A stretch of DNA of 63,839 nucleotides, counting the filler, from Conidiobolus incongruus B7586 (lineage: Eukaryota): the NCBI GenBank assembly GCA_000697335.1. It is 8 parts of 8 records of this genome, joined end to end, with 100 filler letters (N's around TTAATTAATTAA, not from the genome) between each part and the next. Parts side by side here need not be neighbours in the genome. Positions count along the whole stretch, not along the records: positions 1 to 20,734 come from JNEM01006916.1; positions 20,835 to 39,531 come from JNEM01006917.1; positions 39,632 to 47,930 come from JNEM01006924.1; positions 48,031 to 57,899 come from JNEM01006929.1; positions 58,000 to 59,240 come from JNEM01006930.1; positions 59,341 to 61,253 come from JNEM01006931.1; positions 61,354 to 62,720 come from JNEM01006933.1; positions 62,821 to 63,839 come from JNEM01006937.1. One strand, written 5' to 3'. How positions within the stretch are numbered: position 1 is the stretch's first letter; every line of letters starts with the position of its first letter. The translations under genes and the position numbers were made by a program. This document shows, piece by piece, positions 1 through 63,839 of this stretch. A model generated the notes under the pieces. That model made no database searches. It saw only the letters and a program-made list of their open reading frames with translations, and was not told the origin of the DNA.

Positions 1-3000
1 TTTTATTTATTTATAGTTATAATTAATATTAATTATATAATTGATATTAGAAATTAATATTAAATATAACTAAAAGATTATTTTTGATAAAATTTTATTT
101 TGATTTTTTATTTATTTTTTTGTTATAAATATTGTTTTATAATTTGTTAAATTCATTCCAAAATATATCACTATTTAAAGCTTGATATTATATTAATAAT
201 GTTTTAAATATTAATTAATTAAAATAATAGTTTATTAATATTTTCATTATTTACCTATTAAATTATTAAAATATCAAAAAATATAAGTTTATTATTATTA
301 AAATAACAAAATATTTAATCAATACTATCAAAAAGAATAAATATATAATAAGAGACTAATTTTTTAAATTTCTATATACAACTCAATATTTATATTAACT
401 TTTAAGTAATTTATAATTGCAAAGTTAATTTAATTATATAAATAGCATTAATTTAGCTAATAAACATGATTCCTCTTCATTGACTCGACATCTTACTATT
501 ATTCTCTGAATCCTGCTAATCGCTATTATTTACTAAGATTTGAGACTACCTTTATGAATATTATATTCTTATTGTTACGATTGAATAAATTTTTGATATA
601 ATTATATTAACCAATTTATTTCATATCTTAAATAAACTCAATGGTATATCAAATTGATTATGTCACTATTAATTTAAGTCTTCCTCTACTTTATGTTGGT
701 TTTGTCACTTAATTTTATTATAATATCATTCAAAATATTCATATTATATTTGAATTAATATTAATTTAATCCAAAAAACATTAGCATTTTAAATTATAAT
801 ATTTTAACATAAACTTTTTGAAATTAATAATAAAGCAATATCAAAAATTTATACAAATCAATATTGAAATATATTTTAATATAAGATATTTTATATCACT
901 TATGAAAAATTAAAATATTAAGTTAAAAATTAAATTTTAAACTTTATTTTTATAACTTTATAGTTTTAATATATATATATATATATGTATATATTCAAAG
1001 CTAAATTTATAAAAATAAAAATCTATAAGTAGTTGAATCATTTTATACTTTAAAAAATCTATATTAATCTGTAATAAATATTATTAATATTAAGAATTAA
1101 TTACTATAATTTTTTCAATATTAACATCAATTACAAATTTACTACTATAATATTATGGATCAAAATATAATTATAATTTATTTTATATTTTATCAAGTAT
1201 TATACCAATAAATTATATAAAATAATATTTGAAAATTGATTAATAAAATTTTATAGAATTTTTATTTGCAAAAATAGATTAATTAATGAATTTTATTAAA
1301 ATAATATATCAAACTAATATAAAATAAATTTAAAATATATTATTGGTTGAGAATAACTTAATATAAGGTAATCATCAAAAAATTCTAAATAAAGGGCATA
1401 TATTTCAAAATTGTAAATTTATACAATGATTTATTTGATTATAAGTATCAAAGTGAATACGACTTAATTTTAAATATATTAAATTATTTTATTTTAGAAT
1501 TAATGATGATTGATATAATATTATACAATTATAATTATATCGTCACTCAAAAGTATATTTTTCAAGGTGTTGATAAAATTTTTTGGAATACTCAAATATT
1601 GAATAATATATTTATTTCTTAATTTGATTCAAAATATACTCAATATTAATTTGTATCAATTCTTAATTTATCTTGAAATTTATTCTTTTTTAATATTATA
1701 TCTTTACCAACCAAATATAAATATTAAAAATAGTTTATTATTAATAATAATATTATATATAAAATAATTTTTTTAATTTTAAATTTTATTTTTATCATAT
1801 GATTTATATTTTCTTATCAATATAACTACATCTAAAAAAACAATTAAAAATGCATCTAATTACTAAATAAGGTTAAATTATACTATTTGACAAATTCAAA
1901 CAAATTTTCTTTTATCAATAAAAATAATAATTTAAAACAAGTTAAATGTGTTATAGGAAAAAATAAATCAATGCAGTTAAATTTAGTATAAAATATTAAT
2001 TTATATTGTTTTGAAATATTAAGTATGCCTGCGAAATTAAATATTATTGTTTGGACGGTAAAATATTAACCAAATCTATGTATTCGATTAAATATCATCA
2101 ATACTATAGTATAGTTCATTTCTAGACATAATACCGATGGGAAGGTTTAGCTTTATTATGAAAATACAATTTTATCTCCATATTAATAATTAATACTAAT
2201 TGAATTACTTAAATTGATCAAATATATTTACAGCGGTATTTTAATATAAATAATATTAGCTTTGTTATCATCAATCGTATTAATATTCACGATATTAATA
2301 TTTATAATTTCAAAATATTTTTTGTCATTACCTTAAGGTTTTTTAAGTAGAGAGTATTCAATCCATTGTTTTATATTCATTAAATTGATTAAGACTACTA
2401 TTTGAAAAATTATGTAGGGAAAAATGATTCAAAATTTTAATTACGGATCAAATAAATTGAATATTGTTGAAAATTCTAAAATTGTTATATTTCCCCATAT
2501 TTCTATATATATGTTCTTGGTTTTTTGCATAATCGCTAAATTTTGATACGTCATTAATTTATTCAGCATGCAAGTTTTTGTATCGATTATATTAATCTAG
2601 AATTTTGAAGTTAGAGATTATTGTAGGTATGAATGTGACGTATATATCACTTGTTTGATTATATTCAATTTATAGATCGCTTTAATAATATTTGAATTTT
2701 TACTAGTTGTGTTGAATCTTAATAAAATGTCACATCTACAAGATGACGACATGAGTTTATCATTTTGCATTATTTTAACTTGTTTATATTTCTATAATTT
2801 GTTATAACTAATACCTTATCTTTTTTATTATCACAAATCATTGTTGCTTTGTTTTACAAAATTATAATATTAAACATTTATATTTCTGCATATTATAACG
2901 TAAGATGTTTTGAAATATGCTTAAATTGATTGCATATTTAGTACCTAATTGTCCAATTTATACAATTATTCATCATATCTCTGATTCTGCATTAAAATAC

Positions 3001-5224
3001 TCCTTGATTAAATAATGAATCCAAAAAACTAAATCAAATTGGAGTCTAGACTTTAAACTAGACATGCATATTCAAAAACTTAGTTTTAAAGTTTGATATA
3101 ATACAAAAGAATATTACTATTATACTATATAATCGTATAAAATATATCAATCATTTTGAATTATATAACTGTTACAAAATTTATTTTTTTCTCTAAATTC
3201 AATTTGATTGTTAGAAAAATATTGTTTAATATTAGAGGCAAAATTATCCTTATAGAGTAACTTTAAATATTTAGTTTCAAATACTCAACGGATTTTTTAT
3301 GATACAATAAAATAATAATATATAAACAAATGGTATATATTATATATTAAAATATGCTACATGTTGAACACGTTTTATAATTGGATTATTGATATATAAT
3401 TTATTTAAAATTTTATAAGCTTTATTGTTTCTATTATTATTATATATTTTTTGATAGTTATAATTTAATTTTCATATCTAAAATTAGAAATAATAAAATA
3501 TAATAAAATTAAATAAAAATTATATCATAATAATAAGTTTTTAATGTTGAATTATTTATCATTATACAATTAGTATTTTTTGATGTTTACCAATTGCTAT
3601 TATATTAAGAAAATGTATATCAAAATCAATTTTAATATTCAGTCTTTTAAATAAATAAATTTCAAACTAAGACTAAAAAATTTCAAAAATAAAGTTAACC
3701 CATATAATGCAAGTCAAAAAATTTATCAATTTTGTTTGAATTTTAATTAGAAAAATTGAGAATTAATTGTAACACTAATGCAATGGAAAATTGTTTTATC
3801 CAAAACTGAAGCTTTATTTTACTATAGTAATGCATATAAAGTATTGAACAATTGAGTATATTTCATTGATATATTAAATTAATGTAATAATACCACGCTT
3901 TTTGTTATTATTTTAATTTTCCTTACAATATGCATCGTATCTATTAAAATAGACTTTATTTAAAATATAAAAATATCTTATTGCATGCTTGGTAAAACAA
4001 AAAATAATATCAAAGATAAATTTCAACATAATAATATTATTAATATTAATATTAATATAAAATTATTATAATTTTTAAATGTATCACCTTTGGGTAGTAT
4101 TCTTTCATTTCATATTAATTTTCTGATTAATATAATAAAATTGATCAAAATTTTTCAAAAATTATCAATTAATCTTGTAATAAACTAAATGATTTAATAT
4201 ATTTAACCAACTCCTATTGTAATCCCTTCTTTGTTGATAAATATTCTAAGCTGATGATTTCATTTCATCTCGAGCTATAGCTCAATAACTGCATTAATCA
4301 TTATAATTGGATCTCTTATAAGGAGTAATAAAATTCATTATGATAATTGTTGAATTAACCAATAATATTTAATCTTTATTCAATTATAATAATTAATAAA
4401 ATATTGATTTTCAATTATTTTGTATTATTTCGATAATATTCAATTTAATCAAAATTATATCTGATTGATGCTCTAATAAATTCCATTCATTAAGCAATAA
4501 GCTTAATTTGTTAAGATTGAAAAATTATAGTTTCTGATACTCAATACTGATTAAATTTATTTAGTAAAATAAATGTTGATATTCAGCTTAAAATATGTAT
4601 TAATTGAATGTGAAACTAATCAATTGATTTTCGTGTATATGATATACATACATTTTTTATAGTTGAATAGACAATGATTCCGATTGACCAAAATTCTTTG
4701 AATGTGAACCTGAATCGCTGGATTTTAGCGTGAAAGAGTCTAAGGGAACGGACTATTTGTTTGAAGACAAAATGATAAATCAAATAAGAATCAATTATTC
4801 AAGAGTATTTTAATTTAATGGATCCTTAATAAATAAATAAGTTTCAATTAGGCATAATACTTTTGGTTAAACGCTTGGGTGGAGTTATAGGGGTTAATTC
4901 AAATGGTATAAAATTAATTTGATGATCCTTGTTTGTACATCAAGGTTCAATCTGTTCAATTATATAAACTGTTGACTCATCCTCACCTGCAAAGCTATTG
5001 GAATTCAGTTCAATTGCCCATTTTTTTTCATTTGAATAGCATTCTCAATCATATATCAATTGACTCCTGACTTAATTTCATCAGTAATATAATAATTAAT
5101 CTCATTCAGTGAAATCATTGCATTTTTGGAATTGGACTAATTTGGTCACTTTAATAAGCCCAGATTTCCCTTATTTCGTATTCTCTGTTTTTATTCTTAC
5201 CAACTAATTTATTCATAAACTTTA

Positions 5225-8200
5225 ATGTCTGAAAAGAAAAAGTCTGGAGTTACTCCAATAGATGAACATTCCCTCGAGATACCCGAGGTGTGTAAGCGCT
5301 ACAATACTACCGTTGATACTGCTCACCCTGATACGTCGGGTGGTTTAACCAAAGCAGTCGCTGCTCAGCTCAAAGAACAGTATGGTCCCAACGTATTAAC
5401 ACCACCCAAAAAGAAGCATCCCATTATCCTTTTTCTCGAATGTTTGACTGCTTTATTTAACTTGCTTTTAATCTTGGCCGGTATTTTAACCTATATTCTC
5501 TATGGTATCGATCCTGTCAACAATGCTGCTAACAGCTACTTGGGAGGTATTCTCATAGGTGTTGCAGTGCTTAATGCAATTATCGAATTTGTCCAGCTCC
5601 TGAAAACCGCTGCAGCTTTGGAATCTTTCATGAATATGATTCCTCAGCAGTGTCGCTGTGTGCGTGAAGGTGCTCTTTCTCAAATACCCGCTGCCGATCT
5701 CGTCCCTGGAGACGTTGTATTGGTGCGTATGGGAGACAAAATTCCAGCGGATCTGTTTTTATTCTATGTTTCGGATATGAAGGTAGATAATTCTTCATTA
5801 ACAGGAGAATCAGAACCTCAAGAGCGTTTAGTACAAAACGATCAAAAGAACTTTTTAGAAGCTACCAATTTGGCATTCAACGGTACCTTAGCAGTTTCCG
5901 GTGAAGCTTATGGTATTGTTATTCGTACTGGTGACAATACATTTTTGGGTCAAATTGCTGGTATGACGCAAGGTGAAGAGAAGCAAAAGAGTCCCCTCTC
6001 GGTTGAAATCGATCATTTCGTTAAGATTATTGCTAGTATTGCTTTCATCACAGCTATTATATTCTTCGTAATCAGTTTGGTCGTGTATAAAAATATTAAT
6101 AACACGCTCAATTTCTCCATCGGTGTTTTCGTGGCTTGGGTACCTGAAGGTTTACCAGCTACAGTGACTATGTTATTGACACTTGCTGCGAAGAAAATGG
6201 CAAAGGAAAATGTCTTGGTTAAACATCTTCAAGGTGTCGAAACACTTGGTGCTATTACATTATTAGCCACCGATAAAACTGGTACTTTGACCCGCAACCA
6301 AATGACAGTCACGAGAATCTGGAGTAGTTTGAATATGTACTCTTCCCTCCGTAATCTTGGACAAGCTGATAATCCAGTGTCTATTGATTCTCCAGGAATC
6401 AAAGAGATCATGTTGAATGCCAGTCTGAATACCAAAGTCAAGTTCGACCGTACTGACGTACCAGTTGACAAGCGTGAAATCGTCGGAGATGCTACTGAAT
6501 CAGGTTTAATCAGATTTGCGGGCGCCAACTTGGAAGATTTTGATAATGTAGGAAACACTTATCCCAAAGTCTTTGAAATTCCTTTCAATTCGGACAACAA
6601 ATGGGCTCTTAGTATTAATAAGCTTCCTAACCCTGAAGGTGATCTGACTCTACTCCTAAAGGGAGCTCCTGAGAGAGTTTTGCGTCTTTGCTCAACTATT
6701 TTAATTAATGGACAAATCGAAAATTTAACAGAGGATCACAAAGCCAAATTCATGGAAACTTATGAATATATGGCTAGTCAAGGTCACCGTGTGTTGGCTT
6801 TCGCTCAGCTTTGGCTCCCTCGCGATCAGTACCCTGAAAATTATGAATTCTCTAAGAAAGACAAGAACTACCCTTCTGAAAACTTAACCTTTGTTGGTTT
6901 AGTCAGTTTGGAAGATCCTCCCAAGCATGGTGTACGTGAAGCTATAGGTAAATGTCGTACCGCTGGTGTCAAGGTTATGATGGTTACTGGTGATCACCCT
7001 CTTACTGCTGAAGCTATTGGACGTAAGATCAATTTAATGTTGTCAAAAACTAAGGAAATGGTTGCCAAGGAAACTGGGAGACCTATCGAAAGCATCAAGG
7101 AAGATGAATACAATGCAATTGTAATTCATGGTGAAAAGATTGATTCTCTCACTGAAAAAGATTGGGACATTATCTTCTCCAAGGAAGAAATCATTTTCGC
7201 CCGTACTTCTCCTAAACACAAACTTCAGATTGTCAAAAGAGCCCAATCTATGGGTCACATTGTTGGTGTGACTGGTGATGGTGTGAATGATTCTCCTGCA
7301 TTGAAGAAAGCTGACTTGGGTATTTCTATGAACGAATCTGGCTCTGATGTATCTAAAGAAGCCGCTGCTATGATTTTACTTGATGATAATTTCGCCACAA
7401 CTGTAAGAGGTATTGAAGAAGGTCGTTTGATTTTCGCTAATTTGAAGAAGAGTATTCAATACACTGTCACTCACTCCATTCCTGAAGTTATTCCCCAATT
7501 ATTATATGTCATTGTTCCCATTCCACTTCCATTAAGTTCCATCTTGATTTTAGTAGTTGATTTAGGTTTCGAATTGTTTGCTGCCCTTTCATTTGCCTGG
7601 GATAAGCCTGAAACGGCAACTGGACTAATGAAGTTACCTCCTCGTAAGCCTGTCACCCCCAAGTCTGTCGAAAGATTCCGCAGATTGAAATCTAGAGAAC
7701 TCCAACCCAGAGTTGATCCTGAAACTGGGGAAGAAATTCCTATCACTAAATTCCAAAGATTCAGGCACAACTTCAAGTCATTATTTACCAAAGAACACTG
7801 GCAAGATGCTTTCGAATCCACTGAAGATGAAGTCATGGTTGATTTACCTTTGCTCAGCTGGGCATACCTTGAAGTGGGTGTTCTTGAAGCCATTATTTCT
7901 CATATCGCCTATTTCTGGGTCTTATCATCATTTGGTATTTCTCTAGCCGATTGTCCCCGTATCATGTCAGCTGCCAATAAGAATAACAATAATTTCTTTA
8001 CCACCAGAGCCAAAAACTATATCAATGTACATGGAACAACCATTAACGCCGCTCGACAAGTTGAAGCGCTGGCACAAGCCCAATCTATCTACTATTTGTC
8101 GATTATGATTTGTCAGGCATTCAACTTGTTTGCTTGTAAGGCCAAATTCAAGTACCCATTCGGTAAGCACATGTTCACGAACTCCAAGAACTTCATTGGT

Positions 8201-8467
8201 TTGACTTTTGGTATGATTCTCGGTTTTTGTATTGTGTACATTCCGCCATTCAACGTTGCATTTGGTACCAGCTATCGCTTGAACCCAGTCTACTGGTTGA
8301 TTCCTTTAGTCGGTGGTGTAGTCATTCTTCTATATGCTACCCTCAGACTATGGATAGGCAGACAGCGCAATGCCATCAAATTCAACCCCGAAATCGTTGG
8401 TCTAAATATGCATCCCACGGTGCGTACCATGGATATGGTCAATAATAATCCAGAAAATGCAAAATAG
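5225..8467 (+). CDS. P-type ATPase, type IIC (Na+/K+- or H+/K+-ATPase alpha-like), intronless, 1080 aa
   Basis: Motifs TGES, VPEGL, DKTGTLT, FEIPFNS, KGAPERVL, MVTGDHPLTA, FARTSP, TGDGVNDSPALKKAD; LKKSIQYTVTHSIPE and DLGFE align with Na/K-ATPase M5/M6. Confidence 0.93.
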   Translation: MSEKKKSGVTPIDEHSLEIPEVCKRYNTTVDTAHPDTSGGLTKAVAAQLKEQYGPNVLTPPKKKHPIILFLECLTALFNLLLILAGILTYILYGIDPVNNAANSYLGGILIGVAVLNAIIEFVQLLKTAAALESFMNMIPQQCRCVREGALSQIPAADLVPGDVVLVRMGDKIPADLFLFYVSDMKVDNSSLTGESEPQERLVQNDQKNFLEATNLAFNGTLAVSGEAYGIVIRTGDNTFLGQIAGMTQGEEKQKSPLSVEIDHFVKIIASIAFITAIIFFVISLVVYKNINNTLNFSIGVFVAWVPEGLPATVTMLLTLAAKKMAKENVLVKHLQGVETLGAITLLATDKTGTLTRNQMTVTRIWSSLNMYSSLRNLGQADNPVSIDSPGIKEIMLNASLNTKVKFDRTDVPVDKREIVGDATESGLIRFAGANLEDFDNVGNTYPKVFEIPFNSDNKWALSINKLPNPEGDLTLLLKGAPERVLRLCSTILINGQIENLTEDHKAKFMETYEYMASQGHRVLAFAQLWLPRDQYPENYEFSKKDKNYPSENLTFVGLVSLEDPPKHGVREAIGKCRTAGVKVMMVTGDHPLTAEAIGRKINLMLSKTKEMVAKETGRPIESIKEDEYNAIVIHGEKIDSLTEKDWDIIFSKEEIIFARTSPKHKLQIVKRAQSMGHIVGVTGDGVNDSPALKKADLGISMNESGSDVSKEAAAMILLDDNFATTVRGIEEGRLIFANLKKSIQYTVTHSIPEVIPQLLYVIVPIPLPLSSILILVVDLGFELFAALSFAWDKPETATGLMKLPPRKPVTPKSVERFRRLKSRELQPRVDPETGEEIPITKFQRFRHNFKSLFTKEHWQDAFESTEDEVMVDLPLLSWAYLEVGVLEAIISHIAYFWVLSSFGISLADCPRIMSAANKNNNNFFTTRAKNYINVHGTTINAARQVEALAQAQSIYYLSIMICQAFNLFACKAKFKYPFGKHMFTNSKNFIGLTFGMILGFCIVYIPPFNVAFGTSYRLNPVYWLIPLVGGVVILLYATLRLWIGRQRNAIKFNPEIVGLNMHPTVRTMDMVNNNPENAK

Positions 8468-9961
8468 ATTCACCCAACCCATTAGCGATTATCATTTACT
8501 CATCCATCAAATATTGTTCATAATCATTTTAATTTAATTTGTATTCATCAGTACAACACTAATATTCATTCTCCCTTGATATTATTATCCAATTAGATAA
8601 TTTTCAATAAAAAATTTATATTTTGAATCATAAATTTACAATTGAATTTTATTACAATTGAATTTTTGATAGTATTTGAAGCTTTGCAGATTTATTTGGT
8701 CCAAACATCATCAGTTCGTTTTGTTATACCAACAAAAACTTGAATTAACCTTGGGTTTCAGGTTGAAACAGGGGTTCTCCTTTTTAATTATATAATAAAC
8801 AAAATAATTAAATTATCTAATCAAAATAATATATAGATAATAAAATATTTGAATAGATTGAGTAATGATAGTTTTGATTTTTACCTCTTTCATTCAAATA
8901 TTTAGGACTTAATTGTTTCAAGTAAAATACTGGAGTCAATAAATATGTTTTACAAAACAAAGGCAACAGAGTGCTTAGAGTTTAGACTTGAATCTTCTTC
9001 AAAAACATCATTAGTCATATATATATATATATATATATGAATTAGTATTACTCTCATTCAAAATTTGTTTACAAGTCGGTGATAAATGATTTAAAGAGGT
9101 ATTAATAATTACAATAAACGATAAATTAGCTTCCAATATATTTGAATGATTACTAAATTATTGATAGATTCACTTTATTTGAATTGATTAGCGCTTGTAT
9201 TGAAGAAAATAAAATAATAATTTCAGTATGATCAACTCTACATTAAATATGATTATATATGATACCATATGATAATATATGATAATTCACATTTATAATT
9301 TTTATTTGATCTGATTTTATTTTTTAACTATTTTACTCTAGTCGATGATTTGAACTTTTTATTTCTTAGGTACAAACTGGATGATTCCTCTCAATTGTAA
9401 GATTAGCAATATTTTTAATAGAATAAAATGATACAGAACACAAAAAAAATAATTATATTCGATGATCTACCTTAAAATGTTAAATTCAAAGTTACAATTA
9501 AATAAATATAAAATATATTTTAATATTGAGTTAGTAGATTATTTTGTTTCAATGAAAATACTGAATAATATATAGATATTTTGAGGATTAGAACTTATAT
9601 CATTTTTATATTTGATAATAATAATCCTTTTGAATAGCTATACTATTTTAATATAAGTATAATATCTTGGTTTAAACTATACCATAAATTATATATATTC
9701 TTTGACTATATGATTGAAAATCAGAAAAAAGTTCAAATGGAAAAAATTTATTTATATTTATATGGATAGGTAAACTAAAATAACGGTTATAAAGATGGTT
9801 AATAAAATTAATTTATATAATCAGTGTATTGAATATTCAACAATAGAGAAAAAAAAGATGATTTAAATGTTGGATTTGAAAAATTAAAGGCAAAAAAATA
9901 TACAATATATAAAATCTTTCTTTATTTACTAATATAATAAATTAAAAGATAGGTCATATAT

Positions 9962-10034
9962 GGGGAATTAGCTCATTTGGTAGAGCGCTCGCTTTGCATG
10001 CGAGAGGCGCCGGGATCGATACCCGGATTCTCCA
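9962..10034 (+). tRNA. tRNA-Ala (anticodon UGC), intronless
   Basis: Acceptor stem GGGGAAT/ATTCTCC with the G3:U70 Ala identity pair; D arm GCTC/GAGC; anticodon stem CTCGC/GCGAG with loop TT-TGC-AT; T arm CCGGG-ATCGATA-CCCGG; discriminator A. Confidence 0.97.
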
Positions 10035-11355
10035 CTTTCAGAATTCAGTTTAAATTTTATTTATAATTTTTTAATTGTTATTTTCACAAAGTACAAATAA
10101 TAATAAATTTATTATATTTACTATTAATGTCAATTTATCTTATATTATACATTATAAATTGAATATTTGATATACGTCTATTAACTACTGTTAATGCCAA
10201 AATATGAGTATTTGTTGATGATTCAAAAATATATATTCTCATATAATTAAAATAGCGGTCAATATTTAAATCAGTTGTGTATATATTTGGTAAGGACATT
10301 TAATTTGTTATAATGTTTTCCAAAAAGCATCCAAAACCTATATATATTAATATTTAAACTTGATAACCATCCGATAATTTTAGCGATTCAATTGTCGTTA
10401 TGTTTTTTCAAGCAAACCGAAAGGAAATATAAGCTTAATATTTAATATATAGTTTAAGCTGAAAACAACGAAATACTTATATAACATAAGTTGTTGCCTA
10501 ATAAATATTAAAATCAAGAGAGTAATTGTAACTGAAAAATTTAGTAATAAAATTAATTGTACTACCATTTTAATTTCATAAATTTCAATCTATATTAGAT
10601 ATTTTGATAGTATAAAGCTTTGTAAATACCTTTTATTACCTTGAATAGGGCAATGTTTGATTCATTTAATTTTAATTAATTCGAAATTATTTCATATTAT
10701 TAAATGATTGATTAGCAAATTTATTGCGGTAAATAAAAAATCATATTATAAATAATGTATATTCATATATGATAATTAAATTCAGTCATCATTAATATTT
10801 AATTTTATAAATATTGTAACATTGAAATAATATATAGTGCTCCTTGATTATTTTAATAGTTTTATTATTATTATCAACCTATAGATATATATTGATGGTA
10901 TATATCAGGAGTGATAATATTAAGATCTGTAAATTACAATCCAATCTTTCAAATTGTATAAAAAAGGAATTTTAATTATTGGTTTCTCAAATATTTTATA
11001 ATTTGTTTAAAGAACATGAATAGCTGATATTCAAAACAAAATGGAAATGAGTTTGAATAAAATTGTTATATTTAAAATTCCTATTGATTGCCGAATTTAG
11101 AAAAAATCAAATCAAGATAGATTAAATAAACAGAGAGTAGATCTATTGAAATTGCAAAATATCCTTTAATTCATTAAATTTTCCAATTAGTTATTCTAGA
11201 AGATCCAAATAGATATTTTAAAAATTATAAGTTATATCATATTTAGAAATATATTGTGACCAGCAACTTGAATCCTGGTATATACTATAAAAATCCAAAA
11301 ATTTTCACATAATATTATTATAAACTAATAATTTATTCAATTAATTTATTGAACA

Positions 11356-12129
11356 ATGAAACAACAAATCTTAGCATCAATTTTAATCGCTATTATTTCC
11401 GCTGGTGTTATTGACCTTGGAAAGAGCAAGAATCAGGACGATTTAGCCTCGCTCGACTTCCCTAAAAAGGACTTGGCAGGTGTCTTAGGTGACAAAAATG
11501 ATGACGATATTAACTTGTTGCAACTCCATAACAAAGGCTTGCTTAGTAAAATAATCAAGCTTGGTAAAGATAAGAAGCATGATACAGATTATGGTGGCGA
11601 TGATGGTGGTGATGATGGTGGTGATGGTGGTGATGGTGGTGATGATGATGGTGGTGATGATGGTGGTGATGATGGTGGTGATGATGGTGGTGATGATGGT
11701 GGCGATGATGGTGGCGATGATGGTGGCGATGATGGTGGCGATGATGGTGGTGATGATGGTGGTGATAACTCTTATGCTGGTGATGATGGTGGTGATAACT
11801 CTTATGCTGGTGATGAAGGAGAATATGAAAAATCTGAAGAGTATGATAATGATGAAGAGTACGGTGAAGGCGAAGAATATGGTGAAGATGAAGACTATGG
11901 AGATGACTCTTATGGAGACGACTCTTATGCTGGTGACAAATACAATGACGGATACATGGGACCTTATGGTGGCTATTCTCATGGACCTTACCATGGAAAT
12001 GACTATAGATGGGATTATGGCTACGATGATGGCTACAATGATGGCTACAATAGTCCAAGTGACTACTATGGATATGACGACGGTTCTTATGACGGCTATC
12101 ATGGTGATAACTATTCCAACAGATATTGA
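11356..12129 (+). CDS. Secreted low-complexity Gly/Asp-rich protein with Tyr-rich C-terminus, 257 aa
   Basis: ATG after AACA, TATAAAA about 65 nt upstream, hydrophobic signal-like N-terminus (MKQQILASILIAIISAG). Repeat variation sits at third codon positions in this frame (GGT/GGC). Confidence 0.8.
   Translation: MKQQILASILIAIISAGVIDLGKSKNQDDLASLDFPKKDLAGVLGDKNDDDINLLQLHNKGLLSKIIKLGKDKKHDTDYGGDDGGDDGGDGGDGGDDDGGDDGGDDGGDDGGDDGGDDGGDDGGDDGGDDGGDDGGDNSYAGDDGGDNSYAGDEGEYEKSEEYDNDEEYGEGEEYGEDEDYGDDSYGDDSYAGDKYNDGYMGPYGGYSHGPYHGNDYRWDYGYDDGYNDGYNSPSDYYGYDDGSYDGYHGDNYSNRY
11592..11816 (+). repeat. Coding 12-nt minisatellite (GATGATGGTGGY)n encoding GGDD, followed by two DNSYAGD units
   Basis: Directly visible tandem repeat. 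Confidence 0.95.
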
Positions 12130-12411
12130 TTTGATAGCATATTGCAATGATATTATTCATCATAGATTATTTCATTATTTATTCAGTATAATGCCTCATA
12201 CTTATCAAGTTTAATATCTAATTTATTTAGAGGTTAAATCTCTTTCTATTCATATATTTATATTTATATTTAATTATTTAATAAAGCACTTTTATTAAAT
12301 TCTATTTTTGTGATATATTTGATTGAACGAATATTGATAACCCATAATTAAAATTTCATTAAATTTTATATTAAATTAAATCAATTGAATATGACAATGG
12401 TTACCTTCAAA

Positions 12412-13438
12412 ATGAACTCCTTAAATCTACAAAGAGAATTTATTAAAACTCAAATAAAAATATTAACAGAACCGTATGAATTAAATCAGTTTCAATCTCT
12501 GGATACCCCTACACCAATTCATGATACTAAATGGGTTCAAAGACGTAATAACTCTATTCAGCTATATCACTTTAATATTAACAACTGTATTTTAGTTAAT
12601 AATGCAATTCAATTACAACATAAATTAATGTTTAACCAACAAGGGCTACAACAAGTATACCAACAGTTGAGTTGGTTTTCTAGCAAGCAATATTTATCCC
12701 AGCTATGGACTTCGCAATCTCGTTGGTTTCAATATCCAGATTTACAAACACCTAATGAAAACGAAGTTTGGAAGTAATTTTATAAATTCAGTAGATTGTA
12801 AATATGTATTTAATGTTATTTATAATAGGTATATTGATAGTTTACCCTCTTCACTTCCATGTATTGATAATAAATTAACTGAAAGGTAACGTATCTAAAA
12901 TATATATATTTAACTATAATTTTCAACTTGAGCTTTTAGTTATCAAAGACAATTTTCAATTTTACAAATTAAGTTGAAAAAGTTGAAAAATTTAAAATTA
13001 CAGTTAAAAGAATTTCAAGTAATTAATGGAATAGTAAGAATAATTAGTAAATATTAATTATTTGTAATATAGAAATTATTAAATGATTTAAATTCTATAA
13101 TTAAAAATCAAGAGCTATTAAAGAGGAATTTGTCAACAAATCATAGTATAATTTTTGAAGAATTGGAACAGAGTAGACAATTAAGTAAATATGATGAAAA
13201 AAATATGAATTTAATTAACATACTGAATCACTTGCTTTATAGTTACTCATATGAAGAGCAAAGATTTATTAAGTAATCATACTCTATCACAGGATCAAAT
13301 AACTGACGAAATTATAAGTCAAGGTAATGTTATAGGAGTAGTATTATTATCACAAGTTTTTAACCAAATTCATTAGAATCAGGAGCTTTAAATCGTCCCA
13401 AATTAAAATCTTTGTTATTAAACAATTTACCACAATAA
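12412..13438 (+). CDS. Fta4/Nkp1-like kinetochore (Sim4 complex) protein, 7 exons
   Basis: Hand-spliced exons 12412-12544, 12596-12773, 12829-12885, 12940-13033, 13073-13184, 13243-13323, 13377-13438, all GT-AG and in frame. Motifs FIKTQIKILTEP, LNNAIQLQHKLMF, IDSLP and NLSTNHSIIFEELEQSRQL resemble the FTA4 family. In-frame alternative ATGs at 12391 and 12397. Confidence 0.65.
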
Positions 13439-13541
13439 AGTTCACTGTATATATCAATCAATTTATAATTTTAAAATTAAAATTGAGAAACTGTATTATT
13501 GAAAAAAAAGAAAATAATGATTTTTATAATAAATTATTACA

Positions 13542-14134
13542 TTATACCAATCGATAAGTTTCATTCCCAACGAAATAAGTACCAGGTTTCTCTATATCAG
13601 GTACCAATATAAAAGAATGGTAAAACGTTTTAAATTGTGTACTTAACCCATAATTTACTCTACCAGAAACTGAAACTGATAGACAGTGACTACCTCCTGG
13701 TGCATTAGATACTAAATTTGAAAAAAAAATCAGTAAAAATTACCAAAGTATATAATGCAACGAAAGTTAATTACTAGGTAATGGATGAGTATTGTAAGAG
13801 TCCACTTGATGTTTCGTAGTTGGAAAAGTAGACAAAAAACTGTTGAAATTTTGAAATCCTTGAAAAGCTTTGCCTATCATAAATAAACAATTTTTAATAT
13901 AAATGATAAAATCATAAAATAGAATAAATATAGTACCATTAATAACGATTAAAGAACTATCCCTGTAAAAGGCATTTAATAGCTAACAAAAAAATTAATA
14001 ATTTATAAGCTACAGCTAATAATTAAATTTACTCCTCGATTTTTATCCAAGCAATCGTAATAAAGCTTAACGAATTGTTCAGCTCCTTTACTCGCTACAT
14101 TTACAAAGTTTTTAACTTCTGGATTCATATTCAT
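13542..14134 (-). CDS. NXT1: NTF2-related export protein NXT1 (p15), 4 exons, 138 aa; absent from the ORF track
   Basis: Exons 14134-14033, 13982-13937, 13873-13775, 13711-13542 give ...ASKGAEQFVKLYYDCLDKNRGLLNAFYRDSSLIVING...FPTTKHQVDSYNTHP...VSVSGRVNYG...FYHSFILVP...YFVGNETYRLV*. Confidence 0.85.
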
Positions 14135-14619
14135 ATTTATTATTTTGAAAAATAAGTTATTTTTATATTAGTATTAATTGTTATTTTTATCATGACAATT
14201 AGAGAGAATCAGAATTTAATTGAATATGAAATGTTAGAAATTATTATGGGTTGAAATTTTACAAGAGATATTTGAACAAAAAAAAATTTTAGATATATTA
14301 ATTCAATATTGGCTAACTAATTTCAAAGAAAATATTGAAAGAATTTTAAACAGAATATACCTATCATATATTTTTAATGAAAAATTTTAAAATATCATAA
14401 GTTAATTTATTTTATATTCAGATTTTTTTGTCCTTTCACTAATGAAATTTCTTAAACCCATAATTTATAATTTTCAATATCAGTAAGTTGCAATCAATAT
14501 AAATTAATTTATAGGGACTGTTCATAAATGCTAATGAACCATTTATAACCTTAAAATACTACTTCAATAATTTTACAGCCTTAAGTATTATTTATATTAA
14601 TTAAATAATTAACCCAATT

Positions 14620-17600
14620 ATGACATATGCAGTCATTAGTACAGTAAGTCCACCAAGTGTAATTCACCACAGTATCCAATGCCATTTTATCAACCCTCAA
14701 GAATGCAATTTAATCCTAGTGAAAACCAACGTTATAGAAATTTATAACTTATCAGAATTGGGTATTGATCCGATTTTTAAAATCAATTTATATGGTAGAA
14801 TCGTTAGTTTTAATAAGTATCGTCCTAGTGTAATGTTATTTATATTTTATATTTATTAAATACTAATATACATTTAGGAAGAACACCTAGATCACTTGAT
14901 TATATTAACGGAAAAGTATCAATTGTTGAATCTTAGATTTGATCCTGATACCAATCAAGTTTTAACTAATTCCAAGTTGAATGTGTTTAGTCCCTATGGC
15001 CGTCCCAATCCTAACAAATCATTCTGTATTGTAGATCAAACTCATAGATTATGCTTAGTCAGTGTGTATCAGGGGGAGCTGGGATTAGTTTGGCTTGATG
15101 GCAACCAACAGATGGAAGGATCATCTATGAAGCCTAACACCAGTACTAGTCATAGTATTTCAACATTCTCATCTGGTGAAATCACATTTAGACAACGTAT
15201 AATGATTGAACAGTTTGATATTCTCGATATTTGCTTCCTTAATCAAACAAAGCATCCTACCATTGCCTTACTCTACTCCGATTATTCTGGATGTCTCTGG
15301 ATCAAATTCTATCAACTCAGCATCAATTCAAATAAATTGACGGAAGTTTATGGTGAACGTGAGGTAGATCATCGTACCACAAAGCTTATCCCTTTACCCG
15401 AAGGTGGGTTAATCGTGCTTGGTGGCTCCAAGATTTCCGTGTACAATCAAAAGTATTCGGCCGACGACCAATTGTGTGTCAATCTCGTTGACATTCATGA
15501 ATTCACCACTTACGATGTGATTGACCAGACTCGATGTCTCGTAGGTGATGGCAAAGGCAAACTTCACGTTATTAAACTATTACCTTCCAGGCATGTAACT
15601 AACCAACTAGCACACGTGAACCTTCATCGCATCGGCTTTGTCTCAGCACCTCAAACCATCAACTATCTCGGAAATAGATTTGTGTTCATCGGTAGTTCTG
15701 GAGGTGACAGTCAAATTTGGCGACTTCCTTATCAATCAGAACCCTTTAAACTATACCAAACATTTACGAATTTGGGACCAATCACTGATATTAAATATCT
15801 TCAGCTGAATGAAAACGGTCCAGCATCCCTAGTATGCACAAGCGGTATTGGGAAAGATGGTTCTGTCAGATTAATAACTAGTGGTTCCAGTTGGGATAGA
15901 AAGCTCCATGTACCAGTGCAAGGTGTTTTGAAAATTTACACATTTGAAAAATTAAAAATTATTGCAATGGTTTTTGCTAATGAGATCAAGTTACTCAGAT
16001 GGGATGATCAAACCCAAGAGCTTGAATCACTCGATTTGGGTATTTCGATGTATAATGACGAATCCACACTACTCATGATTGAGGATGATGATGGGATTAT
16101 TCAAGTAACAAGCTCGGGTGTTCAAATATACAATATTTTAAAGACTCAAGCCCACGTTCAAAATATATGGTCCCATCCTAATGGATCTAAAATCTCATTA
16201 ACTTGCGGCAACAGAGGCAGAATTGTAATTGTAGATGAATTGAATACATTGTATTATTTCAAAATAGTACATGGTAAATTAGAACCTATCAAACAACATA
16301 CATTTGATAGACCCATCTCATATATCGAATTATTGGATCAATATGAACTTAAAAACTATTGCATCATTTCTAATTGGAATCAACTAAATATCTCACTATT
16401 TAATTTAAAGCAATCGACCATTGTTGACACCGTCGTGCTTCCTGAGGTCGATTCATATTCATCATTAATCACATCTATCAAAATTGGCCTTTTTAATGCC
16501 TTGAAATATTTATTTATTGGTTTATCTGATGGTACTTGCTTATACTCCAGGATATCAACTAAAAAACTAAATGAATTAGAGGCTCGATCACTCGGAATGG
16601 GTCCAATTCACTTTGATAAAATTGTCCACGATGGCAAAGAGTACATCATTACCACTGGAAATCGCCCTATGATGATTCATTACCACATGGATAAAATAGT
16701 ATTCACCCCTGTATATGCTCCTGGCGCAACTTACATCGCACCTTTTCCTCAGACTAATTGGAATATTCTCCTAAATGACGATGGTTGGGAAGTTGGCGAA
16801 GTGATAGTTGAATCTAGTCTCCAAGTTCAATCACATTTCATTGGAAAACAACCTAGAAAAATTATACATCTCAAGCACCTAAACAAGTTGGTACTCATGA
16901 CTCATCGCTTCAATGATGAGAGTGTGGGCAGCATTCAGTTAGTTGATCCATATACCTTTGATAGCATTTCCGAATATGCCTTCAATGAAGATGAAATGAC
17001 GAGTTGCATCCATTGGATTGAGTTTAACCAGGATAAAGACCAAGCTTACCTGATTGTCGGAACTGGAATCAGCAAAAGCGACGAGGAAGAGTGCCATAAT
17101 GGAAACATCCACTTCTTCCAATTAGATAACAATAACAAATTCAACTTGAGCTTCTCGATTCCTGTTAAAGGTGCTGTTTACGATCTTATTCTACATCACA
17201 ACAAAATGATTGTAGGTATCAATGGAATGCTATCTCTATTCCTAATCAGCCCTGGAGAAAAATCATTTAAAAACCTTCATACTTTATATATGCCAACCGC
17301 AGTAACGCAATTGGATGTAATTGAAGAGTTCATCCTCGTCCAAGATTTCATTCGATCTGTCCAAATTGTTGTGTTGGCCAAAGATGGTGATCAGCTGGTG
17401 CACCACTGCGGTGACAACACACCCATATGGCCCATTAGCTCGCGCGCGCTTGACGCCTCCACCATTCTTTCGGGCGACTCCAACTTCAATCTGGTTCTTC
17501 TAAAGCGATCCCAAATGGCGCTAGCACGCGGTGAAAAACCCAAAATAACATGGGTAGGCCAAATCCATTGGGGAGACCAAATCAATTGCATTGTTCGCAA

Positions 17601-17946
17601 GCCCGACGATCTCCAGACTCTCGTCTTCGGTACATCTGGAGGTGCTATCGGCGTAATGAGAACGATTGACAGTGAAACGTACGACATCCTCAGTCATCTC
17701 GTAGACAACGTCGCAAGCTTTGTTCAAGGTGTGGGAGGTCTGGAATATGATACGTGGCGCCAGTTCGAAAACGACCGTCTTAAGAGAGATTGCTACGGGT
17801 TTATCGATGGTGATATGTTGGATGTCTTCCTGAATTTGGATAGCGAAGCCAAGAAGCGAGTGCTCCACGGCAAAGGTTCGGATAGTTTGAATTTACCTTT
17901 GAATATGGTTGTGGATATGGTCAAAGAAATTCTTAATTTTTATTAG
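14620..17946 (+). CDS. DDB1: DNA damage-binding protein 1 (CUL4 adaptor, triple beta-propeller), 2 exons
   Basis: Exon 1 14620-14829, intron 14830-14877, exon 2 14878-17946. Motifs FIGSSGGDSQ, TFTNLGPITD, TSGIGKDGSVR, FGTSGGAIG, GFIDGDMLDVFL. Confidence 0.9.
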
Positions 17947-18309
17947 CTAATAAAATCAACTCATTCTATCATTTAAAATAGTAATTAGAATTATACTAGA
18001 TCATCATTGTTCCAAAAATATTTTAATTATAAACATACTAATTAAAGATGTCGTCATCCTAATCAATATTAATTTCATCATTTTAATATCTGATTTTTTA
18101 TAATATTAACCCACATAATAATTGATTCTATTTCATTTTTTATTATATAAAACAACATATTGTAATTGAGAGTTTAGAAATTTAATTTATAAGTGCTAAG
18201 TTTAGAGAATTGAATTAGTTATAATTCTTTTTGATTACCAAAAAAGAAACTATTTTACAAAAATAAAAAACTTCATATATTTCACAGTAGAAAATCTCAG
18301 GCAATAATG

Positions 18310-20495
18310 TTACTCTGGATTTTAAATAATGTGATTTTTTGGAATTAAAAAAATAAGCATTTTAATATATAATTTATAAAAATAAATGCATACAATAAAA
18401 TCAATACTCTCTTTTTTATTAATAACTTTTTGCTATACTTTTAACACTTAAAAAAATAACTCTTTTTATTAAGATTTGAAATTTGATGTTTCACAATATT
18501 AATTAAATTTTTCTATAGAAATTTTCTTTCTTATAAGCTGATTATTTAATAATTTAGAGCAATTATAATTATATAAGTTATAATCTATCAAATATACTAG
18601 ATGTAATAGCTTTTTTAATTATTTTCAATTAGAAAATCTTTTTAAGCCTTTAATTTCTTATATTTTATAACTATCACAAAAAATAATAGATATATTTAGA
18701 TTGTATTAGGAATATTAATTAGAAATAGTTTTATTTAAATAAATATAATATTTATTAATAATTAATTTTCACTCAAATTTTCAATAAAAAAGTATATGCA
18801 ATTATAACCTGATATAATAGCTAATATTCACTTATAAATAAAATATTTATTTAAAAAGATTTACACTAACCTACAAAAGTGAGTCATAAAATCAAAAACA
18901 CTTATATTCTTACTAATAACTTAATTAATATTTAATAAAATAAACCTAAATTAAATAATTAAAATCTATTATATTTATTAGTTATATATATTATTAAATG
19001 ATAATATTTAACTATTAATTGGTTAAAATATAAACCCTTAAATTTTACTCAAGGTGAGTTATAAATTTGTAGGTTTTTAGTGATAAAAAAAATTAAAATT
19101 TAATGTATTTACCTTTAGCTTTACTAACTTCTTTAAGTTTGTAGGGTATAGAATCAACTAACTTTTTATACTAAGAAGGGTTAATCTTATTCTATACTTC
19201 TTAAACATATTTTTAAAATTGATCTAAATTTTTTATTAGGGGGAAAACTTTAATAACTTTTTTTAACTAATTCTAAAGGTGTTTAATTAGATTAAAGTTA
19301 AAAGATTAAAGAAGCTACTTTATAACTATTATCTTGTTATTTTTAAGCTATTTGGTAATAAAAGCTATAGTATAACAAGAGGTATTATCTTGCTAGAAAA
19401 TAACATCAGATTTGTTTAACTTATATTATTCAATGGTTTTTTTCAATTTATTGTTTAGAATACTTTAGTACATTTTGATATTAATTCCTTTATTAACTTT
19501 ACAAAGATATTTTATACCTAAAGATAATATATATCCCTAAATAATAATTAGCCTACTATTATATTTTTGGGTAGAATTAACATAATAGTTATAAAGTAAT
19601 TTTATATTTTTTCTAAAGTATCTAGCTTTTTTATTAAATCTACTAAAGTATATTTTTGTTTCATTAGATTAAATAACCTTACTCTAATTAGTTTTAATTT
19701 AACATTAGTAGCAATATTTAAACTCCCACCTAATTTTACAGTAGGATTTTTTTAATTGGGGGTGTTTTTTCTTAAAGTGTAAGTAATATCTATATTAATA
19801 TAAAACACATATAATAGTATCAGTGCTAACTAATATTCTTATATAATTTTATAGTTCCTGTTGTATTTTTACAGCAATACTATATTTACCTATACTAATT
19901 AACCTATAGATATACTTCTTATTATGTTTATCTATGATTTTAACACACTTAAGTTTAAGTTTAAATGTTTCTTTATTGCTATTCTTAACAACTTTAACTA
20001 TAGTAGACTAGCTAACACTAATAATTCTAGCAATATCACAAGTTGATTTACCTTTTTTATAAAGTTAATTAATACACAAGTAAATTTTCTTAGAGAGGGA
20101 TTTAAGTATAATAATACTAATAAAAAAAATTTAGTATATCTGTAAAATATTATATAAAATAATAACAAAGAGAGAAAAAAGATATGGCTATATATTGTTA
20201 AATATATCCCCTTATCTCAAAAACCCACAAATTTATAACTTACCTTGGTTAAATATTAAAGGTTAATATTTTTGCTAATAGTTTATTAAATATATCTAAA
20301 TATATTTATTTATTATTAAATAATATACCTTAATTATATATTATAGTTTCAAATAATCTAATATATACAATTGTTTTAGTTATTAATTAAAATATATATA
20401 TATTTTTGATTTTATGACTTACTTTTGTGGGTTAGTGTATAAATATAATTATTTTAATTTATATTTTGATAAAGAGATATATATATAAGGATTTA
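18310..20495 (-). mobile_element. Degenerate mariner (DD34D) copy interrupted by a Tc1 element
   Basis: Begins with TIR TTACTCTGGATTTTAAATAATG as at 56615. 18310-18861 aligns with 56615-57185, and similarity resumes at 20440-20495 after the Tc1 insertion. Confidence 0.75.
18864..20437 (-). mobile_element. Full-length degenerate Tc1 (DD34E) transposon, about 1.57 kb, TA target duplication
   Basis: TA|CACTAACCTACAAAAGTGAGTCATAAAATCAAAAA ... TTTTTGATTTTATGACTTACTTTTGTGGGTTAGTG|TA. Transposase relic 20109-19093 (about 339 codons) is an inverted copy of 59952-60966. Confidence 0.9.
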
Positions 20496-20734
20496 ATTAT
20501 AGACTTATATTCTTTGTCTAAATTTTTATAAATTATAGTATAACTTAATTAATTATAAATAAATTTATAATATAATTATTTACTAAAGGTAGACTTTAAT
20601 ATATTTAATTTTTTTATAGTTTTTAACTTAGCTTTTTTTATATATTAAATTTATTAGTTTAATAAATCTAATAGTTATCTATTATAAATATATAATTAAT
20701 TAACTATATCAATTAATTATATAATTTTTGGTTT

Positions 20735-20834
20735 NNNNNNNNNNNNNNNNNNNNNNNNNNNNNNNNNNNNNNNNNNNNTTAATTAATTAANNNNNNNNNN
20801 NNNNNNNNNNNNNNNNNNNNNNNNNNNNNNNNNN
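20735..20834. other. Assembly gap spacer N44-TTAATTAATTAA-N44 (also 39532-39631, 47931-48030, 57900-57999, 59241-59340, 61254-61353, 62721-62820)
   Basis: Identical 100-nt N-padded linker with stops in all six frames; artificial. Each gap abuts recognisable transposon sequence. Confidence 0.97.
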
Positions 20835-23107
20835 AATATAATTTCATTAAAATTAACTAATAAAATATTAATAGATCAATAATAAATAAATATATATTTT
20901 TATAGATTATTAAAGTTTTTAATTAATTTTTTATATTGGTTTTTGTTTATGATAATATAATTATTTAATATAATTATTTAGTTAGTATTAGGTAAAGTAT
21001 TTAGTAGTTTTATAATAAGATAATATAAATTTTTTAAAATTATCTCTATTAATTTCTTTTAGGATATAAAAAAAATAGATTTGTGACTTTTTAAAATAAT
21101 ACTTATAGATAAAATATTATGGTATTTAAACTAATTTTAACCTAATATAAAATTATAACTAATATTATCAACTAGGAATTTTATATATTAAAAATAATTA
21201 AGAAATAGTAATAAATATTTAAATATAATATTAAATACTTATTCCATTAAATTATTAGTATATTTAATTATTAAACTATTTTTTTAGATAGATAAAAATA
21301 GTTTTATAATAATAAAAAAAATAATAAAACTAAAATTATCAAAGTTAATAAAAATATTAACAGGAAAATTTATGAAATATCTAGTTAAAATAAATAATAA
21401 AATAATAGTTAAAGGTAAAAAACTATTAGATAAATTAATTACTAAAATATTTTTAGTTTTTAATGATTTAATTAACTAAATCTCTCTAGTATATATAATT
21501 TAATTTATAGAATAATTGATCTTTTAGAACTTTTGTGGATTAAATTAGAACTTATTTACTAATTATGAAAAAGGTGATTTTAAAGTTACATTAATATTAT
21601 TCAAGTTTTTGTGGTTGGTAAATTAAAATTATTGAAAATTAAATAAATATTGCTTTTTGAAAAAATACTTATTAACTTTGTAATTAACTTAAGTTTTTCA
21701 ACAATAATAGTAACTTTTATTTATTTTTAAATAAACTTTAACTTTTTTATTAAAAGTTTTCTTATAAAATTTTAAAGTTAAAACATCTATTATTTGAAAT
21801 TTAAATAAGTTAGTATAAGTTTTAAAAAATTAATTTTTAAGATAAGAAGATTTAGTTATAAAGTAAAAAATACTATTAATTATAATTACTATATCACAAA
21901 TATTAAAAAAAACATACTATTAAAATGTTCCCTATTAATTAACTAGAGTTTTACTTAAAGATTAAAATACTATAATAACTTATAGATTTATTTTTCTTTA
22001 GTGATATTTAGTATATTTATATATATCTTAATAAATTTCTTAATTAATTATCTTGTAGAAGTTTTTAATTAGAGAAAACTTTTTTTTTGTTAATTAAAAT
22101 TAATCTTTTAAATAATATCTTTCTTTAAAAACTTTTATTAATTATTTAAAGGTTTATATATTTATAGTAAGTTATCCCTTTAAAAACTCTTTAGGATTAA
22201 GTTTATAATAAATTAACTATTAGATATAAGTAGATTTTTCTAGAAAAAATAGTTAATTTAAAGATGTTCTTTAAATCTTTATTAAAAATTAAATTAAGAT
22301 AATTTTTTATATTTTTATGGTTTTTTATAAGCTTGTAAAAATTTTTAAAACTATTATAAATAGTTAATTTGTTTTTAAAGATATTAAAAAGATAATTTAA
22401 TATAATAATTTAGTAAAATAACTAGTTTGTTAGATTTAAGCTTTTTAAGTTTTATTTTTCTTAATCAAAATTTATTTAATATAAGTTTCTTAAAAGATAA
22501 TAAGTTTTTAAAAATTAAAAGCTTAGATTCATTTAGTAATTAAGCTATTATTATTATTAAAATAATATAAGGGTATTTTTTTAATGGAATTATAGTATAT
22601 AATATTAAATTTAAATAAAATAAATTATAGATAAAATTGAAAATAATAATAAATAAGTTTAATATAGATAAATATTAATTTCTAATAGGTTTTTAGTAGT
22701 TTTATTTTTGTTAATATATAAGCATAGTAGTAAATACTATTATAATATAAAAGAAAACTTAATATAAAAGTAATATAACACAGAATATAGTACTATAATA
22801 TAATTATAGCATATAAATATAAACAAAATTTAATTAAGCTTTAAATTAAATTAAGTCACTAATATATAAATATCTATATTAGGTAGTGTTAATATATTAT
22901 AATATTAATAAAATATAGTTTTAATCTTAGAAATAATATAAAAGTAAATAATAATAAGAATTGAAAGGAAAAAAATACCTAGTTTATTAGATAATTCAAT
23001 GTTATTTATATAATTTAGTTATAAAAGTATAAATTAATCAAATAATTTATAATTAATTGAATTATATAAAAGTATATATAAGAATTTAGAGAACTAATCT
23101 CTTAACA
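20835..23107 (-). mobile_element. Degenerate Ty3/Gypsy retrotransposon, 5' part (5' LTR 23107-22717, gag, protease), truncated by a gap
   Basis: Inverted homolog of 39632-41870; the LTR begins TGTTAAGAG at 23107 on the minus strand and matches the LTRs at 42106 and 61354. Confidence 0.85.
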
Positions 23108-25084
23108 ATATTAATATTTTCAAATCTTATTTAAATTATAGAATTTATTTCAATATAAAATTTATAAACTTAAAACCCTTACCTATTGTTTTAAATCAAA
23201 AAGAAAATTATTATATTGTTAAAAAAATCTTATCATATTATAATTATTATAATAAAGACTAATATTTAATTAAATAATTATATTATCCAAAAAAAAACTT
23301 TGCAAAAATTTTAAAAATATAAAAAATATTGATATATTTAAAAAAACTCATAGCTAATAAAAAATTAATTTACTTTGTTTTAATAGTTAAACTAATTCAA
23401 AAAGAATATAAAAAATTGATTTTATAATTTAAATTAAAAATTAACTTAAATATTTTAATAATTATGAAATTAAAATTTAATTATAAATTAACCTTATTTT
23501 TATGATATTTTATATTTATAATATATTAGAATTTATTATATATATTACATATTACTCTAAATATCAAAAAAGTCAAAAAAATAAAAAATCAAAGAATAAA
23601 CCAACTTTCTTATCCTTAAAGTTATTTATTTATATAAAGTGTTCTTTTGAATATATATTATATTATTTAATTAAATGACTGATTTTGTATATAATATCAT
23701 TTAATTTTGAACTAGGTTATATTTTGAATTAATTTAATATTGTTAAAATTAAGTATAAATATATTAAGTTTATTATATTAATTTTGTGATATTTAAATAA
23801 TTTATCAATATTTATAAAATAAAAACTAAATAAAAATAATAATTAATTTTTTTATATTAAATTTTAAAATAGCTCATTGAATTTCTATAATAATTTTAAA
23901 TAAATTAGAACTTAATATTATCAATTTATCCATATGAATACAATTTTTTAATCAAATATCAACATAATTCAATTATGTAATATATAATTATTAAGGTGAT
24001 TTAAAGTTAATAACTAATATGAAATAATTTTTATTTTCATCCCATTATAAAATTACCATTAAATAATATATAAATTATTTATAAATTTTAGGGAATATTG
24101 AAATAAATACACTAAGTTCAATTTTAACATTGTAACAATGCAATACAATTTTATAAATATAATTAATGGTTAATATCCATAATATTTATATGATATTTTA
24201 ACCATTTTATTAATATAAAAAATAAAAAAATTATTTAATAATCTCTTCTTGGGGTTTGTTAATACTGTTTTGAATCCATAATATTCATAAACTTCTATGA
24301 ATATATATGTAGTAACTTGGATTATTCACAACTACCAAATTTTAATATGACAATAACTAAATATTGATTTTCAGTTACATCAATTTCAATTATTGAAATG
24401 AAATTGAAATTAAATTGAATTAATTTCATTATTGCATAATAATTAGAAAAAGAATAATTTTAATTTGTTAAATTTAAATCATAAATTTATTTTAAGAATA
24501 AATTTATAATTGTTGATGGAATGAGCTTTGTACTTAAATTTAATAAGGTATTTTTGTTTTTATTTTGATTAATGCAGTTTATTTTTAGATATCATTTTGT
24601 TCTAACACTATGATTCAAATAGCAAACAAATACTCCAACCAGTTAATTCAATTTTCGAACTAAAATGAATATAAATTCAAATTTCAATAGTTTTTGAAAT
24701 TGATTTGATCTCTATAATAATATTGTATTAAAAATAAACTATTTATTTACATATTTTTAATATTAAAATAATCAAACTTGACTATTGATTTGAATTTTAA
24801 ATAAATTTTTTATTTATAAAATTTAAACAAATTTCCAAATTATAGAAGTTATTTTAATTCATAATTCTAAAATAAATGGAAATGTTATGATTAAAGTATA
24901 ATTGCGCATTATAAAGTTGTAAAATCAAAATTTAACTAATACTTTAAGTGCATAAAATTAAAGTCAAACAAAGATGATGTATAAATAACAAGGAAAAGAC
25001 TACTGAGTTAAGAAATTATATAATTATTCTGATAAAATAAGATTGAAAAAATAATCGAATTACTCTTAATTATATAGCAAAAAG

Positions 25085-25960
25085 ATGCATGGAACATTTG
25101 TGAAATTCCTATTTATTATCTTTTATACTGGATTGATAATATTCAATGTTATACATTATTCAAAACATATTAAAGCTTCACATCTACCGTTCAGTCAGTC
25201 AACCGAAAAGATCGAAATTACGAAGCACATATGGCAGACCTCACCACATAAGGTAAATGAGAAGGTTCTCAAGCTGATGAATAAGTGGAAGGAAGTTCCT
25301 GACTGGGAATATGACTACAAGTCAGAAGATGATATAAAAAAATATTTGAAGGAGCAATATCCTGAAATCAAAATTGATAAAGTATTTGAACAACGTCCAA
25401 TTATGGCCTATGATTTATTTCGATATTCCATTATCTATAATGAAGGTGGTCTTTATACAGATTCAGATATTGAAAAAGCTGCCGAATTTGAAGACACTTT
25501 ACAACACTTGAGCCAGTGCAACGTCATTGTGGGAGTTGAAGCGGATCTTAGAGATCGTGGCAAATGGTATGTTGGTAGATTCTCTAGAAGCCTACAACTG
25601 TATCAGTCGTCATTCTACTCCTCACCAAAGCATCCTCTAATGAAATTTGTTATACTTAGAGTGCTAAGACAACTTGACTACTACCTCGCGCGCGAAAAGA
25701 ATCTGAGAGATGAAGATGTAATGGAAGTAAGTGGCCCTGGAATTTGGACGGATGCCATTCGGGACTATATCTCCATGACAACTGGAGTGGACTTTTATGA
25801 CCAAATCAATTGTGGTAAATCATACAAGTTTAATGACGTGTGTATACTGAATGTTAAAGGATTCGCTCTAAGTATGCCTCATTCATGTCATAACGAAACG
25901 GACTCTGATACATTTATAGTTAATGTACGTCACTTTTTAGGCTCTTGGAAACATGAATAA
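25085..25960 (+). CDS. Glycosyltransferase family 32 (OCH1/HOC1-like mannosyltransferase), copy 1
   Basis: N-terminal type II TM anchor, KHIWQT, DLFRYSIIYNEGGLYTDSD (DxD), SGPGIWTD, HFLGSWK. Confidence 0.9.
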   Translation: MHGTFVKFLFIIFYTGLIIFNVIHYSKHIKASHLPFSQSTEKIEITKHIWQTSPHKVNEKVLKLMNKWKEVPDWEYDYKSEDDIKKYLKEQYPEIKIDKVFEQRPIMAYDLFRYSIIYNEGGLYTDSDIEKAAEFEDTLQHLSQCNVIVGVEADLRDRGKWYVGRFSRSLQLYQSSFYSSPKHPLMKFVILRVLRQLDYYLAREKNLRDEDVMEVSGPGIWTDAIRDYISMTTGVDFYDQINCGKSYKFNDVCILNVKGFALSMPHSCHNETDSDTFIVNVRHFLGSWKHE

Positions 25961-27061
25961 TCGTTTTGAATATTTAATGGTATAAGTTTTTAGATTATCT
26001 AATATAAAGTCAATATTGATATTGTCATATGAAAATATATCATTGATTATCAACCAAAATTTATAATAAATAATAATTCATGAATATAATTAGAATGCTT
26101 TACAATATAGCATCTTATATATTTTATGATGTATCTAGATCAATCATGTCAAAAATAGTTGAACTATATAACTGCGTTTTTATAGTTAATATTCCTTGTA
26201 TTTATTCTATATTTATAATATTATTGCCATTCAACTAAAGAATTCTCTCAACTGTAGAGCATACACTGCTATGCAATTGGATTAATCTTTCTCATCTCTA
26301 TTTATATTAATTATCTATCCACGAATCATAAGGTATAGATATGAAAAATAAATTCAACCTCAGGCAAAATCATAATCTACCTAAATAATTTACCTTTATA
26401 GATTTACAGATTTTAGATTAGTAAATAGGCTATTAAACTTATATAATTTCCTAAAAATTTGAAATATTAATGATTCAAATTTTTAAATTTTTAACATTGA
26501 TAATTTTATGTATTTGATGAATTAAATATGAAAAAAATTCAAATAAATATATATATGATCAATAAAAAATATGTTTCTATATTCTTATTTTAGTTAATTT
26601 ATTTTTAAAAATATAGCTTGAATCATTTAACACCAATTATATCAATTTGTTTTATTGATTTAATTTTTTTTCAATTATAAGGAATAAAGAAAATAAAATA
26701 ATAAAAATTTACTTAATGCAAATTGATCATTTTGGTAATATTTTTATTCTAATATAAACTTAACTATTAAATTACATTTGTATTAAAATAAGATTGAAGT
26801 AAAATTCAAATATATATATATATATATATTGTGAAATTTTACAAAAAGTTATAGTATTATAGAAAAAAACAATCATTATTTAAAATGACTTTTAATTATA
26901 TATGAAAATATAAATTATTACTCAAGGAATTATATATAATATATTTTTGATTTTATAATTATTAAAAATTTTAGTAAAAAAGTTTCTTATTTTATTAAAT
27001 AATAAGAATCAAATAAAAATATTTAAAATCCACCATCTATTATTAACCATTATTTCATCTA

Positions 27062-28375
27062 TTAATGTTGAAATTAAATAATAACATAATTTTGAAACTA
27101 AAATTAAACAAATAAATTAATAAATAATATATAAAAATTAAAAAAATAATATAAAATTAATAGCCTTTTTTATTATTAATAACTTTTTTCTATATCTTTA
27201 GTAATCTTTTAATACTTAAAAAACAGTCCTTTTTATTAAAAACTAAAAATTAATATTTCACAAACTAATTTAATTTGTTTGCAAGAATTTTTTTCTTGTA
27301 AGTTATTTTTATAATTATCTAAAACAATTATAATCATAAGGTTATAATTAAGTGAATATACTAGATATGGTAATTCTTTTTAATTTTTTTATATAAAAAA
27401 TCTTTTACAGCTTTAACTTCATATATTTTTGTAATTATCATATAAAATAATAAGTATTTTTAATTTATATTAAAAAAATCATTTAGAAATTATTTTATTT
27501 AAAAGGGTAATATATAATTTGTTTTTAATTAATTATCCTTAAGATATTAAATAAGAAAATCATATATATTATAATCCATTACAATAACTAATATCCGCTT
27601 ATATTTAAAATATTTGTTTATTGGAATTTATAGAGGGGATTGATTTGGCTTAACCTAACATCTTGTTTTATTTTTAGGTAAAGGATTATATAAAGAAATT
27701 TAAGATTCATCAATTATAAATATTTATTATAAAAACCTTTATCTTTGGTTATACCTTAATAAGTTTAATTTAGTTATAACTACTATAGTTTTCTTTTAGG
27801 CTTTTGTTAAATAATAAGGTATTGATTTTATATTTTTATTAATTAATCTAAATTTAAACTTAAGTAAATATAACATGCTTTTATAATTAATATTAAATTG
27901 TTTTAATAATTCTTTAACAAAAATAAAAAGGTATTTTTTAATATATTTTTTATTTTATTAGTAAGTTAAAAACTAACAATAGAAATTAATCTTTTAGATT
28001 TTATTAAATTTTGAATAATATCCCTTCTAGCTTTAAAATCACAAATCTAGTAATATATGGTAATTTTAGATAAAATATTATCTCTATAAGCTATTTATAA
28101 GTTTTAAATGATTTTAGAGGGTTTATGGTTAAATTTTGAAAATATAAAAATAAAAGTCTTTTGATAATCATAATCTAATTGAAATATGATTAAATTTAAA
28201 TATAAATTTTAAAATCAGAATATTTTAATTAAAAAAATAAATAAAGTTCAATATATATATAGTTTGAAAATATTTATTTTCCTATATATTTTATATATAA
28301 AAAATCTTTCAAAATATATAATATATTTGAAAAATCAGAAATTAAAAATTTGTTATTTTTTAATCTTCATATTAA
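27062..28375 (-). mobile_element. Full-length degenerate mariner (DD34D), about 1.3 kb
   Basis: Colinear with 43943-45224 over its whole length; TA-flanked TIRs TTAATGTTGAAATTAA / TTAATCTTCATATTAA. Confidence 0.85.
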
Positions 28376-28599
28376 TAGTATGGAAATTAACTAATTGATT
28401 CAAGAATTAAAATAATAATTATATAAAAAGAATACTAAATTAATATAAAACTTGTATCGATAATATTCCATATAAATCAATATATATAAATTATTAATAA
28501 ATTTATTTTATGTCTAAATATTAATAAGCTTTGAGTATTATATATTCAGATTTTTCCATTATGATAAATTATGAATTTTATTCAAAATTTTAAAATATT

Positions 28600-29780
28600 A
28601 GTAAAGAAATAAAAATGATAAATTTTTTAATTTTTAAATTTCCAGAAATATTATTAGTTTAAATAATATTATATATAAAAAATATATATAATTTAATATT
28701 TTCAATCTATATAATAATTATGAGTTTCTTATTTAAATATTATTAAAACCTAACTATAAATTTTATAAAATCATTTGAAATTATAAATAATTAATAAAGA
28801 TTAAAATTTATTTAAATCTACCAATTATTGTTAAATTTGTTATTTTAATACTAATAGGGATATATTTAAAATTTATTAAAATTTAAAAAATTAATTAATA
28901 TTAATATTTTTCCCTTTATATAAAAAATAAACAAAATATTATAAAATAAACTTTTATCTTAGCTAAAAGACTATTAAGATGGCTTAATTTAAAATATACA
29001 AGTAAATTATATATATTATAGTTTAAGTTTGGTATAATTAATAGAATATTTAAAATAAATATTTTATAATTTAAACAGGGTTAAGTGAATAATTAAAGTA
29101 ATTAAAATTCAAAAATAACTATTTATAAATTACTAAATATATAAGAATTATATTAAATCATAATAATTAATAAATTATAAACTTATTTGTATAAATTTAT
29201 AATTAAAAACAAAACTAAATATTAAGTCAAACTAAAATAATCCATTTTATAGATTTTAATAAATAAATATTTTATTTATAAATGAATTTTAATTATTATA
29301 TTATTTTATAATAAAATAAAAATTTTTATTTAATTTTTAATAATAAATCTATTGATAACAAGCTATGTTTTTTTAATAACATTATTTCTAATTATTGATT
29401 TATTATAAATTAAGGATATCTATTATTTTATATAATATTTGCAAAATATATATTCTTAAAGCTATAAATTTTTTATCAAAAATTACAGAAAACTACCACA
29501 TTTAGAAAATGAACTAGATTATAACCCATTTAATTATTATTACTTTGGACAATTAAAAGTTATACTTTTATGAAAAAAAATTCATATAAACAAATTTAGT
29601 TAATTTGTGAAATATTAATTTTCAAACTTTAATAAAAAAACTAATTATTTAATATTAGAAGTTTACCAAATCTATAGCAAAAAATTATTGATAATCAGAA
29701 ATAATATTAATTTTATTTTATTTATTTAATTATGATTTTAAAATTTTTCATTATTTAATTTTTGTAATAAAAATAATTAT
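28600..29780 (+). mobile_element. Heavily degenerate mariner copy in opposite orientation (boundaries approximate)
   Basis: About 29494-29560 reads LPHLENELDYNPFNYYYFGQLK (family HPxYSPDYNPCDYNCFGQLK); the 5' part resembles the reverse complement of 57400-57880. Confidence 0.6.
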
Positions 29781-30386
29781 ATTAAAATCTTTTTTATAAT
29801 TAAAATAAATTCATTAAAAATATTTGGAATAATTTAAATTAAAACTAATAGAATAATTCTATAAAATTTATATTAATTAATTAGTTTTTCTAGCACTGAT
29901 TAACGAGAAAAGATTCAACAATTATTAAGGACAATAAAACTATAGATAGATTAATATATTTTAATAAATTTTATTTATTTTAATATCTTTTTCTATTCAC
30001 CAAATCCAATCGAATAAAATATATAACATGGCTATTTCTTTTATATGCAATTCTTGTTGATATATTCATTGTAATATATCTTTTATTTTTTTTCTTTCAA
30101 TAAATCACTAATTTCATTAACAATTTATTATATTCAATTTTTAATTATATGATATTAAATTTACCAATTTTTTACATAATCATTTACATACAGATAAATG
30201 CATTATTTGCATTAATTTCAAATTTATAAATATAGAAATGAATTTAATTAGCATTAATTGTTTTTAAATCCATATTCTTTCATTTATTAGACTAAAACAA
30301 TATTGCATTTTACAAGGTTAGAATATAAATAAATTATTAAGAAATCTTGTTCAAATGGTTTATTAACTATTCAAAAAATATATATA

Positions 30387-31280
30387 ATGTTATATAAAGA
30401 AATCAAAATCGAATTCAAAATGTTAAAATTTTTACTTATCTTTTTCTTCGCAGGATTAATTATATTTAACTTACTTTACTTTGCAAAGTATAAGAGAGTT
30501 TTGAGTTTGAGTATTCCGAATGATAAGCCTGTTGGAATTAAACAACAAATATGGCAGACTGCTCCTGCTAAAGTTGATAAGAAGATTCATAAACTTATGA
30601 ATATGTGGAAAAACGTCCCCGGTTGGAAATATAATTTCATGAATGACGATCAAGTTAAGCAGCATTTGGTTGAGCACTATCCTCAGATCGATTTTGATAA
30701 GGTATTCGAACAGAGAGCCATTCTCGCTTATGATCTCTTTCGTTACTCCATCATCTATCACGAAGGTGGACTTTATGCTGACTCGGATATTGAAATCGCT
30801 TCAGAATTCCATGACTCCATGAATCGCTTGAAAGAATGTGGTGTCATTGTTGGTATTGAAGGGGATGTGAGAGATCGTGGTAACTGGTACCTTGGAAGAT
30901 TACCAAGAACCCTTCAGCTTTGTCAATGGTCATTTTATGCAGCGCCCAAGCATCCTGTGATGAAACTTGCAGTTGATAGAGTAGTAAGGCAAATTGATTA
31001 CTATCTCGCGCGAGGTAAGAATCTCCACGACCAGGATGTTATGGAAGTATCAGGGCCAGGTATTTGGTCAGATTCCATAAGAGATTATGTCTCTGTTACC
31101 ACTGGCATCGATATTGTTGAATATATGAAATGTGGGAAGTCTTATAAATTTAATGATGTCTGTATCCTAAATGTCAAGGGATACGCACTTACTATGCCTC
31201 ACTCATGTGGAAATGAAACTGACTCCGACACCTTTATTATTGACCTTCATCATTTCTTGGGATCTTGGAAGCACGATTAA
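30387..31280 (+). CDS. GT32 mannosyltransferase, copy 2
   Basis: QIWQT, GGLYADSD, SGPGIWSD, HHFLGSWKHD; possible start at the second Met (30420). Confidence 0.9.
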   Translation: MLYKEIKIEFKMLKFLLIFFFAGLIIFNLLYFAKYKRVLSLSIPNDKPVGIKQQIWQTAPAKVDKKIHKLMNMWKNVPGWKYNFMNDDQVKQHLVEHYPQIDFDKVFEQRAILAYDLFRYSIIYHEGGLYADSDIEIASEFHDSMNRLKECGVIVGIEGDVRDRGNWYLGRLPRTLQLCQWSFYAAPKHPVMKLAVDRVVRQIDYYLARGKNLHDQDVMEVSGPGIWSDSIRDYVSVTTGIDIVEYMKCGKSYKFNDVCILNVKGYALTMPHSCGNETDSDTFIIDLHHFLGSWKHD

Positions 31281-33535
31281 TTCATTGTGATTATTTGTTT
31301 TATTGAATGGTATTTTAATTAGTTGAACTCACATTGATATTATACAAATACACTATAAAAACTAAAATAAATAATTCAAATAATAAACTCTCAATATTAA
31401 ATAATTTAATTCAAAATTATGAATATATAAAAATGAAAAATAACTACTGGATATTAAAAAGAATTTTATTTTATATCCAAATACCATATGCTTAATAAAA
31501 AATCCATTTATTAATAATATATAATTTAATATTATTAAATATCTGATTATTTCTTTGAAAAATAATCAAATTAAGAAATGAAAATAATATTTCCATAGTT
31601 TTGAAAATAAATATATTCTTTAAATAATATCGGTATGATATGGAAAAAGAATAGAGAAATTGATAGTCTTCGCTTTATAGCCAAATTATTTTGTTTTGAT
31701 CTTATTATTTATAAGTTTTAAAGATAACTTGATAAATATTTATTCAGAATAAGAAAATACCGTCAACTTTTTATTTATTCTGACTATCCCCTATTCATTA
31801 ATACTAAAGCATTAACCAAATAATGTAATAAATGAAAATCTGTTAATTTTTGATATAATAATTTACATTGAATATTCTAAGAATTGTTTTTAGTGTCATG
31901 ATAAAGCTTTAATGAATTTCAAAAATATATATTGTAGTATTTATAATTAATATATTACATTCTTGTAGTTGATTTGAATTATATAATATCTTCACAGTTT
32001 ATATTTAAATCCCAATATTTATTTGAAAACAGTCATAAAAGAGATAACCAATATAATAATTTTAAAAATATATTAATATAAAATACAAATACTTGGTTTA
32101 TATAAAAATTAAAATCATTAGCTTCAGATAAAATTTCAAATAAATGTAATAGAAAATTTTAACATGTTGCTTTTCAAATAATATATATTATTCACTACCT
32201 TAATAAACATTCAAAAATATTAACCATAATAGGTTATATAATAAAAATCACTTTAATAAAATGGTTTAAAACTAAAATATAGATTTATAAAGTTGAATTA
32301 AGCATTTAGATAAGTTCTATCTATATTTAATTGAAATTGGAATTAAATTTATAATACTATATCACTAAACTGGGTCAATTTAAAAATATTGAGGAATATT
32401 ATTGAAAAACTATTTAAAATAATATTTCATAAATAGTATAATTATAATTTAAAATAGTTATTTTATAAATTTATTATTAATGATCTAATTTTGAGCAAAT
32501 TTAACATTTAATAACTTGGAGTGTTTCAAATTAACTTGAGCAAAATGTTTTTTCAAATTCAAATTATTGCCCAGTAATTTTTAATAGTACTGTTCTATTA
32601 TAAATTGATCAATTAATTCAAATCAAAATGGGTAAACTAGAGAACTAATTTTTATCAATGTAAAATCAATTTTGAAACCTGGTAATTAATATTAATGTAA
32701 ATTGTATTGTAAATTTGTAGAATGTTTATAATCATCTTCAATTAGAGTATCAGTAATTCTTTTCATATTGTATATTTGATATTAAGATACTCTTTCTATT
32801 TGATGAAAATAAAATCAAAATCAAAATCAGGATACTATATATATTTGATATCAAGTAAACGATTTAATTTAAATAGTTATATAAGTTATATCGAAATCAA
32901 AGTTAAAATGGTAAAGATACCCCTTTTTTCTTGTTCAATAGGTATAAAGAAGAATTTATATATTATTATATTGATACCACAAAAATCACTTTGAATAATC
33001 AAGTTTTATAAAGGATACTTCGTTATTTATTTCTACTTAGTATAATAAAATATTATAGAAAATAAAACATTTCTATATATCAAATTGTAAATAACTAAAG
33101 ATAATAAACTAGAAATCAAATAAAATTGAATAAAATATGAATTTAAGAGATAAAACAAGAAACACAAAATTGATGAATTTTTTACAAACTGAATGATCTA
33201 TTACCAACAAATGGTGATCAAACTATACAATCATCAAAATTCAAAATATATTATTGTAATGAACCAGTGAAAATGATTTTAATTAATCATGTTAATATAT
33301 GACAAGTGATTAAATTAAATAATAATAATTTAACAATTTTTTACTAATTTATTGAAATTGATTTTTCCATAAAAATAAATGAATAGCCATAAGATTTCTT
33401 AATCTACCAAATATATATAAAATTAATAAAGCATTATAATATATAGAGGTTAGTTCAAATTGATACTGATTAGTATTAGATTCAATTATGATAAAAATAG
33501 CTAAGGAAATATAAATTATATATATTACAATTAAA

Positions 33536-34396
33536 ATGGACAAGAAAATATTAAAATTATTAGTATTCTTCTTCTTTTCAGGATTACTAATATTTAACGT
33601 GATATTTTATTCAAAACATAAAAGAGCGTTCTATTTCAATTTACCAAATGATGACCAAAATGAGTTGACCAAAATCATATGGCAATCAGAGCAATTTGGG
33701 ATACGGAATGAGACTGCAGTTCTAATGAATAAGTGGAAGGACCTTCCAGGTTGGAAGTACCATTTCGTGAATAGAGATCAGGTTAAAAAGCACTTGATTC
33801 AGCATTATCCAAATATTGATTTCGATAAAGTTATGGAGCAAAAACCTATTGTTGCTTATGACCTATTCAGATATTCAATTATCTATGACGAGGGAGGCCT
33901 ATATGTTGACTCAGATGTCGAAATAACTCCAGAATTCCATGATTCAATGCGACGGTTGAGCCATTGCAATGTCATAGTAGGACTAGAAGCAGATGTGAGG
34001 AATCGTGGTGACTGGTACCTAAAAGTGTTATCCAGAAGATTACAGATTTGTCAATGGTCTTTTTATGCAGCTTCTAAACATCCTTTAATGAAATTTGTAG
34101 TTAACAGCGTAGTAAGGAAGATAGACTTCTATTTAGCCCAAAATAAGAGTCTCCACGACCAAGATGATATCGAAGTTTCGGGGCGAGGTATTTGGACCGA
34201 TGCTATAAAAGATTATATCTCTATAACAACTGGTATTGATATTAACAAACAGATGGAATGTGGAAGATCTTACAAATATAACGATGTGTGTATTCTCAAT
34301 GTCAAAGGGTTTGCTTTTAATATGCCGCTCTCATGTGGTAAAGAAAAGGATGATGATACTTTTATAGTCAATATTAATACCTTTTTGAACTCTTGA
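33536..34396 (+). CDS. GT32 mannosyltransferase, copy 3 (conserved motifs eroded; possibly pseudogenising)
   Basis: DxD kept (YVDSD), but SGPG->SGRG and HHFLGSWK->NTFLNS*; the Trp TGG is TGA, followed by AAG TGT CGT TAA at the ancestral stop position. Confidence 0.8.
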   Translation: MDKKILKLLVFFFFSGLLIFNVIFYSKHKRAFYFNLPNDDQNELTKIIWQSEQFGIRNETAVLMNKWKDLPGWKYHFVNRDQVKKHLIQHYPNIDFDKVMEQKPIVAYDLFRYSIIYDEGGLYVDSDVEITPEFHDSMRRLSHCNVIVGLEADVRNRGDWYLKVLSRRLQICQWSFYAASKHPLMKFVVNSVVRKIDFYLAQNKSLHDQDDIEVSGRGIWTDAIKDYISITTGIDINKQMECGRSYKYNDVCILNVKGFAFNMPLSCGKEKDDDTFIVNINTFLNS

Positions 34397-36152
34397 AAGT
34401 GTCGTTAATAATTGATTGTCATAATAAATAACTAAATTAATATAACATTTGGTCTAGCAATTTGGAAATTTAATATTTGATTTTATACATAATTATTGGC
34501 ATTATTTTGAGTAGCAAGGTGATTAAACAAGTTCCATTATAGTTCATCAAATATTTCGACTGACTATTACAAGACCTCTAGTTTGCTTAATCTTTTTGAT
34601 TGAAACAGTTTCAATAGTTTCATTCATAATAAATAATTTTAATAGAAACTATGATCTTTAATCTTAATAATATTATATTGTATATTGGAAAAAATCTTGA
34701 CCTTTATACATCCCATAAAAATCTATTTTTATCATGAAATTGACAATACATATTTCGAACAAGACTGCCTAAGATGCTTATAAACCCTATTGATTCATTT
34801 AACTTTTATAATGTTTTATTAAGATATTCATTGGTTTTATATACTGCTCTCTATATACTCAATATACCTTCTCAAAGATATTCAAGACCAATCAAACTCC
34901 CATCAAAATTATAATTGAAATTTATATCTTAGTTAAATTATTAATTCAAAGTGTTCTACTCCTTTTGCTACTATTAATTAATAATTATTTAACCTTCCTC
35001 AATATAATAAATTAAATTAAATATCGAATAAACCTCTAAAGCATTCAATTCTAATAGTATCCTAGCTCGGATATATGACCATCAAATATCATCATAAAAT
35101 TAAAATAAAACTCGATATCAAAATTTTCAAATGTAAAAATTGCTTTGCGCTTAATATTGTGATTCATATCAATGATCATATTTAATTACCAAATTTCAAT
35201 ATATGAGTTTAATATTATTCGAATATATTAATGATACAAATATATTATAATAATGTTAAAGGTTAATATATCAATTATCGAAATAAACTATAGTACCTTA
35301 TTTTGATAATTTCATCATGAATTTGAATCAATTGAAAATTCTTTATCACAATATTATAAAATAAAATATAATATTGAAATAATTTTTCAATATAAACAAT
35401 TTGAAAGATAAATTTTGAAAATATAACATTTATTGAAATAAGATTATATCCAGATAATAGTCAAAAATGACGAAAGCAGAATTTATTATTTTTTTTAGCT
35501 TTTAAGTGTATAAATAGCTTATACATATATTAAATAAGGAAAATTTCTGATTTGTATCTCATAATAAAGATATTTATAAATATTCTTCTTGATCGATAAA
35601 AAAATACACTATTCATCATCCGCACTCAAATATATTCAAAAATTGGATTAAATTGATTATAATATTTATCTATATTCGAAATTATGAAACAATAAATTAA
35701 TAAAATATTTTCAAAAGAATTAAGCAGATACCAAAATTTGAGGGATGAAACAAAGGTATAAAGTTTTTTATTATTTCAATATCAATTAATATTAGAATTT
35801 GGATTAATTATATTCATTTCTAACTATTTATATAATTCTTTAATTGAATTATTTTAATTTAACTATAGAAATCATTATCATTTATTTTCAATTACACACC
35901 AAAATTGCTTTAAATTGATTTTATCAAATTTAATAAACTGATTAATGATCCCTATCATATTAATTTGGTTTAAAAATACTGGGGCTCTCAAATCAGTCTT
36001 TTAATTATATCTTTATTGTAAAAAACTAATTTAAATGGAACAAAAATTTACAAAATTAATATGATTTTAATATATAAGTGAGCTTATGTAATATTCATCA
36101 AAATTTGATTAATCACATAAGATTTTTTTATTGTAAAAAGACTCTAATTACA

Positions 36153-37037
36153 ATGTACAGATATATGGAATCTAGAAAGCTGATATTTTTGTTGATATTT
36201 TTATTCTCTGTATTGATTACATTTAATCTTCTGTACTATGCCAAACACAAGAGAATGCTCAGTTCAAATATTCCAAAGGATGAAAATATTCAAATTACAA
36301 AGCAAATATGGCAGACTGCTCCCTCTAAAGTCGAGAGGAAGATTCATGTTCTAATGAATATGTGGAAAGACGTTCCCGGATGGAAGTACAATTTCATGAA
36401 TGATGATCAAGTTCAGAGGCACTTGGTTGAATATTATCCAAGTATTGATTTCGATAAAGTTATGGAGCAAAGGACCATTTTTGCTTATGACCTGTTCAGA
36501 TATTCCATTATCTATAACGAGGGAGGCTTATATGCTGACTCAGATGTTGAAATTGCATCAGAATTCTTGGATTCAATGCAACGTCTGAGCCAGTGCAATG
36601 TCATAGTAGGAATAGAAGCAGATGTGAGGGACCGTGGTGATTGGTATGTAGGCAAACTGCCTAGAAGTTTACAGATTTGTCAATGGTCATTTTATGCTGC
36701 GCCTAAGCATCCTTTAGTGAAACTCGCAGTTGACAGAGTAGTAAGGAACCTTGACTTCTATATATCCAGAAACCAAAATCTTCACGATCAGGATGTTATG
36801 GAAGTTTCAGGTCCCGGTATATGGACAGATACCGTAAGAGACTATATTTCAGTGACGACTGGAATTGATATTAATGATTACATGAAATGTGGTAAGTCTT
36901 ATAAATTCAACGATGTCTGTATCCTCAACGTCAAGGGCTACGCATTTACTATGCCTCACTCATGTGGAAATGAAACTGACTCCGACACCTTTATTATTAA
37001 CCTTCATCATTTCTTGGGATCTTGGAAGCACGATTAA
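36153..37037 (+). CDS. GT32 mannosyltransferase, copy 4
   Basis: First ATG 36153 (or 36165); the GTG start in the ORF track is unlikely. GGLYADSD, SGPGIWTD, HHFLGSWKHD. Confidence 0.9.
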   Translation: MYRYMESRKLIFLLIFLFSVLITFNLLYYAKHKRMLSSNIPKDENIQITKQIWQTAPSKVERKIHVLMNMWKDVPGWKYNFMNDDQVQRHLVEYYPSIDFDKVMEQRTIFAYDLFRYSIIYNEGGLYADSDVEIASEFLDSMQRLSQCNVIVGIEADVRDRGDWYVGKLPRSLQICQWSFYAAPKHPLVKLAVDRVVRNLDFYISRNQNLHDQDVMEVSGPGIWTDTVRDYISVTTGIDINDYMKCGKSYKFNDVCILNVKGYAFTMPHSCGNETDSDTFIINLHHFLGSWKHD

Positions 37038-39129
37038 TAACTTATTTCTTTCGAAATATTTGCATAAAAACCCTTAGAATTATTCCAAGTAATTTTATTA
37101 ATAAAAGTAAGATAAAGATTTAAAATAAAATTAATCAATATATATATTAATATTTATCAAATCAATTGACTTATTGTATATTATTAAAATCAATTTAATT
37201 TGATTGTTCAATAATATTGAATCAATCCTTATCACATTTTGTAATAACACAATTATTAAATTAAAAGTTTGAAATTAATATATCTAAATTTTTAATTTTA
37301 TACATTAAAATATTGATATATTTTGTGCTAATCATAAATTTGATCAACTAATTATGATATTACTATATACTATAAAAAATAGTCTATTTATTCAGGTTAT
37401 TTCAAAAGTTGGTATTTTCAAAATTGGAAACACATTATTAATTAGTAAAAATGTTTAATTAATTAAACTGACATGATAAAAGCCATTTAAATAAAATTTT
37501 TAATAATCGTATTAATTTTCATTATTTTCGCAATAGCAAGGTTTTAAAAATTGTGTTAATTAATTGAATATAATACTATGGATTATAATTTCATCAATAT
37601 ATAATTACTCAATATTAATTTGAATTATTTTCAAATTTGAAAAATTCTCAAAATTTCTTGGTAACAAATATTATTTAAATATTTCAAGGAATTAATATAT
37701 AATAAAATAATTATATATATATTATACAAGATATAATGGCAAATTTATATTATTGTTAATATTCAATAAGATCTTTTTCAGGTGTTTGAACAAAATGAAA
37801 TAGTGGACTTTAGACGCATTCAAATTATAAGACAACCAAATTGAAATATGTTTACAATAACAACCTAAACTTGTTTTTGGAAATTTTTGATATTGTAAAT
37901 AATTTATGGAATAATATTTTTATCAACACTCATATTTTAAATATATCCATGATTTTTTTAAAATAAACTGACAAATGAAAATATAAATGTTATTTAAAAA
38001 TAATCCAAAAACATCGACTTTATATAAGTTTAATAATTGTGGACAAATTTAAATAATATTTAACAATTATTAGATAATTTTTTAAATATATATTATTCTT
38101 ATTATATATTCTTGTTGCAATTATATTTTTATAAAATAATAATAATATTGTTCAAGTCAACTTTATGATACTTTATTATTAAATATATTAATGGATTTAT
38201 ATTTCATTTATAAATCTATTTTTGAAATAAGCTAGATACAAATGATATTTTGAAATATGATAAAAATAAATTATATCCTAGAAATTCAATTATATATTTA
38301 AACTTGTTGCAAACTTACTTTATCAATATTAATTAATTCACTATTATATATTTCCATAGCTGTACTTTCATTGAATCCTGTCTCAATACAAAATATAGCT
38401 TTAACTAATTGAATTTCAGAATAATGTTAAAATATTCCATTTGACTCATATTAGTTTAAATTAAAAACATATTTGTTTGTTGCAAATTAAAAAAATTATG
38501 ACGGGATAAATATAAGATGATAGGTACCACAATAGATTTTTAGGAGATTAAAATCGAAAATTCAAAATAATATTTTGACCTATAGATTATCTTCTAAGTA
38601 TATAAGATAATTTCCATTAAACTAACTTTTGGGTTTAAAAAACTAAATTATTATATTAAATACCTATCTACTATCAATATATAGGAAATAATCTATAATT
38701 TACCTTCAATTTTAACTGAATATGGCAAACTGATACATATTCACTATTTTTAAATACTATTAAGTGTTAAATCGATCTTAGATTATCCTTAAGGCTTTGG
38801 GTATGATAATAAATAACAGATATATTAAGGTCATTTAAATTAATATATAAATGATATTTCTGTTTGAAAATCAATTTTATTAATATTTTCAATTTATTTA
38901 AATAAATGTTGAAAAATTAATATTAGGTATATAATTGTAAATACCGAGAACTTATTTTCTAATACTAAGTTTATCTAGAAAGTTTTGCCCTAGTTGCAGA
39001 ATGCAAATAGAAAAAAGAAAATATAAATCATCAACTTTGATATTTTAAAGACTGTTTAATAACTTTTGACTATGCAAATAAAATTTAATGGAATTCGGAA
39101 ATTCTAATATTATTAATATATAAGTTAAA

Positions 39130-39531
39130 TAATTAAATAATTTTAAAGTTTTAAATAAATAAAATTATTAGCATAAAATTTATAAAATTTAATATCAAAT
39201 ATAAATTTAATATTTTTTTTACTATTAATAGTTTTTTGCCATATTATTGATAAGCTTGTGATAATAAAACAACTATTGTTTTTATTAAGGATTGAAATTT
39301 ATTATTTTTAAATTAAATTAATATGTTTATAAGAATCTTTTTTCTTATAAGCATATTTTTTAATTTTCTAAAATAATTATAATAATATATATATTAATCC
39401 AGAAAATATATTAAATATAATGGTTTTTTTTATTGTTTTAATTCAAAAATCTTTTAAAATTATAATTTTATATATTTTGTAATTATTATATAAAATAATA
39501 AATTTTTTTAATTTAATATAAATATCAATTA
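39130..39531 (-). mobile_element. Partial degenerate mariner (transposase C-terminal end), truncated by a gap
   Basis: Aligns by eye with about 43990-44360 and 27100-27470. Confidence 0.65.
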
Positions 39532-39631
39532 NNNNNNNNNNNNNNNNNNNNNNNNNNNNNNNNNNNNNNNNNNNNTTAATTAATTAANNNNNNNNNNNNN
39601 NNNNNNNNNNNNNNNNNNNNNNNNNNNNNNN

Positions 39632-42600
39632 TCAATTAATTATAAATAATATAATTAATTTATATTTTTATAGCTAAATTAATTATATAAATAGTATTAA
39701 ATTATTTAATAAACTAAGTTTTTCTTTTTCCTCGCAATTTTTACTATTTTTATTTTTTTCACTACTTTTAAAATTGAGATTATATCTTATTAATATTATA
39801 GTTTATTAATATTACCTAATATAAATTTTAATATATTAGTAACTTATCTTAATTTAAAGCTTAGTTAAATTTATTTATATATATACATTATAGCTATATT
39901 ATAATACTATATTCTATGTCATATTATTCTTATATTAGGTTTTTTTCTATATTATATTAGTATTTACTACTAAACTTATATAATAGCAATAATAAAACTA
40001 TTAAAAACCTACTAGAAATTAATAATTACCTATATCAAATCTATTTATTGCTATTTTAAATTTTATTTATAATTTATTTTATTTTAATTTAATATTATAT
40101 ACTCTAATACTATTAAAAAAATACCCTTATATTATTTTAATAATAATAATAGTTTAATTACTAAGTGAATTTAAGACTTTAATTTTTAAAAGCTTACTAC
40201 CCTTTAAAAAGTTTATATTAGATAACTTTTAGTTAAGAAAAACATAACTTGAAAAGCTTAAATCTAACAAACTAGTTATTTTACTATAGTTAATATATTA
40301 AACTATCTTTTTAATATCTTTAAAAACAAATTAACTATTTATGATAGTTTTGAAAACCTTTATAAGATTAAAAACTATCTTAAAAATATAAAGAATTATC
40401 TTAATTTAATTCCTGATAAAGATTTAAAGAATATCTTTAAATTAGCTATTTCTTTTTTAGAAAAATCTATTTATATTTAGTAGTTAACTTATTATAAGCT
40501 TAATCCTAAAAAGTTTTTAGGGGGATAATTTATTATAAGAACACAAACTTTTAAATAATTGGAAAAAGCTTTTAAAAAAAGATATTACCTAAAAAATTAA
40601 GTTTAATTAACAAGAGAAAAGCTTTCTTAACTTAAATAAAAAACTTTTATAAGGTAATTAATTAAGAAATTCAATGAAATATATTTAAACATATTAACTA
40701 TTACTAAAGAAGAATAAATTTATAAATTATTATAATATTTTGATCTTTAAGTAAAACTCTAATTAGTTAACAAAAAATATTTTGATAATATGTTTTTTTG
40801 TAATATTTATAACATAACAATTATAATTGATAATATTTTTTACTTTATAACTAAATTTTTTTATCTTAAGAATTAATCCTTTAAAATTTATTTTAGCTTA
40901 TTTAAATCTTAAATGATAAATATTTCTACTTTCAAGCTTTATAAAAAAAACCTTTAGTAAAGAAGTTAAAGCTTACTTAAAAATAAATAAAAATTACTAT
41001 TATTATTTAAAGATATAAATTAATTATAAAGTTAATAAGTGTTTTTTCAAGAAGCAATATCTATTTAATTCTCAATAATTTTAATCTACCAATCACAAAT
41101 TAAACTTGAATAATATTAATATCACTTTAAAATTACTGTTTTTATAATTAGTTAGTAGATTTTAATTTAATTCACAAAAGTTCTAATAGATTAATGATTC
41201 TACAAATTAAATTATATATGCTAGAGAGATTTAATTAATTAAACTATTAAAAACTAGAAATATTCTAGTAACTAATTTATCTTATAATTTTTTACCTTTT
41301 ACTATCATCTTATTATTTGTTTTAACTAGATATTTTATAAATATACTTATTAATGTTTTAATTAACTCTAGTTATTTTAGTTTTATTATTTTTTTTATTA
41401 TTATAAAATTATCTTTACTTATCTAAAAAAACAACTTAATAATTAAATATGCTAATAATTCAATAAAATAAATATTTAACATTATATCTAGATATTTATC
41501 ACTATCTTTTAACTATTCTCAATATATTAAATTTTTAGTTGGTAATATTAGTTATAATTTTATACTAGGTTAAAATTAATTTAAATACCATAGTTTTTTA
41601 TCTATAAGTATTGTTTTAAAAGGTTATAAATTTATTTTATTTATATTCTAAAAGAAATTAGTAGAATTAATTTCAAAAAATTTATATTACCTTATTATAA
41701 AACCACCAAATACTTTACTTAATATTAACTTTATAATTATATTAAATAATTTTATTATTATAAACAAAAACTAATATAAAAAACTAATTAAAAACTTTAA
41801 TAATTTATTAAGATATATATTTATATATTATTCATCTATTAATATTTTATTTGTTAATTTCAATGAAATTATAACTAATAACTACTTCTTATATAATATA
41901 GTATGTTAATTTGTTAATGTTTTTGAACCTGTAAGTAAATTACCTTTTAAACATAATATTAAACATAAAATTAAATTTCTCTTAGGTATATAATTATATT
42001 TAAAACTTATTTATCATTTATCTCTTGAATAATATTAAACTTTAAAAAAAGAAATTTAAAAATTATTTGAAAATAAATATATTAAACTTTTTTCTTTATT
42101 ATAAATGTTAAGAGATTAATTTTTTAAATTCTTATATATACTTTCATATAATTCAATTAATTATAAATTATATGATTAATTTATACTTATATAGTTAAAT
42201 TTATTATATAAATAGCATTGAAATATCTAATAAACTAGGTTTCTCTTTTTCCTCCTAATTATTAATATTTCTTACTTTTACACTACTTCTAAAATTAAAA
42301 CTACTTCTTGTTAATATTATAATATATTAACACTACCTAATATAAACCTTAATATATCAATAACTCACCTTAGTCTAAAGCTTAATTAAACTTTATTTAT
42401 ACTTACACACTATAATTATATTATATTACTATATTCTACACCACATTACTTTTATATTAAGTTTTCCTCTATACTATATTAGTTTAACTACCACTACACT
42501 TATAATAAAAATCTCTTATCTTCTTTATATAAAAGGTTAATGATAGTTAAAAATTATATATAAATAACTATATTTTAAACTTTAAAACTATTAAAGATAA

Positions 42601-43940
42601 AATTTTATTATTAAACTTAAATGATATTAGGGATAAACTACTTTAATCCACTATATTCATTAAATTAAATGTTAGAAATAGTTATTATAATATTAAAGTT
42701 ATAAAAAATTATATTCTTTTAATTATTTTTAATATTTTATTAAGCTACTATAAATTTACTATTATAAACTTTAAATTATGTAATATCTTTGTAACTTTTA
42801 TTTAATTCATCAATTCCCTTTTTAAGCTTATTTGTAATAACTTTATTATTACTTATCTTAATAATATTTTAATCTATTCAAAAACTAAAGAAGAATATAT
42901 TTAATATGTAAATTAGGTTTTACAAATTATTCAAGAATATAAATTACCTTTAAAGCTATTAAAATATATTTTTAATGCTTCTTTTATTTTCTTCTATATT
43001 TATATTATTTCTTCTTAAAGAATTAGCATTGATTTAATTAAACTTAATGATATAAAAACTATTATTATATTTATAAACAAAAATCAACTTATATTTATAT
43101 TTAAATTATTAAATTATTTTAAAGATTTCATTGATTCTTTTGTTGAATTTATAGCTTTTTTAACTAATCTCTTAAGAAAAAACTCTCTTTTTAAATAAAC
43201 CCTACTATATACTTTTTATATAAATGCTTTAATTTTCTATATTACTAATGCTTCTATTTTATTTATTTTTGATTTTAAACTACTTACTATTATTTTTACT
43301 AACTTTAATTCTTTTATAATTAATAAATAATTAATTTAATTTGAATTTAATCTATATTTTACCCTTTAAATATAAGATAAAATAATAAATAAAAAAGAAT
43401 AGGTTAAATTTAACTTTATAAATATTATCTTAAAATTTATAACATTCTAGTTAAGAAAAATAAAGCTAGCTGAACTAAAATACCTAGTTTATAAATAAAA
43501 CCTTTTTGCTTTAGTAGAAATAATAAAAAATTATCTATATTTCTTATCTTATAATTTTTTTTCTAATACTTATAGATTATAAATTATTTATTTATTTAAA
43601 CACTTAAAAGTATTTATTAATAAAACAAGCTAGATAAATCATAGCTATTTAAGCTTATTTTTTCTTTATTTAATATCTTTTAGGTTAATAAAATCATATT
43701 GTAAATACTTTGTTAAAAAATTTTATATATTTATTTTTTTTATTTTAATTATAAAAACCCAGCAGATATTAACATAATAATTATTAATGAAAGACATAAA
43801 AAATTCATTAAATTATTTTAAGACATATTATTATATAATAATTTCTTTATTTTAATTAAATAAGAACTCTTTAAACTATTAAAGAACCAATTAAAATATG
43901 TTAAAAGATTTAAAATCATTAATAACTTACTATATTATAA
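39632..43940 (+). mobile_element. Degenerate Ty3/Gypsy LTR retrotransposon: partial 5' LTR (to about 39980), gag, protease, RT, RNase H; truncated by a mariner insertion
   Basis: After reverting transitions: protease ALIDSGC (gtt tta att aac tct agt tat, about 41355); RT IKPSSSPW / SPIFFV.K.DGSWRLCV, IFTKLDVRNGYHNI, MNFGLCNAPATF, YLDDILIYSK (tat ctt aat aat, about 42854); RNase H TDAS (about 43244) and DHKSL...KQARW. PR-RT-RH order fits Gypsy. Possible tRNA-iMet PBS relic taatagca (TGGTAGC) after the LTR. Confidence 0.9.
42106..42504 (+). mobile_element. Solo LTR (399 bp) of the same Gypsy family inserted inside the RT, with 5-bp TSD
   Basis: ATAAA|TGTTAAGAG...CACTACACTTATA|ATAAA; the RT frame resumes exactly after removing the LTR plus one TSD. 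Confidence 0.9.
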
Positions 43941-43942
43941 TA

Positions 43943-45224
43943 TTAATATAAAAATTAAGTAATGGCACAATTTTAAAATTAAAATTAAATAAATAAATTA
44001 ATAAATAATATATAAAAATTAATGAATAATATAAAATTAATAGCCTTTTTTATTATTAATAACTTTTTTTTATATTTTTGGTAAGCTTCTAATATTTAAA
44101 AAATAATTCTTTTTATTAAAGACTGAAATTTGATGTTTTACAAACTAATTTAATTTGTTTATAGGATTTTTTTTCTTGTAAGCTGTTTTTTTAATTATTT
44201 AAAACAATTATAATTACATAGGTTATAATTAAGTAAATATACTAGATGTAGTAACTCCCTCTAATTTTTTTATATAAAAAATCTTTTATAACTTTAACTT
44301 TATATATTTTATAATTATTATGTAAAATAATAGGTGTTTTTTATTTATATTGAGAATATTATTTAGAAATTACTTTATTTAAAAAAGTAATAAATAACTT
44401 ATTATTAATTGATTTTCTTTGAGGTATTAAATAAAAAAACTATATACAATTATAATCTATTATAATAATTAATATTTACTTATATTTAAAATATTTATTC
44501 ATTAGAATTTATAAAAGGGATTGATTTAGTTTAACCTAACATTTTGTTTTATTTTAAACAAAAGATTATATAAAGGAATTTAAGATTTATTAATTATAAA
44601 TATCTGTTGTAAAAACCTCTGTTTTTAATTATACCTTAATAAGTTTAATTTAGCTATAGCTACTCTAGTTTTCTTTTAGGCTTCTGTTAAATTATAAGGT
44701 ATCTATTTTATATTTTTATTAATTAATTTAAGTTTAAACTAAAGTAAATATAACATGCTTGTATAATTAATATTAAATTGCTTTAATAATTCTCTAACAG
44801 AAATAAAAAGGTATTTCTTAATATATTTTTTTACTTTATAAATAAATAAAAGAGTAACAATAGAAATTAATCTTTTAGATTTTAATAAATTTTAAATAAT
44901 ATCTTTTCTAACTTTAAAATCAGAAATCTATTGATATATAGTAGTTTTAAATAAAACACCATCTTTAAAAGTTATTTACAAGTTTTAAATAATTTTAAAA
45001 GGTCAATAGTTAAGTTTTAAAGATATAAAAATAAAAGTCTTGATAATCACAATTTAATTTAAGCATGATTAAATTTAAGTGTAAATTTTAAAATCAAAAT
45101 ATTTTAATAAAAAAATAATTAAAATTGAATATATATATATATATATATATAATCTTTCGAAATGTATAATATGTTTGAAAGATCAGAAATTAAAAAATTT
45201 GCCATTTCTTAATTTCCATACTAA
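43943..45224 (-). mobile_element. Full-length degenerate mariner (DD34D), 1282 bp, TA-flanked
   Basis: TIRs TTAATATAAAAATTAAGTAATGGCA / TGCCATTTCTTAATTTCCATACTAA; minus-strand relic reverts to PIILHDN...LHPAYSPDYNPCDYNCF. Confidence 0.88.
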
Positions 45225-45714
45225 TAATAAATTAATTATTATATTTTTGATTGATTTTAATGATATAAAATTAATTTTTTTATCACTAAAAAAGCGTCAA
45301 AATAATTGAAAATTTGAAATAGATTTTAAAATATTGTTAAGTATTCAATTACAATTTTTGAATCAAATTAGATAGATTTCTTCAACCTTAATGGTGAAAT
45401 GGAAATTCTTATTCAGGGTATATTTTACTCAAATGTTTAATTTGCCTTTTACTTTTGAAAAAATTTTAATAGGTTGAAATTGAATTTACCGTTAACCAAA
45501 AAAGATGATTTGCATAAAAAAATATTGGTGTTTGATTAAAATCTTGGTACCTATCAGTATTATTCAAGCAAATACGTAAAATACCCATTATTATTTTGTC
45601 ATAAGGGATTTTTAATTAGTATATAAAAGACAGCTACCTATTATCATTGTATTATCAGTCGATTATTTTAGATTTTGGAATTTTTTGTTTTAGAATTAAT
45701 TTATTGTAAATAAA

Positions 45715-47333
45715 ATGAGTTCTGATACTTCCCCTAGAGATCTTAAAACGGGATCTCATCCATCTTTAGCACCTATCAATGAAAAGCCGAAGCAGCGTGA
45801 AGCTCCTACCAATTGGACTCCTCCAACTCAAAGACAGATCATCATTGCTGTTATTGGCTTTGCTCTTTGTATCTTTTTATCTGCTTTGGATATGGCAATT
45901 GTTGCAACCGCTTTGCCTGCTATTTCGTCACAATTCTCGGCTTTGGATAAAGTTGCTTGGGTTATCACTGCTTATATGCTTACTCATTCCGCTCTTCAAC
46001 CCATTTATGGTCGCTTATCAGATGTTTTCGGTAGGCGAGCTATGCTTTTATTTGCTGTGATTACTTTCTTGGGTGGCTCATTTGTATGTGGTGCAGCTCT
46101 CAATATTATTGTTTTGATTATTTTCAGAGCTGTCGCCGGTCTTGGTGGTGGTGGTCTCATTGCTTTGAGTTTGATTATTATTAGTGATATGGTACCATTG
46201 AAAGAGAGAAGTAAATATATGGGCGTCATTAGTTCAATGTTTGGTCTTTCTAGTGTCATTGGCCCTCTTTTGGGAGGTGTATTCGTTGATCATGCATCTT
46301 GGCGCTGGTCATTTTATGTAAACTTACCAGTTGGTGGTGTTGCTATTATTATGTTTGTTGCATTTATCAAGTTTGCTCCAGTTTCTGGATCTATGCTAGA
46401 AAAAATTAAGCAAATTGACTTTTTGGGATCGATCATATTAATCAGATCTGTTATTTGTTTGTTACTGGGTATTAACTGGGGTGGTCAAACTTATCCCTGG
46501 AATTCCGCAACTATCATCGTATTTATTGTGTGTTGGTATCGCTTTAATGCTCGTTTTCATTTTTGTTCAATGGAAAGTCGCTGTTGATCCTATTATACCT
46601 CCAGCTTTGTTCAACCGCAATACAACATTTGTGCTATTGACTTGTTTTTTTGCAGGGTTTTGTCATGTATGGTTTTATTTACTACTTACCCCTTTACTTT
46701 CAAATTGTTCACATGGATTCAGCTACAATATCCGGTGTTAAAACATTACCATTCGTCCTCTCCATGGTAATTACCAGCATTGTTTGTGGTATTGCTATTA
46801 GTAAAACTGGTGTCTTCAGGCCTTTCATGTATGCTGGTATTGTATTAATGTCAATTGGTGCTGGGCTTACTTCTACATTGGATCAAACATCGAATCTTGG
46901 AAAACAACTCGGTTATCAACTTTTCCTCGGTGTTGGTCTTGGTTTAGAACTCCAGCCCACCCCAATTGCTTCTCAAGCTCATGCTGCACCCAATTTAGTT
47001 GCTATCATCACAGCTGTTGTCTCTTTTACACGTCAACTTGGAGGTATTTTGGGTGTAGCTATTCAAGGCTCAATCTTGAATAATTATATTGAACCGTATT
47101 TGTCTAAAAGAGTGAGTAAAGCTGTTGCAGAAATGGCCACAAAGTCAGTCTCTCAGTTAGGTAATCTCAGCTCTAAGGATTTGAGTATCATCAAAGCCGC
47201 TTATGTTGGAGGTTTGAGATGGGTTTTCATTTCTCTTATCCCATTTTCGATTGCCAGTTTAATAATACTATTCCCATTGCAACATAAAGACTTGAAAACT
47301 GGAGAAAATATTCCAGTTATGGTTGCTGAATAA
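45715..47333 (+). CDS. MFS drug:H+ antiporter (DHA2, 14-TM); frame broken by two +1 T insertions
   Basis: LSALDMAIVATALP, YGRLSDVFGRR, GPLLGGVF, WRWSFYVNLP, YYLPLYFQ, RQLGGILG. The three ORF-track pieces join if one T is removed near 46522 and one near 46660. Confidence 0.85.
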
Positions 47334-48030
47334 TTTAATTTTATATTATATATTAGTTATTAAATAATTTAAATTGTAATGATTATTATAATTATCAAGA
47401 TATTAAACTTAATATTAATATTGACTATATAATTTTATTAATATTTATTAAAATACATTATTTGAATAAAAATTAAACTTTTAAAAAGTAATAAATTGAT
47501 ATTATAATTGAATATATATGATTAATCTTGAAATAAAAAAATACTTCAAATATAATAAATTAATCTTTAAGTTTTAATCTGATGAATGTTTAGTTTGATT
47601 GATAAATTAAAAATCATAGAAAATATTTATTTAACTATATGATTTTTTAGTTAATTTTATTCCTTTTAAACCTTAAATTATAATATAATATTTAGTATTA
47701 GATTTTATATTTAAGAATTTTTTATTATTTTTTATATCAAATCCTTTATAATTATTTGATATTTTAAAATAATAAAATTGAAAATTATTTTAAAAATAAT
47801 ATATATTAAATTTAATAATTATAGAAATTAAATATATTAAATTTTTAAAGTTTGGATATAAAATTACTAAGGACTAATAAGTGGTTATTATAAAATTATA
47901 GTAAATTAATGGATTTCATCAAATAAGATANNNNNNNNNNNNNNNNNNNNNNNNNNNNNNNNNNNNNNNNNNNNTTAATTAATTAANNNNNNNNNNNNNN
48001 NNNNNNNNNNNNNNNNNNNNNNNNNNNNNN

Positions 48031-48200
48031 CTAATTAAGAATATTTTAATAAAAAAATAATGATAAAAGAAATATATATAGTTTAAAATCATTAATTCTC
48101 TTATATATTTTCTATATAAATAATTTTTTAAAACTATTAATATATTTGAAAAATGAAAAAAATAAAAAAAAATTTAGTATTTATTATTAAATAAATAGTA
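48031..48200 (-). mobile_element. Mariner 5' terminal fragment next to a gap
   Basis: Matches 28215-28375 and 45095-45224 by eye. Confidence 0.55.
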
Positions 48201-48829
48201 TAAGATTTTCAAATTATATCAAAGAATTTGATTTTTAATAATTGTTTTATTTTTACTTTATAATGGATCATTGCTTTGATAGAAAAATTAATCTCTTAAT
48301 TATTTTATAAGTAATTGGTATTATTTTTAGGTATTATTTTCTTTTAATTTTTGAGTATTAATATTTAAAAAATTTTATAATAAAAATTTATTAATTAAAT
48401 CTATAATAAATATATATATATATTGTGAATAATCATTTCAAGTCCAAAGTTAACCAAATAACCTAAAAAAGACTAGTATAAAGATTATTGAAAGTGATAA
48501 TTTTAATGTATTATATTTAATATAAAATTTTTCAATATGTTCTTAAAAGTGATTATTTCAAATAAATTGAAATTTTGCAAGATTAATTAAGTTAAGCCAA
48601 TAATAATCCAGTCAATGAAAGAAATATTTGCATGGAATTGTATAATAGATAATCTTATCACAGATTTTGGATAATATTATAAGTTAATAGATGTGGAGAA
48701 TTAATTTTTTTAGAGTATATTTTTAATATCCCAATCAATTCATAAAATGATTTGAAGAATATTTGTGTGATTTTTCCAAATCTGGCTCTAGATCAGAACC
48801 GTAAAACTAAACTGACAAAAAACTATAAC

Positions 48830-49143
48830 TGTCACGAGTCAGGTGATTCCCCGCTACCCAAGTATTCTTACATTAACCTAATGTTAAAGTTATTTCCCCC
48901 TCTCATACCATTTACTTCCTCTCTATCTTTTAATCGGCCGATGATGCAAGTCACCGGAGAATCTTATAAATCACCTTGCCCAACTCACTCTATATAAAAC
49001 CCGAAATTAGAGCTATCCTCAACAAGAAGAGTTAGATCTGGGTCCTCCAAGCTATTTTGCTTAAACCAATAAACCCCTATCTCCCTAGCACTTTCCTGGA
49101 ATTCTCTAGATCCCTCTCTCTTTTATTTAAACCACTCTGGACA
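48830..49143 (+). mobile_element. LTR-like element (314 bp), different family, CpGs intact
   Basis: TGTCACGAGT...ACTCTGGACA (TG...CA with an imperfect 10-bp terminal inverted repeat), internal TATATAAAA then AATAAA; locally GC-richer. No TSD (flanks ATAAC/TTGCT). Confidence 0.65.
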
Positions 49144-49379
49144 TTGCTCTCCCAAGATGTGTTAATAAAAAATTGACTAAAATAAATATTGAAAATAGTC
49201 ATTCATATACAAACAAAATTTTAGTTAAATTCAATTTAGTGGAATTTACATGAGTTAGACAAATATAATAGGTGTTTGGTATTTAAATTGAACTTGTTTT
49301 AATTATTTGGATAAAATCGAATAATTTTAACAATACTATTATCTATTCAATTTTTAACCTTTAATTTGAAATTGGATTG

Positions 49380-50200
49380 TTTAATATTTTTTTTGGAGAT
49401 AGTCTAAGAGATAATGATGATTTACATATATTGAACTTAGGTCTGCATCCAGATGATTCGTATTATGGAGGAAGATTTTTTAATGGTTTAATATGGTCGG
49501 ACTATATTAAGAGGTATATAAATATCATTGAAGCAGAAAACTGAGTGTGCGCTGGCGCGACTACCGATAACGGGCTAACGTCTTTGAATCTTATGATCCC
49601 AAGCATTAATGTACAGTTGAATTGGATCAAACTCAAAATTAATTCATACTACAGAAATCGACTCAGCAACAATTTAGTTATCTATGTAGCTGGAGGTAAC
49701 CACTCTATAAACAAGACAATCGCATCAGAAATGACCATCAAAGATATTTGACGTCAATCGACTTAACAATCTTGATAAAGGAGTTTGAATTTACAAATTT
49801 GCTAGTCACTGATATATCCCTCATCCATTAAACATGCTCATTTACAGTGTCATTTTTAGAACAATGAAACAAGTGAAAGTGATCACTACGATCCCGATAT
49901 CAAGTCCAAAGCAGAAAAAAATAATTCTATGATTAAGAAATTAGTTGGCAAATTGATATTTAAGTATTCTTATGTGAAAGTATATTTATAGAAATACTCA
50001 ATAATTTGGCAGCTTGCTAGATATCTTAATTCTTTAAATTTGACTGATTAGAACTTGAAATTACCTTTCTTTGAGGACTTGGGGCATAACGATAGATGCC
50101 AAAATGATAAAAATTACTTCTTTTTTGATACGTTTCACCCCATCACTCAGATTCATGAGTTCTATACAAAAGATGTGTATCAATTTTCATATAAGCGCTC
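49380..50200 (+). pseudogene. GDSL/SGNH esterase-lipase pseudogene
   Basis: Block I FFGDSL (GGA at 49395), YYGGRFFNGLIWSDY, block II AGATTDN, block III AGGNH, block V YFFFDTFHP. In-frame TGA at 49542 plus later stops and frameshifts. Confidence 0.85.
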
Positions 50201-50689
50201 GAAAGGTAAATATTCAAAGTGCCAAAAAAATAAAATGAAATTCAAAATTTTTTATTTGATTGCTAATTGAATATTTAATTTTAATATAATGTTGTTTTAC
50301 CAAATCACTAGTTATAAATTTTGAAATCAAAGTTCCAATTATTTATTTTTAATAATCTTTGGTATTATGACAGTGTAATGCAGAGTATTAAATATTTCCA
50401 ATTTTTAAAATTCATTGATTAATCATTATATAAATTAATAAAATATGTTAATTTTCACGAATGGAAAATCAATAAATAAAATGACGATGACTAAAGTTAA
50501 GATAATTGGAGTTTCAATTAATATATAGCTGAAATTTCATTATAAATAACAGGCCACTAATGAATCAACTCTTCCAAATTAATTGATTAATATAGACTAA
50601 TTGTTAACACTCTGTATAGTCAAATCTGAATATACAATTTATAAAAATAAAAATGAGATAAAATTAATTCTTGCTTTTTCTATTAAATA

Positions 50690-51765
50690 AGTCTTTGTTA
50701 TAATTTTGACCAATTTCTAATATTTAAAAATTAGTTTTATTATTAAAAAATAAAATTTTATCCTTGAAATAATTAATTAATAGTATTTACTAAAATCTTT
50801 TTTATTATAAATTTTATTATCCAAAGCAATTATAATTATACAGGCTGAAATTTAGTAAATTTATTAAATATTTTTGCATTATTACATTTCTATTAAAAAA
50901 ATTTTTAAACTTCTATAATAAAATAATATATATATATATATATAATTTTTAGAAATAATTAAAAATTGTATTATAAAATATAAAGTATATTATTAATTAA
51001 ATTATATCAAAGGAATAGTTAAGGAAACTATAAACTATTATAATATATATAGATACTAAATATTTATGAATAAAAATAACCCTTATTTATTGGAATGTGT
51101 AAAAAAATATTTTAATTTAATATGATATCTTCTAACAAAGGATCATAACTAGAAATTTAAGACTGATTATTATTGATTTATAAAGTGTTGATGTTTAGTT
51201 CTATTTTTAGAAGTTTAATTTAGTTATAATTATACTCAGTTTTTTAAGCTTTAGTTGAATCATAGGTATTTATTGAATATTGATATCAAATTAATGGAAA
51301 TTTTAATATATATATTGTATGTTTATAATTAAGATTAAAATATTATATTAATTTTTTCGATTATAGAAAATATATACTTTTAAATATATTTTTTATTCTT
51401 TTGAATACAGAAAATTAAAAATAAAATTTTATTATAATTTTCAGTTAATAAACTTAGGGATAAATATTAGTTTTATACAGAATAATATCTTTATACACTA
51501 ATTTGAATTTAAATTGTTTTATAAGTTTAAAAGTTAAATTTTAATAATACCCAAATAAAAACATTTAATAATCAATATTTAATTTAATTATAATTAAATT
51601 CAATATTAAATTTTTAAATGAAAATATATAATGACAAAAGCTATTTATTAATGGGTATATATTTTTAAATTATAAATCATCTTATTTCTGTGTATATAAT
51701 TTATTTTTTAAAACTAGTTGTACATCTAAATAATTAAAAATTAAAATTTATAATTTTTTCTCAAG
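50690..51765 (-). mobile_element. Highly degraded mariner copy (boundaries approximate)
   Basis: ttatccaaagcaattataattat (about 50818) and the downstream blocks parallel 56866-57880. Confidence 0.55.
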
Positions 51766-52039
51766 TAACAAATAAATTGACTTTACACCAACTCGAAGCT
51801 AGATGTTTTTTTTCTCTTGAACACAATGATAGCTGATAAACAAATAAACAATATAATCAAATCAAATAACATAGCTTTATTCAAATATTATCTAAGATCA
51901 CATTATATATATAAAGATGAGAAAAATATATCTTGATTCGCATTTACAGTTGACAAAATTTCAATTTAATTAGACTATTGAGATTTAGTAACTTTGATTT
52001 ATCATATATATTGTGATATTTGAAGTATAAACTAATTTA

Positions 52040-52650
52040 GACTTAGATAAATGATATTAAGTATATTATACAGAAATATAAATTTATTTCTCATATTGGC
52101 CAATTTTTCAATACTAATAATGATAATTTGATCTGGAGTTGCTAGGTTGCTCATTATAATGAAGTCTCTCACATGGATTTAGTGAATGGCTGTATAAAAT
52201 GAAGATTTCTTATAATTCCAATCCAAACTATCTTCCATTTCACTAACCAATTGATTGATATGATATTAATTTACTTGAATCCAACTGCTGCTCTAATGAT
52301 ATCAAACCAGATAACTTAATGCTGCGCAAAGGGAAACTGTACTTATCGACTTTGGTAAATCTCAAATTCCCTGTTACAATGGAAAGAAATCATTCAATCA
52401 ACAATTGGAGTTTGAAGGTGAAGTTGATGTGATTTATACAATGATCTCTTTAAATTATAGTAGAAATAAGCACAGTAAATTGAAATTATCTAGAAATTTG
52501 AAGAATTTGAAAACAATGGAATTACTCTTAAATTTCTTCATGGACCCTAATCCGTTTTGCAATCAACCAAAGTATTAGTATTTAACTATGACGCAAATAC
52601 TATTGAATTATAAAAATCAAATTGGACAATATATGAAAAATAAATGAATG
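52040..52650 (+). pseudogene. Protein kinase pseudogene fragment
   Basis: Catalytic loop NDIKPDNLML (D at 52298) followed, across a 1-nt frameshift, by IDFGKS (52345-52362); stops on both sides. Confidence 0.7.
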
Positions 52651-52963
52651 TAGTATGAATTAATAGCAATAAACAATATATTATTTTAATGAACAAATAT
52701 CATTTGATAATACTAGGGTCTATGCGGAATTAGGCAAAGTGCATGAACGAGCGAATGAAATCAAATGGAATTATCGGTGAATCTAAATGAGTTGAATTTT
52801 CAGACACGAAAGTTTGACTCAATCACAATTAAGGAATGTAAAAACCAGTAAAGTCTAATTCCAACAATTCATCATCTTACACCAAATGAATTCCAATCCT
52901 ATTAATTAATCCTTTAACATCAATTATTCTCTCAGTATTTTTAATTTATTTCTTAAATAAACA

Positions 52964-54711
52964 ATGGTAAATACTAAATGAAAAATAAAAATTATCAGCT
53001 ATATTGAGCTATTTATTAGGGTCAAGAAAATTCTAAATCGTCTATTTCGAGGCATAAGAAAAACTTTTCTACCTCTGTCATTCACCCTCACTACAATATG
53101 GACCGTAATCACCTTTCTGTTCCTACAGCCACAAAGGGTAGACCTCTACACTATACTTCGGAACAAACTAAGCCGATTAATATGGGACGAATTCATAATT
53201 CTCTCGAATTGAATGACACTTCAATCCTTTCAACTTCCGCACCCACTTTCAAACCATTAACACTATCAGATTCCTTTCCCGAAGAAGAAGTATCTGAAAA
53301 GGAAGGTGAAACTTTTCCTGAAATCAAAGGTGAAGTACCTTTAATTTTAACTAATATTGAAACCAGTCCGACATTTTGGACTCCGGAATACAAGTTTAAG
53401 GATTATAGGAATTCAACACCAGTTTGTGTAAATAATTTTTTATAATAATACTTATATTTATTAATTATCAATTTATTTTATTTATAGCCTACAAATCAAA
53501 TTATTACAGTGAATCATAATCAAAAAAAGAAAGAAACCGACCCGATATTACAAAAGCTCAACCAAATACCTAAAGTAAATAACTTAATTATTTTCTTCAA
53601 TAATTTGAAATTAAATAGTTATAGTTTCAGCCATTTGTCCAGACAACTTCCCATTCTTTTCCTTTTCAAGGCTTTTGGTCCAAGCAACCCACACATACTA
53701 ATCAATTTAATTTTTCAAGTAACTCGAGTAATATATTACCAATTAATATATTTATTAATATCAATTTGAAATCAATTAGATATTGCTTTGGATTCTACTT
53801 TTTTAATATGTTCAACTTATCAAAATTATATTAAAAATAGAGTAAATTTGATTTGTGAAGAGCAGGTAATTTTCTTATTCAAATAAAATCTTATATTTTA
53901 TTTATATATTTTTCAGAGAAGATTACAATCAGAAATTAAAAATGTTGATCAATGGACGAATCAAGTGTTTAGTCGAAACTTGACTAATTTAAATGTTATT
54001 AAACATACAAGCGAACAAGTTGAAATAGGTAAAATATTTAGTATTTTTATTTTGAACATTTTATTAATTATAGATATAGTGAATCAACTCAAAAAGGAAA
54101 TTGAATCAACTCATCAGCTTATCAGGAATATTTTCAAATCAATTGAAAAATTAAATTCTCATCTCAGTCCAACTGAAAGAATTGGTTACCTCAAATTTGA
54201 ATATAAAGATCACTTCTTCAATTTACATCAAAGCTACAGAACATTTATGCTAAAAGGCAATCCACCTCAATTCTCACAGAAATTAAATAAGCATCAATTA
54301 TATAAGAGAAGTAATTCCACAACGGTTAGTTATAGTGTAGCCGAAGTAGAGAGTTTCAGATCCTTCAGTAGGACAGAATTGAATGACTTGACAATTGATG
54401 AAGAATTTAATCAATATTATCGTCCATCTTCATCCATGTCAAAACACTCAATAGAAGGAACTAATTCTGCGATTCATTTACTTCAAAATATTGCTCATAA
54501 TCGTCAACCAAGTGCCCAGGGCTACAAAGGTTATTCGCCCAGCCTCCGCGCCAGCTCCCCTTGTAGCATACGAGTGAATAATCGCTATTCCCCGCCAAGC
54601 ACACCAGCAAATTCACTACCTTCACCTAGCATTCATCATCTAATTAATCTGACTCTTACTAATTCACCACCTCATCCGCCTACCACCCTCCTCAGTAAAA
54701 CTAATGAATGA
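52964..54711 (+). CDS. BORCS5: BORC subunit 5 (myrlysin/LOH12CR1)-like protein, 7 exons
   Basis: Exons 52964-52966, 53020-53427, 53488-53574, 53625-53718, 53780-53865, 53917-54028, 54074-54711, all in phase. MGQENS myristoylation motif; DPILQKLNQIPKFQP, ICSTYQNYI...EEQRRLQSEIKNVD, IEKLNSHLSPTERI. Confidence 0.75.
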
Positions 54712-55055
54712 TTATATCATATTTATTTTCAATGAGAATGATCAAGAAAGTGGAATTAAAATCGCTGCACGTTCTTCAAGTTATCACTTTTATTAATGTA
54801 ATATCTATTGTAAAATATATTAATTTCATGTAATATGAATAAAACTAAGATCAATTCACAAAACCTCAAATCCGCCAAAATTTCCCATTAATTTCAATCA
54901 CATTTACCCTTTTTTATTTATCTGAATTAACAAAACCACAATTTCAACAATTCTAAAAAAAGAGATTTAAATCATCATTCGAGATTTTTTTGATTAAAGA
55001 TTTTTAAAAGAATCAATTATTAATTTAATCATTATATTAAATTAATTCACATACC

Positions 55056-56312
<1,257 letters not shown>

Positions 56313-56614
56313 ACTATCATTTGTAACTGATGATATTATAATAATAGACTAGCAGACAGCATATTATTTAATTAATATTTAGAATAGTTTCAATTGTTTT
56401 TTATTGTCTATATAACTTTATTTATAAATATTATATAATTTATCATACATATAGATATTTAGAATATTATTGAACTTAGTTTATTCACTAATTTGGGCAT
56501 CACTATATCATTTTTACTCATTCAAAGTTCATTTTCAAGCATATTTAATTATAATTTAATTAAATTTAATAAATATAAAATTTATTAAATTTTCAGATGA
56601 TCTTTGTATTAATA

Positions 56615-57899
56615 TTACTCTGCATTTTTAATAATGGGAATTTTTTGCAATTAAAAATAAATAAACATTTGAATATATGATATATAAAAATAAATATATA
56701 ATATAAATTTAATAGTTTCTTTTATTATTAATAACTTTTTGCTATATTTTTAACAAACTTCTAACACTTAAAAAACAATTCTTTTTATTAAAAACTGAAA
56801 TTTGATGTTTCACAAACCAATTAAATTTTCCTGCAGAAATTTTCTTTCCTGCAAGCTGGTTTTTTAATTACCTAAAGCAATTATAATCACATAGGTTATA
56901 ATCAAAGGAATATACTAGATATAATAATTTTTTCCAGTTATTTTTAATTAGAAAGTTTTTTACAACTTTAGATTTATGTATTTTATAATTATCATGTAAA
57001 ATAATAGGTTTTCTCAAATTATATTGAAAACACCAATTAAAAATACTTTTATTTAAAAAAATAATATATAGTTTATTATTAATTGATTTTCCTTCAGGAA
57101 CTAAATAAAAATAATATATACTATTATAATCTATTATAATAATTAACATTTACTTATTAACAAAATGTTTATTTAAAGGGATTTGTAGAAAGGGTTAATT
57201 TAACTTAATCTAGCATTTTGATTTGTGTTTTAGTAAAAGATTATATATAAAGATTTAAGATTCATTAATTATAATTATTCATTGTAAAAGTTTAAGCTTC
57301 TAGTAATATTTTAATAAGTTTTGTTTAACAATAACTACTCTAGCTTTTTTTAAGCTTTAGTTAAATTATAAAATATCTATTTTATATTTTTATTTATTAA
57401 TTTTAGTTTAAACTTTAAAATATATAAAATACTTATAAAACTAATATTAAAGTACTTAGATAATTCTCTAACTAAAATAAAAAAGTACTTTTTAATATAT
57501 TTCTTTATTTTATTTACAATTGAAAAAATAATAGTTAAAGTTAATTTTTTAAATTTTAACAGGTTTTAAATAATTTCTTTTTTAGTTTTAAAATAATTTA
57601 CCTAGCAATAAATTGTTAATTTAGATAATATTTTATTATTAAAAACTACTTGTTAATTTTAAATAATTTTAAAGGGTTTATAGTTAAGTTTTATTAATAC
57701 CAAAATAAAAAACTTTTGATGATTACTATTTAATTTAAACATAATTAAATTAAACAACTAATTTTAAAAAATTATTATATATATATTAAAAATATATAAT
57801 TTCTTATTAACTTTATATATATTTATTTATTTCAAACTAATAATATGTTTGAAAAATCAGAAATTAAAAAATTTCCCATTATTTTAAATTCAAGGTAAT
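56615..57899 (-). mobile_element. Full-length degenerate mariner (DD34D), second subfamily, about 1285 bp
   Basis: TIRs TTACTCTGCATTTTAATAATGGGAA / TTCCCATTATTTTAAATTCAAGGTAA. ORF 56868-57149 has LHDN...YSFDYNLCDY with 34 residues between the two Asp. Confidence 0.9.
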
Positions 57900-57999
57900 N
57901 NNNNNNNNNNNNNNNNNNNNNNNNNNNNNNNNNNNNNNNNNNNTTAATTAATTAANNNNNNNNNNNNNNNNNNNNNNNNNNNNNNNNNNNNNNNNNNNN

Positions 58000-58332
58000 T
58001 AGGCATAATGATACTAATAAAAAAAATTTAGTATATCTGTAAAATATTATATAAAATAATAGCAAAGAGAGAAAAAAGATATGGTTATATATTGTTAAAT
58101 ATATCCCCTTATCTCAAAAACCTGCAAATTTATGACTCACCTTGGTTAAATATTAAGGGTTAATATTTTTGCTAATAGTTTACTAAATATATCTAAATAT
58201 ATTTATCTATTATTAAATAATATACCTTAATTATATATTATAGTTTCAAGTAATCTAATATATACAATTGTTTTAGTTATTAATTAAAATATATATATTT
58301 TTGATTTTATGACTCATTTTTGCAGGTCAGTG
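58000..58332 (-). mobile_element. Tc1 terminal fragment (least mutated copy), truncated by a gap
   Basis: Nearly identical to 20103-20437; keeps the transposase ATG CCT (58006) and TIR ...ATGACTCATTTTTGCAGGTCAG TG|TA. Confidence 0.9.
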
Positions 58333-58899
58333 TAGTTAAAAATTATAATATTTTTTTTGGAAATATTTAATTTTAGAATTATTAAGATATATTATTATAT
58401 AATTATATTAAATATTTCTAATTAAGTTTAATATTATTCTAATAGTAATATATTAATATTAATTCAATCCAATAATATGATTTTTTTAATTATCAAATTT
58501 TTTATATATAGATAATATTTATATTAAAATAAAACATAATTTATAATATTAATTTTAACTTTTTTCTATCAATAATTTTATAATTGATTTTAATAATATT
58601 ATAGTATTATAATATTATAATATTGATTTTTATTAACTTATTTTTGAATATATTATTTATAATTTATATTTTTAATTTTAATATATATTATGTTTCAAAA
58701 ATAAGTCATAAAATAAAACATATTTATTTTTTTTTATTATTTTCTTTATTAATTTTTATTCTAATATTTATATAATATATTATGTTATTAATATACTATG
58801 TTATTAATATTTATTTTTTATTTGTAAAATCTTATATAGAGTTATATTAAATCAGTTATTATAATATATATTGAAGTTAAAAATATATTTAATATATGT

Positions 58900-59623
58900 T
58901 ATAAATTTGAAGGTTCTAATATTAATAAAAAATTTAATATCTAATATATCTATCTTTTGTTTTTTAGTTATTTTAAGTTTAAAAGAAATAGAGTTAATTA
59001 GCTCCTTATATTAAACAAGAATAATATTATTCCAAGCTTCTTAATTATATTGTTAAAGTTGATTTAAATATTATATTAGAGAAAAAACTTTAATTAGTAT
59101 TCTTAATTAATCTTAAAAATATTGAATTAAATAAAATTAAAAAATTAAAGGGGTTATTTTATAATAATTATTTTGCTATTTTTAAGTTATTTAATAATAG
59201 AAATTATGATATACCAAGGAGTATTATTTTATTAAAAAATNNNNNNNNNNNNNNNNNNNNNNNNNNNNNNNNNNNNNNNNNNNNTTAATTAATTAANNNN
59301 NNNNNNNNNNNNNNNNNNNNNNNNNNNNNNNNNNNNNNNNTATAGGTTAATTTATTTTTATGAAAAAATAATTTTTATATATGTGTATTTTTTTATTAGG
59401 AGATTTAATTATTATAGTATTTATTTTAAAATATCAGCTTAAATATTTTATAGTATATATAATATAATAAAAAAAAATTAGATATATAAAAGTTTTGTTT
59501 TTTATACCATATTTATTTATAAACCCATAAATTTATAACTTATCTTAGTTAAATTTTAGGTTTTGATATACCTATCAATAATTAATAAAATATAATTAAA
59601 TATAGTTAGATATAATTAACAAA
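58900..59623 (-). mobile_element. Related Tc1 subfamily copy spanning a gap, interrupted by the 59626 element
   Basis: 58950-59240 parallels 19100-19400; inner repeat AAATTTATAACTTATCTTAG at about 59529. Confidence 0.6.
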
Positions 59624-59625
59624 TA

Positions 59626-61195
59626 TAATAACTTATAGAAATAAGTTATAAAATCAAGAATTATATATATTTTAATTAATAATTAAAACAATTATATATA
59701 TTAAATTATCTGAAACTATAATATATAATTAAGGTATATTATTTGATAATAAATATATATATTTAAATATATTTAGTAAATTATTAGCAAAAATATTAGC
59801 CTTTAATATTTAACTAAGGTAAGTTATAAATTTTCAAATTTTTAAAATAAGGGGATATATTTAACAATATATAACCATATCTTTTTTCTCTTTTTGCTAT
59901 TATTTTATATAATATTTTACAAATATATTATATTATTTTATTAGTATCATTATACTTAAATCTCTCTCTAAAAAAATTCACTTATATATCTATTAATTTA
60001 AAAAAAGATAAATCAACTTATGATATTATTAGAACTACTAGTGTTAATTAGTTTACTATAGTTAAAATTATTGAAAATTATTATAATAACATATTTAAAC
60101 TGAAATTTAAATATTTTAAAATTATAGATAAATATAATTAGAGATATATTTATAGGTTAGTTAATATAAGCAAGTGTAATCCTATTATAAAATATAACAG
60201 GAATTATAAAACTATATCAAAGTACTAGTTAATATTAATACTATTATATATACTCTATATTAATATAGATATCACTAATATTTTAACAAAAAACACCCCT
60301 AACTGAAGAAATCACATTGTAAAACTAAGCAAGAATTTAAATGTCATTATTAATATTAAAAACTAAACTTAATTATAATATAGTTATTTAATATAATAAA
60401 ATAAAAATATATTTTAATAAATTTGATAAAATATTTAGATATTTTAAAAAGGATGCAAAATTACTTTATGACTATTATGTTAATTTTACCCAAAAGTACA
60501 ATAATAGGTTAATTATTATTTAAGAATATATATTATCTTTAGGTTTAAGATATCTTTATAAAGTTAATAATGGAATTAATACTGAGATATACTAAAATAT
60601 TCTTAACAATATATTGAAAAAAACTATTGAATAATATAGGTTATACAAATCTGATGTTATTTTCCAGTAAGATAATGCCTTTTATTATACTATAGCTTTT
60701 ACTACCAAATAGCTTAAAAATAACAAGTTAATAGTTATAAAATAGCCTCTATAATTTTCTAACCTTAATTTAATTGAATATTTTTGATATTAGTTAAAAA
60801 AAGCTATTAAAGTTTTTTTTCTAGCAAAAGATTTAAATTAATTTAAGAATATATTCAAGAAGTATAGAACAAGATTAACCTTTTTTAGTGTAAAAATTTA
60901 GTTGATTCTATACCACATAAACTTAAAAAAGTTAGAAAAGCTAAAGGTAGATACACTAGGTTTTAAAATTTTTTATCACCAAAAACTTACAAATTTATAA
61001 CTCACCCTAGGTAAAATTTAAAGGTTTATATTTTAACCAATTAATAGCTAAATATCATCATTTAAAAATATAAATAATTAATAAATATCATAGATTTTAA
61101 TTATTTAATTTAGGTTTATTTCATTAAATATTAATCAAGTTATTAGTAAAAATATAAGTATTTTTGATTTTATGACTTATTTTTGTAAATTAGTG
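59626..61195 (+). mobile_element. Full-length degenerate Tc1 (DD34E), 1570 bp; transposase relic 59952-60966
   Basis: Reverted translation: QKYGGGS...WGC, IFQQDNAPCH (D at 60671), WPPQSPDLNPIE (E at 60776; 34 residues between), KAKGGYTRF*. TA-flanked TIRs. Confidence 0.92.
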
Positions 61196-61353
61196 TATAT
61201 ATTTATTATAAATTATATAATTTATATATATTTATTATATATAATATTTTATANNNNNNNNNNNNNNNNNNNNNNNNNNNNNNNNNNNNNNNNNNNNTTA
61301 ATTAATTAANNNNNNNNNNNNNNNNNNNNNNNNNNNNNNNNNNNNNNNNNNNN

Positions 61354-61709
61354 ATAATCCAATTAACTATAAATTATATGATTAATTTATACTTATGTAG
61401 TTAAATTAATTGTATAAATAGTATTAAATTATCTAATAAACTAGGTTCCTCTTTTTCTCTCAATTCTTACTATTTTTTACTTTTACACTATTTCTAAGAT
61501 TGAGACTATATTCTGTTGATATTGTAGGATATTGGCACTACCTAATATAAATCTTAATATATCGGTGACTCATCCTAGTTCGAAGCTTAATTAAACTTTG
61601 TTTACACTTGCACGCTACAGCCACGTTATATTACCACGTTCTGCGCCACACTACTTTTATATTAAGTCTTCCTCTGCACTATATTAGTTTAACTACCACT
61701 ACGCTTACA
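61354..61709 (+). mobile_element. Gypsy-family LTR (3' or solo), least mutated copy, left end lost in a gap
   Basis: Ends CACTACGCTTACA; colinear with 42150-42504 and 39632-39980; not followed by the PBS/gag junction. Confidence 0.88.
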
Positions 61710-61899
61710 ATTTATATTTTCTTTAATCAATAGATGAAATAAATAATAAATTAAATTAAAATAATATCTATTATAATAATTTTAAATAAATAAATATAAT
61801 ATTGGTAATTAAATTCTGGTTATTATAAAAAACTATAATAATATAAAATCTTATTTAATTTTTATCTTTTAAATATATTATATATTTTGAAATAATTTT

Positions 61900-62720
61900 T
61901 TATTTATAAAATATATTGGGAAAAAATTTTTTTCAAACTATATATATATATATTTAGTTTTTATTATTTTTTTTATCAAAATATTTTTATTTTGAAATTT
62001 ATAATGTAATTTAATTATATTTCAACTAAATAGTGATTATCAAAAGGTTTTTATTTTTATATTTTTAAAATATTACCATAAATCCTTTAAAATCATTTAA
62101 GACTTGTAAATAACTTATAAAGATGGTGTTTTATCTATAACCACCATATATCACTAGATTTGTGATTTTAAAGTTATAAGGGATATTATTTAAAATTTGC
62201 CAAAATTTAAAAAATTAATCTTTATTATTATTTTTTCATTTATTAATAAAATAAAAAAATATATTAAGAAATAGCCTTTTATTTTGGTTAAAAAATTATC
62301 AAAGGAATTTAATATTGATTATATTAACATATTATATATATTTAAGTTTAAAATGAAATTAATTCATAAAAATACAAAATAAATATCTTAAAATTTAATA
62401 AAAGCCTAAAAGAAAATTATAGTATTTATAGCTAAATTAAATTTATTAAGATATAACCTAAAACAAGGGTTTTTATAATAAATATTTATAATGAATAAAT
62501 TTTAAATTCTTTTATATAGTCTTTTATTTAAAAATAAAATAAGATATTGGGTTAAGTTAAATTAATTCTTTTTATAAATTCCAATAAATAAATATTTTAA
62601 ATATAAGTAAATATTAATTATTATGATAGATTATAATGATATATGGTCTTTCTATTTAATATCTTAAGAAAAATTAATTAATAATAAATGATATATTATT
62701 TTTTTAAATAAAATATTTTC
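61900..62720 (+). mobile_element. Degenerate mariner, N-terminal part of the transposase, truncated by a gap
   Basis: Reverted translation: LS.TTVYRWI.DFK...DLPRSGRP, KNARWIPQNLTEAQK (WVPHEL equivalent), TMDESWI. Confidence 0.85.
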
Positions 62721-62820
62721 NNNNNNNNNNNNNNNNNNNNNNNNNNNNNNNNNNNNNNNNNNNNTTAATTAATTAANNNNNNNNNNNNNNNNNNNNNNNN
62801 NNNNNNNNNNNNNNNNNNNN

Positions 62821-63839
62821 TTTATAAGATAGTTAATATAAATAAATATAATATTATTATAGAAATATAAAAAAATTATAAAATTATATAAGAATATTAT
62901 TTAATATTAATACTATTATATATATTTTATATTATAATAAATATCATTTGTATTTTAAAAAAAAACACTTTTAATTAAAAGAGTCTTATTATAAAGTTAA
63001 ATAGGAGTTTAAATATCACCATTGAAGTTGAATTAAAGTTAATTAAAATAAAGTGATTTAGTTTAATAAATTAAAAATATATTTTAATAAATCTAATAAA
63101 AAAGCTAAAAATTTTAAAAAAGATTAAAAATTACTTGATAACCATTATATTATTTTAACTTAAAAATATAATTATAAGTTAATTATATTTTAATGATATA
63201 AATCATCTATTAATATTAAATATCTTTATAAAATTAATAATGGAATTAATATTATAATATAATAAAAAAATCTATACAATAAATTAAAAAAACTATTGAA
63301 TAATATAAGTTAAATAAACTAGATGTTATCTTTTAATAAGATAATATATTTTGTTATATTATTATTCCTATTACCAAATGATTTAAAAATAATAGAATAA
63401 TAGTTATTAAGTGGTTTTTTTGATCTTTTAATTTTAATCTAATTAAATATCTTTAAAATCAATTAAACAAAATAGTTAAAGCTTTCCTATTTATAAAAAA
63501 TTTAAATAAGTTTTAAAAATATATTTAAGTAACTTAAAACAAAATTAATCCTTTTTAATATAAAAAGTTAGTTAACTTTATACCTGATAAACTTAAGGAA
63601 GTTAAAAAAGCAAAAGATAGATATACTAAGTTTTAATTTTTTTCCATAACCAAAATATATAAATTTATAACTTATCTTGAGTAAAATTTAAATCTTAATC
63701 TATTAATTAGAAATTAATATAATTTGATTAAATATATTTAATTATAAATAAATAATATAAGTCTATTATATATTTTAATTTAAATTAATTTAATTAAGAA
63801 TTAACAGAGTTATTGATAATCATTTATATAGTCATAATT
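62821..63839 (+). mobile_element. Degenerate Tc1 copy (transposase C-terminal part and inner repeat), running off the window
   Basis: Parallels about 60150-61150; ends KAK(R)YTKF* at about 63635; inner repeat AAATTTATAACTTATCTTGAG at 63661. Confidence 0.8.

Follow-up and report, generated by a model that had tools for sequence, protein, structure and literature searches.

C-to-T mutation confined to transposons in a Conidiobolus genome, a likely scar of methylation-linked genome defence

In Neurospora crassa and other Pezizomycotina, repeat-induced point mutation (RIP) depends on RID and leaves dense C:G-to-T:A mutation on both strands of repeats, with CpA as the first target. RIP is premeiotic and proceeds in episodic, strand-biased bursts. 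Its homology trigger is at least 400 bp at 80% or higher identity, as cited in PMC6572847. In another ascomycete, Zymoseptoria tritici, a Dim2-dependent mutator produces C>T changes in transposons, more than 98% of them at CpA and with CpG spared, and is proposed to need no sexual cycle (PMC8016269). RIP-like TpCpG hypermutation of transposons in the Pucciniomycotina was inferred by alignment only (PMC3318451). In 2025, a survey covering about 1,200 genomes concluded that only ascomycetes carry RIP-like signatures; the 8 Zoopagomycota that it lists, C. coronatus among them, were all scored 'no_rip' (PMC12543289). A year earlier, dinucleotide indices alone had led another paper, on giant genomes and with stated caveats, to suggest the contrary for Entomophthorales (PMC11105155).

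The window analysed here is a 63,839-nt stretch of Conidiobolus incongruus B7586 DNA (assembly GCA_000697335.1). Its transposons resemble those mutated by Neurospora RIP in that C:G-to-T:A change is dense, repeat-confined and present on both strands, frames and ends are kept, Trp and Gln codons have become stops, CpA is depleted and the composite RIP index is positive. They differ in that the host lies outside the Dikarya, CpG is mutated at least as strongly as CpA and CpT substantially, with CpA preferred only among non-CpG contexts, and strand clustering was not found in 12 tests. Confinement of C>T to transposons with loss of CpA is shared with the Zymoseptoria mutator, although here the CpG sites are gone and CpT sites are mutated too. 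Strong mutation of CpG in transposons is shared with the Pucciniomycotina; unlike that system, the window has heavy CpA and CpT loss and no 5'-T preference at testable non-CpG sites. The Entomophthoraceae signal, which includes Zoophthora radicans, comes from the same order and likewise shows a positive composite index, whereas the present evidence is alignment-based and concerns the Conidiobolus lineage.

A sequence-only reading of the window had proposed repeat-targeted C->T/G->A hypermutation in an apparently non-Dikarya fungus, together with a phylogenetic check of the host, which was run here on HMT1. Judged by this gene, the host belongs to Conidiobolus (Entomophthorales) and is no ascomycete: the marker clusters with Conidiobolus with clade support of 100/98 and 100/99 (one gene, 38 rows) and is 94% identical to C. 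coronatus HMT1 over 262 columns. The non-Dikarya placement is borne out, and the case of a Pezizomycotina host undergoing ordinary RIP does not apply. A metagenome scan for a relative's HMT1 locus, intended as an orthologous neutral control, gave only distant loci among the 80 matches listed (best 69%), and these were not used.

Translations with X at stop codons were compared with solved structures and identified three transposon families (Table 1), namely Tc1 (Sleeping Beauty, E 2.6e-18), mariner (Mos1) and Ty3/Gypsy (Ty3 reverse transcriptase, E 7e-11); every Pfam match of 24 X-translated frames fell under the curated cut-offs. Contig depth was thousands to 200,000 over repeats versus 14-230 over a unique gene, values that show the families to be highly repeated and that are not copy numbers, as shared words are over-weighted. 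The observation itself holds up. Both strings quoted in the sequence-only reading were found, a 12-nt RT-motif string at 42854 and a 45-nt Tc1 string at 60743. Its description of copies of near-normal length with preserved termini and few indels holds in part. Several copies are truncated by assembly gaps or nested insertions; one Tc1 copy has imperfect TIRs with a TA flank and one solo LTR a 5-bp TSD, whereas mariner TIRs align weakly. Younger pairs show 2-10 gap openings per 0.3-1.8 kb, whereas two old mariner copies show 14-30 against other long copies, with many A/T transversions.

Table 1. Transposon copies and control genes in the window, with the observations that define them.
Feature	Coordinates	Strand	Observations
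Mariner, partial copy adjoining Tc1 element	18304..18861	-	Self-BLAST 69-77% to other mariner copies; 0 CpG
Full-length Tc1-family element	18862..20437	-	~220-nt imperfect TIRs, TA flanks; transposase frame free of indel breaks; 21 stops in aligned part
Ty3/Gypsy fragment	20835..23116	-	LTR about 22712-23116 and gag-side internal region; truncated by assembly gap; 85% to 39632-41873; internal-region ts/tv 4.1
Four tandem DXD glycosyltransferase (GT32) paralogs, control	25070..37037	+	67-80% identical; signature absent
Mariner copy	27060..28364	-	86% to 43938 copy, ts/tv 5.0
Mariner, older and more decayed, opposite orientation	28413..29818	+	Self-BLAST, copy alignment
Mariner fragment	39107..39531	-	Self-BLAST; truncated by assembly gap
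Ty3/Gypsy element	39632..43900	+	Gap-truncated 5' LTR, gag-like region (Retrotrans_gag E 0.016, below Pfam curated cut-off), RT/RNase H region; interrupted by solo LTR
Solo LTR, same Gypsy family, nested in 39632..43900 element	42106..42503	+	5-bp TSD, flanks read directly
Mariner copy	43938..45225	-	Self-BLAST, copy alignment
Oldest mariner relic	50624..51759	-	Self-BLAST, copy alignment; many indels and A/T transversions
HMT1/PRMT1 gene, control and taxonomic marker	55056..56259	+	
Mariner copy with recognisable DDE domain	56610..57899	-	Mos1 E 1e-11
Tc1 end fragment	58000..58334	-	Versus 18862 copy: 18 transitions, 0 transversions over 327 sites
Older Tc1 fragment	58668..59240	-	Self-BLAST, copy alignment
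Tc1 copy containing motif quoted at 60743	59598..61195	+	Versus 18862 copy: 197 transitions, 38 transversions
Gypsy LTR, lightly mutated, adjoining assembly gap	61354..61709	+	28% GC, 7 CpG; internal reference
Mariner copy	61835..62720	+	Self-BLAST, copy alignment; truncated by assembly gap
Divergent Tc1 copy	62821..63839	+	Residue-demanded C/G lost at about 80% of sites

Copies almost stripped of C and G had been described, and the repeats do stand at 13.9% GC; putative introns, however, are equally low (14%) and lack the signature, and non-repeat stretches, which include unannotated exons and a tRNA, reach 19.9%. Low GC alone does not mark repeats; context and substitution type discriminate. 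Since the first noncoding controls held a tRNA and probable exons, they were replaced by GC-matched 200-bp windows below 20% GC, in which CpA/CpT was 0.50 for transposons (79 windows) and 1.48 for other DNA (62 windows; p 5e-54), with CpG o/e of 0.06 and 0.45, respectively. The composite RIP index was 0.41 in transposon windows versus -0.66 elsewhere, was positive in transposons only and had sharp edges at most element borders. CpG o/e was 0.00-0.18 across transposon classes; single-copy coding sequences, which had been said to keep CpG and CpA, do so (o/e 0.75 and 1.17). The mutation is thus repeat-restricted, as the sequence-only reading had it. Its further suggestion, that this mutation may account for most of the AT richness of intergenic DNA, is not supported, as non-transposon windows at 12-20% GC keep a CpA/CpT of 1.5-1.6.

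Neutral decay of the ordinary kind, driven by an AT bias of mutation across the genome, would fit the GC of the putative introns, the nearby equilibrium GC fitted to Tc1 and mariner (0.08-0.15) and the low CpG (o/e 0-0.26) of those non-transposon windows that are richest in AT. It is already contradicted by the GC-matched windows, where CpA depletion is confined to transposons, and genome-wide drift does not apply. Substitution type also speaks against it. The transition/transversion ratio was 2.9-18 in 13 of 14 transposon pairs (below 18.5% divergence, or among LTRs), the exception being 1.9, whereas at fourfold sites of the paralogs, which are partly saturated, it was 0.22-0.81 and A/T transversions outnumbered every other class in 6/6 pairs. 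A third argument is the transposase frame of one Tc1 copy, which aligns with an intact relative, P0122, over 331 codons with zero gaps and no frameshift despite about 60% C/G loss. Neutral decay is in our view highly improbable.

Intact Tc1 relatives were sought with the X-translated Tc1 sequence; an exhaustive search gave 935 proteins at E<=0.001, and a word-indexed search gave no match among 1777 candidates. Against P0122, all 10 Trp codons of the same Tc1 copy are now stops, in line with the Trp stops noted in the sequence-only reading, and C>T/G>A alone accounts for 109 of the 215 differing residues (shuffled expectation: mean 33, maximum 45 in 300 shuffles), with 10 for the reverse change. 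At residue-demanded positions, C/G is now T/A at 116/205 and A/T is now G/C at 15/235. A non-reversible fit gave 0.11-0.72 C>T per site in 4/4 transposon sets, exceeding T>A 16- to 45-fold and T>C 5- to 64-fold; on GT32 third positions the fit was uninformative (2dlnL 2.8 from 248 sites). Naive parsimony with a mutated outgroup went against this direction, T>C exceeding C>T in Tc1 (97 vs 25) and mariner (73 vs 50); we attribute the excess to C>T changes that arose in parallel in the outgroup, because the P0122 comparison and the LTR reference show the opposite direction. Many gaps of the window fall inside repeats, as might be expected of an assembly or sequencing artefact. Nevertheless, contigs assembled independently from the same sample reproduce the spectrum, with transitions at 1378 places and transversions at 190 in run X2 (1325 and 170 in run X1), and the changes follow codon identity and dinucleotide context, leaving an artefact scarcely credible.

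Within a copy, C>T and G>A occurred at similar rates in 11/12 directional comparisons, consistent with the earlier claim that both are found in each copy. The remaining comparison, the solo LTR at 42148, was strand-biased (C 17/59, G 24/34, p 0.0002). Same-strand clustering was absent in 12/12 tests (p 0.17-1.0), although many mutation rounds would erase it. Sister Tc1 copies carry discordant TAG and TGA stops at the same Trp, which indicates independent mutation in separate copies; they also share 80 losses versus 66 expected under independence (167 sites), and given this excess, inheritance or site heterogeneity may account for some of the Tc1 load.

The context order was CpG >= CpA > CpT >= CpC on both strands. 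With the LTR at 61354 as reference, three sister LTRs carried T at a reference C in 31/40 CpG, 58/79 CpA, 52/122 CpT and 14/35 CpC, counts that rest largely on one 350-bp LTR beside a gap, possibly a collapsed assembly of several copies. In same-sample contigs, a variant depth of 10% was reached at 10/14 CpG, 8/28 CpA, 5/45 CpT and 2/12 CpC positions; two runs of another organism with the same species label gave 0 contigs on the reference LTR and have no bearing either way. Loss of CpG is complete, as in passive 5mCpG-to-TpG decay, but unlike such decay it is accompanied by the CpA and CpT losses counted above. Of 554 differences with a shared 3' base that still segregate between copies, 534 fell at CpA and CpT, so any such methylation would need to reach high density at non-CpG sites as well. 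The effect of the 5' base was small (0.36-0.46 across 5' bases at surviving sites, with few CpG left for trinucleotide analysis). An AID/APOBEC-like deaminase editing transposon DNA or retrotransposon cDNA would accommodate C>T in many contexts and the single strand-biased LTR. AID/APOBEC-like deaminases, however, read the 5' base, whereas preference here lies at the 3' base; moreover, the DNA transposons are mutated as strongly as the retroelement, and the strands are otherwise about equal. We consider such an enzyme a very unlikely source.

True RIP outside the Dikarya would have duplicated DNA sensed by homologous pairing in the sexual (zygospore) stage and mutated in bursts, the enzyme being RID-like or DIM-2 and favouring CpR. 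The very high C>T load in an intact frame, the CpA depletion, the transposon-only index with its sharp edges, the strand-biased copy and the lightly mutated LTR beside heavily mutated ones are all in keeping with it, as are the 24.2% RIP index given for Zoophthora radicans and the RID-architecture candidates in Entomophthoraceae (PMC11105155). It is weakened by the mutation of CpG at least as strongly as CpA, by the lack of same-strand clustering and by the RID-sister orthogroup of PMC11105155, whose list holds no Neoconidiobolus protein. An MFS gene with same-sample counterparts 86-90% identical over 315-342-nt pieces also retains CpG at an o/e of 0.51, with its RIP index at -0.71, although its fourfold C/(C+T) of 0.22, the lowest of 8 genes (others 0.31-0.44), makes this test unclean; the GT32 paralogs lie at or below the RIP homology threshold. 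RIP of this kind is possible, though unlikely, and a homology-triggered RIP in Conidiobolus acting on CpG and CpA by preference, with no RID orthologue involved, seems doubtful. If true, repeat-directed mutagenesis would predate the Zoopagomycota-Dikarya split or would have re-arisen on a DIM-2/DNMT1-type enzyme.

We favour, with a probability of roughly 0.6, C:G-to-T:A mutation of transposons only, after insertion, likely via DIM-2/DNMT1-type methylation of silenced transposon DNA; a methyltransferase-linked mutator of this kind is more likely than homology-triggered RIP. Transposons would insert and then be silenced, and a DIM-2/DNMT1-type cytosine methyltransferase would mark the silenced DNA in all contexts, CpG most, CpA next, then CpT and CpC. 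Marked cytosines would become thymine on both strands, spontaneously or by enzyme, in the mitotic or sexual stage, and targeting would be by silent chromatin rather than DNA-DNA pairing. We infer the involvement of 5mC and of a methyltransferase. Precedent is offered by Dim2-dependent mitotic C>T in Zymoseptoria repeats (PMC8016269) and by Phycomyces, whose 5mC lies only in repeats, at CG and CHH sites (PMC11258239). Repeat-located 5mC was noted for the zoopagomycete Linderina, although the same source describes Zoopagomycota as poor in 5mC (PMC11258239), and PF00145 methylase genes are reported from all entomophthoralean fungi of one study's set (PMC11105155). Against the methyltransferase-linked mutator, the strand bias seen in the 42148 solo LTR is easier to reconcile with a RIP-like episode than with decay at a steady pace. 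The sparing of CpG by the Zymoseptoria Dim2 mutator, unlike this window, is also unfavourable to it.

The novelty claimed by the sequence-only reading was somewhat overstated, as a RIP-index signal had been published for the same order (PMC11105155). The window provides alignment-level evidence of a strong, transposon-confined C>T mutator in the Conidiobolus lineage. This suggests that k-mer screens can miss such a signal when about 85% of the unique noncoding DNA is already A or T and when transposon copies have decayed very far. The C-to-T loss in these transposons was likely left behind by a genome defence linked to methylation. Conidiobolus grows in culture, and the question of whether a RIP-like defence needs RID and meiosis becomes testable in this genus.

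The strong C>T mutator footprint in this non-Dikarya fungus is real and is confined to transposons. With stops read as X, each of the three families named in the sequence-only reading matched a protein of solved structure in a single frame: Tc1 matched the Sleeping Beauty transposase (E = 2.6e-18), mariner the Mos1 transposase (E = 1e-11) and Gypsy the Ty3 reverse transcriptase (E = 7e-11). The two DNA strings quoted in that reading were located at positions 42854 and 60743. The three families occupy ~22.5 kb of the 45.5 kb concerned, based on an approximate self-BLAST mask. A Tc1 copy at 18862-20437 has imperfect TIRs of ~220 nt and is flanked by TA, and one Gypsy element is interrupted by a solo LTR that bears a 5-bp duplication.

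The intact relative closest to the Tc1 transposase, P0122 (35% identical, E = 4e-56), aligned with the 18862 copy as one block of 331 codons with zero gaps. C>T/G>A alone accounts for 109 of the 215 differing residues (shuffle mean 33, maximum 45), the reverse change for 10, and C>A/G>T for 23 (shuffle mean 38). Stops occupy all ten Trp positions of the copy, and none of seven Met is kept. Where the P0122 residue demands C or G, the base is now T or A at 116/205 positions, and demanded A or T is now G or C at 15/235; loss at demanded C/G reached 60-80% per copy in three Tc1 copies. TAG/TGA stops are discordant between Tc1 copies, which shows independent hits. In a non-reversible, strand-symmetric fit, C>T exceeded T>C 5-64x and T>A 16-45x in all four transposon sets. 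Two results speak against this: naive parsimony gave the opposite direction, as a mutated outgroup would lead one to expect, and the losses common to sister copies (80) exceed the number predicted by independence (66).

When mismatches were scored without favoring transitions, ts/tv was 5.2, 10.3 and 18 for closer Tc1 pairs, 5.0, 2.6 and 1.9 for closer mariner pairs, 4.1 for the Gypsy internal region, and 2.9-8.5 in all six LTR pairs; distant transposon pairs (20-40% different) went down to 0.2-1.9, with numerous A/T transversions. Fourfold sites of the four glycosyltransferase paralogs gave 0.22-0.81 in 6/6 pairs, partly saturated. Contigs from X1 and X2, public runs of one sample containing the window's DNA, were compared with 39632-47930, the MFS gene counted in. 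At least 1325 transition and at least 170 transversion places were present in X1, and at least 1378 and at least 190 in X2, counts that are not independent of the window because the contigs probably derive from its own sample.

Sequence context was read from a lightly mutated Gypsy LTR (61354-61709; CpG o/e 1.0, 28% GC), the one common reference on which three sister-LTR comparisons depend. At its cytosines, the sisters carried T at 78% of CpG, 73% of CpA, 43% of CpT and 40% of CpC; its T was read as C in only 21/703 comparisons. Among same-sample contigs aligned to this LTR, 25 of the 31 places with ≥10% variant depth were C>T or G>A, and by context such depth occurred at CpG 10/14, CpA 8/28, CpT 5/45 and CpC 2/12. 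The bulk of its C/G positions fell below 10%, a measure in which depth weighting favors shared words, and this suggests that lightly mutated LTR copies live alongside ruined ones. Because the LTR adjoins a gap, it may be a collapsed assembly. Across five copy pairs, CpA was hit more often than CpT (p = 8e-7) or CpC (p = 2e-12); which base stood on the 5' side had little influence. Both C>T and G>A were present within copies, as had been noted, with strands mutated about equally in 11/12 comparisons and a single LTR biased to G>A (p = 0.0002); same-strand clustering was seen in 0/12.

Among 200-bp windows of <20% GC, the 79 transposon windows had a CpG o/e of 0.06, CpA/CpT of 0.50 and a composite RIP index of +0.41, versus 0.45, 1.48 and -0.66 in the 62 non-transposon windows (p = 5e-54); the CpA contrast was seen in all four GC bands. 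The signature is thus specific to repeats, as first suspected, and genome-wide AT drift is ruled out as its source since GC-matched windows differ in CpA/CpT. Putative introns (451 bp, boundaries by eye) have 14% GC and a CpA/CpT of 1.12, so low GC is no marker of the process. The further suggestion that the mutator is the main cause of AT-rich intergenic DNA did not hold, the signature being absent from these introns and from non-transposon windows of <20% GC. The most AT-rich non-transposon windows are likewise low in CpG; CpG loss therefore extends past recognizable copies, while CpA loss is confined.

The order CpG ≥ CpA > CpT ≥ CpC, on both strands and in DNA transposons and the retroelement alike, favors a reading to which we assign a probability of roughly 0.6, namely that a cytosine methyltransferase would act on silenced repeats and deamination would then follow in its targets, giving C>T. 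In outcome the footprint resembles RIP, but RIP's CpA preference failed here. Homology-triggered RIP is a less likely alternative. The MFS gene, with its same-sample counterparts, keeps CpG and CpA but has the lowest fourfold C among 8 genes, and so is not a clean test of homology triggering.

The window encodes a P-type ATPase, a DDB1-type protein, four DXD glycosyltransferases, an MFS transporter and HMT1/PRMT1. The top HMT1 match was a protein from the cluster containing Conidiobolus coronatus KXN72172.1, and the best named match was Neoconidiobolus thromboides (76%). In a main-exon tree of 38 rows (37 proteins hand-picked out of 121), the window HMT1 and its 94%-identical C. coronatus counterpart form a pair (support 100/98) nested in an Entomophthorales clade (100/99) apart from Pezizomycotina. 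This one gene bears out a host outside Dikarya and, at 94% identity, points to a Conidiobolus differing from the C. coronatus record.

Features of the window and their coordinates
Feature	Position	Description	Relatives or reading
Gypsy-LTR-like fragment	400-620	by eye; few CpG kept; outside 18310-63839	
P-type cation ATPase	5219-8467	1082 aa, without introns	presumably Na,K/H,K-ATPase-like
tRNA-Ala(TGC) gene	9962-10035		
258-aa ORF	11353-12129	likely signal peptide, (GGDD)n repeat, Gly/Tyr/Asp-rich tail	no Pfam match
Seven assembly gaps	20735-62820	paired N runs flanking a constant 12-base linker; 7/7 within or adjoining repeats	linker is a scaffolding artefact, no biology
Region adjoining Gypsy LTR	23120-24500	1.4 kb; CpG 0 vs 5.5 expected; CpA/CpT normal at 1.48	possibly an old relic or spreading limited to CpG
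DXD-motif glycosyltransferase, four tandem paralogs	25070-37037	67-80% identical, frames open, mutator signature absent	PF04488 on the one copy scanned
GC-richer regions	48800-50250, 52100-52640	long ORFs absent; CpG (o/e 0.63) and CpA kept	possibly decayed genes
MFS/TRI12-like efflux-type transporter	45700-47333	gene split into two ORFs in assembly	86-90% identical counterparts, same sample

In the accessible portions of the literature, a mitotic CpA mutator depends on Dim2 (PMC8016269), Pucciniomycotina show TpCpG hypermutation (PMC3318451), early-diverging fungi have DIM-2 and DNMT1, and 5mC is located in repeats (PMC11258239, PMC7862722, PMC13297926), no zoopagomycete is listed as having Masc1/RID (PMC5751038), and RIP was not found in chytrids (PMC6572847, PMC9926174). 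A literature search covering mainly open-access papers found no alignment-based account of a C>T repeat process in Conidiobolus. PMC11105155 states that RIP was previously observed only in Dikarya, places methylase domains in every fungus of its set, and puts the RIP index of Zoophthora radicans at 24.2% of the genome, other Entomophthoraceae being low. PMC12543289 confines RIP-like signatures to ascomycetes and rates C. coronatus 'no_rip', from an assembly in which 6.4% was annotated as repeats. The Conidiobolus footprint is partly foreshadowed within Entomophthorales by the former and conflicts with the latter, a recent survey.
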